Shown here one piece after another: positions 1 to 64,000 of a DNA stretch of 64,000 bases. How positions within the stretch are numbered: position 1 is the stretch's first letter; each line of letters starts with the position of its first letter. A program made the translations under genes and the position numbers. The DNA lies in contig JBNKTL010000003.1 in assembly GCA_050298055.1 (NCBI GenBank), positions 77,186 to 141,185 on the forward strand. Direction: 5' to 3'. The notes under the pieces were generated by a model. It worked only from the letters and a program-made list of their open reading frames with translations, was not told where the DNA came from and did no database searches. This DNA is from Spirochaetota bacterium (GTDB lineage: Bacteria > Spirochaetota > UBA4802 > UBA5550).

Positions 1-541
1 GTTTTCCGGGATTGCTGACCTCAACCTGGTTCCTCTCTATGAACTTGAATCACCGCCGGAAGTCATTGAAGATGGTAAGACCTTTGAAGAAAACGCGGTA
101 AAAAAAGCAGAGGCAATTGCCCGGTACAGCAACATGCCGGTATTATCCGATGATTCCGGGCTTATGGTTGAAGCCCTGGGGGGAAGACCGGGGGTCCACT
201 CTGCCCGGTACGGCGGTTTCGGCAGCTCCGACGGCAAAAAGAATGAACTACTCCTTTCAGAGATGCTTGAGATAAAAGAGAACAGGAAGGCAAAATTCGT
301 CTGCGTGGTGGCCATAGCCTATCCGGACGGGGAGAGCCAAACCGCCAGGGGAGAATGTCACGGTGAAATAGCTGCTGAACCGGCCGGAGAGATGGGCTTC
401 GGCTACGATCCTGTTTTTTTCCTTCCGGAATTCGGCAGGACAATGGCCCAGCTGACCCTGGAGGAGAAAAACAGGATAAGCCACAGGGCTGTTGCCCTGG
501 AAAAAGCACGGAGAATCCTGGAAGAGAAAATCAGGGGATAA
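1..541 (+). CDS. rdgB: dITP/XTP pyrophosphatase (Ham1/RdgB family). The 5' end lies upstream of the window; the reading frame begins at base 2.
   Basis: The frame is open from base 2. The translation carries the RdgB/Ham1 core (TFEENA, ADDSGL, ALGGRPGVHSARYGG, FGYDPVF) and is consistent with the provided ORF 134..541. Confidence 0.8.
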   Translation, partial: FSGIADLNLVPLYELESPPEVIEDGKTFEENAVKKAEAIARYSNMPVLSDDSGLMVEALGGRPGVHSARYGGFGSSDGKKNELLLSEMLEIKENRKAKFVCVVAIAYPDGESQTARGECHGEIAAEPAGEMGFGYDPVFFLPEFGRTMAQLTLEEKNRISHRAVALEKARRILEEKIRG

Positions 542-560
542 AGAAACCGGGCGGTCTATT

Positions 561-1193
561 ATGGACAGGAAAACATCAGGGAAGATCATTGCCCGGTTGA
601 AGAAACATTACGGCACTGTAACATCGGACCTGGAATACATAAATCTTTACCAGCTTACAGTGGCTGTTGTTCTCTCCGCGCAGACTACGGATGTCCAGGT
701 AAATTCCGTAACGCCGGAACTCTTCAGGAAATACCCGGACTTTAAATCTCTTTCAAAAGCAAACATTCAGGATGTGGAAGAGATAATCAGGAGTACCGGT
801 TTTTATAAAAACAAATCCAAAAACATCGTTTCCCTTGCGCAAGATGTAACCGGAAAGTACAACGGGAAAGTCCCTTCGGAGAGGGAACTCCTGGAACAAC
901 TGCCCGGTGTGGGCAGGAAATCAGCAAATGTCATTCTCTCCATGGGATACAATATTCCCGCACTGGCAGTAGATACCCATGTGGGAAGAATAGCGGGAAA
1001 ACTGGGATATACCGAGTCACGGGACCCGTATAAGATAGAGAAAGACCTCACCACGGCAATCCCGGAAAAAGAGTGGATAAATTCTCATCTTCTCTTTATA
1101 AGACACGGGAGGAGTATCTGTAAAGCGAGAAAACCGGCATGCGGAATATGCCCGGTCAGTCTTTACTGCCCGTCTGCTGAGATCTCTTCCTGA
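561..1193 (+). CDS. nth: Endonuclease III (HhH-GPD DNA glycosylase with a 4Fe-4S cluster).
   Basis: Contains the HhH-GPD motif (LPGVGRKSANVIL) and a C-terminal C-x6-C-x2-C-x5-C cluster (CKARKPACGICPVSLYC). The start is placed at ATG 561 (MDRKTSG) rather than 492 so that it does not overlap rdgB. Confidence 0.85.
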   Translation: MDRKTSGKIIARLKKHYGTVTSDLEYINLYQLTVAVVLSAQTTDVQVNSVTPELFRKYPDFKSLSKANIQDVEEIIRSTGFYKNKSKNIVSLAQDVTGKYNGKVPSERELLEQLPGVGRKSANVILSMGYNIPALAVDTHVGRIAGKLGYTESRDPYKIEKDLTTAIPEKEWINSHLLFIRHGRSICKARKPACGICPVSLYCPSAEISS

Positions 1194-2493
1194 AAAAAAC
1201 AATAACAGCGGGATTGTTTCCCCTCACTTTTAATTCACCGGCAGGATCTTCCCCCGTAATTTTTTTAAGGACCTGGTACGCCCTGATAGAGATATCCCTG
1301 TCTATATCCGTAAGCTTCTCCACAAGCCAGGGGACGGATTTAATGTCCCCCGCTTTCTTTATGATCTTCAGCACCCATTTTTTATAAAAGATATTTCCCT
1401 TCTCAAATTGAGATAAAAACCTCTCCCTCTCTTCCGGGTAATACTTTGCCGCGTAAGCGATTATGCTCTCGGCATTGACAAACTTCCTTCCGGAAATCAC
1501 AGAATACTTTTTTGCCAGCCTGTTGATGCTTTCAAATGAAACCTTAATTTTATTTTTTAAAAAATAATTTGAAAGGGACCTGCTCATGGCCAGATCCCCG
1601 TCCTCAAACAGCCTGCTCCACTCGTCCCGGGAGAGCTTGATGTCCACATTGTACTTCTCGGAAAAATATAATATCTCGGGGATATGGGTCGAATCTGATT
1701 GCCTGCCTACAACTTCAGTCAGTTTTTTCAGGGGAAAAGAATACCCCATTTTAAGCAGGAAGAGAGAAGATTCAACCTGGCTGTACGACCCTGTCTTTGA
1801 GAACCGGGAAAAAGAATAATAAATACCCACCACCATAAAGTGAAAAACCAAAGACAGAATTATCGTCATGAAGAGCAGTTTCAGAAGATGAATTCGTTTA
1901 TAAAAAAACTCGAAAAAGAGGGAAAAAATGACAATGGCAAAATTCAGGATCTTCAGGATTGATGTGGGAGAGCCGTCAGGATACAGGGTATAGACGATTG
2001 AATAAAGAATAAAGTATCCCACTCCAATTGACAAAAAAAGAGGAATGGTGACCTTGAGGCTTTTTTCGATCTTAAGGATTATCATGAGGATGAGGGAATA
2101 GATAATGATATTGGAGAACCTGCCGGTAAAGACATTGAGGAAAGGTCGCATTGGCCAGTCCTCATTTTTGAGATAAAAGATAAATGTAAATATGACTATT
2201 GACGCATAGATAACAAGCAGGGGTAAAATCCTGGTATGGAAGAAGAGAAGGTATTCACCGCTCTTTCCATACCTTTCTCTGTAGATATCCCTGTAGAGAT
2301 CAAGGTCTATCTGTGAAAAGATGAAAACCAGCTGGAATGAGAAGATGAAGAGATAGACACGGACTATTATTGATATCCCTTCCCACTGGAAAAAGAGGTT
2401 GGAAAAAACCGCAACAATATAAAGGAGAATAAGAAGAGAGAAGAATGTTGATATCTTTTTAAAATGTTCTGACAGCATATCCATTGTGCTCAA
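1156..2493 (-). CDS. Hypothetical polytopic membrane protein with a C-terminal cytoplasmic HEAT-like repeat domain.
   Basis: 445-aa ORF whose N-terminal two thirds are very hydrophobic with multiple predicted TM segments. The C-terminal part is hydrophilic and ends in a HEAT-like repeat (PWLVEKLTDIDRDISIRAYQVLKKI). It converges on and overlaps the nth 3' end by 38 nt. Confidence 0.55.
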   Translation of the reverse strand: MSTMDMLSEHFKKISTFFSLLILLYIVAVFSNLFFQWEGISIIVRVYLFIFSFQLVFIFSQIDLDLYRDIYRERYGKSGEYLLFFHTRILPLLVIYASIVIFTFIFYLKNEDWPMRPFLNVFTGRFSNIIIYSLILMIILKIEKSLKVTIPLFLSIGVGYFILYSIVYTLYPDGSPTSILKILNFAIVIFSLFFEFFYKRIHLLKLLFMTIILSLVFHFMVVGIYYSFSRFSKTGSYSQVESSLFLLKMGYSFPLKKLTEVVGRQSDSTHIPEILYFSEKYNVDIKLSRDEWSRLFEDGDLAMSRSLSNYFLKNKIKVSFESINRLAKKYSVISGRKFVNAESIIAYAAKYYPEERERFLSQFEKGNIFYKKWVLKIIKKAGDIKSVPWLVEKLTDIDRDISIRAYQVLKKITGEDPAGELKVRGNNPAVIVFFRKRSQQTGSKD

Positions 2494-2499
2494 ACCCTT

Positions 2500-3333
2500 T
2501 TATCCCGCTCTCAGTACCACAACCCTGGGCAGACCGGAATAATCATTCATCACAGAGACATCAAATCCTGCTTCTTTCCCTTTTTCAACTACAAAATTTT
2601 TCATGTCATACCCGATCTCGAAAATGATGACACTCCTTTCATGAGAGTGCTTTTTTACTCCCCTGATTATTCTCTCCGTCTCCCTTCTCCCCTTCTTCGG
2701 TGAGTAAAGGGCCTCCGGGGGTTCATGCCTGAGTTCCCTCTGGAGGGTGCCTGATATGCCCGGGTCGATATAGGGAGGATTGCTCACAATGATATCAAAG
2801 ATCCTGCCCCCCAGAGGTTCAAACAGGTCTCCCTCAAGGAACCTGACGGACCGGGGCCCCGTGATATTCAGGGCATTTTTTCTCGCCACACTTAATGCTT
2901 TTTTTGATATGTCTGTTGCCGTTATATCCAGGTCCTTCCTGTTGTGTTTCAACGCAACGGCAATTGCGCCGGAACCGGTCCCCAGGTCAAGGAGCGTGGC
3001 GTCAAGGGGCGCATAGTAGAGCGCAAGATCCACCACAAGTTCGGTTTCGGGCCGGGGGATGAGAACATTTTTATTGACCCTGAATTCCAGGGAGTAGAAT
3101 TCCTTCACGCCGGTTATGTAGGCAAGCGGTTCAAAGGCCAGCCTTCTTTTCACAAGCCTCTCTATTTTTTTCAGCTCTTCCTCACCCGGTTTTCTCTCCC
3201 GCTCAAGGGAAACCCGGAACCTCTCCATCTCCAGAACATGGGCGATGATAAGCTGGGCGTCGGTCACCGGGTTTTCGATTCCCCCTTCCCTGAATCTTTC
3301 GGTGACTTCCTGTAACAGTAAAGAAAGCTGCAT
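2500..3333 (-). CDS. prmC: Release factor glutamine N5-methyltransferase PrmC/HemK.
   Basis: Has the NPPY catalytic motif (VSNPPYI) and a SAM-binding motif (LDLGTGSGAIA). It lies immediately downstream of prfA, which is the canonical operon arrangement. Confidence 0.85.
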   Translation of the reverse strand: MQLSLLLQEVTERFREGGIENPVTDAQLIIAHVLEMERFRVSLERERKPGEEELKKIERLVKRRLAFEPLAYITGVKEFYSLEFRVNKNVLIPRPETELVVDLALYYAPLDATLLDLGTGSGAIAVALKHNRKDLDITATDISKKALSVARKNALNITGPRSVRFLEGDLFEPLGGRIFDIIVSNPPYIDPGISGTLQRELRHEPPEALYSPKKGRRETERIIRGVKKHSHERSVIIFEIGYDMKNFVVEKGKEAGFDVSVMNDYSGLPRVVVLRAG

Positions 3334-3364
3334 AACCGCCGCCTGCGAGCTGCCCTGCCGGCCG

Positions 3365-4438
<1,074 letters not shown>

Positions 4439-4451
4439 TAATCCTCTTATT

Positions 4452-4480
4452 AAAAAAAAGCGGCTTTTCCACCGCTTTTT
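4452..4480. terminator. Putative bidirectional rho-independent terminator between tRNA-Arg and prfA.
   Basis: Sequence aaaaaaaagcggcttttccaccgcttttt: a GCGG...CCGC stem flanked by an A-run on one side and a T-run on the other. Confidence 0.35.
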
Positions 4481-4496
4481 GACATATTCATCCTTT

Positions 4497-4570
4497 CGCT
4501 CCCGAAAGGACTCGAACCTCTGACACATAGTTTAGGAAACTACTGCTCTATCCACCTGAGCTACGGGAGC
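4497..4570 (-). tRNA. tRNA-Arg (anticodon CCT).
   Basis: The reverse complement reads GCTCCCGTAGCTCAGGTGGATAGAGCAGTAGTTTCCTAAACTATGTGTCAGAGGTTCGAGTCCTTTCGGGAGCG. It folds with a 7-bp acceptor stem, a D-arm, an anticodon stem GTAGT/ACTAT around loop TTCCTAA, and a T-arm with GTTCGAGTC. Confidence 0.85.
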
Positions 4571-4573
4571 CGT

Positions 4574-5218
4574 TTACTGATACATGTTTTTGCGCTTCGA
4601 TGACACAATCCTCTGGAAGTCCCTGATGTTCCTAACCACGATTTTATCACCAAAGAGTTCAATTTTGTTTAGCTTGTTCAAATGTGTCAATACTTTTTGC
4701 GCTTCCGATTCGGCCATTCCCGCCCAGTTCGCCACCGCCTCGGAAGTGACCGGGAGATGGACTTCCTCCTGGAGATCAAGATGGGGGTTCTGTTCAGCGA
4801 GCATGTTGAGGACATCCATGACCTTCAGCTGGGGGTCCTCGAGGAGGAGTATCATCAGTCTTCTTTTTGCGTCATAAATCCTCTTTGAAAAGATCAGGAG
4901 AAGCTTGTAGGCAAGCTGCGGATTGCCCTGGAGAAGGGCGTCAAAGTTATCACGGTGAAATTTGAGAAGCCGGGAATGCTCAATGGCAATGGCGGATGCA
5001 GACCTCGGTTCCTGCTCCAGGATGGCCATCTCGCCGAAAACGTCCCCGTCGGTAAGAACGTCAATTGTCTTCTCCCTGTTGTTGATCATCTTGACGATCT
5101 TCACCCTCCCCTGCTGCAGGAAGTAGAACTCGTACCCGGGTTCAAATTCACAGAAGATTATTTCGTTGGGAGAGTATTCAACGCCGAACCTTTCAAAAAA
5201 ACTGTCATCAAGGAGCAT
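4574..5218 (-). CDS. Crp/Fnr-family transcriptional regulator (cNMP-binding domain plus HTH).
   Basis: Contains the cNMP-binding signature FGEMAILEQEPRSASAIA and a C-terminal HTH-like segment. Confidence 0.75.
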   Translation of the reverse strand: MLLDDSFFERFGVEYSPNEIIFCEFEPGYEFYFLQQGRVKIVKMINNREKTIDVLTDGDVFGEMAILEQEPRSASAIAIEHSRLLKFHRDNFDALLQGNPQLAYKLLLIFSKRIYDAKRRLMILLLEDPQLKVMDVLNMLAEQNPHLDLQEEVHLPVTSEAVANWAGMAESEAQKVLTHLNKLNKIELFGDKIVVRNIRDFQRIVSSKRKNMYQ

Positions 5219-5236
5219 ATGCGCTATTTCCTGTTT

Positions 5237-6469
5237 TTAAATTTGTTTCAGCTTCTCCTGGGCCTCACGGCTCACGTCATCCGCCGGCTGCAGGGAAGCG
5301 ACCTTTTTATAATATGCTTTCGCCTTGTCTTTCTGGTTGGCGGACTCAAAGACCGCGCCAATATTGTAAAGGGCCCTTTTCATATTTCCCGATTTCGGAT
5401 ATTTCCTGATAAACCCGGAGAAAGCCCCGATGGCCTCTTTCTGTTTTCTCAGTTTCATCTGGCAGACAGCATGTTCAAAGGTCGCGTTTTCAATATATCT
5501 TTCATCATCACCGCCCGGGTCCGTGCTGTTTATTATTCCCGAATAGAGGTTCAGGGCTTCCTCATAGTTACCCGCGGAGAAACTCCTGCTTGCCTCGTCA
5601 TATATTACGCCAAGTCCCCCTTTCTGCTCTTCACCGGCATCCGAGAGAAAATCATCGAATTCGTCTGATTCTCTGCTGTCCGACAGAAAGTCATCCATTT
5701 CACTTGACAGAGAACCTGAGGAACCGCCGGAATTGCCGAAAAAGTCATCTGAATCGGAACCCCCGTCAAAATCCATAAGGCCGTCATCCTCTCCGCCGCT
5801 CTCATCCATGCTGAAATCTCCCGGTCCGTCCCCGAAACCTCCGGTATCACCGGCTCCGGCTGCGGCCGGCTCGGCAGCCGTGCTGTTAAGATCAAACCCG
5901 GTATCCCCCGGTACGGCTTCACCGGAATCGATTGCCTTGATCCTCTTCATGGCCAGGGACGCGTGCTCTCCGTCCGGGTAGTACTCCATGTACTTTTTAT
6001 ACGCGTACTGGGCCTGCTGAAAAACTCCGGCGCTGTAGTAGTACTCACCTATCCTGAAAAGTTCAATATCGGGATTGAGGATATCCCCCTCCCCCAGGAC
6101 AGACCGCACCATCTTCCCTATCCTTCGAAGCTGGTTGCTGAAGACCCGGAGCATCTTTCTCACCACGTCAACGTTCTTAAGGATCAGCCTCTCGAACTCC
6201 GCCAGGCTGAAGATGAGGACAATGGTTTCGCCCACAGTCTGCGCCGTCTCCTCCCGGGGATATTTCCCCAAGGCGGATTTTACGCCGAAGAACTCGCCGA
6301 TCCTCACGTCCTCCTTGACCTCGCTCCCCGTATCAAGCTTGGTGGATGTGAGAATGACCCTCCCCGATTTCAGGATAAAGATACTTTCGCTTTTGTCCCC
6401 CGCGAAATAGATGATAGACCCGGGCTTGTATGTTCTGGTTATAATCCCGCCGGATTGTGATGATCCCAT
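5237..6469 (-). CDS. cNMP-binding domain protein with an acidic low-complexity linker and C-terminal TPR repeats.
   Basis: The N-terminus has a cNMP-binding fold (FGVKSALGKYPREETAQTVGETIVLIFSLAEFERLI). The middle region is rich in D, E, G and S. The C-terminus has TPR-like repeats (AQYAYKKYMEYYPDG..., AKAYYKKVASLQPADD). The start is placed at MGSSQS (6469) to avoid a 50-nt overlap with the upstream gene; the longer alternative starts at 6541. Confidence 0.6.
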   Translation of the reverse strand: MGSSQSGGIITRTYKPGSIIYFAGDKSESIFILKSGRVILTSTKLDTGSEVKEDVRIGEFFGVKSALGKYPREETAQTVGETIVLIFSLAEFERLILKNVDVVRKMLRVFSNQLRRIGKMVRSVLGEGDILNPDIELFRIGEYYYSAGVFQQAQYAYKKYMEYYPDGEHASLAMKRIKAIDSGEAVPGDTGFDLNSTAAEPAAAGAGDTGGFGDGPGDFSMDESGGEDDGLMDFDGGSDSDDFFGNSGGSSGSLSSEMDDFLSDSRESDEFDDFLSDAGEEQKGGLGVIYDEASRSFSAGNYEEALNLYSGIINSTDPGGDDERYIENATFEHAVCQMKLRKQKEAIGAFSGFIRKYPKSGNMKRALYNIGAVFESANQKDKAKAYYKKVASLQPADDVSREAQEKLKQI

Positions 6470-6491
6470 TCCTGTTAGCTGCTCCGTTTCA

Positions 6492-7721
6492 TTAAACTTC
6501 AAACTCAACCGGCAAAAAAGGAAATTCCTTTTTAAAGCCAACTGCCCTGCTTATTCTCTTTAAGAGACCGGTCAGGTCCCCCGCGACCACCTTTCTTTCA
6601 CCGTCAAGAACGATCTCCTGGAAGTCAACACGGAAACTTTCAAAGAGGTCCGCGAACTCCACGGCGCCGTACGCGGGGACACCGTTGATCACAACAAGGA
6701 GTATGTCCTTCAACTCCGCGTTTACCACCGACCCGTAAGAAGTCCTCTCTGTCTGCCTGACCAGCGCCAGGTCGGCAATGTACCCTTCCTTGATCTGCCC
6801 CAGCCGCTTGAGCCTGAAGGCGTGGGCGGGGTTTTCCGTTACCATTTTATAAATGATTTCATCGGGAAGCTCCTCGCCGTAGAGTTCCTCGTAGAGCTCT
6901 TTGTCAAACTTCATCTCGGTAAGGATGTTCTGGCCCCCCGACATGGGGGAGTCGGTCCCGATACAAACGTTGATCCCCTTGTCCAGGAGCATTTTGATAT
7001 GGGTTGTCTCGGTGAACATGAACCAGTTGGAATCGGCGCACCAGACCACGGAGGCGTGTCTTTTTTTGATCAGGTCCATATCCGACTCTGAAAAAGCGAT
7101 CCCGTGAATAAACACCGAATGGTCCCCCACGGCCCCCATTTTATCAACGGTCCTGATATTCTCCACCGTCTCCGAATCAAAGCCCTCGGATATGTGGGTA
7201 ATAAAGGGAATGTCTTCTTTTACCGCCTTTTGATACTCGGCCTCGATGCCCTCTCCCCAGGCAAGGGCCATCTGTCCCACGGAATGGGCCAGGGCAAAGT
7301 GCCGTATGGCCTTCATGGGAAGGATATCATAATAGGGGTCACCCACGAAATGGGGAATATGGTCAGATACGGTTGTGACCCCGGAGACAAGGTTCCGGAA
7401 ACCTCCCAGGAGGTAGAGGTCCCGGTTCTCGATCTGCTGCCTCTCCTGGTAGACCGGTGAGCTCTTGAGGTCGTTGTCCCAGGGAAGCCAGTTTTCATAG
7501 GGCCCGTTGCCCACCCGGGGGTAATATGTCCCCAGGAGGTGATCGTGGCCGTTGATCATCCCCGGTATCAGGATGGCGTTGTCCACGTTTACGGAGATGT
7601 CACCCTTCAGGTCCCTGCTGGAGACCTTTTCGATCCTGTCATTTTCTATGAGAACACTGCCGTTCCTTATGTTGTCCCTGGCGGTAACCACTGTGGCGCC
7701 GGTAATTGACCATTTATCCAT
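6492..7721 (-). CDS. Metal-dependent amidohydrolase (chlorohydrolase/deaminase-like family).
   Basis: Contains the HxH metal-binding motif (GMINGHDHLLGTYYP) and a later HxxE-like region. The 409-aa length is typical of SsnA/MtaD-like amidohydrolases. Confidence 0.75.
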   Translation of the reverse strand: MDKWSITGATVVTARDNIRNGSVLIENDRIEKVSSRDLKGDISVNVDNAILIPGMINGHDHLLGTYYPRVGNGPYENWLPWDNDLKSSPVYQERQQIENRDLYLLGGFRNLVSGVTTVSDHIPHFVGDPYYDILPMKAIRHFALAHSVGQMALAWGEGIEAEYQKAVKEDIPFITHISEGFDSETVENIRTVDKMGAVGDHSVFIHGIAFSESDMDLIKKRHASVVWCADSNWFMFTETTHIKMLLDKGINVCIGTDSPMSGGQNILTEMKFDKELYEELYGEELPDEIIYKMVTENPAHAFRLKRLGQIKEGYIADLALVRQTERTSYGSVVNAELKDILLVVINGVPAYGAVEFADLFESFRVDFQEIVLDGERKVVAGDLTGLLKRISRAVGFKKEFPFLPVEFEV

Positions 7722-8234
7722 ACTTTATTCCCTGAATATTGAATTTTAATGATATTCAATATTCTTACTCCCTTTATATTATATTCAAATTTTACAACGT
7801 CAAGTAAAATATAGAGGTTCCCTTTATTTATCGGGGGGGGTAATTGGAAAATTCAGTGATTTTTATCTTTATCCACTGTCTCCTCACCGGCAGATGAGGC
7901 AAGTGCCTGCTGTTTGTTAGTTTCTCCAGTGAAAATAAGATAGATGAAAATTTAAATTGAATTTTAAAAAATCAGAAGGGTAAATAACCATACTTAATTT
8001 CTGAATTGAGGATTTTATGGTATAGGCGGCGGGCTGCCTGTCTTATTCGCAATGTTATCCATAAATGCCTTAAAATTTGGGAAGAAATAAGATGAAAATA
8101 ATCCTGCAATGAATCCAAAAAGTGCACCTATAAGCCCTGAAATAATATTATTTCTTATAACATAGTATATTTTTAAAAGTTTGAGTGATTTGGTTTTAGA
8201 GTAATCAATTGATTCGTATAATTCCCATCCAATT

Positions 8235-8738
8235 TCAATTGCTTTTTACATATTCATCGAGGCATGCTTCTGAATTTTTTCCAACACATGACATTTCCAT
8301 ATATCTTGCACTCCGGGCACTCTTTTTGAATTCAAGATATTTGTTTTTAAATTCATGTTCAGGCATATTTATTGCATATCTTCTTAATGTATCATCTTTA
8401 TCTATCTTTTCAATTTGTTTGTCAATAATTGACCAATACATTTTTGCACAATCTATCGATGCTCTTTTAAGATGATTGAATGCCATTTCAAAGTTCTTTT
8501 TGCCTTCTTCGCTATCCGGATCCTCAAAGTAAGGGAATAAATGTGTTGTGATATTTTCTAATTCAACTAATACCTGTCTCGGTTTATCTGCAACTAATGC
8601 AACAATTCCGGAATACATTCCCAGGAAATAATCATTATATAGTTTTAAAATTCTATTGAGGTCTTTTTTCCTGACACCCATATGTATTTCTCCAATAGCA
8701 AAAGAGGAATACATATTCCAGTATTCCTCATTACACAA
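8235..8738 (-). CDS. Hypothetical protein in an AT-rich island.
   Basis: 167-aa ORF with no recognisable motifs. It lies in a stretch of about 30% GC between housekeeping genes. Confidence 0.45.
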   Translation of the reverse strand: MCNEEYWNMYSSFAIGEIHMGVRKKDLNRILKLYNDYFLGMYSGIVALVADKPRQVLVELENITTHLFPYFEDPDSEEGKKNFEMAFNHLKRASIDCAKMYWSIIDKQIEKIDKDDTLRRYAINMPEHEFKNKYLEFKKSARSARYMEMSCVGKNSEACLDEYVKSN

Positions 8739-8761
8739 TTTATATAATGTTTTGAAAAATA

Positions 8762-8986
8762 TTAACTTGTTTTCTTGTTAAATTCATCTATTAGTTGAGA
8801 ATAATCATCAATACAAAATATATTTCCCCTGGTAGAAACTACACCGCTACCAGCTTCTTTTGCTGCAATTTTTGCATTTGGATTTGTCATTTCAACGGTT
8901 TTCCATGCTTCTTCTGCCGTCTTTGGGACAAGAGAAACACCTGTGATATCCATGAATATCTTATTAAAGATTGTATGTTTTGGCAT
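8762..8986 (-). CDS. Small hypothetical protein, probably co-transcribed with 8235..8738.
   Basis: 74-aa ORF lying 23 nt upstream of the next ORF on the same strand. Confidence 0.35.
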   Translation of the reverse strand: MPKHTIFNKIFMDITGVSLVPKTAEEAWKTVEMTNPNAKIAAKEAGSGVVSTRGNIFCIDDYSQLIDEFNKKTS

Positions 8987-9270
8987 TGGGTACCCCGCTT
9001 ATCTGTTCACAACTTACATCGAACATTATGTAATGTACTGATTGTTAAAATGTCAAACAAATTTTTTAATAGTACTGGATAGAAAACTTTATTAAAAATT
9101 ATTTCATTGGTATAAATGTGTGGTGTTTATTATTCAGTATGTAGTGTTTGTTTTGAGGGTTTTCCCGAAATGATTGGATATGTGAATATGATTAAAATGA
9201 TGAAAAGTTATTAAAAGTGCAAATAATATATAATAAATTTCCAAGAAAAAAAGAATAATGAGTTAAGTAA

Positions 9271-9726
9271 ATGGCTAATAAACTAACACGTAGAAAATTA
9301 ATTGAAAAATATCTCGAATATGATAGCATTAAAAAAAATAAAACAATTGATATAAATAATTTGGAAATTAATTGGGATGACCCAAATTTAATTGATTCAT
9401 GGTTGTCTGAGAATGGGTATAAACATGGAATAATTTCAGGTTTTGAGACATGGGAATTATTATTAAATTTCACTGTCAAAGATTTAGGCAATTGTGCAAT
9501 TGTTAACAACATATTGATCAGTAGTGATAGAAGATTATCATCAATTTCTAATTTAATTGACTTTAATAATTGGGAACCAGATAGAACAACAAAATGGCAT
9601 GTACTAATTAATCGTAATGAAGACATTGCTGAACACAATTTTTTTATATTAAGACCAACAGTTAATTCAGAACAACCTGCTCAATACTATATAGAAGATG
9701 GCAGTGGGCATGGAGATATTCATTAA
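9271..9726 (+). CDS. Hypothetical protein in an AT-rich island.
   Basis: 151-aa ORF rich in Asn, Ile and Lys, with no recognisable motifs. Confidence 0.45.
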   Translation: MANKLTRRKLIEKYLEYDSIKKNKTIDINNLEINWDDPNLIDSWLSENGYKHGIISGFETWELLLNFTVKDLGNCAIVNNILISSDRRLSSISNLIDFNNWEPDRTTKWHVLINRNEDIAEHNFFILRPTVNSEQPAQYYIEDGSGHGDIH

Positions 9727-9865
9727 TTTTCTCCCGGTCGTGAATTAAATCCCGGGAAATTATTGTATAATTGTAATTTTTGTAAAAAGTTTTAATTAAT
9801 CCCACTCCTCAATCGTATTAATCTTTGGGAAGAATAACTCTCTTCCCGGATTTTACAATGAGAGG

Positions 9866-10321
9866 ATGGATAATATGAGAACGACTATTAATGCAGACAC
9901 ACTACTGTTCAATAAGCTGAGAGAAGCCATGGCTGAAGTTGATCTGTCAAAGGACGAACTAATCAAACTTTTAATATCACGGTTCATTAAGAAAAACAGC
10001 TTTATTCCTCAACCCGGTAAAACAGTGAAGTACCAGGATGGCGGTCCGGAGAGAGTCTGGAAAATTGAACATATCAACCTTGAGCCTGTATTCTATGAGA
10101 AGGTCCTTGATTTAAGGAGACACTTTAAGTTTTCCGTTTCGTGGTTTGTTGCTTTTGGTATTATTAATTATCTTGATGAATTGGTAAGGGATTTGAGTAA
10201 TTCAGGAAATAGTGCAAAAATTCTGGATAACTATACTGGAAATTATGTTTATATTTTTGAAATTGTAGATAATATTCTCGTATTTATCACAATGATGGAA
10301 ACACAAAGCAGAAAAACCTGA
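9866..10321 (+). CDS. Hypothetical protein; paralog of the ORF at 45281..45766.
   Basis: Shares conserved blocks with the second copy: LSKDELIKLL, EPVFYEKVLDLRRHFKFSVSWFVAFGIINYLDEL versus DPVIYEKAQDMRRNYKFSVSWLLAYGIIHFLDEI. Confidence 0.6.
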   Translation: MDNMRTTINADTLLFNKLREAMAEVDLSKDELIKLLISRFIKKNSFIPQPGKTVKYQDGGPERVWKIEHINLEPVFYEKVLDLRRHFKFSVSWFVAFGIINYLDELVRDLSNSGNSAKILDNYTGNYVYIFEIVDNILVFITMMETQSRKT

Positions 10322-10473
10322 GAAAACCCAGATAGTACGAAATTTTTATCAAAACCAAACATCCGGTTTCCGTCCCGGATTTTCAGTCACGCCCTCTTCT
10401 CCTGGTCTTCTCCTTTCCTTTAAACGCCGGCACGAGACAGGATTGATTGTTAAAATTACATAAGCTGGTACCC

Positions 10474-11301
10474 CTACGCCAAACCTCTGTCAACCTTCCC
10501 AATCCTGAAAGCAAACTTCGCCGCTTTTCTCTTCAACCGAACCGAACCGAAGGAAAAAAGAGCAAACAGTGTGTAGAGGTTCCTGTATTCCTCGAAGATC
10601 CCCTCCGCAAGGGGCTCCGCGTTTGTACCGGTGGGAAGCCCGTAGCTCTCAGGCGAATCTTTCAGAAGATAGATCGACCTGAGCCCCCCGAACTCCTTTA
10701 TTCCATAGACAGACGCGCCGGGAAAATATTTTTTGAGCTTCTTCTGTCGTTTCTGCGCTTCCCTGAGGAGAAGCTGCCGGTGGCCGAAGGTCAGCGCTCC
10801 AGTGGGGCAGTTGGAGACACAGGCGGGGACCTCTCTCCCGGCAGCCGCGCAGGCATCGCACTTATAGGCTTTGTCTTTGATCAGTACTGTTCTGCCCAAC
10901 TTGTTCTTATGGTCCCGGGCGCTTATATGAGGGACATTGTATGCGCAGAACTCGGTGCAGAGCCCGCAGGCGATGCACTTCCTTTGGTTTATGACATTCC
11001 AGCCCTCTCTCTTTGAGATGGCGCCGGCCGGGCAGACCTTCATGCAGTTGGCGTCCCTGCAGTGGAAGCATTTCAGGTGGAGCATGTCCCACCGGGGCTT
11101 TCCCTTCTCCCTGTCCCTGACTTCGGAAAAAGAGACCCGGTTCCATGTTGCCGCGGAAAGAGTGAAGGGGGCCGTGAATTCGGGCCCCACGAAAAAAACG
11201 TTCTCTTCGGCGGGAAGTTCGTTCCACTCCTTGCACGCGGCGTGGCAGGTCCTGCATCCGCAGCACCGGGTTGTATCAAAGAGAAATGCCTTATCCGCCA
11301 T
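10474..11301 (-). CDS. 4Fe-4S ferredoxin-type electron-transfer (beta) subunit of the molybdopterin oxidoreductase (FdnH/HybA/DmsB-like).
   Basis: Four Cys clusters (CCGCRTCHAAC, CFHCRDANCMKVCP, CIACGLCTEFC, CDACAAAGREVPACVSNCPTG). Lies immediately downstream of the catalytic subunit. A short hydrophobic C-terminal segment may be a membrane anchor. Confidence 0.8.
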   Translation of the reverse strand: MADKAFLFDTTRCCGCRTCHAACKEWNELPAEENVFFVGPEFTAPFTLSAATWNRVSFSEVRDREKGKPRWDMLHLKCFHCRDANCMKVCPAGAISKREGWNVINQRKCIACGLCTEFCAYNVPHISARDHKNKLGRTVLIKDKAYKCDACAAAGREVPACVSNCPTGALTFGHRQLLLREAQKRQKKLKKYFPGASVYGIKEFGGLRSIYLLKDSPESYGLPTGTNAEPLAEGIFEEYRNLYTLFALFSFGSVRLKRKAAKFAFRIGKVDRGLA

Positions 11302-11312
11302 AAAAACTCCCT

Positions 11313-14267
11313 CTAGCTGATCTTCTTTATATCTGTCATGAAAAAACCGGTCTCAATGACCCCCGAACCGGGATCTGAAAACCCGGGGACCAGTGTATTC
11401 ACCGGGTTGACCTTGTCCCCGTTATGGGAAACCGTTACCAGGTGCCTCAATGTCCCGTTGATGATCCCGGGCATGAGCCTCCCGGTCACCATGGCCGGCA
11501 TGGTCATCTCCCCCCGGGCGGTCCTGACCTTTACCCTGTCACCGCTCCTGACCTCAAGTGCTTCCGCCAGCTCACGACTTATTTCACAGAATATTCCCGG
11601 AACAAGTTCTCTCCCCAGGGGCAGGCCGGAGAGTGAGTAAGCGCAGTAATCGCCGGTCCGCACAAGAGTGCCGAGATGGGGGAGGTCCCTTCTCACCGGT
11701 ACCCGGGCCCGGTTCACCCGGTTTTTCAGGAGAGGATTGGTCCCCGTGCCGTTCAGGGGATTTACCGAGAAAGACCCGGGAGATTCATAGTACTCGGGAA
11801 GGGGGCCGTCGCTCACCGATGCCGAGAATATTCTCGCCAGTCCCTCTTCAAATTTTATAAAGGGATATTTTGAACCGGGGCCCCAGCTGCCGTATGCCGC
11901 GTCGCCCTCCCAGCTGCTGCCGTTCCATTTTATCACCGCCTTCCCTTCTTTCACGGGCGTCCCCTTCCTGTCCACCCCGGCGGCATTATGGAGGACCCTC
12001 ATGTTCATGGGCCAGTACCATCCCCGGCCGCGGGGACCCGCCTTCTCATCCGCCCGGTCCGCGGTCCCGTTGCCCCTGACGCTTATGCAGCCGGTATAGA
12101 GCCAGTTTCCCCCGAGGGTCATTCCGTCATCCCTCATCTGCCGGTAACCTTCAAGCAGCATGTTGTTCCGCGCATCAACCCCGTTCATCTCTTTCAGCAC
12201 AGGGAGGGGATCGGCCTTCATATTGCTCCCGGTATAGTTCCAGCCGGCCCCGAAAACCGGCCCGGGAAACACGCCGGGATCCTTCCTGTAGAGCTTCCTG
12301 ATACCGGCAAAGAGCATATCCGTAAAATCCAGGACGCTCACCGTTTCAGGAGGAGCTTCCAGCGCGGCGGCGCACCACTGTATCCGCCTGTCACTGCCCG
12401 TGACACTTCCGCTCTTTTCGAAGGGGAGCGCCTGGGGGATAAGAAAGACCTCGGTGTTTATCTTTTCCGGGGGTATGCCGCTGTTTTTCCAGAAAGAGGA
12501 GGCGCCGGTCTCCGAATAATCGGAACAGACCAGCCATTTGAGGTTCTTCAAGGCCCCTGCTGAAACGCTTCTTCCCGGGAGCTCCTTCACCGGGTCGGTG
12601 TTGAGGAGGAGAGCCCCTTCCAGCTTCCCCTGTGAAGCGCGCCGGGTAAAATCTGAATAGCCGAAGGGTTCCGTTGACCGGGGAAGCCAGCCGTAGAGAA
12701 CTTCCGGGCTGTCCGTTGAGTCGCCCCCGTACCATGCTTTCAGGAGGTTTATCATGAACATGCCGGTGTTCCCCTTCCCCTTCTTTGATCCGTCGGTCCC
12801 CATAATGTTATAGCTCTGGGGATCATTGGTCCGGGGGGTCAGGTTCTCAACATATGAATTCAGGTCCGGGTGAAGTTCCGGATGGGGTGCCCTGAGATAT
12901 CCCGGCAGGGAGTTCCACCCGGTGCCGTTGTCCGCGGCGCCCTGGTCGTTCATGCCCCTGCCCAGCCGTATCAATCCTCCGCCGGAGACCCCAATATTGC
13001 CCAGGACCAGCTGAAGAATCGCGTATGCCCGGACATTCTGCCTTCCGGAAAGCTGATGGAGGGATGCGGATGAAAAAATAATCGATCCCGACTTCCGGGA
13101 CTTGCCGGTCTCACCGTAGGTCTCCGCTGTCCTCAGGAACTCCTCCACGCTACAGCCGGTGATATCGGACACCACCGCGGGGGTATAGCGGGACATATGC
13201 TTTTTCAAAAGCTGAAAAACTGTGCCCGGATCTCTCAGGCTCCTGTCCCGCTTGGGGATGCCCTTGGCGTCGATCTGGTATGTCCACGTTATGTTGTCAT
13301 AGCTGCCGGTTTTACCGTTGTATCCTGAGAAGATCCCGTCATGGAAGGAGTAGCCGGGATTAATGAGAAACGAGGCATTGGTGTAAGCGGAAAGATATTC
13401 CCTGTTATAGAGCCCGTTTTTCAGGACATAGTTAATGATACCGTTTATGAACGCGGTGTCCGTTCCCGGCCGCAGGGAGACCTGCATGTCCGATAGTGAA
13501 GAGGTCCGGGTATACCGGGGATCAACTGTGATGATCTTCCCTCCCCTGTCCCGTGCTTTCATCAGGTGTTTCAGCGCCAGGGGGTAGTTCTCCGCGGGGT
13601 TGCTTCCCATGACCAGGACAACGTCCGAATTTTCCATGTCAGACAAAGGGTTTGTTGAAGCCGCGAAGCCCAGGGTCCCGGAAAGAGCGGGGCCCGCGGA
13701 GCCGGAAGAGAGGCTCGATTCATGATCAATAAGGTTTGATCCCAGCACCCGGGAGAGTTTCCCCAGGAGGTAGAGTTCTTCATTGGTAAGCCAGTTTCCG
13801 GCAAGGAAGGCGATCCCGTCGGTCCTGTTACAGGTAACGCCGTTTACTGTTTTGATGAAAGTCCTCTCCCGTGTTTCTTTTATCCTCTCCGCTATCAGGG
13901 AGATCGCGTTTTCCAGGGGGATCTCTTCCCACCGGCCGCTTCCCGGTTTGCGGTACAGGACGTTCCTGAGCCTCCTGTTTTCCGGATCATCGGCAAACTG
14001 TTTTACCAGGACAGCCCGGTGACATATCATCCCTTCATTCACCGGGTGGCCGGGGTCGCCGGCGAGATCAATAAGCCTGTTTTTTCTTACATAGAGGTCT
14101 ATTCCGCATCCAAGGCCGCACCCCGGGCAGATTGATGAGACCTTCCGGGCGCCTTTCCGTTTTTCCGGGTCACCGGCGCACCCGGTGAGGAGTGAAATCC
14201 CCCCGGTGAGGGCTCCCGCCGCGGCCAGGCCGGTGCTCTGTAAAAATTCTCTACGGGTAACAGACAT
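11313..14267 (-). CDS. Molybdopterin (bis-MGD) oxidoreductase catalytic subunit with a TAT signal and a possible lipobox. Formate dehydrogenase-N-like or tetrathionate/polysulfide reductase-like; substrate unknown.
   Basis: 984-aa ORF. The twin-arginine signal is MSVTRREFLQSTGLAAAGALTGGISLLTGCAG, with LTGC as a candidate lipobox. The N-terminal 4Fe-4S motif is CPGCGLGCGIDLYV...C. There is no in-frame TGA, so it has Cys rather than selenocysteine. The sequence is high in GC. Confidence 0.85.
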   Translation of the reverse strand: MSVTRREFLQSTGLAAAGALTGGISLLTGCAGDPEKRKGARKVSSICPGCGLGCGIDLYVRKNRLIDLAGDPGHPVNEGMICHRAVLVKQFADDPENRRLRNVLYRKPGSGRWEEIPLENAISLIAERIKETRERTFIKTVNGVTCNRTDGIAFLAGNWLTNEELYLLGKLSRVLGSNLIDHESSLSSGSAGPALSGTLGFAASTNPLSDMENSDVVLVMGSNPAENYPLALKHLMKARDRGGKIITVDPRYTRTSSLSDMQVSLRPGTDTAFINGIINYVLKNGLYNREYLSAYTNASFLINPGYSFHDGIFSGYNGKTGSYDNITWTYQIDAKGIPKRDRSLRDPGTVFQLLKKHMSRYTPAVVSDITGCSVEEFLRTAETYGETGKSRKSGSIIFSSASLHQLSGRQNVRAYAILQLVLGNIGVSGGGLIRLGRGMNDQGAADNGTGWNSLPGYLRAPHPELHPDLNSYVENLTPRTNDPQSYNIMGTDGSKKGKGNTGMFMINLLKAWYGGDSTDSPEVLYGWLPRSTEPFGYSDFTRRASQGKLEGALLLNTDPVKELPGRSVSAGALKNLKWLVCSDYSETGASSFWKNSGIPPEKINTEVFLIPQALPFEKSGSVTGSDRRIQWCAAALEAPPETVSVLDFTDMLFAGIRKLYRKDPGVFPGPVFGAGWNYTGSNMKADPLPVLKEMNGVDARNNMLLEGYRQMRDDGMTLGGNWLYTGCISVRGNGTADRADEKAGPRGRGWYWPMNMRVLHNAAGVDRKGTPVKEGKAVIKWNGSSWEGDAAYGSWGPGSKYPFIKFEEGLARIFSASVSDGPLPEYYESPGSFSVNPLNGTGTNPLLKNRVNRARVPVRRDLPHLGTLVRTGDYCAYSLSGLPLGRELVPGIFCEISRELAEALEVRSGDRVKVRTARGEMTMPAMVTGRLMPGIINGTLRHLVTVSHNGDKVNPVNTLVPGFSDPGSGVIETGFFMTDIKKIS

Positions 14268-14291
14268 AAAAAATCTCCATGAAGAAAAATA

Positions 14292-15407
14292 TCATTCCGC
14301 CGGATCTTCCTCTCCGGCTTCGGCTTTCCCGGCCTTTTTCCACATATCGTATTCATCCAGCAGCTTGTATATGTTCCAGAAGGAGTAGAAAAGGGTAAGC
14401 AGCAGCGGACCCACAATAACACCCGGCAGGCCGAAGGCCTGTATACTTCCCAGCAGGAGGAAAAAGAATATCACCGGGTGAAAGTGGAGCTTTTCCCCGA
14501 AGAATTTCGGTTTGACAAAATTCTCCAGGAGCTGGTACCAGAGGAGACACCAGACCCCCAGAAAGACCGAACCGATATAATGACCGCTTACCGCCAGGTA
14601 GATCACCGCCGGGACCCATATGAACATTGTCCCGATGGCGGGGATTAGGGAGAGTATGGCGGCCATGCTCCCCCAGAGCTGCGCCATCCCGATACCCGCG
14701 ATAAAAAAACCGGCACCCAGGGCCGTCCCCTGCAAAACCATGATCAGAATGTTTCCCGCGAGGAGGACCTTTATCACTTCCTTGAGCCTGTCCACAACGT
14801 CCTTTTCCAGGTCATCGGGAAAGGGAAGGATTTTATAGATCCCCTGGTCCAGCCTGTGCCCGTCTTTGAGAAGGAAGAAGAGCATGAGGACCATAAAAAA
14901 AAGGTTTATGATGAAATTAATGGGAAAGGAGACGATCTTTGTGAGGCTCTGGAAAACGGAAATGGCCCCCTTTTCAAGAAACTGCGTCAGTTTCCTGACA
15001 ATATCATCACCCTGTATCCGGAAGTAATTCATGAACCTGTTTATGAAATCAATATCCTGGAGCTGGTTTAACAACCCGGACTGGACCTTCACCTGGATAA
15101 GATTGTAGAGCTGGTAAGCCTGGTCAGCCAGTATAAAGAAGAGGTAGAATACCGGGATAATAATCACTAAAAAGATGAAGATAATGACCAGTGTTGTGGT
15201 AATCCTTCTCTTCTTGAGCCTGGCCGCAAGCCTGTCATGAAAGGGTTTGATGGCAATATAGAGGATTATGGCAAAGAGAAAGGGCCAGAAGTAATACCTG
15301 AAAATATAGATGAGGGACACAATAATAATAAGGAAAAAACCCATGAAAAGGAGTTTTAATCTTCTGCTTTCCTGTATGCGTAAATAGGAGTCACTCGGGT
15401 TCATCAA
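14292..15407 (-). CDS. AI-2E family transporter (PerM/YhhT, UPF0118).
   Basis: 371-aa polytopic membrane protein with roughly 8 TM segments. Length and hydrophobicity profile match the AI-2E family. Confidence 0.75.
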   Translation of the reverse strand: MMNPSDSYLRIQESRRLKLLFMGFFLIIIVSLIYIFRYYFWPFLFAIILYIAIKPFHDRLAARLKKRRITTTLVIIFIFLVIIIPVFYLFFILADQAYQLYNLIQVKVQSGLLNQLQDIDFINRFMNYFRIQGDDIVRKLTQFLEKGAISVFQSLTKIVSFPINFIINLFFMVLMLFFLLKDGHRLDQGIYKILPFPDDLEKDVVDRLKEVIKVLLAGNILIMVLQGTALGAGFFIAGIGMAQLWGSMAAILSLIPAIGTMFIWVPAVIYLAVSGHYIGSVFLGVWCLLWYQLLENFVKPKFFGEKLHFHPVIFFFLLLGSIQAFGLPGVIVGPLLLTLFYSFWNIYKLLDEYDMWKKAGKAEAGEEDPAE

Positions 15408-15551
15408 AAGGTCCTTACTCGTTACCAGTTAAGTTTATTTTGTAAGGGAGATAATTGAATACCTCACCTCTGGAAAAAAGATTTAACGGACTTGCTATTA
15501 TGTCAACTTAAATTTACCGGAGGATTTTAAGCTACATGTTTTCTCTTACCG

Positions 15552-15780
15552 TCTTAGCGAGCGCAGCGTGGCTCATCTCGATACGATCCTGCTCACAAAG
15601 TAGCCAGGAAACGGTATATAGAGATGCAGGATCACTCGATGAGCATCTGTACTTCGACTACATGATTTGGTGCAAAATCATGCGGGCTCAGCACTAGTTG
15701 AGTTCCCCGAGTGATTTGCCGTTTTATGAATTCAGTGCTTTCTGTTTTTAAAATGCGGCAAATTGTATCGAGGGGAACAG
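15552..15780. repeat. Composite palindromic intergenic repeat, copy 1 (modules X, Z and Y).
   Basis: Module X (15552-15650) and module Y (15704-15780) recur at 21641-21846. Module Z (about 15651-15702, ggtgcaaaatcatgcgggctcagcac) recurs at about 32316-32347. Each module is internally palindromic; for example Y has the stem atttgccg...cggcaaat. Confidence 0.6.
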
Positions 15781-15821
15781 GCCAGCAAGTCCAGGAACAT
15801 TTACTGAGAACACAAAAAAAT

Positions 15822-15855
15822 CCGGCCCTTCTGGGGGAAAGGGCCGGATCGTGGA
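15822..15855 (-). terminator. Orphan rho-independent terminator read on the minus strand.
   Basis: The plus strand reads aaaaaaatccggcccttctgggggaaagggccggat, which has an 11-bp GC-rich stem. On the minus strand the hairpin is followed by TTTTTTT. Confidence 0.4.
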
Positions 15856-16202
15856 ACAATAACTTTTTCCGTTCTCATGGGCCGAACTATCAGCTCATGA
15901 TAAGCGATAATAACATGATAACTACTTTGTGAGATAGTGCGATAAATCGGTAGCAATTTTTGATATGGCATGATCAAGATATGATTCATCAGAAATTCTC
16001 TTTCTGTATTCACGTATCTTTTTCTGATCAGCTTTTTTGTTTCCCGGTCTTATCTCACGATCCTCCATTTTCATGAGATTATCCATATAAACCTCCAAGG
16101 TTAATCTGTTCCTCCATGAACAGAATCACTTAACCTGTTGAATATTTCGGTATATTGAAAAAATATATAAAGATATTAATTAAAGATATTGACTTTTTAT
16201 AA

Positions 16203-16362
16203 CTGTTCGGCTATATATAAAAGAGGAAGTAACGATTCAGCTATGTATAAAAATAATTATATTTAACAATAAAGATAACCGGTATGTCCGCGCTGCCCTG
16301 GGCAGAGACATATTGTTGATATTTTAGAAAACAGGTTGAGCATAGCCATACAGCTGAGTAGT
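16203..16362. repeat. MITE-like palindromic repeat element, copy D.
   Basis: The left arm is ctgttcggctatatataaaag / attcagctatgtataaaaataattat. The central GC hairpin is atgtccgcgctgccctgggcagagacat followed by attgttgat. The right arm is catagccatacagctgagtag. It lies just upstream of the GGDEF gene. Confidence 0.55.
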
Positions 16363-16418
16363 TTCAAAAGAGACAATTTGTCAAAAACAGAAGTGTTATA
16401 CATATTTTTATATTTCAG

Positions 16419-17186
16419 ATGAACGAAAAGAACCAGAACAAAGAGCTCAATGACTTTCAGCTCAGGAATGTGAAGATATTAACACACCTCCTGTCACACG
16501 ATGCCATTGATGATGAAATTGTGGAATATCTCCGCAGGGCGGAACTGGATTACTTCGCCCTTATTGACAAGTATGAAATCCTCGAGCACAAGATCAATGT
16601 TGATGATAAGACCAACCTTCTGAAATACAAAAATGATTACCTCACAAACATATTAAAGACCGCGTCAAGGATCTATTTTGGCGCGGAAAACGCGGCTTAC
16701 TCAATCTCCATGGTGAGGTTTGATATCGACGACTTCTCGGTATTTAATAATAAATACGGCCATGACCTGGGTGACAGGGTCTTAAAGAAAATTGCCGGTA
16801 TCATCAGGTCACATTCACGGCCCACCGATTACGCCATACGGTTCGGCGGAGAAGAATTCGACGTTCTTCTGCCGGCAACAGACCTTGAAGGGACCGGGAT
16901 ATTTCTGGAAAATATCTTCAGGGAGATACGGAAAGCTGAAATCGTTCATAAAAAAGAAAAACTCAGGGCCACCGTAAGTGCCGGAGCTTCTTCAATGGTC
17001 TACAGTTTCAGCAATAATAAAAAGATAGATGAAGATGAAATAGAGAACTACTTTATGCTTCTTCAGAATGAAGCGGATGACGCCCTCTACGACGCGAAAA
17101 ACTGCGGAAAGGACCGGTACTGCATTTATAACAGGTCGAGAAAAGAGGAATATTCAACAATCAGGGATTCCTACTGCGGCAAATAG
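16419..17186 (+). CDS. GGDEF-domain diguanylate cyclase.
   Basis: Has a GGEEF active-site motif (RFGGEEFDVLLP) in a GGDEF fold. The N-terminal region is helical. Confidence 0.8.
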   Translation: MNEKNQNKELNDFQLRNVKILTHLLSHDAIDDEIVEYLRRAELDYFALIDKYEILEHKINVDDKTNLLKYKNDYLTNILKTASRIYFGAENAAYSISMVRFDIDDFSVFNNKYGHDLGDRVLKKIAGIIRSHSRPTDYAIRFGGEEFDVLLPATDLEGTGIFLENIFREIRKAEIVHKKEKLRATVSAGASSMVYSFSNNKKIDEDEIENYFMLLQNEADDALYDAKNCGKDRYCIYNRSRKEEYSTIRDSYCGK

Positions 17187-17198
17187 GAAACACCGGGA

Positions 17199-18233
17199 TC
17201 AATTCTCCCTGTCCAGGAGTTCCCCAATACCCTTCCCGGCGGGATTCTCCACAACACCTTTTTCCGTAATGATAGCTGTAATAAATTCCGCCGGCGTTAC
17301 ATCGAACGCGGGATTTTTCACGGATATTCCTTCCGGCGCGATCTGCACCGATTGGATGTAAACAACTTCTTCGATACTTCTCTCCTCGATGGGGATTCCC
17401 TTCCCGGTTTCTGTTCCGGGATCAAGGGTTGATGTGGGAGCGGCAACATAAAAGGGGATTGAATGGTTTCCCGCGAGAACGGAGTGAGTATAGGTCCCGA
17501 TCTTGTTGGCGGTATCACCGTTAAGCGCGATCCTGTCTGCGCCCACAATGATCTTTTTTATCACACCCTCCTTCATGAAATAGCCTGACATATTGTCCGT
17601 TATAAGGGTCACGGGAATATTGTCCCTGGAGAGTTCCCACGCGGTGAGCCGGGCACCCTGCAGGTAGGGCCGCGTTTCACAGGCAAAAACTTCTATCTTC
17701 TTTCCTTCTTCAACGGCGGCCCTGATCACTCCCAGGGCGGTCCCGTAACCACCTGTTGCCAGCGCCCCGGCATTGCAGTGGGTCATGACAACATCCCCGT
17801 CTTCCAGGAACCGGCTCCCGTTTTGGCCCATCTTTTTGTTCATTTCAATATCTTCACGGTAGATATTCAATGCCTCGGCTTCCAGTTTCTCCGCCGCGGT
17901 CCCGGTATTATCCGACAGATCGATGATCTTCTTCATCCTTTCCGCGGCCCAGAAGAGGTTGACCGCCGTGGGACGTGTCCCTTTAAAGAGTTCAATAATC
18001 CGGGACATCTCCTCCTTAAAGCTCTCAAGGCTTTTGCTCTTGAGATTTTTCGCCGCCAGGGCGATCCCCATCCCCGCGGCAATCCCGATAGCGGGCGCCC
18101 CCCGTATCTCCATCTCCCGGATGGAAACCGCCACGTCACGGTAATTACCATAGTTGTTATAGACCTCGTGAAGAGGGAGTTTTCGCTGGTCCAGTATGGT
18201 TACATGGTCGCCGTTCCATTTGATTGAATTCAT
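17199..18233 (-). CDS. mtnA: Methylthioribose-1-phosphate isomerase (eIF-2B alpha/beta/delta family).
   Basis: 344 aa, matching MtnA/eIF-2B-like length, with motifs IRGAPAIGIAA, FYVAAPTSTLD and TAWEL. Confidence 0.75.
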   Translation of the reverse strand: MNSIKWNGDHVTILDQRKLPLHEVYNNYGNYRDVAVSIREMEIRGAPAIGIAAGMGIALAAKNLKSKSLESFKEEMSRIIELFKGTRPTAVNLFWAAERMKKIIDLSDNTGTAAEKLEAEALNIYREDIEMNKKMGQNGSRFLEDGDVVMTHCNAGALATGGYGTALGVIRAAVEEGKKIEVFACETRPYLQGARLTAWELSRDNIPVTLITDNMSGYFMKEGVIKKIIVGADRIALNGDTANKIGTYTHSVLAGNHSIPFYVAAPTSTLDPGTETGKGIPIEERSIEEVVYIQSVQIAPEGISVKNPAFDVTPAEFITAIITEKGVVENPAGKGIGELLDREN

Positions 18234-18242
18234 GAGTGCCCT

Positions 18243-19163
18243 TTATTCTCCTTCATTTCTGTCTACCCGGTATTTTCTCAAGCGGATGATATTGCCATCA
18301 TCATTCCAGTCCACTTCATCCATATGGATCCTGATAATTAAAAGTCCCCTGCCGCTGCTCTTGAAAAAGTTTTCGGGGTCCCGGGGGTCCGGAAGCCCCT
18401 TATGGTTGAACCCGGGACCGTCATCCTCAATAAAGTACTCAACATAGTCCCTGGTCAGTTCATATTTTATTGTGATTTTCCTTTTGACATAGTATTCGTC
18501 ATTTTTCCGCTTTTCGATCTCCTCGTTGAAACTCTTTATTCCCCCGTAGTTTTTTACATCGGACGAGATCTCAAGGGCGCCGTGAAACATGGCATTGCTG
18601 AGGGCCTCCACAAGAGCGAGGGTTATATTCTCCGCCGTTGTGGTATTGCAGAGACCCGACGGGACAAGGTTCTTTGTCAGCTTGTAGGATATTGCATTTA
18701 TAATAGCGGGATCAACGGGGACACGGTAAATTGTCTTTTCATAGTCAACATACTGAAGATAGTTGTCAACGAGCTTCTGTTCCTTCTTGCTGCGAAGGAT
18801 CGTTCTCACCGAAGAGGAAATTTCATTGATATCAAAAGGTTTCCTGATAAAGTCACTTGCCCCGAACCGGAGCGCCTTCACCGCATCTTCAACATTTCCG
18901 TGACCGGTGATAATAAGGACCGGGATCGGTTCATCCTGGCTTTTGATCCTCCTGAGAAGTTCGATACCATCCATCTTGCGGAGCTTGATATCGGTGATAA
19001 CAAGGTCAATTTTATGGTCGCCGCTTTTTATAAGATAGAGAACATCTTCGGCTTTTTCCAGGGATATGACGTTATACCCTATCCGGGTGAGCTTTTTCTG
19101 AAGAGCAAACCTGATAACATCTTCATCATCGACAATGAGGACCGTGGGCTGATTATCGTTCAT
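18243..19163 (-). CDS. Response regulator with an N-terminal receiver domain and a C-terminal GHKL (HATPase_c, RsbW/SpoIIAB-like) domain.
   Basis: Receiver domain: VLIVDDEDVIRFAL...DLVITDIKLRKMDGIELL...PVLIITGHG. C-terminal HATPase-like: EALSNAMFHGA...DDGPGF...GRGLLIIR. Confidence 0.7.
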   Translation of the reverse strand: MNDNQPTVLIVDDEDVIRFALQKKLTRIGYNVISLEKAEDVLYLIKSGDHKIDLVITDIKLRKMDGIELLRRIKSQDEPIPVLIITGHGNVEDAVKALRFGASDFIRKPFDINEISSSVRTILRSKKEQKLVDNYLQYVDYEKTIYRVPVDPAIINAISYKLTKNLVPSGLCNTTTAENITLALVEALSNAMFHGALEISSDVKNYGGIKSFNEEIEKRKNDEYYVKRKITIKYELTRDYVEYFIEDDGPGFNHKGLPDPRDPENFFKSSGRGLLIIRIHMDEVDWNDDGNIIRLRKYRVDRNEGE

Positions 19164-19168
19164 CCCTG

Positions 19169-20404
19169 TCAGCTCTCCTCCCTGTCCAGTATCATATGGC
19201 CCATCTTGTCCCTCTTTGTCTTGAGGTAATTAATATTTTCACTCAGCGCTTCAACTTCAATGGGGACCCTCTCAACCACTTCCAGACCGTACCCCTCAAG
19301 GCCTATTATCTTTTTGGGGTTATTCGTGAGAAGCTTTATTTTATGGAGTCCCAGGTCAACAAGCATCTGGGCGCCAATCCCGTAGTCCCTCAGGTCTTCG
19401 GGAAAACCGAGTTCAATATTTGCTTCAACGGTATCCAGGCCCTTGTCCTGCAGGTGATAGGCCATGATCTTGTTTCCCAGGCCGATACCTCTCCCCTCCT
19501 GCCGCATATAGAGAATGACACCCGAACCCTCTTTTTCTATCATACTCATTGCCTTGTGAAGCTGGTTCCCGCAGTCACACCTGCGGGACGCAAAAACATC
19601 ACCTGTCAGGCACTCTGAATGGACCCTTACCAGGACGTTCTCCATCCCGTCCACGTCCCCCTTTACCAGGGCCACATGGGTGGTGTCGCCAATCTCCGTT
19701 TCATAGGCAATGATTTTAAACTCTCCGAAGTCCGTGGGTAGCGATGCCGAGGAGACCCTTTTTACCAGCCTCTCCTTGTGCTGCCGGTATTTTATGAGGT
19801 CGGATATTGTGGCTATTTTGAGATCATGTTTTTTCGCGAATTTATCAAGATCACCTCTCCTGGCCATGCTCCCGTCATCGTTCATGATCTCGCAGATAAC
19901 TCCCGCGGGTTTTAAACCCGCAAGCCGCGCAAGGTCCACTGCCCCCTCGGAATGACCGGCCCGCACCAGGACGCCTCCCCTCCTGGCAGCCAGGGGGAAT
20001 ATATGCCCGGGCTTTTTGAAATCTTCGGCTGTTGTCTTTTCACTTATCATTGCCAGGACCGTATTGGAACGGTCACCGGCGGAAATCCCGGTGGTTGTTC
20101 CCTCTTTGGCGTCAATGGAGACCGTGAAGGCCGTTCCATACTTGTCATTACTGTCATCCACCATAAGTGAAAGCCCCAGCCGTGCGACAACATCCTGGGT
20201 AACGGGAACACAGACAAGCCCTCTTCCGAATGACACCATGAAATTAATCACTTCCGGCGTGCAGAACTCGGCGGCAATAACAAGATCGCCTTCATTTTCC
20301 CTCTCCTCGTTATCAACAAGGATAATCATTTTGCCGTTTCTGATATCTTCAATTATTTCATGTATGTCGCTGGATTTCATCACGGACCTCCCAATCAACC
20401 CCAT
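19169..20404 (-). CDS. ribBA: Bifunctional 3,4-dihydroxy-2-butanone-4-phosphate synthase and GTP cyclohydrolase II.
   Basis: 411 aa. The DHBP synthase N-terminal half has RENEGDL. The GCH-II half has CxxC...C zinc motifs ([15 protein letters not shown]) and RGIGL. Confidence 0.9.
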
Positions 20405-20636
20405 TAAATTTTGCCCCCGGATATAGTCAAGATATTAATAGTGTGTAATTTCACGAAGAGTTGTTAGAGAAATTTTAAATACAATAGAACATAACTTTCA
20501 GAAGATTAGCAACGGAGGTTATGAATATAGTTTCGAGTTCCAGGTTCCAAGTTCTTTGTTCATATACAGAGTCTTCAACTCGAAACCCGGAACTATACAT
20601 GCCTCTGTGGTTAATCCTAAAATTGGATGAAAAGTA

Positions 20637-21566
20637 TTAAGATAAAGAATCCAGGATCTTGATGATCTCTTCCCGGCTCTCCGCGGTAACCAGGGATCTT
20701 CTTATTTTGGCCGCGTTTTTGAAGCTGTGGATATAGCCGGTGTAATGTTTTCGGAGCAGCCTTATTCCCTTCTCCCCATGGAAGCCGATCATCAGGTCAA
20801 GGTGCTCCCTGACCTGCCGGACGATTTCTTCAACACCGGGTCTTTCCCCTGAAAAGATCCAGGGATTGCCCACGGCGCCCCGCCCGATCATTACACCTGA
20901 ACATCCCGAACTCTTAAGCCTCTCCTGGGCCCCGTCATATGAGTCTATGTCACCGTTACCCACAACGGGAAGTTTTGAAAATTCCGCAATTTCGCCGATG
21001 ATATTCCAGTCCGCTTCTCCCGCATATTTCTGCGCAACGGTCCTTCCATGGACAATGATAAAGGAAACACCCCCCTCTTCCAGGGCCCGGACAACTTCAT
21101 GGTAGTTCCGGGTATTGTTGTCCCAGCCGGTCCTGATCTTTGCGCTGAGAGGGATCGTTATCCTCTCCCTGATCCTCCCGGCAATCCGGCGCACCCTCTC
21201 CGGTTCACGGAGCAGCGCTGACCCGGCGCCCTCTCCTCCCCGGATCACCCGTCTCGCGGGACACCCTAAATTGATATCGATGAAATCGGGCCCGTACTCC
21301 TTCTCCACAATGGCCGCGGCTTCACCCATGACTTCCGGAGACCTGCCGAAAAGCTGTATTCCCAGGGGCCTCTCCTCCTCATGAAAGCGGAGAAGGTCCA
21401 GGGTCTTTTTATTGTGCCTGATAATTCCCTCGGAGCTCACAAGCTCGGTGATCACCGGCCCGCACCCGTGGCGCCGGGCAATCCGCCTGGCAGGGGAATC
21501 GGAGTAGCCCGCAAGGGGAGCAAAGAAGAGGGGATTTCCCGAGGTAATTTTTTCGAAATCATTCAT
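20637..21566 (-). CDS. dus: tRNA-dihydrouridine synthase.
   Basis: Motifs LAPLAGYSDSPARR, INLGCP and the FMN-binding fold typical of the Dus family. The start is placed at MNDFEK. Confidence 0.8.
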   Translation of the reverse strand: MNDFEKITSGNPLFFAPLAGYSDSPARRIARRHGCGPVITELVSSEGIIRHNKKTLDLLRFHEEERPLGIQLFGRSPEVMGEAAAIVEKEYGPDFIDINLGCPARRVIRGGEGAGSALLREPERVRRIAGRIRERITIPLSAKIRTGWDNNTRNYHEVVRALEEGGVSFIIVHGRTVAQKYAGEADWNIIGEIAEFSKLPVVGNGDIDSYDGAQERLKSSGCSGVMIGRGAVGNPWIFSGERPGVEEIVRQVREHLDLMIGFHGEKGIRLLRKHYTGYIHSFKNAAKIRRSLVTAESREEIIKILDSLS

Positions 21567-21640
21567 ATGAATGTAGATATTGAGCAATGAGTTGTTTCTC
21601 TGTCAATAGAATAAAAAGGGAGAAGAGTCAGGAAACACAA

Positions 21641-21846
21641 CAGGTGCTCATCGAGTGATCCTGCATCTCTATATACCGTTTCCTGGCTACTTTGTGAGCA
21701 GGATCGTATCAAGGTGAGCTTCGCTCGCTATGACAGCTCTTTTTAATCTAAAATTAAAACTCTTCTCTGTTCCCCTCGATACAATTTGCCGCATTTTAAA
21801 ACACAAAGCACTGAATCAATAAAGCGGCAAATCACTCGGGGAACAC
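21641..21846. repeat. Composite palindromic intergenic repeat, copy 2 (modules X and Y, without Z).
   Basis: 21641-21732 matches the reverse complement of 15552-15650, and 21768-21846 matches the reverse complement of 15704-15780. Because each module is itself palindromic, the relative orientation of the two copies is ambiguous. Confidence 0.6.
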
Positions 21847-21874
21847 AACAGAATGACTGCATCCCTCAATCTTC

Positions 21875-22312
21875 TCAGTGCCTCTGTGTCTCTGTGGCAA
21901 ACTCTGCCTCCATCCTTCTGATCCTCAACTTCCAGTAGATCCATAAAAAATTGAAGAGAAGAAATGTCAGCCCAAGCAGCCAGCCCATAAGAGGTTCCTT
22001 CCGGGGGTCCTGGAGCAGGGAAGCAACAATACCGGTAACCGCCGTTATTGACCAGATGATCTTCAGGCTCAGCATATTGCTGAAAGTGCCGATTCCGGAA
22101 TTGCGGCAGAGATACGACTCAATACCAATCCCGAAAAGCGCAGCGGCAACAAGCCTCGCGGCAAAAGGGTCCACCACCTCCCAGCCAAGGAGTGTTAAAA
22201 ACTCAACGGGAAAGAGAAAGAGGGGGACCGCAAATACAAAATCTATAACAAAGTGTACCAGGAACCAGTTTCTTAGTGAGACCGGGACTTTTTTCTCATT
22301 AATTTCTTTCAT
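21875..22312 (-). CDS. Hypothetical small membrane protein.
   Basis: 145-aa ORF with four hydrophobic segments. Confidence 0.45.
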   Translation of the reverse strand: MKEINEKKVPVSLRNWFLVHFVIDFVFAVPLFLFPVEFLTLLGWEVVDPFAARLVAAALFGIGIESYLCRNSGIGTFSNMLSLKIIWSITAVTGIVASLLQDPRKEPLMGWLLGLTFLLFNFLWIYWKLRIRRMEAEFATETQRH

Positions 22313-22458
22313 AGCATTCCCTTATTCTTTTTATTAATTTTAACCCGCTGTTTCAGGAAAATCAATAACTATTTGTCGAAATATCTATTGTAAATATTCT
22401 TTATATCTGATTACATGGGAAGAAAATATTCTTTTTTCATGAGCGATCAAAAGGAACC

Positions 22459-23664
22459 ATGAAACAGGGGAGATGGAAGAAGGGGCTTACGAGAAACGTC
22501 GTCATCCTCGGCTTTGTAAGCTTTCTTAACGACAGCGCATCTGAGATGATCTACCCGCTGTTGCCGGTATTCATTACGGCCGTGCTGGGCGCAGGCCCCG
22601 CGGCACTGGGCATCATCGAGGGGATTGCCGAAACAACGGCATCGCTCCTGAAACTCTCTTCCGGCTACCTTTCCGACCGTACCGGGAAACGCAAAGGATG
22701 GATCGTGGCCGGATATTCCCTCTCCAACATTATCAGGCCGGTCATCGCCTTCACCACGTCCTGGTTCCAGGTGCTGGCGCTCCGCTTCTCGGACCGCGTG
22801 GGTAAGGGGCTTCGCACGTCACCGCGGGACGCCGTCATTGCCGATTCCACGCCCGCTGAATTCCGGGGCAAGGCCTAAGGCTTTCACCGGGCCCTGGACC
22901 ATGGGGGCGCCATAGCGGGACCCCTCGCCGCAACGGGGCTGCTCCTGGTCTGTCCCGGTGATCTTAAAACCGTATTTCTTCTCTCCTTCGTCCCCGGTTT
23001 TTTCGCCCTCTGCATGCTCGTTTTCGGTCTCACGGAAAAACGACCGGTAAAACCACGTACCACTTCATCATCTTTCGACTTAAGGACCGCGTGGACGGAA
23101 ATCTCCCCTGAATTCCGGCGCTATCTCATGATCATCTTCCTGTTCACACTGGGAAACTCAACGGATGCCTTTCTTCTGCTGCGGGCGCAACAGCTGGGTG
23201 TACCCGTGACTCTCCTGCCCATGATCTGGGTCGTGCTCCACGCGGTCAAAGCGGCGTTCTCTGTTCCCGGCGGCATTATATCTGACCGCATGGGAAGAAA
23301 GAAAGTCATCATCGCGGGGTGGATCGTATACGCTTTTGTGTACGCCGGATTTGGCACAGCATCACAGTCCTGGCACCCATGGGCGCTTTTCGGCATGTAC
23401 GGTATCTATTTCGGTCTTACGGAAGGGACGGAGAAGGCACTCGTCGCCGACTTCGCACCGGTCCGTCTCCGCGGTTCCGCATTCGGTCTTTATCATCTTT
23501 TCACGGGACTCGGGGCGTTTCCCGCGTCACTGATCTTCGGCGCCGTGTGGCAGAAATTCGGTCCCGCGGCGGCCTTCGGTTTGGGCGCGGCCTTATCGCT
23601 CACAGCAAGCGTGCTGCTGTTTTCACTTGCGGTTAAAAAACCGGGAAAGGGACCCGTTTCTTGA
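22459..23664 (+). pseudogene. MFS transporter interrupted by a single in-frame TAA at 22876-22878.
   Basis: ORFs 22459..22878 and 23014..23664 are in the same frame, and the frame stays open between them (...FRGKA*GFHRALDHGGAIAGPL...). The N-terminal part has the MFS motif (GYLSDRTGKRKG) and the second half has its repeat (GIISDRMGRKK). Confidence 0.6.
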
Positions 23665-23813
23665 CCTAATACACTGACAATTTATTCCATTTTTTTGCAT
23701 TGACATTTTATGGGAAAAGAGTTACTACTCTATCTCAGTATAAAAGTGAACGAGGTTTTCTCATTTCCAAAGACAATTTTTCCCGGAGCGGTTTCCGGGA
23801 AGAAGGAGGAATT

Positions 23814-24929
23814 ATGAAAAATACTCTTTTTATCATTTACTGTATTTCATTACTGGCAGTATCATGCGGCAGTAGCCACAGCGGAAGCAGCAGCGATATG
23901 TTCGGTCTCGGGGCTGCAGCCGTAGAGTCTCTCCCCCTGGTCGGATCAGATAAAAAAAGAGCTCTTCTATCTTCAGGTAATATTGCGGATTACAATACAC
24001 TTGCAAACTTCTTTAAACTCGAATGTTTTATGCCGGGTATGGATAATTTCTGCCCGGCGGGAACAGACACGTCCGGGGGGGCCTCAAATCCCTACAAATT
24101 AACCAGTTATACCCTCATCGGTTCCATCTATCACGCGGACATGTATTCAGGAGGCCATAAAACGGGCTGCCAGGGCACGGATGCGGCTATAACTGCCGGT
24201 TCCTTTACGGCAGCAGAAACCGGCGGTGATCCCGATAAGTTTCTGCTGGACTATTATGACCTGCTGGAATGCCTGGAACAGGATACGTCCGAATATGTAG
24301 GGAGCGGGACAAAGTACCAGACATATTCCGTGGGGGAAAGCCCGTTTCAGGCAACACTTACCACACGGTACAGGAACCCCTATGAAGGGGTGTCAGACCC
24401 GGGGCAGAATGATGTTTTCCAGGTCTATGTGGGTCTCAGCGGCGACGACCCGGTTTTTCTCGCATATAATTACGCAGGTGCCGATTCCATGCACCAGAGA
24501 ACAGTCTTATTTGTCAACTTCGAGACTCACAGGTTCGCGGTGAAACACTATGAGAGCGCGACCAGTTATCTTGTGGCCATCGGCGTGGGAGGAGTGAACC
24601 GTGAAACAGGGGAACTTAACCCGGGATATTATTATACGAAATTTACCAACGGAAGCATAATAGAAGACAGCGGCTGTGTGGACAATACAACAGGTGATTT
24701 CCAGGGGGATACAAGCGCGTGCACTGCCGCTTCCATACCCTTTTCCGGGACCTGGATAGACAGCAGTTCCGTAGCGGACTATATCGGCATGACATCCGCT
24801 GACAGGGCCCGTCTTGATGCTTTTCTGAGCAAATTCTCGGATGACAATCCTTTAACAGGAGACGATTCACCAGATGACAGCAGCACAGATCCGGAACAAA
24901 ATTTCCCTTACTCAATTACACCGGAGTAA
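23814..24929 (+). CDS. Hypothetical lipoprotein.
   Basis: Signal peptide with lipobox (MKNTLFIIYCISLLAVSCGSS) and an AAGGAGG ribosome-binding site upstream. The longer ORF from 23700 lacks a ribosome-binding site. Confidence 0.6.
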   Translation: MKNTLFIIYCISLLAVSCGSSHSGSSSDMFGLGAAAVESLPLVGSDKKRALLSSGNIADYNTLANFFKLECFMPGMDNFCPAGTDTSGGASNPYKLTSYTLIGSIYHADMYSGGHKTGCQGTDAAITAGSFTAAETGGDPDKFLLDYYDLLECLEQDTSEYVGSGTKYQTYSVGESPFQATLTTRYRNPYEGVSDPGQNDVFQVYVGLSGDDPVFLAYNYAGADSMHQRTVLFVNFETHRFAVKHYESATSYLVAIGVGGVNRETGELNPGYYYTKFTNGSIIEDSGCVDNTTGDFQGDTSACTAASIPFSGTWIDSSSVADYIGMTSADRARLDAFLSKFSDDNPLTGDDSPDDSSTDPEQNFPYSITPE

Positions 24930-25322
24930 AACCGGATCGTTAAACATTAAGGAATACGCTACAACCGAATACTGTTAATGGCCGGGTTAGTTACGCATTA
25001 AGGAAAACAACCCGGAGAAATATGCCCGTTACTCTGAGAAGGGATCCATTTCCCTCAGGGAAAGGGATCAGATCCTTTTTGCGTAATTCCCGATCTTATC
25101 AAGCCATTTTTTCCGTTTCTCATTACTCATGCCTGTAACGGAACCCACCTTGATCACTTTCACCTTCTTTATTCCGCAGAATTTAATTGTTCCCCTGACC
25201 AGGGACCCTTTGAGAGGATTGCCCACAAAATAATCGTAGTAGAAGTTTGGTCCCATCATTGTTGTTATCACTGTGGCTCCCTTTATATGGGTCAGAAGTA
25301 TGTATTCATAATGATATGTTTC

Positions 25323-25451
25323 TGCTCAGCTATATGGCTATAATCAACCTATTTACTCAAATACAGACAATATGTCCCCGCCGCCGAAGGCAGCGGGGAC
25401 ATCAGTTATCTTTTTGATGAATATAATTATTCTTATACATAGCTGAGTAGT
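25323..25451. repeat. MITE-like palindromic repeat element, copy A.
   Basis: Left arm ctgctcagctatatggctataatc. Central hairpin tgtccccgccgccgaaggcagcggggaca. Right arm gatgaatataattattcttatacatagctgagtag. Confidence 0.6.
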
Positions 25452-25633
25452 TACAATGATTTAAACAAAAACTCCTTATAAAACTGTCACTTTTTTCTAT
25501 CACTCCTTTTAACATCTGAATTTACTCAACTGTATGTTAAATAAATTAATTTTCTCGCCCCTGTAAACGAATAGTTACACAATCAATAATTATTCCGGTT
25601 GACATTTTGCATAAAATTCCTTAAATAAATTTT

Positions 25634-26116
25634 ATGGATTATTTTGAGAAATTTATTGAAATAATAAACGAGTTGGAAAGAGAAAAAGTGGAGTATGTTC
25701 TGGTTGGGGGATATGCGGTAATATTACATGGACTCCCACGGTTTACTCAGGATATAGATCTTTTTATAAAACCTGAAAGTATCAATATTGAAAAATTTAA
25801 AAAGGCGCTGTATACTGTTTTTAAGGATGATAGTATAAAAGAAATTACTCTTGATATGCTTAACGAATATCCGGTTATACGCTATGGAACACCTGAAGAA
25901 TTTTATATAGACATAATTGTCCGTATCGGATCAATGTTTTCTTTTTCAGATATTGAGTATGAAATAAAAAAAATTGATTCGCATTCAATAAAAGTAGCAA
26001 CTGCTGAAACACTCTATGCAATGAAAAAGGACACTGTAAGACCAATAGACAAGTCAGATTCTCTCTTTTTACAAGAATTGATAAAAAAATCAAAAAAGAA
26101 ACAGGAAAACATGTAA
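25634..26116 (+). CDS. Putative nucleotidyltransferase-fold protein.
   Basis: The N-terminal motif VLVGGYAVILHGLPRFTQDIDLFI resembles the GS/GG...D.D minimal nucleotidyltransferase signature. No closer family assignment is possible. Confidence 0.45.
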   Translation: MDYFEKFIEIINELEREKVEYVLVGGYAVILHGLPRFTQDIDLFIKPESINIEKFKKALYTVFKDDSIKEITLDMLNEYPVIRYGTPEEFYIDIIVRIGSMFSFSDIEYEIKKIDSHSIKVATAETLYAMKKDTVRPIDKSDSLFLQELIKKSKKKQENM

Positions 26117-26307
26117 TGCCCATTTATAAATTCAAATCCTTTGAAGAAGCAGAAAAGGCCTTATGGAATTTTGATCCCGATGAAAATTATTATCAAAAGA
26201 TTGCGAAACTTTTCCAACTGGGTTTCAGATTATCTCCCCCTCAATGCAGGCGGGGAATTTTTAAATTTAAAAATTTTGAAGAACGAGAAAAATTTAATAA
26301 GAAATAA
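26116..26307 (+). CDS. Small hypothetical protein translationally coupled to the upstream ORF.
   Basis: Its start overlaps the upstream stop codon (TAATG). The ORF is 63 aa. Confidence 0.35.
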   Translation: MPIYKFKSFEEAEKALWNFDPDENYYQKIAKLFQLGFRLSPPQCRRGIFKFKNFEEREKFNKK

Positions 26308-26316
26308 TTCCTTCCC

Positions 26317-27156
26317 ATGAGCTTGAGCATTTCAGACATCAAAAACCTTCTGGATAATGACCAGCGTGAAAAGTTCAAGAGACTCGAAGCGCTTATCAAC
26401 TCCTTCGATAATCTGGCTGTAGCATTCTCCGGGGGGGTGGACAGCACCTTTCTTCTCAAAGTGTCCCGGGACATCCTGAAAGAAGAGGTCACAGCCATTG
26501 TTATCCGGACAGAACTTCACCCTAAAAAAGAGATCGAAGAAGCCATCCACAGGGCGGAGGAAATGGGTGTCCGGCGCGTAAAGATTGATATGAATGTACT
26601 GGGGCACAGGGAGATCGCGAACAATGCCCGGGAGAGATGTTATCACTGCAAGAAGGAGATATTTAAGCGGATTCGGGAGTATGCTCAAAACCGGGGAATT
26701 GATAATGTCGCCGACGGGACAAACCGGGATGACACAGCTTCTTACAGACCCGGGATAAAGGCCCTGGAGGAACTGGGCGTATCAAGCCCCCTGAAAGAAG
26801 CGGGTATGGGGAAAAATGATATCAGGCAGATCTCAAAGATCCTGGGACTCGAAACATGGGACAGGCCCGCCAGCCCCTGCCTGGCCACGCGTTTTCCTTA
26901 CAACACCCCGCTCACCAGAGATGCCCTCAAGCAGGTAGAGACTGCGGAAGAATTTATCAGGGACCTGGGATTTAAAAACCTGCGGGTACGCTGTCACGGT
27001 GAGACCGCCAGGATCGAGACGGAGGGGGAGATGATGCAGAAGATAACCGGGAAAGAACTATCGGAAAAGATCATCCGGAAGCTCCATGAAACAGGTTTCA
27101 GGTATGTCACCCTGGACCTGGAGGGGTTCAGGTCGGGGAGCATGGATGACGACTAG
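26317..27156 (+). CDS. larE: LarE-family ATP-dependent sulfur transferase (PP-loop ATP pyrophosphatase).
   Basis: PP-loop SGGxDS (AFSGGVDSTFLL), the catalytic-Cys region CLATRFPYNTP, and a C-terminal GFRYVTLDLEGFRSGSMDD, all matching LarE. Confidence 0.8.
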   Translation: MSLSISDIKNLLDNDQREKFKRLEALINSFDNLAVAFSGGVDSTFLLKVSRDILKEEVTAIVIRTELHPKKEIEEAIHRAEEMGVRRVKIDMNVLGHREIANNARERCYHCKKEIFKRIREYAQNRGIDNVADGTNRDDTASYRPGIKALEELGVSSPLKEAGMGKNDIRQISKILGLETWDRPASPCLATRFPYNTPLTRDALKQVETAEEFIRDLGFKNLRVRCHGETARIETEGEMMQKITGKELSEKIIRKLHETGFRYVTLDLEGFRSGSMDDD

Positions 27157-27168
27157 TACGGCCGCCTC

Positions 27169-30111
27169 TTATAATTCACATGTCAGAGTCAGTTCCCGGG
27201 CGGGGGACTCGCCGCTCTTTCTCCTGACCTTAATAATAACTTTATCACCTTTCATTTTGTCCATAAGAACGATCTTCAGGTCGGGGATGTCCTTTACCTC
27301 CCTGCCGTCCAGGGAAATAATAATGTCGTTCTTCTTTAACCCCGCCTTCATGGCCGGGCTGTTCCCCACAAGTTTATTGATAATAACTCCGCCGGAGCTT
27401 TCCGTGAGATAAACTCCAAGCTGCGCTGTCCGGGGGCCTTCCGTCTTCTCCGGGAAGAGAATAAAATCGGCGATGTTCTTCCCGATATCACCCTGCTCAC
27501 CCAGAAGGATCACCGACTGGTCGGCTCCGGAAAGCCTCTTTACCCTGTCAGGGATCCCCCGGAAATACTTCAGGTGGCCGTTCCCCGCAAGGAGGACCAG
27601 GGGTACCCCGGGGGACTCTTTCATGGCATTCACGGCATTGTGGGCCATGGACTCGTCCCAGAGGATCTGCGCCTGGAAGAAATTGTTCAGGTCCATTGCC
27701 GGTTTCCCGGAGTGCATTCTCATGACCCGGAGCATGCTCTCCCTGTACTCACTGCCGGTAAGGTCCATGTCAGCGGGGATCTCCTTTCTCTCCCCGGGAG
27801 TCAGTGAATCTATCCCCCCCCGGGAGACCTTCCTGACAATTTCTCCCCTGAGGTTCAGGGCAATGACCCTGATCTTTTTCTCCCGGGCAAAGTGAAGGAT
27901 GTCCCTGTAGAGATTATAGTCGTATCTCCATCTTATAAAATATTCGGTCTTTTTCAAAAACTCGCCCTCGCCGATCTCACCCCTGATATACTTATCGAGA
28001 TACTCCTGGTACGGTTTCTGGAACATCTCCATACCGATGAGGAGTTTCCCGTGAATTTTATAAAGGCGCTTTATGATCTCAAACTGCGCGAAGTGGTGGG
28101 AGTAACTGGTATGGACCTCGCCCACGTAAACCACGGACTTGTTTTTTATTTTTTCAACAACCCCGTCAATACCCAGGGTTTTCCCGGTCTCCAGGGCGCC
28201 AATATCCGTAACCAGCTTTCTCACAATCCCCCTCTGAGAAGCTGCCACTGTTTTCCTGATATTCTTCCCTTTGTTGAAGAGGAGGAGAGAATAGCCCCCG
28301 TAGAACCTGAGCTTTCTCAGGGCCATTACAAGTTCGGGCTCATTTTTAGTGTGGACCAGCATCACAGACTTTTCCCCGTTAAGGGGATTTTTCTCCACGC
28401 TGACCAGAAGTCCCGCTGGGGGAAATTTTTTATCGGCGAAAAGTCTTCTGTATACGCTGTTTTTTGCGGAAAGGAAAATTACGGAACGGTCTTTCAGCTG
28501 AGTGTTCCCGGCTTCTTTTTCGCTGAGAGTGCTGATTCCCTCTCTTTTGAAAAACTCTCTGGCATGCTCATATTTTTTTCGCTCATCCTTATCACCGGGA
28601 ACCACCAGGAGCTTATTCCTGTCACCCATAAGAGAAGAGACCAGAGCCGGTTTCTCCGGAGGGGTCAGAGCGCGCATGAGGTCATATTCGGGGTCCAGGA
28701 TGATCCTGAGGGGCTTTTCCTTAAAGGACCTTTCGTAGTCCAGGACCTTTTTATCAACATCAATAACAAATTTCTCCGTATCCATCTCCGTTTCCACCTT
28801 TACCGGGAGACCGAAGCTGTAAAGGCCATTCTTCTGCTCCAGCCTCAGGGTGAGGAGATACCTCCCCTTCCTGAACCGAACGGAAACATCCCCCAGTTCC
28901 ATCTTAATGGCCCCCTTTTTCTCAACCCACTGATCAAAGAAGCTCCGGTCCTTTAAAAATTTCCCGTACGATCTTTTAATATCATCCCACCCTGCTTTTT
29001 TCATCCGGTTCTCCGCGATAAAATTTTTCAATCCGGTGAAAAACTTCTCATCGCCAATCTTCTTCCGGAGCATGTGAAAGACCATGGCCGCTTTTCCATA
29101 GCCCAGGGCCCTGAGCTGCCGGTCCGCACCGCTTTGAAAGGACCGGAGTCCCTTTTCACTCTTTTCATCCGTATAGTTATGGTAATCCATGAGTATCTTC
29201 TTTCTGTAATCACTCCCCTCACCGGTAAGCTCTTTGTACAAGTGGTCCGCTAGATAGGTGGTAAGGCCTTCCGCCCAGTTCCCCTTCTCATAATCAACAA
29301 AGACAGAGTTGCCGAACCACTGGTGGAGGATCTCATGTCCCAGGGAGGTCTTCACGATAAAGGGAAGCCTTATCACCCGGGAACCGAGGAGGGTGTAGGT
29401 GGGAAAGGAATACCCTGTCTGAAAGGTATTTTCCACAATGTTGAAGCTCTTGAAGGGATAGCTTCCCAGCATTCTGAGATAGAGGTCCAGGTATTTTTTC
29501 GTATGCTCAATATAACGGGAAACAAGTTTTCTGTCACTTTTGAAGAAGTATGTCCTGATGGCAATGCCCCTGTGCATTTTTTTCGTGACCCTGTACTTCC
29601 CGGCAACCAGTGTGATCTCATATACCGGGTGGGGAAAGTTGTACTTTATGGTCTTCCCTTTCACCCCGGAACGGACACTCCGGGTATCGTATTCAGATAC
29701 TGCATCATAGCCAGCGGGAATATCCACCGAGAGTTTATAGACTGCTTTTCCCTGAAGCTGCGGATACCAGTCCGAGAGAAGGACAATCCCTTTTTCTCTC
29801 CCCCGGGGATTTTTGAACGCACCGGTGTACCGGATCTCTACGCGCTTTTCGCCCTTTAAGGCGCTCATCTCCCCGGACCCGGGCCGGTAGCTTTTTCCGT
29901 TGACCTTTAACTCTTTTATCGTGAGCTTGCCGTAATGGAAATCCGCCTTTTTACCGGCCGGGATTTTAATTTCTGCCCGTCCCGCGATCTTGCCCGACCC
30001 GGGATCAAGAGTGACCCTGAGCTTGTAGAGAGGATATTCCGAAGCCGGTGAAATCGACGGAATGAACAGTGATATGAGCAGCGCGGATAATGATATGAGG
30101 CCTTTGTTCAT
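27169..30111 (-). CDS. Secreted multi-domain protein: M1/M61-like zinc metallopeptidase, then a ChaN/Tiki (DUF399) domain, then a C-terminal PDZ domain.
   Basis: Signal peptide present. HEXXH with a downstream Glu (HEILHQWFGN...NWAEGLTTY). Central ChaN-like motif VVYVGEVHTSYSHHFAQFEIIKRL. C-terminal PDZ region (GVYLTESSGGVIINKLVGNSPAMKAGLKKNDIIISLDG). Confidence 0.7.
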   Translation of the reverse strand: MNKGLISLSALLISLFIPSISPASEYPLYKLRVTLDPGSGKIAGRAEIKIPAGKKADFHYGKLTIKELKVNGKSYRPGSGEMSALKGEKRVEIRYTGAFKNPRGREKGIVLLSDWYPQLQGKAVYKLSVDIPAGYDAVSEYDTRSVRSGVKGKTIKYNFPHPVYEITLVAGKYRVTKKMHRGIAIRTYFFKSDRKLVSRYIEHTKKYLDLYLRMLGSYPFKSFNIVENTFQTGYSFPTYTLLGSRVIRLPFIVKTSLGHEILHQWFGNSVFVDYEKGNWAEGLTTYLADHLYKELTGEGSDYRKKILMDYHNYTDEKSEKGLRSFQSGADRQLRALGYGKAAMVFHMLRKKIGDEKFFTGLKNFIAENRMKKAGWDDIKRSYGKFLKDRSFFDQWVEKKGAIKMELGDVSVRFRKGRYLLTLRLEQKNGLYSFGLPVKVETEMDTEKFVIDVDKKVLDYERSFKEKPLRIILDPEYDLMRALTPPEKPALVSSLMGDRNKLLVVPGDKDERKKYEHAREFFKREGISTLSEKEAGNTQLKDRSVIFLSAKNSVYRRLFADKKFPPAGLLVSVEKNPLNGEKSVMLVHTKNEPELVMALRKLRFYGGYSLLLFNKGKNIRKTVAASQRGIVRKLVTDIGALETGKTLGIDGVVEKIKNKSVVYVGEVHTSYSHHFAQFEIIKRLYKIHGKLLIGMEMFQKPYQEYLDKYIRGEIGEGEFLKKTEYFIRWRYDYNLYRDILHFAREKKIRVIALNLRGEIVRKVSRGGIDSLTPGERKEIPADMDLTGSEYRESMLRVMRMHSGKPAMDLNNFFQAQILWDESMAHNAVNAMKESPGVPLVLLAGNGHLKYFRGIPDRVKRLSGADQSVILLGEQGDIGKNIADFILFPEKTEGPRTAQLGVYLTESSGGVIINKLVGNSPAMKAGLKKNDIIISLDGREVKDIPDLKIVLMDKMKGDKVIIKVRRKSGESPARELTLTCEL

Positions 30112-30433
30112 GAAACTCTTTCTCCCTCTTTATGAACTTAATCGACCCTGCATATGAAACAGGTTTTCGTTAAACAATAACGCAGGTGATATTAATATAC
30201 AGCCAGCGGTCCATATGGATACATTAAAATCTCTCTCAGGATAAAAAATGGAAGCACGCTGTCAAGGATTAAGTTTTGGTGATTTCAAAGGGGTCAGAGC
30301 ATTGTGCCCCGCTAAAAAAATTCCACTATGATCATTTTTTCTGTTTTTTGCTGGATTTTTTTCATTTATTTGAATATTTTATACCATAACTAACGAATTC
30401 CTCCAAAGAAGAAGAACAACGAGAGAGGTCATT

Positions 30434-30655
30434 ATGCAGGTTACCCTCAATATAGAAAATGAACAAATCATCGATGCGGCCAGTAAAATGCCGTTAGAGG
30501 ATAAATTGAAGCTTTACGATAAAATAAAAGATGAAATATTCGAAGTCCGCTTCAAAGAGATCCTTGCAAGCTTAAAGACCAGCGAACTTTCCGACGAGGA
30601 AATACTGAAAGAAGTTGAGCATGTCCGATCAGAACGCTATAAAAATCGTAGTTGA
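30434..30655 (+). CDS. Small hypothetical protein, a possible antitoxin-like partner of the truncated PIN ORF.
   Basis: 73-aa acidic helical protein. It overlaps the start of the PIN-like remnant. Confidence 0.35.
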   Translation: MQVTLNIENEQIIDAASKMPLEDKLKLYDKIKDEIFEVRFKEILASLKTSELSDEEILKEVEHVRSERYKNRS

Positions 30656-30755
30656 TACTAATCTTTGGATAAGCTTTTGTATCGGGACCTTAATCCGTAT
30701 AATACAATCAAGATCCTCAGGGTTCAGGAATTTGAGACTATACTCAATAATGTAA
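30621..30755 (+). pseudogene. Truncated PIN-domain (VapC-like) remnant; only the N-terminal 44 codons remain.
   Basis: The frame begins MSDQNAIKIVVDTNLWISF..., a typical PIN N-terminus whose D would be the first catalytic residue, and hits a stop after 44 codons. Confidence 0.3.
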
Positions 30756-30936
30756 TCAAATAAGAACCGGGGGTCAGAGCATCCAGCATTTACAATGCCC
30801 GGAAAAATTTTATATGACAATATTTCTCCCGTACCAAAATTACACACATTGCATATTGGTTCGGACCATTATGCAATGGTGTGCATAATAGTCCTTGACA
30901 TGATCCTCTTTTTATCCCTTACTGTCTTAAATAAAG

Positions 30937-32136
30937 ATGAAAAGAATTTATGATAATATTATCACAGACCACTTTTCCGAAAACCGGCAGATGATCATGA
31001 TCAGCGGTCCCCGGCAGGTAGGCAAAACCACAACAGCAAAAACAACTGACCCGCATTTATACTATAACTGGGACAACCGGGGACACAGGTCAAAAATACT
31101 TTCAGGCTATAATGAAATCATTAATTCCGAGGACCTATCAAAGACTCCGTCAAAGGGGACACATATAATCTTTGATGAAATACATAAATACTCAAAGTGG
31201 AAGAATTATCTCAAAGGTTTTTTCGATACCTATGAAGAGGAGTACAGGACAATTATAACCGGCAGTTCACGGCTTGATATATACAGGAGGGGAAGCGACA
31301 GCCTTATGGGACGGTATTTTCTTTACAGGATGCACCCCTTGACTGTGGCAGAACTTTTTAGGCAAACACTTCCAGGAGAAAAGCTTATAACCTGTCCTGA
31401 AAAATTTACCGGTAAAGACTTCAGACAGTTGATGGAACTAGGTGGTTTTCCGGAACCTTTTCTTAAAGGGGATAAAAGGTTTTATAAGAGGTGGATTAAA
31501 CTCCGGCGACAACAGCTTTTCAGGGAGGACCTTCGCGACATGACCAGCATCAGCGAGATCGACCAACTGGAGATCCTGGGACAGCTCCTGGAAAAGAGAG
31601 CGGGCCAGCTGATCAATTATACAGGACTGGCAAGCGATATCCGGGTAACAGTGAACACCGTCAGAAGATGGATAACGACCCTTGAACAATTCTATTACTG
31701 TTTCCGGGTAAAGCCGTGGCACGAGAATATCCCCAAGACTCTCCTTAAACAGCCAAAGATCTATTTCCGTGACTGGAGTATTGTTGACGATGAGGGGCAA
31801 AAAAATGAAAACATGACCGCTTCCCATCTTTTAAAGGCAGTTGAACTCTGGACCGATCTCGGTTATGGAGACTTCGGCCTCTATTTTTTAAGGGACAAGG
31901 TAAAAAGAGAAGTGGATTTTCTTGTATCCAGAAACGGCAGTCCCTGGTTTATTGTCGAAGTTAAATCTTCAGGCTCAGGGGGACTCTCACCGTCACTAAA
32001 GCATTTCAATTCACTATTAAAACCGGAACATGCCTTTCAACTTGATTTTTCCGCAAAATATATTGACCGGGACTGTTTTGAGGCCGGTAAGCCCGTGATT
32101 GTCCCCGCAGTGACCTTTTTTTCACAGCTTGCGTGA
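30937..32136 (+). CDS. AAA-family ATPase with a C-terminal DUF4143 domain.
   Basis: Walker A motif (GPRQVGKTT), a Walker B-like IIFDEIH, and the characteristic C-terminal region. Total length is 399 aa. Confidence 0.75.
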   Translation: MKRIYDNIITDHFSENRQMIMISGPRQVGKTTTAKTTDPHLYYNWDNRGHRSKILSGYNEIINSEDLSKTPSKGTHIIFDEIHKYSKWKNYLKGFFDTYEEEYRTIITGSSRLDIYRRGSDSLMGRYFLYRMHPLTVAELFRQTLPGEKLITCPEKFTGKDFRQLMELGGFPEPFLKGDKRFYKRWIKLRRQQLFREDLRDMTSISEIDQLEILGQLLEKRAGQLINYTGLASDIRVTVNTVRRWITTLEQFYYCFRVKPWHENIPKTLLKQPKIYFRDWSIVDDEGQKNENMTASHLLKAVELWTDLGYGDFGLYFLRDKVKREVDFLVSRNGSPWFIVEVKSSGSGGLSPSLKHFNSLLKPEHAFQLDFSAKYIDRDCFEAGKPVIVPAVTFFSQLA

Positions 32137-32446
32137 TATACAGGGGGCAGAACATTAATAAAATTTTTTGTGTCCTGCAATAACAACTAATGACATTATA
32201 TATAATAGGGGAAATAAAATGTAACGACCGGTACTTCGACCGCATAATTTTGAACTAATCATGATTGGTTAACTGCTGAAATTTCCAACTATTAAAAGAA
32301 TCTTATGGGTGCAAAATCACGCGGGCTCAATACCAGAAATTTCAGCAAAACCGGAATCTTAAAAAAAAGTGAATTGACAGATTATTTAAAAATTCTTAAA
32401 TCCTTTGATGACAGAGCGGTAAGATACATAACGGTTTTTGATATTA

Positions 32447-32575
32447 CTTAGCTGTATGGCTAAAATATACATATTCAATAAATAACAGCCATATGTCCAC
32501 GCCGCGGTCGGCGGCGGGACACATCACTTATTTTTTTATTCATGAGCATATTTGTTTTTACAAACAGCTGAGTAG
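32447..32575. repeat. MITE-like palindromic repeat element, copy B.
   Basis: Left arm cttagctgtatggctaaaatatac. Central hairpin tgtccacgccgcggtcggcggcgggaca followed by a T-run. Right arm acaaacagctgagtag. A Z-module fragment of the composite repeat lies about 100 bp upstream. Confidence 0.6.
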
Positions 32576-32648
32576 TAACTAATATTTTTTGATGATGTAG
32601 GTTATTAATTTTTAGGAATAAATACTGATAAAATAACTGTATTTAATC

Positions 32649-33506
32649 ATGAAAAGCCGTTTCAAAAAGAGCTTCCTTTTTATAAGCACAATTGCGTTTC
32701 TTATCATCCCTAATATTTCCTCTCCTGAAATAATCTACCTGAAAGACGGCCAGGTTTTGAAGGGCGCTATTATCCATGAAGATAAAGAATCCATAACATT
32801 ACAAACTAAATACCAGGCACGAAAGATCTACCGGGACCACATCAAAAGAATACTCTACGGTGACAGGGCAATGGAGAAGATCAACATCCTCCTCCGAAAC
32901 GGGAAAATATTAAGGGGATTTCTCGTGGACCAGGACGCGGAGAAAGTGATATTCCGGGAAAAGAGGGACTCGACCGAAGAGGTAACTCTCCGGAAAGTCA
33001 GCATAAAACAGATGTCCCCCGATGAGATAAAGCTTCTCTCGCCGGACATCTTTTTTCACCTGGGATATTATCTCCCCGTGAGCAAAGGGAAAACGGAGCT
33101 CTCTATCAGCCCCCTCTATACTCTCGGCAGCGGAATAAATTTTATCTGGATAAATAGGACGCGGTTGACTCTGGAGGCCGGGTACAGCAGGATCAGGGGG
33201 AAGGAAAACAAAGATGAATATATGCAGAACATTCCCGTGACCCTGAATTCACTCTATTCAATCCCCTTTGCGCATTTTAACCTGGTGCCCAAGATAGGGA
33301 TGGGGTGCGTTATCTCAGAGTTTAAAGACAGCGAGAACAACCGGTACAGAAGCTATGATCTCACCGCCGGCATGGGCGCGGGGATGGAGTACGGATTAAC
33401 GAAGAAGATCAATATCGGTATCTGGATGGAGTATAATATGATCTTTGAGAAGGGTACGGTCTTCAGCGGGGTGGTTGTGAAGACGGGGTTGGGGTTTGTT
33501 TTTTGA
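32649..33506 (+). CDS. Outer-membrane beta-barrel protein with two N-terminal SH3-like repeats.
   Basis: Signal peptide present. Two roughly 45-aa repeats (IIYLKDGQVLKGAII... and INILLRNGKILRGFLV...). C-terminal amphipathic beta strands end in GLGFVF, with a terminal Phe. Confidence 0.6.
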   Translation: MKSRFKKSFLFISTIAFLIIPNISSPEIIYLKDGQVLKGAIIHEDKESITLQTKYQARKIYRDHIKRILYGDRAMEKINILLRNGKILRGFLVDQDAEKVIFREKRDSTEEVTLRKVSIKQMSPDEIKLLSPDIFFHLGYYLPVSKGKTELSISPLYTLGSGINFIWINRTRLTLEAGYSRIRGKENKDEYMQNIPVTLNSLYSIPFAHFNLVPKIGMGCVISEFKDSENNRYRSYDLTAGMGAGMEYGLTKKINIGIWMEYNMIFEKGTVFSGVVVKTGLGFVF

Positions 33507-36500
33507 GTACCAGAATCCCCCGAAGGGGGACTTTAAGATTTTAGTTGGAGGTAATGGGATGAGAACAGAGATCTTTAACGGGTGGGATTTTATTCACAAC
33601 TTTCGACTAACATTTCGTAAAACATTTAGGCTGCGCTTTCTCGGGTTATATGTTTCAATAATAATCGCGTCTTTAATGAGCTGCAGTGACGGGGCGGTCA
33701 ACGCCTACCTGGACTATGAACCGAACAGGGCGCCGCAGATCCTAGACCTGCAAAGCGATTTCACCGGCCTGCCTGTTCCCGGGGATATCATGACCGTAAG
33801 CTGTGAAACCTATGACCCCGACGGGAACCCTCTCACCTACGACTTTACCTCAGGCCAGGGGAGCTTCACGGGCCAGCAGGACAGGGAGGGAAAAAGTGAA
33901 ATAACATTTGTTGTGGGCAATATTTCCGGGGGTGAAGAGGTCACTGTCTCCGTACAGGTCACCGACAGCAAAAACGCCTCTGCCGCAGCCACCCTCAATA
34001 TCGGAACAAGCAGCCTGGGCCCGGCAATCACCCTTCTGGGATCGGATAACAGGACCATAGGGGCCGATGGGTATTCAGCGGTGACATTCAGGTCAAGCAT
34101 GGACGGCTTTTACCAGGTTGATCTCGCAGACAGCGGAATAACCGGAGATGAAATAGATCCGGATGGATATTTCTTTTTTATTCAAAAGAACACCGATACT
34201 GTTTTCAATATATGCGGTACCAGCTATAGTGATAATGAATGTATTGCCGGTATTCCGAAACTCGAAACCGATTCTGCAAACAGTGTCTTCATCAAGGTCA
34301 TGGACGGTATGGGGCAGATTTCTGTTCGTGAGATCGTAATTACCGTGCTGGGTACCACTCCCGTTGTGGGAAACCCGGAGATACGTATTACCGATCTGAA
34401 GGATGACGCCATGACCCTTAACTGGAACTTTGCAACAGACCTGGATAACCCCGAAGCCGGTGAGCAACAGCAGGGGATGGACTACAGTGTCTATATGTCT
34501 GAGAATGATAATATCTCCACACTGGAAGACGTGGAATCTTACGGGAACAGAGTAATGGATTGGAAAGCTGATCTAAATTTCTTTACTGTTACCGGTCTTG
34601 CTCCTTCCACTACATATTATTTTAATGTAGTGGTGATGGATGGTGACGGGGTGAAGGAGGTTTATGGGGGTGTTGAGGGGAGGACGGAGGAGAGGACATA
34701 TTTTCAGGTAATCTCCACTGTGCCGGCCCCGGATGTTACTGATGTTGATATTAATTCCAAAATTGTGATAGCATTTAACAGGGAGTTAAACGAGGAAACC
34801 GTCAATGAGGATACGATTGTCCTGAAAGATACCCATGGTGATGAAATTCCTGTGAAACTCAGTCTCTCCGGCAGTAATATGGTTATTATCGTTGAACCTG
34901 TGGACAATCTTGATTATGGGATGAAGTATTATATGACTGTTTCTTCCGGTATGGAAGATGTTCAGGGGGATGGTCTCGGGGATGATTATGTTTTTGGGTT
35001 TTCTACGAAAGTCAGGTGTACAAGCTGTTTTGTGACAACGTGGAAAACGGATAATCCCGGGACTTCGGAGGATGATCAGATCACTATTCCGGTTTATAGT
35101 GGTGAAACTTATGATTATTCTGTAGATTGGGGGGATGGGAGCAGTGATGAACATCTCACAGGGAGTGCAACCCATACTTATGATGTTCCTGGTATTTATA
35201 CCGTTAGCATATCCGGGACATTTCCAAGGATATACTTTTTTAATTCCGGGGATAGGGAAAAAATATTGACAATTGAGAGTTGGGGGGAGATTGAATGGAC
35301 GAGTATGGCATCTGCATTTTTCGGATGTAGTAACCTCACATATAACGCTACAGATGCCCCTAATCTTTCCGGTGTTACTGTTATGAATTATATGTTCTAT
35401 AATGCACTTTCTTTAAACGGAGATTTCAGTGGATGGGACGTCAGTAATGTTGCAGATATGAGCTCTATGTTTGCGTACGCCACTTCATTCAACGGCGATA
35501 TTAGCAGCTGGGATGTAAGCAGTGTTACAAATATGTATGGTATGTTTTGGAATGCTACTTCATTTAACAGAGATCTCAATAACTGGGATGTTAAAAATGT
35601 TATTAATATGTTCTTAATGTTTGGAACTGCTACTTCTTTTAATGGAAATATCAGCGGATGGGACGTTAGTAATGTTACTAATATGTCTGGCATGTTTGAG
35701 TCTGCCACTTCATTCAACGGAGATATTAGCAACTGGGATGTAAGCAGTGTTACAAATATGTATGGTATGTTTTGGAATGCTACAACATTTAACGGGGATA
35801 TAAGTGGATGGGATGTTAGCAATGTTACAGATATGAGATTGATGTTTCGTAATGCTTCTACTTTTTCAAATCATGATCTTAATGGTTGGGATGTTAGTAG
35901 TGTCAAAGTAATGAGTTCTATGTTTAATGGAGCTTCTTCTTTTAATGGAGATATCAGCAACTGGAACGTTAGTAATGTTAAAGATATGATCTATATGTTT
36001 TATAATGCCACTTCATTCAACGGTGATATCAGCAGGTGGGATGTCAGTAGTGTTACAGATATGTACGGCATGTTTCGGAATGCCACTTCATTCAACGGTG
36101 ATATCAGCAGGTGGGATGTCAGTAATGTTAAAAATATGAGTTCTATGTTTAATGGAGCTTCTTCTTTTAATGGAGATATCATTAACTGGAACGTTAATAA
36201 TGTTAAAAATATGATCTATATGTTTAATAATGCCATTTCATTTAACAGAGATATTAACAAATGGGATGTGAGTAGTGTTACTAATATGTATGGGATGTTT
36301 TGGGGCGCAAGTACTTTTAACGGGGATATGAGCAACTGGGATGTCAGCAATGTCACTAATATGGCATTTATGTTTTATAACGCTTCTGATTTTAATGGAG
36401 ACACCAGCAGATGGGACGTCAGTAATGTTATATATATGGATAGCATGTTTTTTGGTGCTCGTTCTTTTAACGGAGATATCAGCGGCTGGGATGTCAGCAG

Positions 36501-37095
36501 TGTCACTGATATGAGCAATATGTTTTATAACGCAAAATCATTTGAGAAAGATATCAGTGATTGGGATGTAAGTAGTGTAACTAATATGAAATTTATGTTT
36601 TTTGGTTCCTCTTCTTTTAACGGAGATATAAACGGATGGGATGTCAGCAGTGTCACAAATATGAATGCAATGTTTGCTTACGCCACTTCTTTTAACAGGG
36701 ATATCAGCAGGTGGGAGGTAAATAGCGTCAAAAGTATGGTAAGTATGTTTTGTGGGGCTTCTTCTTTCAATGGAGATATTAGTAGCTGGAACGTCAGCAA
36801 TGTCACAGACATGAACTCTATGTTTTATAACGCTACTTCTTTTGACAAAGATATCAGCAAATGGGATGTTAGCAGTGTAACAAATATGACAGGGATGTTT
36901 CGAGGCACAACTTCATTTAATGGAGACATAAGTAACTGGGATGTCAGTAGTGTTATAAATATGAGTTATATGTTTTATAACGCATCTGCTTTTTCATACC
37001 ACAATCTCAGCGACTGGGATGTTGAAAATGTTACTGATCACACGGGATTTTCAACAGGATGGGGAGATGGGAATATGGAGCCTGAGTGGCCGTGA
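33496..37095 (+). CDS. Large surface lipoprotein with N-terminal Ig-like domains and about 22 tandem DUF285 (BspA/Mycoplasma-type) repeats.
   Basis: 1199 aa. The likely true start is MRTEIF (33556), with signal and lipobox IIIASLMSC. From about residue 620 the 25-aa unit FNGDIS.WDVS.VT.M..MF....S repeats continuously. Confidence 0.75.
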   Translation: MFFEYQNPPKGDFKILVGGNGMRTEIFNGWDFIHNFRLTFRKTFRLRFLGLYVSIIIASLMSCSDGAVNAYLDYEPNRAPQILDLQSDFTGLPVPGDIMTVSCETYDPDGNPLTYDFTSGQGSFTGQQDREGKSEITFVVGNISGGEEVTVSVQVTDSKNASAAATLNIGTSSLGPAITLLGSDNRTIGADGYSAVTFRSSMDGFYQVDLADSGITGDEIDPDGYFFFIQKNTDTVFNICGTSYSDNECIAGIPKLETDSANSVFIKVMDGMGQISVREIVITVLGTTPVVGNPEIRITDLKDDAMTLNWNFATDLDNPEAGEQQQGMDYSVYMSENDNISTLEDVESYGNRVMDWKADLNFFTVTGLAPSTTYYFNVVVMDGDGVKEVYGGVEGRTEERTYFQVISTVPAPDVTDVDINSKIVIAFNRELNEETVNEDTIVLKDTHGDEIPVKLSLSGSNMVIIVEPVDNLDYGMKYYMTVSSGMEDVQGDGLGDDYVFGFSTKVRCTSCFVTTWKTDNPGTSEDDQITIPVYSGETYDYSVDWGDGSSDEHLTGSATHTYDVPGIYTVSISGTFPRIYFFNSGDREKILTIESWGEIEWTSMASAFFGCSNLTYNATDAPNLSGVTVMNYMFYNALSLNGDFSGWDVSNVADMSSMFAYATSFNGDISSWDVSSVTNMYGMFWNATSFNRDLNNWDVKNVINMFLMFGTATSFNGNISGWDVSNVTNMSGMFESATSFNGDISNWDVSSVTNMYGMFWNATTFNGDISGWDVSNVTDMRLMFRNASTFSNHDLNGWDVSSVKVMSSMFNGASSFNGDISNWNVSNVKDMIYMFYNATSFNGDISRWDVSSVTDMYGMFRNATSFNGDISRWDVSNVKNMSSMFNGASSFNGDIINWNVNNVKNMIYMFNNAISFNRDINKWDVSSVTNMYGMFWGASTFNGDMSNWDVSNVTNMAFMFYNASDFNGDTSRWDVSNVIYMDSMFFGARSFNGDISGWDVSSVTDMSNMFYNAKSFEKDISDWDVSSVTNMKFMFFGSSSFNGDINGWDVSSVTNMNAMFAYATSFNRDISRWEVNSVKSMVSMFCGASSFNGDISSWNVSNVTDMNSMFYNATSFDKDISKWDVSSVTNMTGMFRGTTSFNGDISNWDVSSVINMSYMFYNASAFSYHNLSDWDVENVTDHTGFSTGWGDGNMEPEWP
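35350..37010 (+). repeat. Tandem coding repeat array of DUF285 units, 75 nt each.
   Basis: About 22 consecutive units with the conserved core tggga(t/c)gt(c/t)agcagtgt.acaaatatg...atgtttt. Several units are near-identical at the DNA level, for example 36000-36075 versus 36070-36145. Confidence 0.7.
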
Positions 37096-37120
37096 GGTAA
37101 TTCAACTTCCACATACAGGT

Positions 37121-40100
37121 TTAAGGTAAAATACCATCATCCTGGACTTCCTGATAGTAAATATCGGTCCCGGTAACAGAACTATTCCTAAAATCCAACC
37201 ACACAGGAATAATTCCAAAGGGCGCAGTAGATGCATCATCATCATAAAACAAGAGTTTCATATCAAGTTCGCTGGGAATACCATATGTTGAAGGTGTCAT
37301 TATAAAAAGCTCATTACCTGTAACATTGTCCCAGTTCCCCGATGTACTTTTTGTCCCATCTGAATTAAATCTCTGGGCATAGACCTGGTACCCAACCGTT
37401 GAGTAGTATCTGCCGTCATACCATGCTGCATAGAAAGTGTCATTACCAGCAGATGTTGTATCACTTACAACAAGTTTAGGCTGGAGACAGTAGTATGACA
37501 CCAGATCACTGGTTATTCTTGTCGCAGCAAATGATGAAGATCCATTGGGATTATAACTGCTAATAACTATGTCACTATATGAATCTCCACCGTTATTTTC
37601 ATAGGCAATAAGAATCCTGTTTATTCCGTTAGTTGATTTATCAACAGCTATGTCAGGATTATAACCTGTTATACTAACAGGAAAACCGGCCCTTGTTGCT
37701 CCTGTTGAACCATTTATTCTTACAATCCTTATTGAGCCTGAACCATTATCCGCAAGAAGATATGCTCCGCCAACACCGCTTGTGGCCCTGTCTGGGAGGA
37801 CCTGTGTTATTGAATAGCTTGTAAGTATATTTGTCCGCGCCCAGCTTTCAGTACCATCCGCCGCAATACTTTTTGCATGTATATTTCCGCTCCCTTCATA
37901 AAAGACGATTGTTCTTCCCGCTTCATCCGATACCGCTACCGGATTGGAAAATGTTCCCGTATCAATTGATATCTCCCCTCCAATTGCAGCTCCCGATGCC
38001 AGATTAAATACACGTCCCTTCAGGTCATCAGCTGTATCGATATAAACAACCATGAATGCCCGTTTTGTGTAAATCACATATTTCTGGCTTGCTGCAGTAA
38101 AAATGTCAGCTGAAAGTTCAACATTATTTGCGTCAATTAAAGAGATTATTTCAGCTGATATATCCTGATCAATATTATAGACAATATCCCCTTTGGTAAT
38201 ACCGGCACTCAAATCAGTATTTGTATCAACAAGCCTGAATGCCGTTGTGGATGTACTATACCCTGCTGCCACATATGTTGCTCCTGATGGAAGACTCAAT
38301 ATAGCATAAAAATCATTATCATCAATGATATCAGCATTAAGTTCCAGGGCATAATTGCTTTCTGAACCGGTCAATGGATTTACTACTTCACTTTTTGTTG
38401 CTGCGACTGAATTGTTATTCTCATTAATGACAATATCATCCGCAAGAACTGTAACACCCGGGTTAAATGCAACTGAGGGATCTCTGTCCCAAAGAGGATT
38501 TGAAACAGCTTCAGATGTAAAGGGGCCTTCATGGTTTCTATATATTGTAAATGAATCAAATTGGGCTAATAATGTTAATGTCCTGTCTATTTCTACTTCA
38601 TAACATGGACAGCCTCCATTCCATATACCAGCTCCATTTGCTAGACCCCATTCTGAATCCCCAGTTACTATGATATCACCCGCTACAACAGATGTTAAAT
38701 CCGTAAATGAAGACCTTATATGCGTAGTGTCGGTTGATGCATGCCCAGAGATACCTGTTATAACATTAGTGCTTGTATCTGCAAGATAATAATTTGTGTA
38801 TGCTCCCAGGTTTGAATTAAGATTAGTTTTTAACACATATTCAAATATATCTGTTGGTGATGTGTTCTGGTTCTGTATATTATTACTGTTCCAGTTTATT
38901 CCGGCTGTATTTGTAAGCAATAGATCACCTGCAGCAAGTGTGAAGCTTAAGCTTAAGCTTAAACCTGAAAAATCAACATCCCTGTCAAAAAGAAGATTTG
39001 TTGCAACTCCATCATCGGGCATATCAGCCTGGCCGGTAACTTTTACTGTGGGTCTCTCATGGACAAGGGCGGCAGAAAAGCCTGAACCGGTTTGAGTTGC
39101 GACAACGCTTACACTTGTACCGTCACTACCTGCAGGCCCCCCCCATCGATAAGCAAGGCCATTGTAAACCATTTTTGCATAGAGTATGTCATTATCTGTT
39201 CTTCTTCCAATGATAATTGCGTCATCATTGGTGTACCTGCTGTTAAGGACATTAATAGATGAGAATGCACTTCCGCTGCTTGTAATATCGGAACCGTCAA
39301 CTCCCCACTGCGGGGTACCCGTTGTATCAAAATACTGGGCCTGAATATCAGTACTGTTATCAATCCAGAAGATATAAGATGAGCCATCAGAATTTTGAAC
39401 ACTCTTTAGAGTTCCCTGGTCGTTTGCCACATCAGTAACAACTTTTCCTCCGGTTCCAACATTGGGTGCGGTGAAAAATGAATATTCCGCTGATGCAAGA
39501 TCACCGACAGTATATCCTCCGGAATTATCAATATCGATCCATACCCTGTAGTAATAGAGTGTATTTGGGGTTAAGCCTGTAAGCTGTATCCTGTGGTATG
39601 AATGTTCATCGATACCATCACCATCCCAGTCGGTTTCAACAGTATTTGTTCCATATGTACCGCTTGTCGTACCATATTGCACATATGTTTGAAGCCGCGT
39701 AAAGGGCATGTCAGTGTTAAATGAAATCCATATTGAGTTAGTGGCAGCTGTGTCTTCATTAATATTTGTGGTCGTTGTGGGTGTTGTCCCTCCAGACGCA
39801 GGGTCCGTTTCGGTCGTGAAAGTCCATGTGTCTTCTCCGTCTTCGATAAGAGGATATGTCCCATCTGTTATTGCAGGAGTAAGGTCAACCGTATATAGTG
39901 TATTATAAGCCATAGGATTAACAAAATCAATCCTGTAAGTGTTTGTACCACCTACCTGCGAGACTGAACTTCCGATTACAGCAGGAGTTATTGTGAATGA
40001 TGCACCATCTACTCCCACAACCGGTTTTGTGAAAGTTACTTCAACATATGGTGTATTGATATTGACAGTACCGCCTGTGGGTGACTGTGTTCCCGGTATG

Positions 40101-40576
40101 ACACGGGGATACGTTGTAGTTGAAGTTAATTCCGTTGTAAAATTCCATGTATAGATCTGGTCAACTGACTTAGTCCCCTCAGCGGCTGTGGAGGTTACGC
40201 CAGTATTCAGGGTAACTGTATATAAAGTACCGGGTGTAAGATCAGTTGTTGGATTAAGCGTTATAACTTTGCTATCAGTGCCAGGTGCAGGATAGGTTGC
40301 ACCATTATCAATGCTTATATTTGCAGCAACCGTTGTGAAATCCACAGTATTTGAAAAAACAATGACAATATTTGCATCAACGGGAACATCACTCGAACCA
40401 TCTGTTGGATATGCGAGAAAGGCATTCATATCCGATATGCCCGGTTCAGAAGTTGTAACAGTTGTATTAATACTTGCAGGTTCAACAGTTGGAGCTATAT
40501 CAGAACAGCCTGTTAAGACCAGTATTATAAAAATTATTACTTTTAATAGAACATTAATTTTAATATTGTCATTCAT
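37121..40576 (-). CDS. Giant Thr/Ser-rich surface lipoprotein, a putative adhesin or S-layer-like protein.
   Basis: 1151 aa with signal and lipobox (ILVLTGCSD). The N-terminal region is extremely Thr-rich with Ig-like repeats (TYTVTLNTGVTS, TLYTVDLTPAITDGTY). Confidence 0.7.
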   Translation of the reverse strand: MNDNIKINVLLKVIIFIILVLTGCSDIAPTVEPASINTTVTTSEPGISDMNAFLAYPTDGSSDVPVDANIVIVFSNTVDFTTVAANISIDNGATYPAPGTDSKVITLNPTTDLTPGTLYTVTLNTGVTSTAAEGTKSVDQIYTWNFTTELTSTTTYPRVIPGTQSPTGGTVNINTPYVEVTFTKPVVGVDGASFTITPAVIGSSVSQVGGTNTYRIDFVNPMAYNTLYTVDLTPAITDGTYPLIEDGEDTWTFTTETDPASGGTTPTTTTNINEDTAATNSIWISFNTDMPFTRLQTYVQYGTTSGTYGTNTVETDWDGDGIDEHSYHRIQLTGLTPNTLYYYRVWIDIDNSGGYTVGDLASAEYSFFTAPNVGTGGKVVTDVANDQGTLKSVQNSDGSSYIFWIDNSTDIQAQYFDTTGTPQWGVDGSDITSSGSAFSSINVLNSRYTNDDAIIIGRRTDNDILYAKMVYNGLAYRWGGPAGSDGTSVSVVATQTGSGFSAALVHERPTVKVTGQADMPDDGVATNLLFDRDVDFSGLSLSLSFTLAAGDLLLTNTAGINWNSNNIQNQNTSPTDIFEYVLKTNLNSNLGAYTNYYLADTSTNVITGISGHASTDTTHIRSSFTDLTSVVAGDIIVTGDSEWGLANGAGIWNGGCPCYEVEIDRTLTLLAQFDSFTIYRNHEGPFTSEAVSNPLWDRDPSVAFNPGVTVLADDIVINENNNSVAATKSEVVNPLTGSESNYALELNADIIDDNDFYAILSLPSGATYVAAGYSTSTTAFRLVDTNTDLSAGITKGDIVYNIDQDISAEIISLIDANNVELSADIFTAASQKYVIYTKRAFMVVYIDTADDLKGRVFNLASGAAIGGEISIDTGTFSNPVAVSDEAGRTIVFYEGSGNIHAKSIAADGTESWARTNILTSYSITQVLPDRATSGVGGAYLLADNGSGSIRIVRINGSTGATRAGFPVSITGYNPDIAVDKSTNGINRILIAYENNGGDSYSDIVISSYNPNGSSSFAATRITSDLVSYYCLQPKLVVSDTTSAGNDTFYAAWYDGRYYSTVGYQVYAQRFNSDGTKSTSGNWDNVTGNELFIMTPSTYGIPSELDMKLLFYDDDASTAPFGIIPVWLDFRNSSVTGTDIYYQEVQDDGILP

Positions 40577-40855
40577 TATTGTATTATATTGATTAAAAAA
40601 ACGAATCTTCTTAATGTGATGTATATTAATACTTCATATATATTAAAAAAGAGTAAATTTTCTTGATTTTTATCGCAAAACTCACTAACTTTGCCCATTA
40701 ATACAACATCTTTTTTTAGAAAGTATACACTTTTTAATGGAATATCTGGTACTCAATATTAATGAAATTCTAATAAAATAGAGAATTAATTTCAACAAAA
40801 ATTGAAAAAAAATAGAAAAATCAAATAATATCTTTAATATTAATAATATAAAATG

Positions 40856-40970
40856 AATAACTACTCAACTATATATCCCCATCACCTTAAGTTGTGGGTA
40901 TTTATTAGTTTTATTTTTTTACTGAATATAATTATTCCTAATACATTATTCACATTGTTGAGTAGTTATT
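40856..40970. repeat. MITE-like palindromic repeat element, copy E (variant).
   Basis: Perfect 14-bp terminal inverted repeats aataactactcaac ... gttgagtagttatt. The internal tract gaatataattattcctaatacat is shared with copy A. A weak central hairpin is cccatcaccttaagttgtggg. Confidence 0.6.
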
Positions 40971-40988
40971 AAAATTACAGGTTTAATT

Positions 40989-43433
40989 TTGAAAAAATTA
41001 TCTAAGAGTATAAAAAATTATAAACTTTTTTCCCCTGTATTAATAATTGCCCTGGTTTTTTTGGTTACCACCAGGTCAAAGGGCGCAATAACATCCATAA
41101 CTTTGACACCGGGAAATCCCACGACCTTATCCAATACACTTGGTTATTATCTTGCGGGCAGACAATATACATTTACTGTAAATGTCAAGGATCCTGCCGC
41201 AACAGCATGGGCAGATATCACAGAGGTACGTCTCAATATACCTAATGGACCGGCAATTGAATTATGGGTGAACCCATCAGGTACAGGAGCTCAGACAATT
41301 AATTATGTGTCAGGAGTAACATCCGATGTATCTGCAAATATCCCAGGTACTGATACTTATAATGATTTTGATGTCCAGTTTACCATAACTGTATTGTGGA
41401 ACATTGCAGAATCCAGTTGGGCAGCATCAAGAGTAATTACAGCACAGGCTGTATCATCAAATACATTAAGTACAACTCAGAATGTTTCCTATGGAGTATG
41501 TTCTTCCATAAGATTTAATAATTTTGCCCAGGATTTAGACGCACTTGATGGTTATGTAAGCCCCTGGCACAATGCCTTTAACGTTACAGGGGCAATTGTT
41601 TATGATGTGCCTGGAGCGACAAATAGTGATAAGGTCTATTTTGTAAATGGAGGTTCGGAACTTACCAGTGTAAGATTATTGCATAATGGAGTTGACACAA
41701 CTGGCATGAGTACTCCTCTTACTGCTGATTCCGCTTTTACGAATGATGCTAACGACGATGTCTCTATTACTGTATCTGCTGCGTTTTTTAATAGCAATAG
41801 CTTAGCATTAAGTACTTTGCCATGGACAGTTCAAGCCTATTTCTCAACAGGAAGTGGATCTGAGGTTTCCAGCAATTCTTTAAATATTACAAATGAAAGG
41901 GTGGAAGTTACATCTGTAAGGTTAATAAATGGCGGCGGTACGGATTTATCTCCTGTGCCACCTCCCGAAGCCAGGGTCTATAACCGGTCAGTTAATGTTT
42001 CAGGTGTGCAACTTCAGGTTTACGCAAGGATGCAGGGCTCTACAGGAACTGTTATTGGGAATACAACTGTTAGAGTAAGGGACATTACTGATACTATTGA
42101 TTATGATGTTGTTATAAACAATGGCACAAATGTTGGGACAGTAAATCTTTCAGCGTTTTCTTATCCAACAACTCCGGCAACTGCTGGAAATACAAATACA
42201 CACACCTATCAGGTTACAAATATTTCAGGAAGTGTAACTGACAGTAATCAAAATGTTTATGCAAGGATCCTTCAACCTGGGAATAATGGAGGATCCGATA
42301 CTATTGTCTATTGGGATAATGCCGACCAGCCCGGTAATAATGGATCATCATTTACAACCTTTCAAGCAACACCATGGTCATCAACTGCAGATTCATTTAC
42401 AATTAATTGGAATGCTATTCCCAACGGTACTACATTTGACGGGGATTTTTATACTTACAGGATATATTATCAATTGCCAAGTACAGTGTGGAATATGTTA
42501 GATGTCAGTACCGGAGGTATCTATACTGCCTTGGGCACTTATACAACAAATACTATTGATATTTCAGGGCTTGCTCCATTAACTGACTACCCTTTTAGAG
42601 TTTCGGCAGTAGATGTTTATGGCAACGAAGTTGTACTGGCTGACATGCTAACTGATACAGCCAGTACAAAACCATCATCACTTACCGTATCAATATCTGA
42701 TGGAATAACCACATATGAAGATTCATCTTTCACAGGAAACCAGCTCGCTACAGCAAGACCAGTAAGAAAATCATCAATAAAAGTAACTCTTTACCTCGTA
42801 ACTGGAGGAAATGAACCTGATGAGATCAACCTGATTATTGGTGACAATTCTCTTGAACCAGCAACTATTCTGGGTAGTACATATTATACAATACCCAGTA
42901 CAAAAAAATCATCAAATACATGGGTTGCATATATACCCAGCACACATACACTTATGTCTTTAAATGAATCTATAAGGTTTATCGTGGAAACAAAATATCA
43001 AGGAACAAGTACTTATGTTGATCATGATGCAGACTATAATCCTGCAGAGCAGTTGCCTGCAGGTGAAGATTATAATAACTGGGAATATACTTTTACTATT
43101 TCAAAACCAACCACCTTCTCCCCCTGGCCCACACGCATTCTGAACAACGTCATCACGGACAAAAACCCCGTGGCCTACCCGGCATACTACCTCACCGAGG
43201 ACGCCAATGTGACAATAAGGGTCTATGACATAAAGGGAAGGCCGGTTGTGACCCTGCTGGACAATGCCTTCAGGCGGAGCGGCCAGAACATCAAGGAGAA
43301 CGGCTGGCGGGGGATCAACAAATCAAGCAGGATGCTGGGACCCGGTCTCTATTATATGCATTTCAGGGCCAAAAGTTCTTCCAGCGGGAAGGTCATACTC
43401 AACAAGTTCAAAAAGGTGGTCATCGCGAAGTAA
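40989..43433 (+). CDS. Large secreted protein with a C-terminal T9SS-type sorting domain (Por secretion CTD-like); it begins with a TTG start.
   Basis: Signal peptide present. Thr/Ser/Asn-rich beta-type repeats with an FN3-like region. The C-terminal 80 aa (VTIRVYDIKGRPVVTLLDN...GPGLYYMHFRAKSSSSGKVILNKFKKVV) resemble the T9SS CTD (TIGR04183-like). Confidence 0.65.
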   Translation: MKKLSKSIKNYKLFSPVLIIALVFLVTTRSKGAITSITLTPGNPTTLSNTLGYYLAGRQYTFTVNVKDPAATAWADITEVRLNIPNGPAIELWVNPSGTGAQTINYVSGVTSDVSANIPGTDTYNDFDVQFTITVLWNIAESSWAASRVITAQAVSSNTLSTTQNVSYGVCSSIRFNNFAQDLDALDGYVSPWHNAFNVTGAIVYDVPGATNSDKVYFVNGGSELTSVRLLHNGVDTTGMSTPLTADSAFTNDANDDVSITVSAAFFNSNSLALSTLPWTVQAYFSTGSGSEVSSNSLNITNERVEVTSVRLINGGGTDLSPVPPPEARVYNRSVNVSGVQLQVYARMQGSTGTVIGNTTVRVRDITDTIDYDVVINNGTNVGTVNLSAFSYPTTPATAGNTNTHTYQVTNISGSVTDSNQNVYARILQPGNNGGSDTIVYWDNADQPGNNGSSFTTFQATPWSSTADSFTINWNAIPNGTTFDGDFYTYRIYYQLPSTVWNMLDVSTGGIYTALGTYTTNTIDISGLAPLTDYPFRVSAVDVYGNEVVLADMLTDTASTKPSSLTVSISDGITTYEDSSFTGNQLATARPVRKSSIKVTLYLVTGGNEPDEINLIIGDNSLEPATILGSTYYTIPSTKKSSNTWVAYIPSTHTLMSLNESIRFIVETKYQGTSTYVDHDADYNPAEQLPAGEDYNNWEYTFTISKPTTFSPWPTRILNNVITDKNPVAYPAYYLTEDANVTIRVYDIKGRPVVTLLDNAFRRSGQNIKENGWRGINKSSRMLGPGLYYMHFRAKSSSSGKVILNKFKKVVIAK

Positions 43434-43434
43434 A

Positions 43435-44439
43435 CTACAGCCACTCCACCTCTGTCCCATTAAAAAGCTCTATCCTCTCCTTCAATCCCTTTGAGATAAA
43501 GAGATTCATATCCATGTCCATAAGAATAACCAGTATCCCCTTCTCTCTTTTCAAAAACTCCCGGGTCTTCTCAAGCCCCATGACGAAGATTGAAGTTGCA
43601 TATGCGTCGGAGAGGACAGGGTCCTTTGAGATCACCGATACCGAGGCGAAAGTCTCTGTGGGTTCTCCCGTCCGGGGATCGATGATGTGGTGGTACTTCC
43701 TGTTTTTGTACTCAACCATCCGCTCGTAGTCCCCGCTGGTGGCGATGGCGTCCATGTCATCAAGCTTAATGGAGAGGAGCAGGTCCCTCTTTCGCGGGTT
43801 CATGAGGCCGGTGGTCCACTTCTTTCCGAACTTTGTTCCGAAGACCTGGAGGTCACCCCCGGCGTCCACGATCCCGGCCCGGACCCCCGTTTTTTTCAGG
43901 GTCTCCAGGGCCCTCCTGATGGTGTATCCCTTGGCGATCCCTCCCAGGCCGATCTTCATTCCCGGTTCTCGGAAAGCCACACCGGGACGTTTTTCATCAA
44001 GGATGATGTTCCTGTAATTGACCAGGGGAAGGTTTTTCCGTACGATCTCTTTGGAGGGAGGGGTAAAATCTGTTTTCCGGTAGTCCCAGAGGCGGGCTAT
44101 TGACTTGAAGGTGATATCAAATGCCCCGGAAGTTTTGTCTGATATTTCAACGGCCTTTTGGATCATGAGGAAGGTCTCCCTGTTCACGGTGACCATCTTC
44201 GTCCCGCTCCTGTTGATCACCGATATGTCGCTCTCCTTTTTATAGGAGCTCATCATCCTGTCGATCCTCTCGATCTCACCGAAGGCAGCGTCCGCCGCCG
44301 CCGGGGCGTTCTTCCCGTCGGTAATAAGGGAAAGATTGACAATTGTTCCCATAATGGGCCGTTTTACCCTGTAGACCTCCTGGCTGCAGGATACATGAAA
44401 AGCGGAAGCAAGTATTAATATCAGGCATAATCTTTTCAT
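43435..44439 (-). CDS. apbE: FAD:protein FMN transferase ApbE (lipoprotein).
   Basis: Signal and lipobox (ILASAFHVSCS). ApbE motifs: MGTIVNLSL, GLGGIAKGY, DAGGDLQVFG. Confidence 0.8.
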   Translation of the reverse strand: MKRLCLILILASAFHVSCSQEVYRVKRPIMGTIVNLSLITDGKNAPAAADAAFGEIERIDRMMSSYKKESDISVINRSGTKMVTVNRETFLMIQKAVEISDKTSGAFDITFKSIARLWDYRKTDFTPPSKEIVRKNLPLVNYRNIILDEKRPGVAFREPGMKIGLGGIAKGYTIRRALETLKKTGVRAGIVDAGGDLQVFGTKFGKKWTTGLMNPRKRDLLLSIKLDDMDAIATSGDYERMVEYKNRKYHHIIDPRTGEPTETFASVSVISKDPVLSDAYATSIFVMGLEKTREFLKREKGILVILMDMDMNLFISKGLKERIELFNGTEVEWL

Positions 44440-45128
44440 CTGTTCCTCTCCTCAACCTCTTTTACTGCCCGGGGGATCATGTTGAATTTATTCACGATCC
44501 AACGGGACCCGGCGATCTCCCCGTCCCCCCCGTGGCCGAAAGCGCAGCCGATAAAGGGGACGCCGTTGTCCGAGGCGGCTTTCCTGTCGGTAAATCTATC
44601 CCCGATCATGATCAGCAGGTCATTCCCGGGCAAGGCGTCTTTATAATATCCGACTATCCCGCTCTTGTCCTTTATGTTTCCGTTGATATACGTCATGGGC
44701 CCTGAGAAAAACTTCATGAGGCCGTGAGTTTCAAGGATCGCCTCGATATACTCGCGCCTTCCGTTTGACGCGGTGAGCAGGATGTATCCTTCACCATGAA
44801 GGGCTTCCATTGTGGAATAGACATCTTCAAATATCCGGCCGCCGCCCTTTCTTATCATTGAGACGAAACTCTCCGTACACAGGTCATTGAGAATATTCGC
44901 CTCATCTTCGCCCAGCATGGGGAAGAGGGTCCTGAATATCTCATCCACGGGAATCCCCAGGACATTGACGATATCATCGTACTCCGGAAGTTTTACATCT
45001 TCCCCCTTCTCCTTTATGAAGCGGGATATTCCCTCACGAAAGGCGTCCACGATTATTTCAGTGGAATCGTAGATGGTCCCGTCAATATCAAAGGCCAGGC
45101 AGGTTTTTCTGTTCGCATTGTTGTCCAT
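44436..45128 (-). CDS. HAD-superfamily hydrolase (phosphatase).
   Basis: Motif I DxDGT (LAFDIDGTIYDS), motif II (LLTASNG) and motif IV (IGDRFTD). It overlaps apbE by 4 nt, which suggests an operon. Confidence 0.75.
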   Translation of the reverse strand: MDNNANRKTCLAFDIDGTIYDSTEIIVDAFREGISRFIKEKGEDVKLPEYDDIVNVLGIPVDEIFRTLFPMLGEDEANILNDLCTESFVSMIRKGGGRIFEDVYSTMEALHGEGYILLTASNGRREYIEAILETHGLMKFFSGPMTYINGNIKDKSGIVGYYKDALPGNDLLIMIGDRFTDRKAASDNGVPFIGCAFGHGGDGEIAGSRWIVNKFNMIPRAVKEVEERNR

Positions 45129-45280
45129 ATCTTTTTACTCAGAGTTCTTCATGAGGGGTTTGTGTCAAGGATAATTAGCTGACTTGAAAAGATCAAAATT
45201 TGAAAAAAGTTTTTAGATTCAGGCGATCCCAATAGTATTAATCTACGCGGAAAAAAATCTATGAGAAGGAGATATATTAA

Positions 45281-45766
45281 ATGAGAACAACAGCTTATAT
45301 GAAAGTAATCTATTTTGAGAAAATAGTCAGTGCTTTGGAGGTCCTTGGTGTTTCCAGAGATGAGCTGCTTTTAATTCTTTTTGAGAGAATCGCGAAAAAG
45401 GCGGTTTTTAAGGCCAAAACATTTGAAACGGTAAGCTATCAGGAGAGTTCTTATGACAGTATGTGGATAACTATGCATATCAGGTTTGATCCTGTGATCT
45501 ATGAAAAGGCCCAGGACATGAGAAGGAACTATAAGTTTTCTGTTTCATGGCTTCTTGCTTATGGGATTATACATTTCCTTGATGAGATAATCAGTGAGAT
45601 GACCGGTTCTGAAGATTCTGGAAGAGAAACGGATAACTCTGATGAGAATTATTTTACATTTTCTGATATTTTTGGTGATGTGAGAAGTTTTATGAGTTTT
45701 TGGGGTGTTCCTGAAGATGAACATCTTAAGAAATTTATTTTTAATAATCCAAAAATGAAAAGATAG
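45281..45766 (+). CDS. Hypothetical protein; paralog of the ORF at 9866..10321.
   Basis: Shares conserved blocks with 9866..10321. Both copies also have the motif CAAT(C/A)GTATTAATCT about 40 bp upstream of the start codon. Confidence 0.6.
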   Translation: MRTTAYMKVIYFEKIVSALEVLGVSRDELLLILFERIAKKAVFKAKTFETVSYQESSYDSMWITMHIRFDPVIYEKAQDMRRNYKFSVSWLLAYGIIHFLDEIISEMTGSEDSGRETDNSDENYFTFSDIFGDVRSFMSFWGVPEDEHLKKFIFNNPKMKR

Positions 45767-45842
45767 TTATCCACCATTTACTTCTTGACTGGGTCCTATT
45801 CAGTTATTTATTAGACTGAAAACGGAACCCTGACAGGAAAAA

Positions 45843-46754
45843 ATGGATCTCTCAGTAAAAATCGGCACCCTTGAACTGAAAAACCCGGTCACAGTGGCAT
45901 CGGGCACGGCAGGCTATGGAGAAGAACTCTCTGAATTCATCGACCTGTCTCTTCTCGGGGGAATTTTTACAAAAGGACTGTCTCTGAAACCGAGACAGGG
46001 CAATAAAGGGAACAGGGTGCTGGAGACCCCCTCCGGGATGCTCAACTCAATAGGCCTGGAAAATGTGGGCCTCGATAAATTCATTGAAGAGAAACTTCCC
46101 TTTCTCCTGGACCGGAAAGCCACGGTTATCCCCAACGTGGCGGGACACTCAGTGGAAGAGAATGTGGAACTCTGCCGGGTTCTTTCGGAAACGGAAGGGA
46201 TAAGCGCACTTGAACTCAATGTTTCCTGCCCCAATGTCAAAGAGGGGGGGATGGCCTTCGGGACAAACCTGGAAACATTTACCGGCCTCGTGGAAAAGAC
46301 CCGGAAGGTCACCCGCTGTCCCCTCATTATTAAACTCTCTCCCAACGTAACGGACATTGCCCCATTCGCGGTCAGGGCGGAAGATATTGGGGTTGACGCC
46401 CTCTCCGCGGTCAATACCTTTCTCGGGATGAAGATAGACACCGGTAAAAAGAGGCCGTATTTCAACAACCTTGTGGCTGGCCTCAGCGGACCGGCAATAA
46501 GGCCCCTTGCGGTAAGGGTCGTTTACCAGGTCTGTTCCCGTGTAAAAATACCTGTCATCGGCATGGGGGGAATATCATCTCTGGATGACATGCTTGAATT
46601 TATCATGGCGGGGGCCGCAGCTATATCCATTGGGACCATAAACCTTGTGAATCCGGGCCGTTCGGCATGGCTCACCGGGGAACTGGAAAAATATATGAAA
46701 AAAGAAGGCATTGAGCGTTTATCGGATATCAGGGGAATCGCGCAGAGACAATAA
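45843..46754 (+). CDS. pyrD: Dihydroorotate dehydrogenase, class 1 catalytic subunit.
   Basis: Motifs LKNPVTVASGTAGYG, NVSCPN, the FMN-binding region GGISS and the characteristic class-1 PyrD length of 303 aa. Confidence 0.8.
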   Translation: MDLSVKIGTLELKNPVTVASGTAGYGEELSEFIDLSLLGGIFTKGLSLKPRQGNKGNRVLETPSGMLNSIGLENVGLDKFIEEKLPFLLDRKATVIPNVAGHSVEENVELCRVLSETEGISALELNVSCPNVKEGGMAFGTNLETFTGLVEKTRKVTRCPLIIKLSPNVTDIAPFAVRAEDIGVDALSAVNTFLGMKIDTGKKRPYFNNLVAGLSGPAIRPLAVRVVYQVCSRVKIPVIGMGGISSLDDMLEFIMAGAAAISIGTINLVNPGRSAWLTGELEKYMKKEGIERLSDIRGIAQRQ

Positions 46755-46767
46755 ACCGGAGAGAGAG

Positions 46768-47820
46768 ATGAAGTACTGGAACAGCATTTTAAAAAATATG
46801 ACGGAATATTTACCCGGTGAGCAGCCGGAAGATATTGATGAGTATATAAAACTTAACACCAATGAAAATCCCTTCCCGCCGCCCCCCTCTGTCCTTGAAG
46901 CCATAAAGAACGCCTGCACGGAGAGGCTCCGCCGGTACCCCGACTCGCGGGCAGAAGTGCTCAGGAAGATGTTTGCCTCCCAGAACGGTCTCTCGTCCGA
47001 GAATATTTTTATCGGTAACGGCTCAGATGAGATATTTACCCTGATCTTCAGGGCATTCATTGAGAGAGGGGGAACGGTGGCATTGCCCTATCCCTCATAC
47101 CCACTTTATGATGTGCTCGCGGAAGCCAACGGGGTTAAATATGAAAAGATCAACCTTGAAAAAGACTTCAGCTATAATCTCAAGTCTTTTCTCCGGAAAA
47201 AATATGACCTGGTCATTATCTGCAACCCGAACAATCCCACCGGAACATATTGCGAAGTTGATGAAATAAGGGAGTTTCTCACCAGTTACAGGGGACTCTG
47301 TGTGGTTGATGAAGCATATATTGATTTCTACAGCGGCTCGGCTCTTTCACTGGTAAATACCTTTGATAACATTATTGTCACACGGTCCTTTTCAAAATCC
47401 TACTCCCTGGCGGGGCTGCGGATCGGTCTCGCGGCGGCGGAGAAAAGCATTATCGAAGGATTCCTCAAGATAAAAGACTCATATAATGTTGATATTCTGG
47501 CAATTGAGGGAGCGAAAGCCGCTCTTACCGACTGGAAAGGGATAAAATATAACCTTGAGATGGTAAAAAACAATAAGGAATACCTGGAAGAATACCTGGT
47601 GGGAACCGGTTTCGAAATAATACCGTCCCGGGCAAATTTTATTTTTGTCCGTCACCCCGCCGTAAGTTCAGAAGAAATTTACACAAAGCTTAAAAAAAAG
47701 AAGATCCTGGTAAGATACTTTTCCGGGAACATCAGGTCTGAATATATTAGAATAAGTATTGGTACAATGATGGAGATAAAGGCACTCTGCGGTGAACTGG
47801 AAGCTATAGTTGGAGCTTGA
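46768..47820 (+). CDS. hisC: Histidinol-phosphate aminotransferase.
   Basis: Signature LNTNENPFPPP, the PLP-lysine region FSKSYSLAGLRIG, and a class-II aminotransferase fold. The start is placed at MKYWNS. Confidence 0.85.
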   Translation: MKYWNSILKNMTEYLPGEQPEDIDEYIKLNTNENPFPPPPSVLEAIKNACTERLRRYPDSRAEVLRKMFASQNGLSSENIFIGNGSDEIFTLIFRAFIERGGTVALPYPSYPLYDVLAEANGVKYEKINLEKDFSYNLKSFLRKKYDLVIICNPNNPTGTYCEVDEIREFLTSYRGLCVVDEAYIDFYSGSALSLVNTFDNIIVTRSFSKSYSLAGLRIGLAAAEKSIIEGFLKIKDSYNVDILAIEGAKAALTDWKGIKYNLEMVKNNKEYLEEYLVGTGFEIIPSRANFIFVRHPAVSSEEIYTKLKKKKILVRYFSGNIRSEYIRISIGTMMEIKALCGELEAIVGA

Positions 47821-48451
47821 TAATTTTGCCGTAGGTATCGGTTATGGTGCTTTTCTGGATGAGCTCATCAATGGTGAGGTTTCGTTTTTCAAACCTGATA
47901 ATATCATCCTCATTGATCCAGATATTGACCTGTTCGGCCCTTGAATAAGACCTCCATTTAAACCCGATGACCATCCCCACAATCTCTTTCTCCTCAAAGA
48001 TGCTCCGGCATGAATTCACCGTGTCACTGATCTCCCGGATATTCTTTTTCAGCAGTTCAACTGCCACCCGCCCGTATGGATTATCGTCTGTTATCCCGGT
48101 ATCAACATCAAGCCCGAGATAGAGCTTATCCTTTTGCTGGGACTTTCTATCAAAATAAAATCCTATGCTTCCCCTGACGATCTTCAGCTTCTTATTATCA
48201 ACAATATCCACTGCCACTCCAATAAGCAGCTTGTAATATTTTTCCTGGTAGAGCGCTCCGTTGGTGGTATATTTTTTTATATCAACAATAAGGTCTTTAT
48301 ATTTATTGTCCTGCTCCTTACTGTACTGTTTCAGTATCTTCTCTTCTCTCTTTTTATCAGGTTTCCCGCTACCGGTTTTTACTGATTTTGAACCGCAGGT
48401 TGAGAAAAAGAGGATGGTGAGTATTGTGACAGTTATCGATGTATTTCTCAT
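47804..48451 (-). CDS. Hypothetical lipoprotein.
   Basis: Signal and lipobox (ITVTILTILFFSTCGSKS) when started at MRNTS (48451). The longer provided ORF from 48625 adds an unlikely N-terminal extension. It overlaps the hisC 3' end by 17 nt. Confidence 0.5.
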   Translation of the reverse strand: MRNTSITVTILTILFFSTCGSKSVKTGSGKPDKKREEKILKQYSKEQDNKYKDLIVDIKKYTTNGALYQEKYYKLLIGVAVDIVDNKKLKIVRGSIGFYFDRKSQQKDKLYLGLDVDTGITDDNPYGRVAVELLKKNIREISDTVNSCRSIFEEKEIVGMVIGFKWRSYSRAEQVNIWINEDDIIRFEKRNLTIDELIQKSTITDTYGKIIKLQL

Positions 48452-48590
48452 AGGTCTGTTGTCGTTCCTGTTTTTTCTATTTACAGGAATGAGCATGGTT
48501 ATGTCAAGATAAAATGTTGGAGATGCTCTTTTCCCCAGACGATACCTGACTCTTTGACTTTGTAAATACAAAACAGAAGTAAAATATATC

Positions 48591-49886
48591 TTGACGAAAA
48601 CCGGTCTGATGCCAAAAAAAAGCATGCTTTCAGATAATAAAAAAACAAACAGATTTCTATTTCTTCTGCTGCTTTCCGCATACCTGTTCCTTACAGAATG
48701 TACTTCTTCCGGCGGTTATTATCATCTTAACAGAAATAATCACAGGGTTAAGACCGGTCTTGAAGTCTTCATAAAAGATCACGCATACAGGTACAGGGGT
48801 GTGAAGACAATACTTGTCACAAATCACTCGGGAGTGAATTTCACCCTGAGACAGAACATAGGCCTGTTAAGGGAAAAAGGAATACCAATTGTACTGGTTC
48901 TGGCACCGGAACACGGTCTGCACGGATACCAGAACCAGTTTGACGAAAATCTTTACATTGAGAAGAAAAAACAGAACCTCCTGGTCTACAACCTTCATAA
49001 ACTCAGTGACAATTCATTAAAACTGCTCTTAAAAAGCGCCGGCCTTGTGCTCTTCGACATACAGGACATGGGGATGAGGTGTTATACCTATATATCAAAC
49101 CTTAAGCATATAATGGACACTCTTAAAGGGACTAAAACCGAACTCCTTGTGCTGGACAGACCCAACCCCATATCATTTCTGGGAGTAGACGGTCCGTATC
49201 TAAACAGTAAGTTTAAAACGAAATTTATCAGCTCCTTTCCCGCGCCGTTTATCTATGATATGACAATTGGTGAAGCGGCAAATTACTACAGACACGAATA
49301 CGCGCGAAGTGTAAAGCTGGAGATAATCAAGATGGCCAACTATGACAGGGACATGCTCTACAGCGAAACGGGGCTCCCCTGGGTTCCCCCCTCACCCAAT
49401 CTTCCCACATATGAGTCCTCGATAATATATGCGGCAGTGGTCCTTATGGAGGGGATCAACATATCACTGGGAAGGGGGACAACCAAACCCTTTGAATTTA
49501 TCGGGGCCCCCTGGATAGAGCCCTCCTCGTTCTTAAAAAAGATCAGGAACCTCGGGTTAAAAAACTTCAGGTTCAGGCCCATATATTTCAAGCCGACATT
49601 CAACCATTATGAGGGAGAAAAGTGCGGAGGAGTCCAGATATTCTATACCGGGGGAAAATTCAGCCCCACGGAATTTTCATACAGGGTGATTCAACTTTTA
49701 ATGAAGGAATATAAAAACGTCGCCTGGCGTGCACACAGTGGATTTTACAGCGTAGACCATCTTGCAGGCACCGACCTTTTCAGAAAATCCATTAGCAGAG
49801 GCCTGACATATGAGAGTTTTTATAAAAGGTTAGTCAAAGATCTGGAGAAATATAAAGGAAAGAGAGAGGACTATTTATTGTATTAA
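48591..49886 (+). CDS. DUF1343-family protein (NamZ/YbbC-like exo-beta-N-acetylmuramidase family).
   Basis: N-terminal signal. Conserved DUF1343 blocks: KTILVTNHSGVNF, LVLAPEHGLHGY, and a PNPISFLGVD-type region. Confidence 0.7.
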   Translation: MTKTGLMPKKSMLSDNKKTNRFLFLLLLSAYLFLTECTSSGGYYHLNRNNHRVKTGLEVFIKDHAYRYRGVKTILVTNHSGVNFTLRQNIGLLREKGIPIVLVLAPEHGLHGYQNQFDENLYIEKKKQNLLVYNLHKLSDNSLKLLLKSAGLVLFDIQDMGMRCYTYISNLKHIMDTLKGTKTELLVLDRPNPISFLGVDGPYLNSKFKTKFISSFPAPFIYDMTIGEAANYYRHEYARSVKLEIIKMANYDRDMLYSETGLPWVPPSPNLPTYESSIIYAAVVLMEGINISLGRGTTKPFEFIGAPWIEPSSFLKKIRNLGLKNFRFRPIYFKPTFNHYEGEKCGGVQIFYTGGKFSPTEFSYRVIQLLMKEYKNVAWRAHSGFYSVDHLAGTDLFRKSISRGLTYESFYKRLVKDLEKYKGKREDYLLY

Positions 49887-49960
49887 GACTCCCTCCCCCC
49901 GTCCCCCGGAGGGGGCGCAAGATATTTTTCCAACACTCTTATGCCCCCTTTGGGGGTTAG
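49887..49960. terminator. GC-rich palindromic segment between convergent genes, a putative bidirectional terminator.
   Basis: ctccctccccccgtcccccggagggggcg followed by a T-run, then ccccctttggggg. It sits between the stops of a + gene and a - gene. Confidence 0.35.
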
Positions 49961-49979
49961 GGGGTCTTAGCTTCCTGGA

Positions 49980-52445
49980 CTACATCTGGAGAAATTTTAA
50001 ATACTCTTCAATCTCTTCCGGATATTTACCCTCTCCGTCCTGGTACTTCTTGTATCTTCTGAGAAATGCCTGGTAGGTCTTTGCGGATACGTTCTTATAC
50101 CTGTTGGCAAACTTGTTGAAAGCCGGCATGCTTTCCAGCCTGTCCCTGATCTCCTGCCTGAACGGGATATGTTTAAAAAACATTCCCCGGACAATATTGT
50201 TCATCTTCATGATACCGTCCTTTTCAAAAAGCACCCAGAGAAGATAATCGTCGGCAAACCTGTCCCTGTTTGTTCTCAGGCTCTTGAACCTCATGGTTAT
50301 CTTATCCTTGGCCTCCATGGAGAGATTGGGATTCTTCTTATAGGTATTAACATAGTCAAAATACTCACCGGTGATCCCCCCTTCAATGGGGTCCGCCCAC
50401 ATTGCCTGTCCCTTAATGGTCCTGTTGAGCTCCCAGCGGAAACAGGCAAGGGTATGCGCGATACTCTTCCTCAGGTCACCCATAAAAAATATCGGGACAA
50501 CAATCCTCCCCCGGGACCTCTTGTCGATACCGGAAAGTTCCTGCCAGAGAAGGGTCCGTGTTCCGAATATGGGAAGCATGATAAAATAGGGCAGCACCTC
50601 CTCCTGGATGATCTCCCGGGCATCCCCCAGCTTCAGAACGGTCTCTCGCAGGAAAACGGAAAAATCGATATCCATGATCTCCCTGACAATGTCACTGATC
50701 TTCTTTTTTGAGCTGTAGAGCGACTTGAGGCTTCCCTTGACGGCATATTCGTTTAAAATAGGAAAAGCGGTTGCGGTGGACCCTGAACAGACCGCGGAGG
50801 TACTCCTGAGCCGCTGTTCAATCTCATATACGGTTTTTTTCAGGTTTTCATCCTCAATCTCATTCTTCATCTCTTCCGATTTTTTCCTGGTCGCGTGTTT
50901 GGCTTCCTCCCTGAGATGCGCTTCGTAAGTAAGCCCCATCTCGGTGATACTGGGCATCTCCTCACCGGAATGAATAAGAGAGAGGAAATCCTGTTCATAA
51001 AAGACGGGAATATCCGCTGTCTCCTCTCTCATTCTCAGCAGTTCAAGAAGATCATTTATCTGGGCATCTTCAAGAAGAGCTTCGTCAACAAACCCGTAGT
51101 TGAGCATAAGACGTACCGGAATGGGGAGGTTCGACTCAGCTTTGCTTCTGATGTATACCTGTTTGTAAAGCTGCCAGTACATTTTGGTGATAAATCTTCT
51201 TATCTTGCGTCCTTCTGTTTCGGTATCAAAGGGATTTTTCATCCCTTTAAAATCATTGAGAAGCTTGATGAACCGCTCCCGGAACTCCTTGTCAATAACT
51301 GAGAATTCAAATATCTGGTTCATGGACCGGGCAACTTCCTTTATGTTCCCCTTTGAAGCGGAAGCCGCACTCCTTTCAGGTGCTGGGGCCCCCTGTCTTG
51401 CCCCGGCCGGGGCTGCTTTCCCGCCGGTCTTAAAGTAAAGATGGATCCTTTTCAGGCCGGGAAATTCCGCGGTAAGTTTACGGCCGGAAACCTCCTCATA
51501 GACTGAATTGATCTTAACAATAAGGGTCAGAAAATCCTTCACAAAACCGTCATGAAGCCGCCCTGTGCTTTTCCACTGGTCAAATCCCCCGTTATCGGTA
51601 AGGAAGGTGGTCCAGCTTACGCCGTCCCCGAAAAGCCTGTTCATGACCTTGTAGACATGCGAATTCATTCGTTCAATATCATTCAGGACCGCAATAAGAT
51701 TTCCCGTCAGGGCGCTGTGCATCATGGCACCGATCTCAGGATCTGATTTAACCATGGATGAAGAAATCGTCCCATCAAGCATCAGGATCCTTTTCACAAA
51801 CTCATTGAGATCACGGTTGCCCGACCCGTCATCTCCTGTTTCAATTGAGTAGTCTTTATTGAAATACCTGCTGCTGTCAGTCACAAGAAATTTTGCCGTG
51901 AACTCCCGGGGGATTTCTCCCCCGCCGGATTTATATTCATTGTAGAGATCATTGGCATTCATATCAAGTTTCTCATCGGCGCCTGAAACCGAGAGTTCCT
52001 TATAAATGAGTGAGATATTATCGCTGACCCTGGATACGTTTCCGTAGAGCTTGTTTATCTTATCCGTACTTTCGGAAAAGCTTTTCTTCAGTGTATAGAG
52101 GTGTTTGAGGATATTAAGGGCCCTGGCAGGATCGGAACGGGACAGCATCTTAAATCCGCCGCTGACCGGGATCCTGGTTACCAGGGAATCTGCTATTGCC
52201 CTCACTGTCATTGTCCCCGGTTTTACCAGGTCGGGGCTGAATGAGGGAACCGCTCTCTTACCCGATAACACCCCCACCCGGGTACTCTTGGAGAGAATTA
52301 TCGACGGATCGAGACCGTCAAACTCATCTGAAGCCGACAGGATTTCCAGCGCACCGTCCTGAAGAAAAAATATCTCCTTCGGGATATTACCCTGGTAAAA
52401 GAGAACATCTCCTTTTTTTACCTGCTGTCCTGCATTACCTGTCAT
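49980..52445 (-). CDS. Large hypothetical protein with an N-terminal cNMP-binding-like domain.
   Basis: 821 aa. The N-terminal beta-barrel-like region is KGDVLFYQGNIPKEIFFLQDGALEIL. A Pro/Ala-rich linker (GGKAAPAGARQGAPAPE) sits near residue 350. The C-terminal half is helical. Its start overlaps the HNH gene by 11 nt. Confidence 0.6.
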   Translation of the reverse strand: MTGNAGQQVKKGDVLFYQGNIPKEIFFLQDGALEILSASDEFDGLDPSIILSKSTRVGVLSGKRAVPSFSPDLVKPGTMTVRAIADSLVTRIPVSGGFKMLSRSDPARALNILKHLYTLKKSFSESTDKINKLYGNVSRVSDNISLIYKELSVSGADEKLDMNANDLYNEYKSGGGEIPREFTAKFLVTDSSRYFNKDYSIETGDDGSGNRDLNEFVKRILMLDGTISSSMVKSDPEIGAMMHSALTGNLIAVLNDIERMNSHVYKVMNRLFGDGVSWTTFLTDNGGFDQWKSTGRLHDGFVKDFLTLIVKINSVYEEVSGRKLTAEFPGLKRIHLYFKTGGKAAPAGARQGAPAPERSAASASKGNIKEVARSMNQIFEFSVIDKEFRERFIKLLNDFKGMKNPFDTETEGRKIRRFITKMYWQLYKQVYIRSKAESNLPIPVRLMLNYGFVDEALLEDAQINDLLELLRMREETADIPVFYEQDFLSLIHSGEEMPSITEMGLTYEAHLREEAKHATRKKSEEMKNEIEDENLKKTVYEIEQRLRSTSAVCSGSTATAFPILNEYAVKGSLKSLYSSKKKISDIVREIMDIDFSVFLRETVLKLGDAREIIQEEVLPYFIMLPIFGTRTLLWQELSGIDKRSRGRIVVPIFFMGDLRKSIAHTLACFRWELNRTIKGQAMWADPIEGGITGEYFDYVNTYKKNPNLSMEAKDKITMRFKSLRTNRDRFADDYLLWVLFEKDGIMKMNNIVRGMFFKHIPFRQEIRDRLESMPAFNKFANRYKNVSAKTYQAFLRRYKKYQDGEGKYPEEIEEYLKFLQM

Positions 52446-52809
52446 CTTCCGGTCCTTCTCCTTCGGATTTTTTCAAACTGTTTATATACTCCTCCCACTC
52501 AAGGGGAAGGAGATATTTTTTCTTATTATTACACTCTTTGCATGCCGGGACAAGATTGTTTTTTTCCGACCGTCCCCCTTTTGAGAGAGGAATTTTGTGA
52601 TCCATGGTCAGATCACCGGGATTGAATTTTTTTCTGCAGTAGTGGCAGATACCGGTTGAAGTTTTCTTCCTCCACCAAGGGGATTTTCTCAACTCCCTGG
52701 CCCTGTTTTTTTCAGAAGCTATTACAGATTGTTCACTCACACCGGTGAAATAATTATGCCCTTTGTCCCTTCTCAGCCTCTTCGATCTTTTTCTGTCCCT
52801 GTATGACAT
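52435..52809 (-). CDS. Small HNH endonuclease.
   Basis: HNH motif CHYCRKKFNPGDLTMDHKIPLSKGGRSEKNNLVPACKECNNKK, preceded by a basic N-terminal tail. Confidence 0.7.
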   Translation of the reverse strand: MSYRDRKRSKRLRRDKGHNYFTGVSEQSVIASEKNRARELRKSPWWRKKTSTGICHYCRKKFNPGDLTMDHKIPLSKGGRSEKNNLVPACKECNNKKKYLLPLEWEEYINSLKKSEGEGPEDDR

Positions 52810-52854
52810 AGTTTAGTAATTCTCTCTTAAATAAGCTAATTTGTCAATTAGTAA

Positions 52855-52986
52855 CTTCTCATCTATGTATAAAAATTGGCATGTTAACAAAAAACAAGAC
52901 TGGTGTGTCCCTGCCACCGGAGGCGGCGGGGTCACATTGTTGATGCTTTTATTGAATAAACATATTTTTTAATCATATAGCTGGGT
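52855..52986. repeat. MITE-like palindromic repeat element, copy C.
   Basis: Left arm cttctcatctatgtataaaaattgg. Central hairpin gtccctgccaccggaggcggcggggtcac followed by attgttgat and a T-run. Right arm atcatatagctgggtc. Confidence 0.55.
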
Positions 52987-53105
52987 CTTTACGTCAATGA
53001 CTATTAAAACCCTGCACTTCAAGGGGTAAATCAACATCAGGGAAAAATAATTGTTGTCATAAAAAGCTCTCTCTGTAAAGATATACAAGAATTCTGCAAC
53101 AGTAT

Positions 53106-53765
53106 ATGTTTAAAATTATGAGAAAAGCAGGCTTTGTTATCATAATCATTTTATCTCTCAGCATAATCGATCCGGGATCTTCCCCGGCAGGGGACGGCTG
53201 GAAACTGGTGACAGCCAAAAACGGGATCAGTGTATTTACCCGGCCGGCCCGGGATTCCAGAGTCGATGAATTCAAGGCCGTCATCACAATAAAGTCGGAA
53301 CTTAAAGTGCTGGGGGAAGTCATGAAGGATATCCCCGCCCAGCCCCAATGGATTGCCGACTGTACTCAAGCAAAAGTTGTAAAGAGGATCAACAAGAGTG
53401 TGCTGGTAATCTATTCCGTATATAAAACCCCGTGGCCCGTCACAGACAGGGACACAGTCATTGAAACCGTTACCCGGGTGGACCCGGCATACAGGTGGTT
53501 TACGATTAATATGAAATCAGTGGATTCTTACCACGTCCCTGTAAAGAATAACCTGGTGAGGGTCAGGAAGTTGAAAGGGAAATGGACTTTCAGAAAAACA
53601 GGGAAGAAGAGCGTCCGGGTAACCTACAGGCTCAGTGTGGACCCCGGCGGTTCACTCCCCCTCTGGCTTGCCAACCGGACCAGCAGGGAATCCCCCTATA
53701 CCACTCTCCTTAACCTGAGAAAAATGGTTACGTTAAAAAAATACCAGAAAAAGGAAAAGAATTAG
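53106..53765 (+). CDS. Secreted START/Bet v1-like (SRPBCC) lipid-binding domain protein.
   Basis: Signal peptide present. START-like blocks: WKLVTAKNGISVF, YKTPWPVTDRDTV, and a C-terminal amphipathic helix. Confidence 0.65.
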   Translation: MFKIMRKAGFVIIIILSLSIIDPGSSPAGDGWKLVTAKNGISVFTRPARDSRVDEFKAVITIKSELKVLGEVMKDIPAQPQWIADCTQAKVVKRINKSVLVIYSVYKTPWPVTDRDTVIETVTRVDPAYRWFTINMKSVDSYHVPVKNNLVRVRKLKGKWTFRKTGKKSVRVTYRLSVDPGGSLPLWLANRTSRESPYTTLLNLRKMVTLKKYQKKEKN

Positions 53766-53889
53766 ACCGGATTACAGGAACAGGCTTGAATGTATCCTGG
53801 GAAGCCCCCGGCTCATATAACTTTTCCCTTTTTTCGTACTCCCGTGAGCCACCCCCTGGGGGGGTTATCATACAAAATTCCTTAATTCA

Positions 53890-54825
53890 CTATTCAAAAA
53901 ACTCTTCACTCTCCCCGATCCTGTAGCCGTTGAGAAAAGAGAGCCCGTCCATGAGTTTTTTGTTTTCCGGCTGTATACCTGTTATCTCCAGCAGGCCGCT
54001 GCCCGTACCCGCGGCCAGCCTCTTTTTCATAAACTTACCCAGCTGCCCCGGCTTCAGTTCAAGAGCGGTCTCTTCTTTTAACAGGGACACTGTCCATATT
54101 TTCATGTTCTTTCCCCTGAACGTGGTCCACGCCACAGGTTTGGGATTAAGCCCCCTTACAAGATTGCGGATATCTTCTGAACCCAGGGACCAGTCAATAT
54201 GCGCAGTCTCTCTCCCGATCTTTTCGCAGTAGCTTGCCTCACTCTCATCCTGCTTTACCGGTACCACGCTCCCCTCTGCCAGCGACACGATTGCCCTGTT
54301 GAGGAGAGCTCCGCTTATCCCAATCACATGATTGTAGAGATCTTCCGCGGTCCAGGCCTCGTCAATGGGTATTCTCTCCCGGACAACAATATCACCCGCG
54401 TCCATTCTGCCGCTTATCATCTGTACCGTAACACCTGTCTCTTTTTCCCCGTTGATCAATGCCCACTGGACCGGGGCGGCCCCCCTGTACCTGGGGAGGA
54501 GAGAGGGATGAAGATTGATGCTCTTCAGGGGAGGGAGAGTGAAGACCTCCTCCGGGATCATGAGACCGTAGGCCACCACCACGAAAATATCCGCATGATA
54601 GCTTTTTAGGACTTCGATGAAATCGGGATCAGAGAGGTCGCAGGGCTGCAGGACATCGATCTCCCTGCAGAGGGCAAGGTCCTTTACGGGACAGAATTTA
54701 ATCTTCCGGTTCCTTCCGCACGGCTTGTCTTCCGCGGTTACCACAAAGAGCACCTCGTGCTCTTCGAGCAACTCATCAAGACAGCGGCCTGATATTTCCG
54801 GTGTGCCGAAAAAACCTATCTTCAC
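53890..54825 (-). CDS. fmt: Methionyl-tRNA formyltransferase.
   Basis: Motifs MKIGFFGTPE, SLLPRYRGAAPVQWALING and HNVI. It overlaps def by 4 nt. Confidence 0.9.
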   Translation of the reverse strand: MKIGFFGTPEISGRCLDELLEEHEVLFVVTAEDKPCGRNRKIKFCPVKDLALCREIDVLQPCDLSDPDFIEVLKSYHADIFVVVAYGLMIPEEVFTLPPLKSINLHPSLLPRYRGAAPVQWALINGEKETGVTVQMISGRMDAGDIVVRERIPIDEAWTAEDLYNHVIGISGALLNRAIVSLAEGSVVPVKQDESEASYCEKIGRETAHIDWSLGSEDIRNLVRGLNPKPVAWTTFRGKNMKIWTVSLLKEETALELKPGQLGKFMKKRLAAGTGSGLLEITGIQPENKKLMDGLSFLNGYRIGESEEFFE

Positions 54826-55346
54826 GAGTCCCTGTTCATCTTCTTAATCTTTTTAAGCTGGGATTTCAACTCTTTCCGGACATAGTCATCCAGGTGATCG
54901 ATAAAGACCTTTCCATTGAGATGGTCTATCTCATGCTGCAAGACCCTGGCAAGGAGCCCGTCAGCCTCAAGCTCTATCTCCTTCTCCTCAGGGGTGATCC
55001 CCGCAAGAAGTATCTTCTCCGGACGTATGATTTCACTGTTTATCCCGGGCAGCGAAAGACAGCCCTCCTCATAGGGGACCTCCTCGGAGGAAAACTCCTT
55101 TATCACAGGGTTAATAATTGTCAGCGCCGGCCCGTTGTAGTTTTCAATATCAACAACAATAAGCCTTTTTGAGACATCAACCTGCGGAGCAGCCAGTCCG
55201 ATCCCCTTCTCTTTATACATGACATTGTACATGGAGTCAATGAGCTCATTAACTTCACCGTCAATGTTCTTCACCTCATCAGCCACCGCCTTAAGGGTAT
55301 CGTTGCCGTAATAGACCAGGTTATATTTCATTTTTCTTTTAAACAT
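54822..55346 (-). CDS. def: Peptide deformylase.
   Basis: Motifs GIGLAAPQV, EGCLSLPG and HEIDHLNG. Confidence 0.9.
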   Translation of the reverse strand: MFKRKMKYNLVYYGNDTLKAVADEVKNIDGEVNELIDSMYNVMYKEKGIGLAAPQVDVSKRLIVVDIENYNGPALTIINPVIKEFSSEEVPYEEGCLSLPGINSEIIRPEKILLAGITPEEKEIELEADGLLARVLQHEIDHLNGKVFIDHLDDYVRKELKSQLKKIKKMNRDS

Positions 55347-55590
55347 AGTTTAGATTCTTTTTAAATTAGATATTGCCATTAATGGCGGCTTCATATATAC
55401 TTTGTGTATAAATAAGCCGTAAGGGTTACCCGGGAAATAATATATGAACCTCAAAAAGAGAGAAAAAAAAATCCCCGGCCGGTGAAATTTTAACCGGGAA
55501 GGCCCTGTTTTTGTCAATTAATTTAAGAAATACTCAAATTTTTGTTTGACAGATAGTGCCGGAATTAATACTTGTTTTAACTCATAATGA

Positions 55591-55665
55591 GGGGTGTTAG
55601 CTCAGTTTGGTTAGAGTACCTGCCTGTCACGCAGGGGGTCGCGAGTTCGAGTCTCGTACACCCCG
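55591..55665 (+). tRNA. tRNA-Asp (anticodon GTC).
   Basis: GGGGTGTTAGCTCAGTTTGGTTAGAGTACCTGCCTGTCACGCAGGGGGTCGCGAGTTCGAGTCTCGTACACCCCG. It folds as a cloverleaf with anticodon loop CTGTCAC and T-loop GTTCGAGTC. The 3' CCA is not encoded. Confidence 0.9.
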
Positions 55666-55677
55666 AAAGGGAAAAAG

Positions 55678-55709
55678 GGGATACCTTGAAAAGGGTATTC
55701 CTTTTTTTA
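55678..55709 (+). terminator. Rho-independent terminator downstream of tRNA-Asp.
   Basis: gggataccttgaaaagggtattcc forms an 8-bp stem including one G-U pair, followed by TTTTTTT. Confidence 0.55.
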
Positions 55710-55744
55710 TTTTTTCCATTTCATGATATTCCTGCCCATTCACT

Positions 55745-55925
55745 GGCCATTCTTTTTTAATGGAAGGACTCTGACTCTTGAACGGAACTTATCGATGGAA
55801 ACAAGGGTGTAATTGTGTTTTTTTGCATATTCGAAAAGCTCAGTATTGGTAGCAGTTAATTCTCCAATTTCAGACCAGTGCTTTGATTCCCACTCATATT
55901 TCTCCAGGACTTCACATAATATGCC
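55745..55925 (-). pseudogene. Gene remnant resembling the C-terminus of a DUF5615-like (PIN/Mut7-C-like) protein, with no start codon.
   Basis: The minus-strand frame reads ...ILCEVLEKYEWESKHWSEIGELTATNTELFEYAKKHNYTLVSIDKFRSRVRVLPLKKNGQ*. It is bounded upstream by TAG with no ATG, GTG or TTG. The T..E.L.YA....vLVt.DkDF pattern recalls DUF5615. Confidence 0.3.
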
Positions 55926-56182
55926 CTAAATAAAATTTTTGTCAACTATATAAGAGCATCCTGAACAAACAGGTTATTCAGACTATGTGCCCTTCATTTG
56001 ACATAATATTCCCGGAATCAGAATCCTGCAGGGCTTTTTTATCACAAAATTTTTCTTGAAATTTTTTTCTGTCCCATTATGCAAAATGGGACGACCTGAA
56101 CACTCTTTATCTATACATTAAAATTAAGAGAGTGATAAAAGCACCATTTCATATTAATTTAACATCTACCAGGAGATACCCA

Positions 56183-56665
56183 ATGAAGAAGAATACTGTT
56201 GTTTTATCTCTTTGTATATTTCTCTTTACTTTTGCAATACTCTCATGTGAAGAGAGCGGCAATGATAACTCTGGAGATCCAGATGATGTAACCCATGTAC
56301 TCTCTGAAGCGGACATGCAGGGTTCCTGGGAAAGCAATTGTCTTGATGACGGCGGTGGCAACGGTGAAAGGATAACATATGATTTTTCAGGTAACAGCCT
56401 GACAACAACCAGGGATGAATGGGCCGGTGATAATACCTGCAGCGGAGGGCCTTCAACTTCAAGCAGCACCGATACGTATGAACTCATGGGTGAATCCGCA
56501 TCAATTTCCGGAGCAGAAAAAATCTTTATTACCACAGACAAGAGTCCCATTTCGCAGGTTGTTAAAATTGTCAGTAATGAGTTATATTGGGGTGATGATG
56601 AAGGAACCCTGGATTCCGAAGGTTATCCGTCAAGTCTGGCATCCCGCGTGTATTATAAAAATTAA
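56183..56665 (+). CDS. Hypothetical lipoprotein.
   Basis: Signal and lipobox (MKKNTVVLSLCIFLFTFAILSCEES). The mature part is rich in Gly, Asp and Ser. Confidence 0.55.
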   Translation: MKKNTVVLSLCIFLFTFAILSCEESGNDNSGDPDDVTHVLSEADMQGSWESNCLDDGGGNGERITYDFSGNSLTTTRDEWAGDNTCSGGPSTSSSTDTYELMGESASISGAEKIFITTDKSPISQVVKIVSNELYWGDDEGTLDSEGYPSSLASRVYYKN

Positions 56666-56841
56666 GAACTCTTATTAACACGCGGGAAACCGTTCTTTCT
56701 CAAATCATACCCGGCTCATATTTTTCATCAGCAACAAACAAAAACCCGGTTAAACCGGCTTCTTCGATAGCTTTCTTAACTGATCTGGCGGGGGCCACTT
56801 CTCTCTTTTCCCTTCATAGGCTGAGGCGCAACCCGGTTTTC

Positions 56842-57200
56842 GTGGCAGCGGTACTGATCCTGGTGACAGCGGGACGTGTCATACTCCCCTTCTGTCCCCA
56901 GCCACGCTTTGACCTTTCCGGCCTGCACCTGGTTGTGGGAGGGATCATCTTTCTCCCTGGGCTGGCTGTCGGGACTATCCCCCTCTTTATCGTTAAATGG
57001 TGGTCACCTCCCCGGGAGGGGATGCAGCTCCGCACAACGGGTATCTACGGGCTTGTACGGCATCCCATCTACCTGTCGGAGATGCTCTGATGCCTGGGGT
57101 GGGCGGTAATGTTCCGTTCGGTCTATGGGGTTGCTCTGACCCCCCTCTGGTGAGCGGCTTTCCTGATACATGCCCTCGCCGGTTCATCCCTCTCTGCCTT
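56842..57200 (+). pseudogene. Degraded isoprenylcysteine carboxyl methyltransferase-family (ICMT/PEMT-like) gene remnant.
   Basis: The family signature TTGIYGLVRHPIYLSEML is followed by two in-frame TGA stops (57089, about 57149) while homology continues (CLGWAVMFRSVYGVALTPLW). The N-terminal part is missing. TGA is used as a normal stop elsewhere in the window, for example at nth and hisC. Confidence 0.45.
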
Positions 57201-58383
57201 ACGAACCGAACCGGACCGTGGCTCCCACGATAAGGCTCAGGGAAAATAACCTGTCCCAGCTCCCCCCTTCACCGTACATACCGCTTATCCCGAATCCCGA
57301 CGACAGTTCGCCGTTGACATACCCGATGCCGATACTTCCGCCGTAGCGGTTAACATCGTTCCCTTCACCCAGCTTGTTATCACCTGCACCCGAGGTGTTG
57401 GAAAATATCCCCAGCCTGAGGGCGAAAGCGCTGTTAAGATACCATTCGCAGCCAAGGGAAATATCGTAATGTCTTTCTTCCCGGTATTCGGTGGAATCAA
57501 GTTCCGGTCGCGTGATATAGTGGTGAGCGGAATATTTCATGGGGAAATAATAGATAACATCCAGTGCGAGTGTAAATTTTTTCTTCTCTTCATAAGCAAC
57601 CCCCAGGGTAGCCCTGCCGGGCAGGCGGTAATCATATTCATCCGTACTTCCCGAAACAGGGGGCGGATTGGTTGACTCGCTTCGGTAATAGGTGTTCGAT
57701 CCGTTGATGTTAATGGTTTCCATCCCGTATTGCAACCCGAGATGCAGTTTTGGCATGACAAGATATTTGCCCCCGAAAATCATATCCAGGCCTCCGCTTG
57801 TCACCTGGCTCTTCTGCTCCGTTATATATCCCGTACCGTCGTCGCCGAATATGGATATTTTCCCCCTGTAGTACTGAAAAAACGCCGAGACACCCAGCGC
57901 GAGACCGTCGGTTAACCTGTAGGAGAAAGAGGGCCCCAGAAGGGTCGTTTCAGTATCAATATCAATATTCGCTACCTCGTTTCCCCGGATATTGGAACCT
58001 GAAAATTTTGTTTTGTCTATGACAAAAGCGGAAACGGCGGTAGAGAACCGGTCTGTGACATTGAAATTGATACCGAAGGTAGTGGGTACAAGTTCCAGTT
58101 TTCTCAGGGGGATCTGGGGAGATGAAGGATCATCCCGGTAGATATATTCCTGGTAGCTGTACATGTTCGCGTTCATAGAAATCGACGTCTGGGTGATAAA
58201 CGCAAGACCGGCCGGGTTATAGTACGCCCCCGAGATGTCATTGGAGAGGGCCGTGTAAGCTCCGCCCATCATAGCGGCCCGTTCGCCGATAGGAACATTC
58301 CGGTGGTTGTATTGGAATGCATTGAGATCTCCCCCCGTAAGTGACAGGAAAATCATAGTGATTGAGACAATAATTTTTTTCAT
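57199..58383 (-). CDS. Outer-membrane beta-barrel protein.
   Basis: Signal peptide (MKKIIVSITMIFLSLTGGDLNA). Alternating amphipathic beta strands run throughout, and the sequence is rich in Gly, Tyr and Asn in a way typical of FadL/PorV-like barrels. Confidence 0.65.
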   Translation of the reverse strand: MKKIIVSITMIFLSLTGGDLNAFQYNHRNVPIGERAAMMGGAYTALSNDISGAYYNPAGLAFITQTSISMNANMYSYQEYIYRDDPSSPQIPLRKLELVPTTFGINFNVTDRFSTAVSAFVIDKTKFSGSNIRGNEVANIDIDTETTLLGPSFSYRLTDGLALGVSAFFQYYRGKISIFGDDGTGYITEQKSQVTSGGLDMIFGGKYLVMPKLHLGLQYGMETININGSNTYYRSESTNPPPVSGSTDEYDYRLPGRATLGVAYEEKKKFTLALDVIYYFPMKYSAHHYITRPELDSTEYREERHYDISLGCEWYLNSAFALRLGIFSNTSGAGDNKLGEGNDVNRYGGSIGIGYVNGELSSGFGISGMYGEGGSWDRLFSLSLIVGATVRFGS

Positions 58384-58574
58384 TTTGAGCTACTCCTTAT
58401 TTCCAATAGGAACTTGCTATTAAATATGAAAAAAAGTAAAGAAAAAAATGATCCTGATAAGTAATTATAATAATGTCAAATAGATAGTACGTGTTTCCTT
58501 TCAAAAGAATTGACATCCGTACCGATTCTATTCTATAAAGAAACTTTCCGGTAAAATCCGAAAAGGAGGATAAG

Positions 58575-59606
58575 ATGAGAAGATATTTTGATACTGTGTT
58601 GATTTACGTTTTTCTTTTACTCCTGGCATTCTCTGCTCATAATCTCCGGGCGGATGAAGCATGCAACGGTTACAACATGCACGCGTACCTCAGGTCCGCT
58701 CACTCAGCCTCAAGCTACCTGAAAGACAAAAAGGACCCTGACCGTTACGCCCCTTCCAAGGCATTTGACGGCAAGATTGAAACATCCTGGGTTGAGGGGA
58801 AGAGAGATGACGGCATTGGCGAAAAGATCGCCTTTTATTTCAGGGGATCGCCTCTGAAAATAAGAATAATGCCCGGGTTCGGAATGAAGAAATACTTCCG
58901 GATGAACAACAGGGTGAAATCGGCGACCCTCAGCTTTTATGTTGTCAAGAATGTCATTGCCCATCAGTGCGGGGAAGATTTTCAGATCGATGAAAAAGAG
59001 ATCGTTTCCCGAAAAACCATCCGTTTCAAAGACAGCATGACCATGCAGGAATTTGATACGGGTCTTTCCGGCACCGAGCATCTGGAAATATCTCCCGGCG
59101 GCCTGATTGGGGTCATAGAGATCGACTCTGTCTACAGGGGGATAAAATGGAGAGACACCTGTATTGCGGAGATAAAACTTATTGAGGGAAAAAGCGGCCT
59201 GAAAGGGATCAAGAGACAGAAGCTCTCCCCGGTGGTCATCGATTCCCGCGGGGGGTTAAGGATATCTCTCTTCGGCTCCAGGAGTGATATTCTGCGGAAG
59301 CTGAAGATAGATGGCCGCAACCTGAAGGGGAAAAACCTGGAGAAGGCCTCCCGCTCATCCGGGCTTCAGCTTTTCGATTATGAGAGCGATGAGATCCGGA
59401 TGATGAGGATCATATCGGACAGGTGGAAACTGGAAAACGGGATCACACTGGGATCGGACAAGATCGACATTGATCTTTCCTTCGGGGAGAACGACTTTAA
59501 GCATGAAAGGACTATCGGCTACTGCATAGACAGGTTCTCAATTGGTCTTGAGTACAATGCGAAGAAAAAAGTCTCACGTCTTTTTCTTCACAGGGACTGT
59601 CCCTAG
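58575..59606 (+). CDS. Secreted protein with an N-terminal discoidin (F5/8 type C)-like domain.
   Basis: Signal peptide present. The segment APSKAFDGKIETSWVEGKRDDGIGEKIAFYF resembles the galactose-binding-domain-like signature. Confidence 0.5.
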   Translation: MRRYFDTVLIYVFLLLLAFSAHNLRADEACNGYNMHAYLRSAHSASSYLKDKKDPDRYAPSKAFDGKIETSWVEGKRDDGIGEKIAFYFRGSPLKIRIMPGFGMKKYFRMNNRVKSATLSFYVVKNVIAHQCGEDFQIDEKEIVSRKTIRFKDSMTMQEFDTGLSGTEHLEISPGGLIGVIEIDSVYRGIKWRDTCIAEIKLIEGKSGLKGIKRQKLSPVVIDSRGGLRISLFGSRSDILRKLKIDGRNLKGKNLEKASRSSGLQLFDYESDEIRMMRIISDRWKLENGITLGSDKIDIDLSFGENDFKHERTIGYCIDRFSIGLEYNAKKKVSRLFLHRDCP

Positions 59607-59888
59607 GTTTTAATAAAATTGTCATTGACATTTTTATTAATGAATAAATATCATTTATAAATTGCAGTGTTCCAAGTTGATCTTTTGCGGGGAATTTTTT
59701 GAACAATCCTGTTTCGTCCCTGCAGGCAAATGTCCGGTTTTCTCCAGACACTCAACAGGGTGTTGAAATTGTATCGGCCGATATAAGTAATGAAGCAGCA
59801 TGACCTGTGGACCTTCCTTATGACGGTTGCGCGTATTCGTACAATTATCTTTTAAGTCCTTTTTAAGTATTTACTCTATTATACTGTT

Positions 59889-62147
59889 ATGGCGAGAAAA
59901 TTCCGAAAAGACAAAAATATGATAAAAAATATTTTTATATCTTTTGGAATTTTATTATTTGTAAATACGGCATATACTCAGACTGGTAATCTTCGAGCTG
60001 ATAAAAAAGTTCTTATTCTGCACTCACAACATGCAACATTTCAATGGACCGGTAAATTGGATAGGGCAATTAAAGAAGAATTTGCCGGCGCTCCCTTTAA
60101 CATTCAGCTTTATACCGAGTATATGGACACAAGGCGGTTTCCGGCAAAAGAACTCTTCCCTCAACTCTACAGGATCTATCAGAAGAAATACCGGCATCTC
60201 GAGTTTGATCTCATTCTCTTTACTGATAACGCGGCATTAAATTTCCTGATAAGATACCGTGACGGCCTTTTCCCTCACGTCCCCGTTGTTTTTTGCGGTC
60301 TCAATAATTATACGCCGGTCATGATCGGCGTCTATAAAGGCATTACCGGTATCCTGGAAGATTTTGATTTAAAAGCTACCATTGAACTCATCCTCTCTAT
60401 CCAGCCAAAAATCAAAACAATCGGGATAGTCTCGGACGCTTCTTATACCGGCCGATTACATCGACAGCGATTTCTTGCCCTGAAACCTTCATTTAACAAC
60501 CGGGTTACTCTTCGTGATATTGCAGGTCTCGATGAGAAACAGGTTGTCAGGGAGATCCGGCAAATGCCGGAAGACTCCGCCGTCATTGTATTATCCTACC
60601 ACCTGGATCCCCGGGGGAAATTTTTCTCTGTCAGGGAAGGACTGGAAATACTCCAAAAAGGGAAACGCCCCCTTTATTCCTGTTGGGAAACATCACTGGG
60701 AGAAGGCATTGTCGGCGGGATCATCACAAATGCCCGGCGACATGGCCGGGATGCCGCCAGAATGGGAATTGATATTCTGAAAGGGAAAAAAACAGATGAT
60801 ATCCCTGTTCAATCATGTACAAACCTGCCAATGTTCGATTACCGTTTCATAAAGAAGTATAAGATCAACCAGTCCCTGCTTCCAACAAACAGTATTATCA
60901 TCAATAAACCCGATTCATTTTATATTCGATATCATAAAACGATTCTTTTTATCTTATGCAGCTTTGCTATTATGGCAGGTTTAATTGCCGGTCTTATTAT
61001 CAACATTATGAAAAAACAACAGGTTCAGAACGAACTGGTCCGCGAACGCAACTTTATTAAAACGATTTTGGAAACAGCTGATGTACTGGTAATAGTCATT
61101 AATCTATCGGGGAAGATTATTATTTTTAACAGGGCCTGCCAGAAATGCACGGGCTATACTGTCGAAGATATTCAGCAGATACCGTTCTGGGACATATTGT
61201 TTTTACCTGAAGACAAAAAAGAAATCCGAACATTTATAGAAAATGCCCACAAAGATTTTCCCCGGGAATATGAAAAATACCTGGTAACAAAAAATGGCCT
61301 GCAGCGTTTAATTCACTGGTTAAACTCCATGGTCATAAATCGACAGGGTGATATTGACTTTATCATTTGCACGGGAATTGACATTACCGGGCGTAAACAA
61401 ACCGAAGAAGAGCTATGCCGATATCGTGATCATCTCGAAGAACTGGTACAGGAACGCACAAAGGAGTTGGAGGCTTTTGCGTACTCCGTATCTCATGATC
61501 TCAGGGCACCGCTTCGACATATTAATGGTTTTATTGATTTGCTGAAAAATAATACGGGAACAACCCTTGATGAAAAGGGCCGGTATTACATGAATTTCAT
61601 TTCTAATGCGGCTACGAAAATGGGTTTTTTAATAGATGATCTTCTTTCGTTTTCCCGTCTGGGCCGCCAGACAATGAATCTCAAACCTGTTGAACTGGGA
61701 GAAATTGTATCCGAAACAATAAAGAGTTTAAATCCCGATATTTCTGAAAAAAATATTGAGTGGAACATCAGCACCCTTCCGGAGGTTTACGCTGATGCTT
61801 CCATGCTGCATGTGGTACTCTCAAACCTGGTTTCAAACGCTGTAAAATTTTCACGGACGCGCAAGCAGACGCGAATTGAAATAGGTTCCCATTCCCGGGA
61901 AAAGGAAATTGTCGTCTTCATCCGTGATAACGGTATCGGTTTTAATCAGGAATATGCGGACAATCTTTTCGGCGTCTTCCAGCGACTTCACCGGGCTGAT
62001 GAATATGAAGGGACCGGTGTTGGTCTGGCAATTGCCCAGCGGATCATTAATCGTCACAATGGTGAAATATGGGCGGAAGGTGAAATGGACAGCGGAGCAA
62101 CATTTTATTTTTCTCTGCCGCAACCTGTTCAAAGAGATGAAATATGA
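59889..62147 (+). CDS. Sensor histidine kinase: periplasmic solute-binding-protein-like sensor domain, one TM helix, a PAS domain, then HisKA and HATPase_c.
   Basis: Signal/TM at N-terminus and a TM at about residue 345 (ILFILCSFAIMAGLIAGLII). PAS region (NRACQKCTGYTVEDI). H-box (SVSHDLRAPL). N, G1 and G2 boxes (NAVKF, DNGIGF, GTGVGLAI). Confidence 0.85.
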   Translation: MARKFRKDKNMIKNIFISFGILLFVNTAYTQTGNLRADKKVLILHSQHATFQWTGKLDRAIKEEFAGAPFNIQLYTEYMDTRRFPAKELFPQLYRIYQKKYRHLEFDLILFTDNAALNFLIRYRDGLFPHVPVVFCGLNNYTPVMIGVYKGITGILEDFDLKATIELILSIQPKIKTIGIVSDASYTGRLHRQRFLALKPSFNNRVTLRDIAGLDEKQVVREIRQMPEDSAVIVLSYHLDPRGKFFSVREGLEILQKGKRPLYSCWETSLGEGIVGGIITNARRHGRDAARMGIDILKGKKTDDIPVQSCTNLPMFDYRFIKKYKINQSLLPTNSIIINKPDSFYIRYHKTILFILCSFAIMAGLIAGLIINIMKKQQVQNELVRERNFIKTILETADVLVIVINLSGKIIIFNRACQKCTGYTVEDIQQIPFWDILFLPEDKKEIRTFIENAHKDFPREYEKYLVTKNGLQRLIHWLNSMVINRQGDIDFIICTGIDITGRKQTEEELCRYRDHLEELVQERTKELEAFAYSVSHDLRAPLRHINGFIDLLKNNTGTTLDEKGRYYMNFISNAATKMGFLIDDLLSFSRLGRQTMNLKPVELGEIVSETIKSLNPDISEKNIEWNISTLPEVYADASMLHVVLSNLVSNAVKFSRTRKQTRIEIGSHSREKEIVVFIRDNGIGFNQEYADNLFGVFQRLHRADEYEGTGVGLAIAQRIINRHNGEIWAEGEMDSGATFYFSLPQPVQRDEI

Positions 62148-62264
62148 TCAGCTCAATTCAGTTCGCGATGCTTCTGTTTATATAACAATTGCAGCTGCAA
62201 TTCCGGCGTCTCCCATCACCCGAAGGGACCCTAACATGAGCCGGGTTTGTCCTCCGGATGTGTC

Positions 62265-63215
62265 TCATACGCGGTTTCTCAGCATCAGTTCAACCGGAGG
62301 GGGGTAGAGGTAGTACTGGCTCTCCAGGTATTCAACTCCGAACTTTCTCACATAGTGACGGAGAAGAATGAGCGGTATTATGAGCGGGAGCTGTTCATGA
62401 TAATAGTCATCTATTGCCTCCAGGAGTTCCACTTTCTCGTCAGCATTTAAATGTTTTTTAAAGTATCCCATGATATACTGCAGGACATTCCTGTTCTTTT
62501 TTACCGTTACTTCCCGTTTAAGGCAATCCATCATGACAAGAAAATACTCATCACGATTTTTCTTTCTTTCACCTTTCGTTCCCTCCGCGGCCAGCCTGCC
62601 CAGTTTGTGAAGATGGACAGGGCTGTGCGCCATGAAGATGAGCTTATGATCCGCATGAAACGCCGCAAGATCTTCCGCGCCGCCGCCTTTTCCTGCGAAC
62701 TCTCTCCACCTGCTGAAGACAAAGATCCTCCGGATAAAGTTCTCCCTTTTCCCGGGATCACCGAGTCTCTCTTCATCCTCCACGGGGATATAAGGAAACC
62801 GGTCCATAAAGGCCCCGGCAAAGAGGCCCCGTCCCCTCCGCACGGATTTACCATCAGCACCAAAGACCTTTACGCTCCGCATGCAGGAACAGCTGGGAGA
62901 CCTGTTCTTGAAGATAAAACCTGCCGGTTCCTCTTCTTCAAGCTCCCCGATCTTCTTTTCCACCCATTTGACCATCCGGTCAGTATGGTCCTTACCTGTT
63001 TTCCGGGTCACCAGGCGCGGATCTTCCGGGTCGCCCACAAGCCGCATGGGTTCCCGGGGAACAGGCAGTCCGCATTCCACCTCGGGGCAGACCGGTACCC
63101 ACTCCACATATTTTTCCAGTGTCTCTTTCAGGCAGCGGTCATGTTTGTCTTCACCGTCATACCTGACTCTCTCTCCCAGGAGGCATGAACTTATCCCCAG
63201 TTTAATTTTGTCCAT
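62265..63215 (-). CDS. DUF523/DUF1722 two-domain protein (YbgA-like).
   Basis: The N-terminal DUF523 signature is LGISSCLLGERVRYDG...VPVCPE. The C-terminal half matches DUF1722 (FHADHKLIFMAHSP...). Confidence 0.65.
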   Translation of the reverse strand: MDKIKLGISSCLLGERVRYDGEDKHDRCLKETLEKYVEWVPVCPEVECGLPVPREPMRLVGDPEDPRLVTRKTGKDHTDRMVKWVEKKIGELEEEEPAGFIFKNRSPSCSCMRSVKVFGADGKSVRRGRGLFAGAFMDRFPYIPVEDEERLGDPGKRENFIRRIFVFSRWREFAGKGGGAEDLAAFHADHKLIFMAHSPVHLHKLGRLAAEGTKGERKKNRDEYFLVMMDCLKREVTVKKNRNVLQYIMGYFKKHLNADEKVELLEAIDDYYHEQLPLIIPLILLRHYVRKFGVEYLESQYYLYPPPVELMLRNRV

Positions 63216-63501
63216 TGGTCTTCAAATAAATTCACAATTAACATTTTCCGGCCGGTTTTTCCGGGTTCAAATGAGCGCCAACTTCCCGTTCCATTCCGGT
63301 AATGAGAAAGCCGGGCAGCGGGAATGTAAAGTACTATTTTATGGGAAAGAAATTTGAGAGATATTGACATATCATCTAACATGAATTTGTATGTTTAACA
63401 CTGTCAACAGGAATTGAGTTAAAAAACTGAAAAACAGGTTGACACTATGCTTATTTACACATATTTTCCGGGTCATACTTTTTTTAAAAAGGAGACCAAT
63501 A

Positions 63502-64000
63502 ATGAGTATAGTATGGGAACGAGGGAAAAAGTCTGCCATAGAACGCTGGAACATCTGGGCAGAGGATCCCAAACGTTTACTGGCAGATCTTGACGCACTT
63601 CGCAGAAATGAGAATCTTCCGAGCCTCCTTGATCTTACCATTGCAGGTACCGCTATTGAAACATGGACCATTGAGGGATCCGATCCCATGAGTAAATTTG
63701 TCGTCTGGTTCGATGCAGGAGAGGACCTGAAATACTGGTCCCTGTTGCCCCCCTGTAAGGATTCACCCGATTTTTCCCCGGCGATCCAGTGGCAGCCGCC
63801 TGAAGATTACCTTCAGTTTCTCTCCCTCTGTGATGGCCTGGAACCGACTAATATTTCAAAATTCACTCCCCACTGGAAAGAAGACCGCGCTGAGATCAAA
63901 GCGGGAAATAATACGTTCTTCAATGGCGTGGAAGAAAGTTTTCTTTCCAACGAAATGCTGTACGGGGAAGATTTCCTTGCCGACATACATGAAGATCCCG
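63502..64000 (+). CDS. Hypothetical protein; the 3' end lies beyond the window.
   Basis: ATG at 63502 is preceded by AAAGGAG 8 nt upstream. The frame is open to the window end (MSIVWERGKKSAIERWNIW...). A sigma70-like -35/-10 pair (ttgaca ... tatttt) lies at about 63438-63470. Confidence 0.5.
   Translation, partial: MSIVWERGKKSAIERWNIWAEDPKRLLADLDALRRNENLPSLLDLTIAGTAIETWTIEGSDPMSKFVVWFDAGEDLKYWSLLPPCKDSPDFSPAIQWQPPEDYLQFLSLCDGLEPTNISKFTPHWKEDRAEIKAGNNTFFNGVEESFLSNEMLYGEDFLADIHEDP

Follow-up and report, generated by a model that had tools for sequence, protein, structure and literature searches.

The window, a 64,000-nucleotide stretch of DNA from an uncultured Spirochaetota lineage, holds a 5.9-kb block whose genes are assigned by Pfam as GGDEF, mtnA (IF-2B family), REC+HATPase_c_2, ribBA and dus. 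This gene content agrees with the original prediction, to which a 54-aa gene at 15922-16086 (minus strand) is added; no family is listed for it in the contig gene tables, and we read it from its sequence as putatively FlgM-like. On either side of the block lies a composite of two repeat modules, X and Y, all copies of which are extragenic according to gene calls and Pfam. The reverse-complement matches claimed at these positions are real, and with refined edges the features of the locus are as follows (coordinates are those of the window):

15501..15506, minus strand: TTGACA -35 box of the AI-2E transporter promoter, kept in relatives; the X1 edge is 42 nt away
15549..15650, plus strand: X1, a hairpin unit of ~102 nt
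~15651..15693, plus strand: Z1, which links X1 and Y1 tail-to-tail and contains a small hairpin, CATGATTT/AAATCATG
15694..15780, minus strand: Y1, an 87-nt hairpin unit of X-like design
15819..15850, minus strand: strong intrinsic terminator of the putative flgM-like gene, kept in relatives, bounding the left insertion gap on its upstream side
21602..21607, minus strand: TTGACA -35 box of the dus promoter, kept in L100 and L101 (both relatives); the X2 edge is 32 nt away
21634..21643, plus strand: AACACAACAG, a 10-nt direct repeat of the Y2 end (21842-21851), adjoining X2
21640..21737, minus strand: X2, copy of X with polarity opposite to X1
21738..21766, plus strand: W, an AT-rich linker of 29 nt that joins X2 and Y2 head-to-head and has a weak hairpin of 7 bp
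21767..21851, plus strand: Y2, copy of Y with polarity opposite to Y1
32231..32336, plus strand: Z2, a longer, diverged copy of the Z family

X1 begins with the extension GTCTTAGCGAGCG, followed by an outer stem (GCTCA/TGAGC), a bulge and mini-helix in which CTCGATAC lies opposite ATCACTCG, an inner stem GATCCTGC/GCAGGATC and a loop of 33 nt, and its 3' end is CTGT. It is 94% identical to the reverse complement of X2 over 86 nt and shares with it a perfect core of 66 nt (15580-15645 on the plus strand, 21645-21710 on the minus strand), for which 100 shuffles gave a chance expectation of 0 matches. X2 differs from X1 in three respects: T>C in the bulge, C>T in the stem, where a G.T wobble results, and an indel of 5 nt within the 5' extension; through this indel X2 lacks the GTGG that overlaps the stem in X1. 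Read on the minus strand, Y1 has the layout CTGTTCCCC-TCGATACA-ATTTGCCG, a 34-nt loop and CGGCAAAT-CACTCG-GGGAAC. Y1 and the reverse complement of Y2 are ~93% identical over 84 nt, and the perfect Y arm of 31 nt has 0 expected matches by chance (shuffles). The arms of Y1 and Y2 (~46 nt) are unchanged, all 6-8 differences falling in the loop or the 3' tail.

X and Y are built to a common design: the 5' arm carries CTCGATAC and the 3' arm ATCACTCG, with an inner stem of 8 bp and a loop of 33-34 nt. Two 8-mers are common to both modules and occupy equivalent structural positions at a spacing of 49 versus 51-52 nt; unit sizes range from 87 to 102 nt and arms from 19 to 26 nt, and the four X/Y sequences amount to two near-identical types. 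The Y arms are near-terminal, and the X arms are subterminal, behind an unpaired extension of 16-20 nt. The earlier description of the modules as palindromes needs correction in one respect: Y is a strong hairpin (z = -5.7 and -5.1), but X as single-stranded DNA is only a weak hairpin and not unusually stable (z = -0.3 and +0.2). The direct repeat AACACAACAG is read as a partial Y start, part of Y itself and not a target-site duplication. Besides the known modules, no other hairpin of similar geometry was found in the window.

Unit polarity was assigned from the CTCGATAC/ATCACTCG design common to X and Y. The left site reads X> Z <Y (tail-to-tail) and the right site <X W Y> (head-to-head), i.e. 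X and Y are each individually reverse-complemented between the sites while the order X then Y is kept. Since the modules are inverted singly within a retained X..Y order, the two composites are not mirror images of each other. Their orientation, previously taken to be ambiguous, is well defined: the 33-34-nt loops, the stem bulges and the 5' extension of X are all asymmetric. Similarity between X1 and X2 and between Y1 and Y2 ends abruptly, and the flanks are unrelated. Z1 overlaps X by the microhomology GT and Y by CTAG. As first reported, Z is confined to the left composite, and a further Z-like copy near 32.3 kb was confirmed with refined edges. Z1 is a shortened relative of this 32231-32336 element, whose halves GTACTTCGAC... 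(at 32231) and ...GGTGCAAAATCACGCGGGCTCA are split by an insert of ~55 nt; the Z-like segment 32308-32336 is 86% identical to Z, and the stem changes in Z2 are not compensatory. W is unrelated to Z. Other short intergenic repeat families in the genome are Z itself and the 150-nt V family, which has 4 copies in the window.

Each composite occupies the gap that runs from the upstream gene end or terminator to the -35 box of the following promoter, and in the direction of transcription the order is identical at both sites (Y, linker, X, promoter), with a module polarity relative to transcription that differs between them. A scan of the modules revealed no promoter or terminator signals inside them. 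On inspection by eye, none of the K-turn, attC, sigma-54 and intrinsic-terminator readings fitted the motifs.

Comparison with relatives identified empty sites. Relatives at 83-88% protein identity (L100-L104) share with the window the complete order MFS..dus-ribBA-REC-mtnA-GGDEF(-)-flgM-like-AI-2E-MoOx, and X, Y, Z and W are absent from them at both conserved sites. In GCA_975964425.1 neither gene order nor strand differs from the window across the two junctions, Logan contigs match it in both respects, and synteny of the dus-ribBA-REC/HATPase-mtnA cluster extends to distant relatives. The left gap, measured from the conserved terminator T-tract to the conserved promoter AAGTTGACATAATA, is 283 nt in the window, 13 nt in L102 and L103 (AI-2E 83%) and ~46 nt in L104 (88%). 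At the right site, the dus promoter TTATTCTATTGACAGAGAAACA is retained in L100 and L101 (Dus 83-85%), whose sequence upstream of it is different and contains no X, Y or W. The empty-site alignment contains no target-site duplication. Because relatives keep the order and orientation at both junctions without the modules, the 5.9-kb block is, on this comparison of sequences, ancestral; it is not cargo and has not been inverted, and the X/Y modules are lineage-specific insertions. It follows that the repeats do not bracket the block in any meaningful sense, as had been proposed. Nor is there evidence for the block as a substrate for inversion or deletion: three assemblies of the species agree at the right junction and show a single orientation, which is also that of the relatives. 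In physical terms the inverted, identical 66-nt cores could still recombine. In two other MAGs of the species the contigs terminate within X1, at window position 15585, which is explained by repeat collapse.

Two copies each of X and Y are present in the ~100 kb of the species sampled, and no further copies were found there or in 1.3 Mb of relatives' loci. The species sequence had been extended via the window-edge proteins (7.5 kb and 9.2 kb) and the IS3 transposase (~15 kb), and neither the added flanks nor the IS3 locus contained X or Y. The IS3 transposase is single-copy per assembly; the IS3 copies near the window do not resemble X or Y, and no parent IS with matching ends was found. An exact-word scan with an X 20-mer gave 0 matches in 185,579 species genomes (a representative set that excludes this species' own genome and in which the closest Dus is 58% identical), JGI metagenomes and viral contigs. 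A Y-arm 20-mer had 0 matches in JGI metagenomes, a Y 24-mer and the Z word each had 0 in viral contigs, and a BLAST search of plasmids and phages with the composite returned no match. A regular expression for the motif architecture (TCGATA..ACTCG) recovered only the known copies in 1.27 Mb of loci. Among the called genes of the window and its flanks there was no RAYT/IS200 (PF01797-type) or other candidate enzyme, and their gene lists contained no site-specific recombinase or invertase. Rfam 15 gave no module match even at E<10, with generic hairpin hits far below threshold, and its only matches in the window were two tRNAs.

Among known systems, X and Y resemble REP/BIME elements in being extragenic imperfect palindromes with unpaired stem bases and no target-site duplication, in forming two types paired in opposite orientation with a linker set by the tail-to-tail or head-to-head junction, and in lying after gene ends or terminators (PMC3333891, PMC2817692). 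They differ in that a REP is an imperfect palindrome of 20-40 nt (PMC3333891), compared with 87-102 nt and 33-34-nt loops here, and carries a GT(A/G)G head (PMC2817692), which in X1 appears as the GTGG overlapping the stem and is lacking in X2 and Y. REP copies usually exceed 100 per genome, compared with the two each seen here in ~100 kb, and a REP/BIME system is expected to have a cognate RAYT (Y1 HUH transposase) in the genome. A RAYT survey found RAYT-associated REPs almost only in gammaproteobacteria (PMC2817692), whereas the host here belongs to the Spirochaetota. X and Y also share with MITEs and REPINs their non-coding units of ~100 nt, inverted-repeat arms, long hairpin, intergenic insertion in either orientation and empty sites in relatives. 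They depart from MITEs in the missing target-site duplication and parent IS and in a spacer that is not self-complementary; where MITEs have terminal inverted repeats, only the Y arms come close to this position. Like integron attC sites and the end hairpins of IS200/IS605, the modules combine asymmetric unpaired bases and conserved structure with little sequence conservation between types, and this asymmetric conserved structure suggests recognition in a folded single-stranded form. The attC arrangement is RYYYAAC...GTTRRRY; the Y motif GTTCCCC...GGGGAAC is its reverse. Integrase, cassette array and TnpA are all missing here, and the loops are far longer than those of the IS608 type.

The best reading, which we favour tentatively, is that X and Y are lineage-specific, non-coding, low-copy and non-autonomous hairpin units inserted singly at two gaps and forming BIME-like mosaics. 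They resemble REP/BIME or MITE repeats and look like ordinary small intergenic elements; of the options raised originally, the REP-like one is the best available, given extragenic hairpin repeats in opposite-polarity pairs with linkers. According to this reading, X (~100 bp) and Y (~87 bp) units would have been inserted discretely and in either polarity into two permissive gaps, each limited by a terminator or gene end upstream and by the -35 box of the next promoter (AI-2E transporter or dus). The units would be members of a non-autonomous, low-copy repeat family that may spread as folded single strands, an enzyme encoded elsewhere reading the conserved bulge, and they would have no required function where they now sit; occasional recombination between the inverted 66-nt cores could be a by-product. 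Excised single-stranded circles that are reopened at other sites can yield permuted variants (PMC3333891). Insertion of discrete units is supported by the abrupt ends of similarity and by the polarity, which is flipped per unit with the order kept. The empty sites in relatives with identical gene order support a repeat family, as do the common 8-mers, a divergence that respects structure (Y arms, X2 wobble), the other intergenic families Z and V and the contig ends inside X1. Dispersal defines such families, and two copies each in ~100 kb of the species, with no match in any collection scanned, offer no sign of it; the repeat-family reading is further weakened by the absence of a target-site duplication, of a GTAG head and of a candidate enzyme among the called genes, by units 2-4 times the length of a REP and by the ordinary stability of X.

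The presence of both copies within 6 kb also fits a purely local duplication without mobility, in which X and Y arose or arrived once at one site and then reached the other, 6 kb distant, through template switching during replication, gene conversion or ectopic repair, Z and W being filler at the junctions and the family comprising these copies only. We regard this as rather unlikely, even though the similar divergence of X (~5%) and Y (~7%) fits one event, Z is joined to X and Y by 2-nt and 4-nt microhomologies with a Z-like template available at 32.3 kb, and the X loop ends (TCTCTAT...CTTTGTG) resemble the ancestral left-site sequence in L104. Since the units are flipped separately and the linkers are unrelated, a single composite copying cannot explain both sites, and the design common to X and Y points to a family with some recognising factor. 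Loop flipping via arm-limited template switching is ruled out because the flipped unit includes unpaired flanks; the extension of the flipped X has no complementary partner, and such switching cannot invert it.

A regulatory role would explain the shared Y-linker-X-promoter order and the distances of 42 nt and 32 nt that separate X from the TTGACA box downstream. The modules would then be cis-regulatory elements or small RNAs that co-regulate the AI-2E/molybdopterin-oxidoreductase and dus-ribBA operons, with hairpins, or palindromic arms as paired half-sites, binding a regulator or acting on the transcript. In keeping with this, the Y loop has diverged and the stems have not, palindromic arms would function in both polarities and the composites are more stably folded than shuffled controls (z = -1.9 to -3.6). 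The relatives, however, use the same promoters without modules, duplex half-sites would not need the conserved bulge asymmetry, and the modules lack any promoter- or terminator-like signal. The ncRNA option of the original prediction is weak, as Rfam gave no match and the site-dependent polarity relative to transcription argues against a sequence-specific RNA. All in all, we consider regulation of this kind an improbable, though arguable, explanation.

It is somewhat less probable again that X and Y represent a new class of mobile hairpins of ~100 nt, of which they would be the first two sequence types and in which a single-strand-specific enzyme would read the CTCGATAC/ATCACTCG bulge, BIME-like mosaics would have junction-specific linkers and landing would occur preferentially just upstream of promoters.

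An active invertible segment, in which X and/or Y recombine in part of the population, either site-specifically or by frequent RecA-dependent exchange, is very unlikely. Inverted repeats with a perfect 66-nt core lie 6 kb apart, a flip would leave both promoters attached to their own operons and the contigs of two MAGs end inside X1; yet invertons and shufflons come with a recombinase and none appears among the called genes nearby, a single orientation was seen in the three assemblies and in relatives, the X copies are 5% diverged outside the core and repeat collapse explains the contig breaks. Least probable of all is a scar of a staggered-break inversion, in which single-copy X and Y breakpoints were duplicated in inverted form as the 5.9-kb block flipped: the A-X-Y'-block-X'-Y-C topology is the product predicted from inverted duplications in Drosophila (PMC1885836), and X and Y have similar divergence, but module-free relatives share order and orientation at both junctions, so that there was no net inversion, and the unrelated linkers Z and W are, by eye, not flank-derived as predicted. 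A tandem-inversion-duplication model is ruled out by outgroup synteny, and Z and W do not match the flanks that it predicts.

These results remove a false lead, as the block represents ancestral housekeeping synteny and is no island, composite transposon or flipped segment, and the repeats explain only why short-read assemblies of the species break at this locus. If X and Y are indeed low-copy hairpin repeats, they would provide one more example of lineage-specific small hairpin repeats outside the proteobacteria, and the bulge motif common to both could help to find the enzyme that moves them.

Two hairpin repeat units, X and Y, occur once at each end of a 5.9-kb gene segment (the block), and the near-identical reverse-complement relationship that the original prediction had described between the two sites held up: the X copies share a 66-nt core of perfect identity (15580-15645 versus 21645-21710), for which 100 shuffles gave no such match, and the Y copies are perfectly identical over one 31-nt arm. 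The additional module Z was likewise found at the left site and not at the right, and its further copy near 32.3 kb is also present.

Repeat units and linkers (window coordinates)
15549-15650, X1, left site; pairs with the reverse complement of X2
~15651-15693, Z, linker between X1 and Y1; left site only
15694-15780, Y1, left site; ~93% to the reverse complement of Y2
21640-21737, X2, right site; pairs with the reverse complement of X1
right site, W, 29-nt AT-rich linker between X2 and Y2; unrelated to Z
21767-21851, Y2, right site; ~93% to the reverse complement of Y1
32231-32336, diverged copy of Z, interrupted by ~55 nt

Each X unit consists of a 5' extension of 16-20 unpaired nt, an outer stem (GCTCA/TGAGC), a bulged region in which CTCGATAC faces ATCACTCG, an inner stem (GATCCTGC/GCAGGATC) and a non-palindromic loop of 33 nt. 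Y has the same design, reading on its own strand GTTCCCC, TCGATACA, ATTTGCCG, a 34-nt loop, CGGCAAAT, CACTCG and GGGGAAC. The two units are barely alignable overall (z = 1.9-3.3) and have two 8-mers in common at equivalent structural positions, spaced 49 versus 51-52 nt, a coincidence whose chance we estimate at a few in a thousand. Polarity was assigned from this shared bulged-stem design; given also the non-palindromic X loop and the unpaired extension, module orientation is not ambiguous, contrary to what had been supposed. The left site reads X> Z <Y (tail-to-tail) and the right site <X W Y> (head-to-head). The units are thus flipped one by one, their chromosomal order is unchanged and each site has its own linker; one composite is neither a mirror image nor a direct copy of the other. 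Similarity ends abruptly at the unit edges, with unrelated flanks. Divergence tracks structure: Y has no changes in ~46 nt of arms and 6-8 in loop and tail, and the X2 stem differs by a substitution in the bulge and by a C>T change that still pairs as a G.T wobble. Folded as single-stranded DNA, Y forms a strong hairpin (z about -5) and X is unremarkable (z about 0).

The block contains the predicted genes (GGDEF cyclase, mtnA, REC-GHKL regulator, ribBA and dus) and an additional 54-aa gene, read from its sequence as FlgM-like, with a strong terminator. Judged by record coordinates, the window, from an uncultured Spirochaetota, is probably the reverse complement of 38552-102551 in contig JBNKVD010000002.1 (MAG GCA_050298995.1). 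In the nearest species representatives of a 185,579-genome set Dus is only 53-58% identical; the order and strand of dus-ribBA-REC/HATPase-mtnA are kept in four distant relatives. Closer relatives found by protein search (Dus 83-85%, AI-2E transporter 83-88% identity) match the window arrangement over both junctions, with Peptidase_M1 .. MFS .. dus-ribBA-REC at one and REC-mtnA-GGDEF(-)-flgM-like-AI-2E-MoOx-Fer4 at the other. None of X, Y, Z and W is present in these contigs. The same gene order thus exists without the modules; the block is not special, and the reading that they bracket it is not confirmed.

The junction signals are conserved in these relatives as well. At the left, the flgM-like terminator and the AI-2E promoter (AAGTTGACATAATA) both persist, 13 nt apart in two relatives' contigs (L102, L103), ~46 nt apart in a third (L104) and 283 nt apart in the window; at the right, the relatives retain the dus promoter (TTATTCTATTGACAGAGAAACA), and homology is lost within a few nt of the X2 boundary. 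It follows that the modules are insertions specific to this lineage. They occupy two gaps, each of which reaches from the end of a gene or a terminator to the following -35 box, which lies 42 nt (left) or 32 nt (right) from the X edge. Directly upstream of the dus promoter, two right-junction contigs of relatives carry a CGAAACCCGAAAC motif (L100, ~9925-9945; L101, ~8375-8395) where the window has the Y-W-X composite, which may have taken the place of a conserved upstream element. Beside Y2 lies a 145-aa hypothetical gene (21875-22312, minus strand; no Pfam family) that is absent from L100 and L101, whose dus is preceded instead by a polysaccharide deacetylase and/or a gene of 369 aa; this marks the Y2 flank as a gene-turnover hot spot.

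Further along the plus strand, the MFS transporter is split into ORFs of 139 and 216 aa (22459-22878 and 23014-23664), as in the species' other assemblies; L100 has a single 398-aa gene (85-91% identity), and the split gene is likely a pseudogene. At 35272-37040 (+), at least 18 tandem 75-nt (25-aa) repeats, read as BspA-type leucine-rich repeats, lie inside an ORF of ~1,140-1,200 aa with Big_5 and DUF285 domains. Beyond the window end (~4-6 kb; L091 3150-5661, record ~32.5-35 kb), two different IS3-family elements adjoin, in a cluster with genes for a HigB-like toxin and for DUF4258 and DUF3800 proteins; each assembly has one copy of the complete IS3. There is also a repeat family denser and more conserved than X/Y, here called V (~150 nt). 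Its terminal inverted repeats are 17 nt long (GTAACTACTCAGCTRTATG ... CATAGCTGAGTAGTTAC); a GC-rich hairpin lies at its centre, and it has an AT-rich TGAATATAATTATT box.

Copies of the V family
16229-16370 (-), window
25326-25467 (+), window
32440-32587 (+), window
~40825-41001 (+), window
8817-8971 of L100, related species; 71-76% identity

Each of the four window copies precedes the start of a gene of the same orientation by 50-170 nt. RNAalifold gave 33 pairs, 10 with two-sided changes, and Rfam no match for V, a candidate MITE or shared leader/promoter module.

The reading that fits X/Y best is a small family of non-autonomous repeats, similar in character to REP/BIME elements or MITEs. 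BIMEs contain two types of REP that alternate in orientation, and the linker between them depends on whether the junction is head-to-head or tail-to-tail; single-stranded circles that are excised and then reopened elsewhere yield permuted variants (PMC3333891). Such excision and reopening would account for two sites that resemble two phases of one period. The suggestion that the repeats are REP-like is supported by the BIME-type paired layout, but the unit length lies outside the REP criterion and the GTAG head is missing; membership among REP/BIME elements is not established. A serious rival is a purely local two-copy duplication, favored by the lack of any further X/Y copy in the ~100 kb of species sequence examined or in any public collection scanned. 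X/Y are ordinary in kind, though found in this lineage only and of tidy design.

A role as a dedicated RNA, also proposed originally, or as an operator is a possible but weak reading: the units have no Rfam match, the relatives' promoters work without them, and the two sites present them in different polarity with respect to transcription. An active switch that inverts the block through the repeats is unlikely, since no recombinase is found nearby among the called genes and the right junction is common to three assemblies of the species. In two further MAGs of this species (L086, GCA_050292195.1; L087, GCA_050291225.1), a contig begins at window position 15585, inside X1 and 6 nt into the core common to X2, as expected from repeat collapse; both MAGs have uninterrupted contigs over the right copy, and the ends in X1 probably reflect repeat-induced assembly breakage. 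An inversion by staggered breaks predicts the interleaved order X, Y', block, X', Y (PMC1885836), the same as in the window, but outgroup gene order excludes a net inversion, and this reading is rejected.

What stands of the proposed inversion or deletion substrate is that recombination between the 66-nt inverted X cores is possible in principle; nothing shows that it occurs. If the cores did recombine, both operons would retain their own promoters.

Follow-up and report, generated by a model that had tools for sequence, protein, structure and literature searches.

Five intergenic sites in the window analysed, a 64,000-nucleotide stretch from an uncultured Spirochaetota genome, carry short AT-rich palindromic sequences near gene starts, which raises the question of whether these are copies of a mobile element, regulatory or structured RNA sites, or sequences alike by chance. 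The first-pass annotation had read them as a MITE-like family that could also act as a mobile terminator, attenuator or small structured RNA. The core of that reading was upheld by 8-bp flanking duplications, by copies beyond the window and in relatives and by presence or absence at orthologous sites, whereas the additions did not stand as stated. The resemblance is real: the sequences are copies of a mobile element, small and non-coding, that has spread in this spirochaete and its close relatives, and are very probably a non-autonomous DNA transposon (MITE) of ~140 bp. The family is new, while elements of this kind are well known.

All five sites of the window (c1-c5) were found by alignment and an nhmmer profile to be copies of one intergenic family of 113-142 bp, in agreement with the single architecture originally claimed. 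Coordinates were refined by alignment to the inverted-repeat consensus; the five sites were retained, but the start first assigned to c1 (16203) takes in 26 nt of flank and was moved to 16229. The refined features are as follows.

c1, 16229..16365, minus strand: 137-bp copy, nhmmer E = 5.8e-36, ends GAAACTACTCAGC / GCTGAATCGTTAC, between a 54-aa gene (start 16086, minus strand) and the GGDEF gene (start 16419, plus strand)
c1 central stem-loop, 16284..16311: atgtccgcgctgccctgggcagagacat, bulged, dG -13.6 and -15.1 on the two strands
c1 flanking direct repeat, first copy, 16366..16373: AAAAGAGA on the plus strand, which is TCTCTTTT in the orientation of the element
c1 flanking direct repeat, second copy, 16219..16226: AAAAGAGG on the plus strand
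c2, 25318..25454, plus strand: 137-bp copy, nhmmer E = 2.2e-40, between a 63-aa gene (start 25259, minus strand) and the AbiEii-like nucleotidyltransferase gene (start 25634, plus strand)
c2 target-site duplication, left 25310..25317 (AATGATAT) and right 25455..25462 (AATGATTT): 7/8 at zero offset
c2 central GC-rich stem-loop, 25372..25402: 14 pairs, 10 of them G-C
c3, 32440..32579, plus strand: 140-bp copy, nhmmer E = 5.4e-38, in a co-directional spacer that follows an AAA_14/DUF4143 gene ending at 32136 and precedes the outer-membrane protein gene starting at 32649
c3 central GC-rich stem-loop, 32494..32521
c4, 40857..40969, plus strand: 113-bp shorter variant with an AT-richer stem, between divergent genes (starts 40576, minus strand, and 40989, plus strand)
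c4 target-site duplication, left 40849..40856 (TAAAATGA) and right 40970..40977 (TAAAATTA): 7/8 at zero offset
c4 stem-loop, 40877..40898: ccccatcac cttaa gttgtggg
c5, 52851..52992, minus strand: 142-bp copy, nhmmer E = 3.5e-35, between an HNH endonuclease gene (start 52809, minus strand) and the START-domain gene (start 53106, plus strand)
c5 target-site duplication, 52843..52850 (GTCAATTA) and 52993..53000 (GTCAATGA), both on the plus strand: 7/8 at zero offset
c5 central GC-rich stem-loop, 52905..52935: two mismatches

The variant c4 has lost ~40 nt of the left arm and gained 10 nt in the right arm, and its stem shows G-C to A-U double changes at three positions relative to the family consensus. 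It was recovered at E = 1e-4 by a profile built from c1, c2, c3 and c5 only, and at E = 7.7e-11 with an 11-copy model. The search for more copies elsewhere, suggested in the first-pass annotation, was also positive. The four-copy profile detected two further copies (c6 and c7) just beyond the window start (L039:13418-13557, E = 1.2e-31; L039:13646-13785, E = 4.8e-27) and four in contigs of related species (L041, L060, L061 and L062; E = 1.4e-21, 3.4e-19, 2.8e-12 and 8.6e-14 among the copies). The density is 7 copies per 87.6 kb of one contig, all seven intergenic, in addition to the four in related species. Full copies span 113-144 bp with pairwise identities of 52-81%; no near-identical pair was present among the copies compared, and there is thus no sign of recent activity. 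The profile also matched the reverse strand of each copy (E = 1e-7 to 1e-20). Exact-pattern scans of two large sequence collections returned no further family members, so that a genome-wide copy number is an extrapolation.

Prokaryotic MITEs are ~50-800 bp and usually <200 bp in length (PMC11602168, PMC3184786), and the criteria applied here further comprised a minimum length of 10-15 bp for the terminal inverted repeats and a flanking target-site duplication of 2-10 bp. The family showed a size in this range, inverted repeats, duplications, no internal transposase, dispersed intergenic copies and occupied versus empty sites. The imperfect terminal inverted repeats noticed at first were recovered by alignment as repeats of ~17 bp in each full copy, 5'-GTAACTACTCAGCTRT ... 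AYAGCTGAGTAGTTAC-3'. In c1-c6, 14-17 of the 24 outermost positions are complementary, mostly within the outer 18, and in c4 the match is 16 of the outermost 18. The element is an imperfect palindrome from end to end, with a GC-rich stem-loop at the center surrounded by A/T-rich tracts. The longest stop-free stretch in the copies is 33-46 aa, bounded by the length of the element, and 113-142 bp is too short to encode a transposase.

The copies are flanked by AT-rich 8-bp direct repeats in which 39 of 56 positions match versus ~21 expected (permutation p = 0.001), the expectation being a mean of 2.95 matches per pair of mismatched flanks for 8-mers abutting the repeat ends. Three copies have a duplication matching at 7/8 with zero offset, and the copy in L062 is flanked on both sides by a perfect AAAATATT duplication. 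The duplication is imperfect in most copies and poor in c7 and in c3, where 4/8 positions match. The flanks of c1 (16366-16373 versus 16219-16226) match at 7/8 with a 2-nt offset from the repeat end and at 5/8 with zero offset.

Past mobility is supported by the comparison of occupied and empty orthologous sites in related species, among which flanking genes are ~80-83% identical and copies come and go. The c1 site in L042 is ~150 nt shorter and without the element, while in L041 this spacer holds a c5-like copy that is truncated. The L061 copy splits a stretch that is continuous in this genome (L039), and the matching place in L060 is also free of the element. Both c6 and c7 are missing from L061 and L062, in which the 46-nt spacer between them is kept. 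The flanks aligned cleanly at one empty site only, that of the L061 copy, the remaining sites being in fast-evolving spacers. Within the species, c5 is also present in a second MAG (L037) with 99.95% identity.

Every copy in the window had been described as lying 5' of a plus-strand gene. This holds for 5/5 copies at distances of 19-179 nt, but the association has no strand meaning, since orientations are mixed (c1 and c5 are reverse-complemented relative to c2 and c3) and most copies are in divergent spacers; the four window copies between divergent genes are equally 5' of a minus-strand gene. In this genome 6/7 copies are between divergent genes and 0/7 in convergent spacers, c3 being the sole copy in a co-directional spacer, and in 6/7 cases a start codon is 19-58 nt from the copy. 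The labels of the GGDEF, AbiEii-type nucleotidyltransferase and START genes were confirmed by domain search. For the gene downstream of c3, labeled as an outer-membrane protein, a Leptospira-type N-terminal domain of NCBIfam was found but the Pfam beta-barrel match was below cut-off. In the product of 40989-43433, contrary to the T9SS-CTD label, neither a T9SS C-terminal domain nor any other NCBIfam family was detected, and the Bacteroidota context implied by that label is rejected, the taxon-named nearest homologues being almost all from Spirochaetota. The host is an uncultured Spirochaetota MAG.

The alternative that retains most plausibility, while still unlikely, is that the MITE serves, or has been kept, as an intrinsic terminator or insulator that is mobile and bidirectional, or as a 5'-UTR attenuator, as proposed for SPRITE, a described terminator-like repeat (PMC3184786). 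Transcription close to gene starts would then be halted or reduced by the GC-rich stem and the T-rich tail on either strand. As first reported, the GC-rich hairpin is central in all window copies except c4. The (A)TTGTTGAT motif and T-run said to follow it are literal on the plus strand in c1 and c5 only and approximate on the minus strand in c2 and c3, since the first pair is reverse-complemented relative to the second. Many copies have a strong stem (dG -20 to -36 kcal/mol); over 8 copies, pairing holds in 85.5% of stem cells and 4 pairs are changed on both sides. A moderately T-rich tail follows the stem on either strand, with 2-7 T among the first 8 nt, and in 6/7 cases the copy is within short reach of a start codon. 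However, the simple terminator scan was passed by 1/5 window copies (c2, on the minus strand), these regions show no enrichment of terminator-like sites, and the T-runs start 4-10 nt past the stem. The stem is decayed in the L060 and L062 copies, and the covariation that the first-pass annotation had proposed to score in the hairpin proved modest, with 7-31 of 500 shuffles as high as the observed values for the 8 copies. Moreover, a terminator placed between promoter and gene would as a rule be harmful. No convincing outward promoter was found in the copies. Taken together, the features of the stem and tails weakly suggest a mobile terminator or other regulatory role, and any influence of the stem-loop on how neighbor genes are transcribed, or on their mRNA, would be speculative. 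It is quite improbable that the family was co-opted, with the stem, bordered by A/T tracts, 19-60 nt from start codons and for the most part in divergent promoter spacers, serving as a bidirectional transcriptional insulator, terminator or 5'-UTR stability element and with a transposase perhaps new to MITEs, for example IS66. If true, co-option would have rewired expression of a GGDEF cyclase, a histidine kinase, a toxin-like nucleotidyltransferase and surface proteins differently in each species of the genus.

The same folding bears on the very unlikely explanation that these are a set of paralogous small structured RNA genes, or of cis-regulatory leader RNAs, rather than mobile DNA. In its favor, folding is much stronger in c2 and c3 than in shuffled sequence (z -6.2 to -7.9), some changes in the stem are compensatory and every copy is upstream of genes. 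Yet both strands fold about equally (z -7.9 and -7.8 for c2), as the element is a palindrome, and c1 and c5 fold little better than shuffles (z -0.9 to -3.0). The mixed orientation to neighbor genes, the 8-bp flanking duplications and the presence or absence of copies between close relatives also argue against it. No Rfam family was matched by the copies even at permissive thresholds, generic hairpin matches being far below cut-off. Mixed orientation, flanking duplications and the lack of an Rfam match thus make the small structured RNA entertained at first unlikely. In the window as a whole, the Rfam gathering threshold was reached by two tRNAs only.

An origin as REP/BIME-type extragenic palindromes spread by a RAYT, an IS200/IS605-like tyrosine transposase, has an exceedingly low probability. 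A GC-rich extragenic palindrome is present, the copy density is high and a GTAG tetranucleotide occurs within the terminal repeat (GAGTAGTTAC). REPs, however, are not known to make a target-site duplication, whereas the unit here, of ~140 bp, has both terminal inverted repeats and 8-bp duplications. The GTAG is ~50 nt from the GC stem and no tag abuts the stem, while REPs are described as 20-40 bp with a GTAG or CGTC tag heading the palindrome (PMC3733652). The REP/BIME identity was rejected on these grounds. Finally, chance or low-complexity likeness of AT-rich intergenic DNA, for which the AT-rich arms are the sole point in favor, has a negligible probability and is refuted by profile matches to copies outside the model (independent copies at E = 1e-12 to 1e-31), by 10 occurrences of the terminal-repeat pattern with at most 3 mismatches versus 1.2 expected, 8 of the 10 being ends of the five copies, and by 2 occurrences of the two-ended pattern versus 0 in 100 shuffles.

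The MITE reading implies a mechanism in which a transposase encoded elsewhere would recognize the ~17-bp terminal inverted repeats and insert the element into AT-rich 8-bp targets that are duplicated upon insertion. Insertions would pile up in AT-rich spacers with gene starts, chiefly between divergently transcribed genes, and the copies would then decay, as their pairwise identities may reflect. We infer that the transposase acting in trans is of the DDE type, and its family assignment is likewise by inference. The autonomous partner that the first-pass annotation had proposed to look for was not found in ~100 kb of sequence from this species, nor were solo or long-range terminal-repeat pairs in the species sequence checked. 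An IS3 element on the same contig has ends unrelated to those of the family. The GTAA ends and 8-bp duplication may point loosely to IS66, which typically makes an 8-bp duplication. The MITE family begins GTAAC, but its agreement with the IS66 ends stops after 4-5 bases, and 8-bp duplications are also made by other families. Inverted repeats of the IS66 family begin GTAAGCG... or GTAACCG... (PMC12888890). No IS66 transposase gene, and no full-length element with the ends of the MITE family, was present in ~100 kb.

These results add a well-delimited MITE family, with defined ends and an 8-bp AT-rich target, to a poorly known lineage of uncultured spirochaetes. The body of the element is palindromic, and its copies are biased to the promoter spacers of divergent genes. 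The results explain recurrent 140-bp blocks otherwise open to annotation as small RNAs, terminators or operators. The profile can be used to mask or annotate these MAGs, and the insertions, which differ between congeners, are usable as strain or species markers and flag spacers where regulation may differ among relatives. MITEs are already documented as numerous in the genomes of Spirochaetes (PMC11602168), and no new biological question is opened.

Among known small repeats, those of Streptococcus pneumoniae (SPRITE and RUP) are likewise small (about 105-107 bp) and dispersed, but have no sequence relation to the spirochaete family. RUP is associated with an IS630-type partner and a TA duplication, whereas no partner was found for this family in ~100 kb. 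SPRITE contains a motif resembling a Rho-independent terminator (PMC3184786), close to the stem and T-run first proposed here, although in the spirochaete family the terminator-like character is weak and on both strands. ERIC/IRU elements of Enterobacteriaceae are similar in being intergenic imperfect palindromes over their whole length of ~127-140 bp. They differ in that ERIC is flanked by 5'-TA-3' (PMC3184786) in place of 8-bp duplications, and in that many lie within transcripts, at gene 3' ends, whereas 6/7 spirochaete copies are in divergent 5' spacers. A target duplication of the TA type, as in ERIC or Correia elements, is absent from the spirochaete flanks, which are 8-bp duplications of varied AT-rich sequence. 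The Correia elements (CREE/NEMIS) of Neisseria make a TA duplication and have 26-bp repeats, compared with the 8-bp AT-rich duplication and ~17-bp repeats here; they share no sequence similarity with the spirochaete family, are without the central GC-rich stem and have proven promoters and an IHF site, in contrast to the spirochaete copies with no convincing outward promoter. The Correia element, whose 26-bp repeat is cited in PMC3184786, is comparable as a MITE of ~100-157 bp with terminal inverted repeats that is abundant in intergenic regions, with many copies 5' of genes, that can fold into a long stem-loop and whose mobility was deduced from presence or absence between relatives (PMC3184786).

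The five intergenic repeats of the window were found to have the following refined coordinates.

c1, 16229-16365, minus strand, repeat copy
c2, 25318-25454, plus strand, repeat copy
c3, 32440-32579, plus strand, repeat copy
c4, 40857-40969, plus strand, repeat copy
c5, 52851-52992, minus strand, repeat copy

A common architecture was visible directly at all five sites by reading of the sequence. After c1 and c5 were reverse-complemented, c1, c2, c3 and c5 aligned end to end with MAFFT, and a profile built from those four matched each at E = 1e-35 to 1e-40 in nhmmer. The same profile recovered c4 at E = 1e-4 though this copy was absent from the model, and besides the five copies it gave no match with E < 0.4 across the 64 kb. 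These results confirm the proposal of the first-pass annotation that the five sites belong to one repeat family. The terminal-repeat pattern CAGCTGAGTAGTWAC, allowing ≤3 mismatches, occurred 10 times against 1.2 expected, and eight of the 10 matches fell at copy ends; since the pattern is in excess and mostly at the ends of copies, a low-complexity AT-rich resemblance, against which the similarity had been expected to vanish if spurious, was rejected. The copy at the c1 site also stands, although its start had been placed at 16203, 26 nt before the refined 16229. The stretch thereby included (16200-16225, ctgttcggctatatataaaag) has a weak likeness to an element end (nhmmer E = 2.1) and may be the remnant of another copy, or chance.

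The ends are inverted repeats of ~17 bp with the consensus 5'-GTAACTACTCAGCTRT. The whole element is an imperfect palindrome, the reverse strand of every full copy scoring E = 1e-7 to 1e-20 against the profile, and is without coding capacity. At the centre stands a GC-rich stem-loop with as many as 13-14 pairs, dG down to -36 kcal/mol and A/T-rich tracts on either side. When eight copies were aligned, 85.5% of the stem cells were paired and four pairs showed changes on both sides, mostly contributed by c4, in which the stem has turned AT-richer; pairing and covariation exceeded the shuffle controls only moderately, the observed values being reached in 7-31 of 500 shuffles. Copy c4, 113 bp long, is a variant whose left arm lacks ~40 nt and whose right arm contains 10 inserted nt.

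In this analysis the window was placed on contig JBNKVD010000002.1 (179.7 kb) of the metagenome-assembled genome (MAG) GCA_050298995.1. The readable contig was extended to 87.6 kb by look-ups with edge proteins, and a second MAG of the species carried the same region at 99.95% identity. Further copies were present outside the window. Two full copies, c6 and c7 (L039:13418-13557 and 13646-13785), lie just past the window start with 88 nt between them and occupy most of the 432-nt spacer from rdgB to a PAS histidine-kinase gene, giving a density of seven copies in 87.6 kb. Elsewhere, on contigs of related species whose flanking genes are ~80-83% identical, another four copies were present.

L041:4240-4347, copy in a related species
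L060:1777-1920, copy in a related species, stem visibly decayed
L061:8183-8297, copy in a related species
L062:900-1031, copy in a related species, stem visibly decayed

A profile of all 11 copies detected no further member in any sequence examined. Pairwise identity between copies was 52-81%, from which the family is judged to be old and diverged.

Since the copies are so diverged, exact patterns are unfit for finding them. The two-ended pattern AGCTRTATGGCTA N{80,110} AGCTGAGTAG had no match in the genome contig collection, and the right-end pattern TYTTATACATAGMTGARNNGTTAC none in the metagenome contig collection. The stem pattern TGTCCMCGCCGCGGTCGGCGGC gave 12 matches in the latter, every one on contigs of 65-76% GC; these were rejected as members and ascribed to chance because the profile match was confined to the stem (weak local, E 0.1-0.7). 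The plasmid collection yielded one chance match of 30 nt and the phage collection none. No copies were found in L043, a 21-kb contig of a relative with a 75%-identity mtnA, and a 980-aa M1 peptidase used as a route to relatives brought up only proteins of other phyla at ≤44% identity and no elements.

Evidence for insertion was obtained from the flanks, which were compared once alignment with the inverted-repeat consensus had set the element ends. The 8-nt flanks of the seven copies of this genome matched at 7, 7, 7, 6, 5, 4 and 3 of 8 positions (sum 39), against a mean of 2.95 for mismatched left-right pairs (permutation p = 0.001 for the sum; p = 0.005 for three copies with ≥7). Copy c1 rises to 7/8 when a 2-nt offset is allowed. 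The L062 copy has a perfect duplication, AAAATATT, on both sides, and the duplicated targets are AT-rich.

Occupied and empty sites were also distinguished among relatives. The L061 copy breaks a stretch that is uninterrupted in this genome (L039 about 5580), and the L060 counterpart of the site (about 14390) is likewise without an element. The c1 spacer is ~150 nt shorter in L042 and lacks the element, while in L041 it holds a truncated copy closer to c5 than to c1, a resemblance that suggests an independent insertion into the same spacer; contig L063 stops short of the site. Copies c6 and c7 are missing from L061 and L062. There the rdgB-histidine kinase spacer is of similar length (428 vs 432 nt here), with unrelated segments of ~150-215 nt, which may represent a different repeat family, in place of c6 and c7. 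Only a central stretch of 46 nt, which may be a regulatory site, is conserved (91%; L039:13584-13629, L061:125-170, L062:3365-3410).

The inverted repeats, 8-bp duplications, size, absence of coding capacity and mobility thus agree with every testable criterion for a MITE (PMC3184786, PMC11602168), and the suggestion of a miniature transposable element is upheld. This MITE family is real, is carried by an uncultured genus of Spirochaetota and had not been described before. A REP element and a cis-regulatory leader were considered and rejected, as was a small RNA gene: Rfam gave no family match at gathering or permissive thresholds, and an RNA gene is unlikely.

A hypothetical role as terminator, insulator or 5'-UTR, in line with the mobile terminator or attenuator first proposed, is possible. 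Only c2 of the five window copies passed a simple intrinsic-terminator scan, terminator-like sites were not enriched in the copy regions, and the 8 nt after the stem held 2-7 T on either strand. A sigma-70 scan returned only junction-spanning matches, 9-10 of 12, at some copies, a level the same throughout these AT-rich regions; inspection by eye likewise revealed no conserved outward promoter.

Each window copy had been described as next to the start of a plus-strand gene. This is literally so but says nothing about strand, since a minus-strand gene lies equally on the 3' side of four of the five, its start facing them, and element orientation is mixed. When spacers were classed from called genes and ORFs over 87.6 kb with element sequence removed, divergent spacers made up roughly 33% of intergenic DNA, co-directional ones 58% and convergent ones 9%. 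Of the seven copies, six lie in divergent spacers (five spacers out of six; binomial estimates p about 0.007 counting copies and 0.017 counting spacers) and none in a convergent one, and for six of the seven the distance to a start codon is 19-58 nt. The simplest reading is a preference for AT-rich targets combined with tolerated insertions in promoter spacers. The family is useful for annotation and as strain markers, and offers a testable hypothesis of regulatory side-effects in divergent promoter spacers.

The nearest taxon-named homologues of mtnA were all from Spirochaetota, those of rdgB and of an IS3 transposase mostly so, and the outer-membrane protein adjoining c3 has a Leptospira-type N-terminal domain. 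The protein adjoining c4, earlier described as a T9SS-CTD protein, matched neither a T9SS C-terminal domain nor any other NCBIfam family; the Bacteroidota flavour which that description implied was in error.

Several other features of the window were observed. A second, unrelated repeat family, with no Rfam match, occurs at 15560-15780 and 21640-21849. It comprises module A (~90 nt, 93-94% identical between the sites) and module B (~85 nt, with a 35-nt stretch 100% identical), each with an internal inverted repeat. Upstream of an AI-2E transporter gene the order is A-B, whereas upstream of dus it is B-A and the strand is the opposite one, so that the modules have changed places and a simple inversion does not account for the arrangement. 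In L041 the first site is replaced by a segment of 1.7 kb carrying two small genes. A 1199-aa protein (33496-37095, plus strand) contains at least 18 tandem 75-nt (25-aa) units and matches models of PARCEL repeat surface proteins (15 stretches for TIGR02167; Mbov_0838 family, E = 7e-135, yet under the model's cut-off), a mycoplasma/Listeria-type repeat inside a spirochaete MAG. A low-GC island at 8001-10000 (30% GC vs 42-57% around), with several small unannotated ORFs (8235-9638), was possibly acquired horizontally. Adjacent plus-strand genes of 139 and 216 aa (22459-22878 and 23014-23664) both match MFS transporter families and look like a single gene that a frameshift or stop has divided, and thus may be a pseudogene.

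Spirochaete genomes rich in MITEs are already on record (PMC11602168). No partner transposase was found in the species sequence checked, where every occurrence of the terminal-repeat core was at an end of a known copy. An IS3-family element, complete at 1.6 kb and with orfA and orfB (L056:9473-11071), lies on the same contig ~4.5 kb past the window end (about 68.5-70.1 kb in window numbering), adjoined by a second, oppositely oriented rve gene and with a HigB-type toxin gene cluster nearby; identical copies occur in three MAGs from the same study. It was rejected as the partner, its ends TGTCAACATAGTTGTCGC being unrelated to those of the family, and loci carrying the identical transposase contained no further copies. 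The IS66 family makes 8-bp duplications. The GTAA(C) ends of the MITE family are similar to GTAAGCG and GTAACCG, with which IS66-family inverted repeats begin (PMC12888890), and by this analogy an IS66-type link may be regarded as a lead, not a finding.

Follow-up and report, generated by a model that had tools for sequence, protein, structure and literature searches.

In uncultured, Leptospirales-like Spirochaetota, an HNH endonuclease gene and the gene for an 821-amino-acid (aa) protein form an operon that is restricted to this clade and passed on vertically. The pair lies in the window (the whole 64,000-nt stretch of DNA that was analyzed) and looks like an inherited chromosomal module and not a mobile anti-phage system. 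Judged by its sequence, the small protein belongs to the Gmet_0936 family of Zn-ribbon HNH nickases, its catalytic residues being intact; the large protein ends in a novel, strongly conserved domain of 455 aa. Our tentative reading, in which our confidence is modest, is that the large protein serves in this operon as a ligand-sensing partner for the HNH nickase, recruiting, positioning or gating it in a chromosomal role of the repair or recombination type.

Conservation and spacing of the gene pair

Both open reading frames named in the preliminary description of the locus were found in the sequence on the minus strand, with the 124-aa HNH gene, also recognized by Pfam PF01844, at 52435..52809 and the 821-aa large gene at 49980..52445, stop codon included. 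They overlap by 11 nt (52435..52445, minus strand), as the TAA stop of the HNH gene lies at 52437-52435 and the ATG of the large gene at 52445-52443; a Shine-Dalgarno-like AAGGAG/GAAGGA precedes this ATG at 52453-52463. A match to a sigma-70-like promoter (TTGACA-17-GAGAAT, 10/12, by consensus alone) sits closely upstream of the HNH start at 52819..52847 on the minus strand.

The pair was identified in 99 GTDB species genomes, all from a single lineage, with one locus per contig and the syntenic order def-fmt-HNH-large gene-(namZ)-hyp273-hisC; close relatives of the large protein fell into 34 clusters. The earlier proposal that the two genes form a unit was borne out, as an HNH gene was found directly upstream and on the same strand in all 72 related loci with at least 700 nt of upstream sequence, each with a conserved HNH, and upstream and co-oriented in 75 of 75 loci when any upstream DNA was counted. 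Absence or lack of linkage of the HNH gene in all related genomes had been named as grounds for abandoning this proposal; the gene is linked in all close relatives. The borders of the pair are far less stable: the fmt-HNH junction is kept in 46 of 68 related loci and the junction downstream of the large gene in 37 of 70, with 12 neighbor families upstream, 19 downstream and no break inside the pair. The pair has thus stayed intact despite at least 29 rearrangements at its flanking junctions (at least 11 distinct changes upstream and at least 18 downstream), identifying it as a real cassette. In a sister assembly, a transposase and new genes directly follow the large gene, leaving the pair undisturbed.

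The overlap had been taken to imply tight translational coupling, which does not hold in general. The spacing between the HNH and large genes ranges from -29 to +381 nt in relatives and exceeds 45 nt in approximately 60% of loci, and at two loci (L006 and L002) the HNH frame closes at an in-frame TAG 9 nt ahead of the large-gene ATG. The 11-nt overlap is specific to the window genome and is no family trait. No locus, including those with long spacers, has a gene between the two, and Rfam gave no match in eight loci with long spacers.

The HNH protein belongs to the Gmet_0936 family

The 124-aa protein matched the Pfam HNH model (PF01844) with an E value of 1e-14 and 54.8 bits, against a cutoff of 21.4 bits, and PDB entry 4H9D (Gmet_0936 from Geobacter metallireducens) with an E value of 3.5e-39 and 58 of 96 residues identical (~60%). 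Aligned to the residues named in PMC3765158, its predicted catalytic residues are D70-H71, N85 and N94 and its predicted zinc ligands C55, C58, C90 and C93, equivalent to D53-H54, N68 and N77 and to C38/C41/C73/C76 in 4H9D; it is accordingly of the Zn-ribbon, H-N-N, Gmet_0936/4H9D-like type. The Pfam score and the alignment of the catalytic and CxxC...CxxC zinc residues place it among the HNH / His-Me finger nucleases, whose hallmarks are a beta-beta-alpha-metal motif, a catalytic His, conserved Asn residues and, in group 1, such a zinc site; 4H9D has been assigned to group 1 (Jablonska et al. 2017). With its length and identity it also falls within the Gmet_0936-like proteins, defined as being of 92 to 133 aa and sharing >50% identity with Gmet_0936 (PMC3765158). 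The two proteins share the zinc ribbon, the size class and the D-H / N / N set, in which Asn replaces the last His. The window protein differs in having 18 additional aa that form a basic tail at its N terminus (pI of the protein, 9.8), and the HNH of its clade differs in always being encoded directly upstream of the large sensor-like protein.

The Geobacter protein, the only one characterized, forms a dimer and prefers AP-site DNA (Xu et al. 2013, PMC3765158). Its DNA binding is weak and nonspecific, as is its Mn-dependent nicking, and its authors proposed the need for a partner (PMC3765158). The Gmet_0936 family has a crystal structure yet no known biological role, and the cassette nominates a candidate partner.

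The large protein joins a CRP/FNR-type barrel to a novel C-terminal domain

The cNMP-like barrel noted earlier at the N terminus was recovered by Foldseek, with a subthreshold Pfam match, as a CRP/FNR-type effector-binding beta-barrel (residues 1 to 95) followed by a long C-helix (residues 106 to 151), together encoded at 51993..52445 on the minus strand. The Pfam cNMP_binding model (PF00027) scored 21.5 bits, under its 27.5-bit cutoff, whereas some relatives exceed that cutoff (e.g., 44.8 bits), and the AlphaFold model matched PrfA, CAP and FNR in Foldseek with E values of ~1e-4 to 1e-5 (best, 4.5e-5). On these profile and model matches, residues 1 to 151 probably constitute a ligand-sensing and dimerization module. 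The phosphate-binding cassette of PF00027 has the motif Gly-Glu ... Arg-(Ser/Thr/Ala)-Ala. In alignment A1, R82-A83 is kept at the position of this cassette and the canonical Glu is replaced; thus, the large protein is no more than a candidate cNMP binder. Conservation of the ligand pocket does not extend over the superfamily, with G31 the sole invariant residue of the N-terminal domain. The barrel and C-helix fold is common to the CRP/FNR effector domains (CAP, FNR, PrfA and NtcA), but the window protein lacks their C-terminal helix-turn-helix and instead carries the 455-aa domain within 670 residues. Members of the family bear generic names ("cyclic nucleotide-binding domain-containing protein," "CRP-like cAMP-binding protein," "Crp/Fnr family transcriptional regulator" and "hypothetical protein"). 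Identity as a CRP/FNR transcription factor was considered and rejected, as no helix-turn-helix family was detected and the 670 further residues comprise unrelated domains.

The middle of the protein (residues 152 to 342; 51420..51992, minus strand) is helical in the AlphaFold model, with pLDDT mostly 80 to 92, and had no Pfam or NCBIfam match. It is followed by the Pro/Ala-rich linker of the preliminary description (residues 343 to 366; 51348..51419, minus strand), which is disordered (pLDDT <50), gap-rich and variable in the family alignment.

Residues 367 to 821 (49983..51347, minus strand) were modeled as an alpha/beta domain with a pTM of 0.75. This half had been described as long and helical; however, AlphaFold places a beta-sheet core of five strands within it (residues 599 to 654). 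Across 129 representatives, some 20 residues of the domain are invariant in the superfamily, including S499, E541, D594, R600, P619, P625, G628, W634, Q635, R647, W671, G679, W683, D697, Y698, F730, Y734, E741 and R753. The HMM, AlphaFold and Foldseek analyses that had been suggested for the 821-aa protein matched it to no known housekeeping family: scans against Pfam, NCBIfam, PADLOC and PHROGs returned the subthreshold cNMP_binding match only, sequence and profile searches of the PDB with the large protein or its C-terminal domain found no match, Foldseek of the C-terminal model against the PDB and BFVD gave nothing significant, and 17 C-terminal domains scanned against Pfam at E values of up to 10 gave noise only. 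Pfam thus has no entry for the domain, and no structural relative of it is detectable.

The best fold matches, all nonsignificant, were to zincin peptidases in two independent libraries: the BoNT/B light chain (E = 1.1) among PDB structures and M3A/M3B-type peptidases (E = 0.08 to 0.3) among BFVD models. The succession of a beta-sheet and a conserved helix (residues 658 to 675) resembles zincin topology. Together with the closeness of the pair to def-fmt, these matches favor a reading in which the large protein would be an enzyme under ligand control, its degenerate zincin-like (M3/M27) C-terminal domain acting on a protein or peptide, and the HNH protein an accessory Zn-ribbon subunit instead of a working nuclease. 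We consider this very unlikely, as the TM-scores are ~0.13 and the match probabilities do not exceed 0.08, an HExxH motif is absent, H664 is unconserved across the superfamily, Pfam gives no Peptidase_M3 signal even at E values of up to 10, and the HNH protein retains all of its catalytic residues.

Each gene occurs alone in other lineages

Clustering of the C-terminal domain at 50% identity defined a large family without functional annotation, comprising 665 clusters from Spirochaetota and Lachnospiraceae, with human-gut members among the Lachnospiraceae carriers; the query of the metagenome scan was the Lachnospiraceae-type alignment A5. All distant relatives of the large gene, in other Spirochaetota and in Lachnospiraceae, are without an adjacent HNH gene, none being found in 7 out-group contexts and 80 Lachnospiraceae-type loci, and nothing significant was recovered in a search for HNH remnants beside out-group large genes. 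Conversely, Nitrospirota homologues of the HNH gene are solitary and occupy a fixed site beside mraZ. Stand-alone HNH proteins resemble the linked ones as much as the linked ones resemble one another. A literature search found no report of an HNH and cNMP-domain pairing.

These distributions bear on whether the two products work together. In a rival reading, which we rate only slightly lower than a partnership, each gene works independently of the other and the two simply sit in one inherited operon. The HNH protein would be a housekeeping nuclease acting alone, like its counterparts in Nitrospirota and Geobacter, and the large protein a sensor or enzyme that likewise acts alone, as it would in other Spirochaetota and in Lachnospiraceae; adjacency would then persist because breaking the operon is costly. 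Such independence is consistent with the solitary occurrence of each gene, with the similarity of stand-alone to linked HNH proteins, with an overlap that is unconserved and spacers that reach 381 nt, and with the def-fmt-HNH-large gene block being itself largely syntenic. Against it stand the absence of any break in the pair over 72 loci, compared with the at least 11 and at least 18 changes at the flanking junctions, and the lack of an intervening gene even at long-spacer loci, which could accept insertions.

Under the partner reading that we tentatively favor, the large protein would dimerize, probably through its C-helix, and sense a small molecule, perhaps a cyclic nucleotide as putative ligand. 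It may then recruit, position or gate an HNH nickase that is feeble and nonspecific by itself, in chromosomal DNA processing of the repair or recombination type and not in phage defense. Several observations count against a partner role: each gene occurs without the other in other lineages, spacers of up to 381 nt permit independent expression, the ligand pocket is unconserved in the superfamily, and no charge difference in the C-terminal domain separates HNH-linked from unlinked clades.

A bolder version, which we regard as unlikely, has the C-terminal domain as a new effector or enzyme fold to which the Leptospirales-like clade recruited a Gmet_0936-type HNH, yielding a second-messenger-gated DNA-nicking machine whose genes belong to the core genome. 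If true, the pair would be either a genome-maintenance module of a new, signal-controlled class or an immune module that has been domesticated, and would supply Gmet_0936 nucleases with their missing partner and physiological context.

Comparison with signal-gated defense systems

Signal-gated nuclease effectors are known from CBASS, Pycsar and type III CRISPR systems, including Cap5, with SAVED and HNH domains, and Pycsar effectors with cNMP domains. The window pair is conceptually like them in associating a nucleotide-type sensor domain with an HNH nuclease, but differs in that sensor and nuclease are separate proteins and no cyclase gene accompanies them, in being core, syntenic and lineage-wide instead of mobile, and in that the large protein has no PADLOC match. 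The locus had been likened to such a defense module. The large protein would then sense a nucleotide signal or infection cue and unleash the HNH nuclease in abortive infection of the CBASS or Pycsar kind, an idea favored by the juxtaposition of a small nuclease and a large sensor-like protein, by domain-level PADLOC matches of the HNH protein to restriction enzymes, PtuB and PDC-M01B, and by the nearby MITE and strain-specific gene insertion.

The comparisons did not sustain this idea, which we hold to be highly improbable. When both components were searched against the described systems in PADLOC-DB v2, the large protein had no matches; it had none in PHROGs either, and the PADLOC matches of the HNH protein span the catalytic motif alone. 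Neither a CD-NTase nor a PycC cyclase gene occurs in the 10 kb to each side, and no other defense gene was found in the neighborhood, where the neighbors are def, fmt, namZ and hisC and not a defense island. The distribution is neither patchy nor mobile, the pair occupying a single core locus that is syntenic throughout the 99 species genomes of its lineage. Set beside def-fmt and without a nearby cyclase, this locus thus does not support a defense function. The HNH family is, moreover, strongly conserved across phyla (60 to 66% identity), unlike fast-evolving defense genes. A pair of a small nuclease and a big sensor need not mean defense; here, a housekeeping or regulatory role particular to the lineage is what the distribution and synteny indicate.

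Immediate surroundings in the window

An Rfam scan of the window identified two tRNAs and nothing else, and no compositional anomaly was seen at the locus. The preliminary description placed the pair beside def-fmt and tRNA-Asp; adjacency holds, with the correction that a START-domain gene, encoded on the other strand, stands between the pair and fmt. This gene is missing from 80 of 80 related loci. The MITE-like repeat reported next to the pair is real, with a copy at ~52851-52991. The element, approximately 140 nt long, has inverted repeats at its termini and a GC hairpin at its center; its four copies are all intergenic.

The HNH gene and the large gene in the window

On the minus strand of the window, a gene for a 124-aa HNH protein (ORF at 52435-52809) is followed by one for an 821-aa protein (ORF at 49980-52445). 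Direct reading of this strand placed the HNH stop codon, TAA, at 52437-52435 and the ATG of the large gene at 52445-52443, in agreement with the two ORFs and the 11-nt overlap of the preliminary description, and an AAGGAG/GAAGGA stretch is present 7 to 18 nt 5' of this ATG. The base composition of the pair is unremarkable. Upstream lie fmt (53890-54825), def (54822-55346), and tRNA-Asp (55591-55665), as previously described, but the pair is separated from them by a MITE-like element and by a START/polyketide-cyclase-like gene of opposite orientation (53106-53765, plus strand), located between fmt and the HNH gene. When the window genes were compared by tblastn with 80 related GTDB loci, the START-domain gene was found in none; being absent from all 80, it is a genome-specific insertion beside the MITE-like copy. 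The gene for a 273-aa protein (hyp273; 47804-48625, minus strand), which has no Pfam match and may be lipoprotein-like, overlaps the start of hisC and is a conserved neighbor in 53 of the 80 loci.

Cohesion of the pair amid rearranged flanks

In the same comparison, the HNH gene was directly upstream of and co-oriented with the large gene in 75 of the 80 loci; in the remaining five, the large gene begins at a contig edge. Counting only loci with enough flank, the junction between the two genes was kept in 72 of 72 (including L006, listed as an overlap case), compared with 46 of 68 for fmt to HNH and 37 of 70 for the large gene to namZ or hyp273. As the nearest neighbors of the pair belong to 12 families upstream and 19 downstream, there were at least 29 rearrangements in the flanks against none inside the pair. 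The proposal that the two genes are a conserved unit therefore holds, and their strict cohesion, while synteny around them erodes, points to a functional operon. It also speaks against the main rival explanation, namely functional independence of two genes that have no more than an inherited operon in common.

The overlap itself is not a general trait, as spacing in relatives ranges from -29 to +381 nt, being 35 nt or less in about 40% of loci; an Rfam scan of the long spacers found no family. At nine loci (L002, L006, L007, L009, L011, L013, L014, L038, and L039), the computed gap from HNH stop to ATG is exactly 9 nt and the two ORFs share a frame, so that read-through of the stop codon, TAG in L002 and L006 (read directly), would yield a fusion protein. 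In sister assembly GCA_050292195.1, rearrangement at the strain level has left the pair intact, the breakpoint lying immediately beyond it: at locus L098 (12622-14106), the large gene is directly followed, instead of by namZ, by a DDE transposase gene and unrelated genes (for a histidine kinase and DNA polymerase I).

The small protein belongs to a solved HNH family

The small protein (HNH, PF01844, E = 1e-14) is a member of an already known, structurally solved family, its close homolog being Gmet_0936 of Geobacter metallireducens (PDB 4H9D; E = 3.5e-39, 58 of 96 residues identical). Zinc ligands C55, C58, C90, and C93 are all kept, and the catalytic set D70-H71, N85, and N94 is complete. Gmet_0936 is a dimer that binds DNA weakly and non-specifically and shows weak, Mn-dependent nicking, preferring acid- or heat-damaged (AP-site) DNA; its authors proposed a role in DNA repair (PMC3765158). 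Since the isolated nuclease was published as weak, a partner role for the large protein is attractive.

Homologs at 60 to 70% identity occur beyond Spirochaetota. In Nitrospirota, the HNH gene stands alone and occupies one constant position, oriented divergently to mraZ and the dcw cluster. Stand-alone HNH proteins (Nitrospirota and 4H9D) formed one clade in a neighbor-joining tree, with none of the 72 linked sequences inside it, and distances from linked to stand-alone proteins were no greater than those among linked ones. At Nitrospirota loci L081 and L085-L089, the Gmet_0936-type gene (5001-5315 or 6001-6312) is divergent from mraZ-rsmH-ftsL, and a STAS-domain gene is inserted behind mraZ.

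A sensor-like large protein

A sub-threshold cNMP_binding match at residues 8-38 was the sole sequence-library match of the large protein; there was no other in Pfam, NCBIfam, PADLOC, or PHROGs, and a PDB sequence search gave no match. An AlphaFold model built with 32 homologs (mean pLDDT, 77.8) comprises a beta-barrel (residues 1-95) with a 45-residue helix, a helical stretch (about 152-342), a disordered linker rich in Pro and Ala (343-366), and a C-terminal alpha/beta domain. Foldseek matched the barrel and helix to CRP, FNR, PrfA, and NtcA (E of about 1e-4 to 1e-5). About 20 residues are invariant among 129 representatives, each 19 to 46% identical to the window protein, and all except G31 lie in the C-terminal domain, a sequence pattern that suggests an active or binding site. 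A weak structural lead points to a degenerate zincin-like enzyme, which we consider very unlikely.

The pair is real and conserved, a putative sensor-associated nuclease module; a literature search for an HNH and cNMP-domain pairing found no description. We tentatively favor a mechanism in which the large protein would serve as a ligand-gated partner or scaffold for the HNH protein and control this DNA nickase in a chromosomal role. The anti-phage defense role first proposed is very improbable, as the large protein has no defense-library match, no cyclase is nearby, the pair occupies a single syntenic core locus throughout a whole lineage, and the HNH protein is unusually conserved across phyla. 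The pair lends itself to testing.

Spread of the large-protein family and limits of the association

A word-indexed search identified 34 clusters, each of about 815 aa, in Spirochaetota MAGs only, and relatives turned up in 99 species genomes when GTDB was scanned, Spirochaetota throughout. When the C-terminal domain served as query for an exhaustive profile search, 665 clusters were recovered at 50% identity, of which 372 had E ≤ 1e-30; almost all measured 750 to 850 aa and carried the domain C-terminally. The weak N-terminal cNMP-like signal was kept in 8 of 10 sampled members. Members carrying names are from Spirochaetota, and a separate subfamily of about 755 aa, in which the label Lachnospiraceae recurs, is abundant in gut metagenomes. 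The family is sizeable and without functional annotation, and its main domain is not covered by Pfam.

Neither an HNH gene nor remnants of one were found in seven contexts of distant members (19 to 33% identity), the neighbors being UvrD; NDK; YggS and fliM; sigma-70, fliQ, and MCP; a Na/Ala symporter; ATP-grasp/HTH_8; and TetR. The HNH gene was likewise present in 0 of 80 Lachnospiraceae-type loci. In most lineages, then, the large protein suffices by itself, as does the HNH protein in Nitrospirota, where it is solitary; both points support functional independence of the two genes, which is a real possibility. The cassette arose as a novelty within a single clade of spirochaetes, whose large proteins share at least 40% identity with the window protein.

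The Lachnospiraceae-type loci (L103-L182; for example, L115 876-1550 and L126 875-1525) have a conserved divergent pair upstream, encoding a small protein of about 178 aa without a Pfam match (49 loci) and a TetR regulator (43 loci). At L092 (7434-8468), a distant family member is convergent with fliM, and at L101/L102 (6412-6672 and 6675-8006), fliQ, in the same orientation, lies 12 nt downstream of a family member and precedes an MCP gene; these flagellar and chemotaxis neighbors of two distant members may hint at a motility link.

Repeated elements in the window

The MITE-like element, of about 140 nt, is present in four intergenic copies at about 16229-16364 (plus strand), 25322-25454 (minus strand), 40825-41001, and 52851-52991 (plus strand), the last beginning 42 nt 5' of the HNH start. 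Its ends are the inverted repeats GTAACTACTCAGCTATGTAT ... ATATAGCTGAGTAGTT, with a GC-rich hairpin at the center, and it has no Rfam match. About 23 tandem 75-nt repeats (60 to 81% identity) at 35272-36999 presumably represent a repeat-protein gene. At 15565-15780 and 21640-21849, long inverted repeats in three pairs (86 nt with 94% identity, 56 nt with 89%, and 35 nt with 100%) border about 6 kb of DNA, which may be an element that is invertible or composite.
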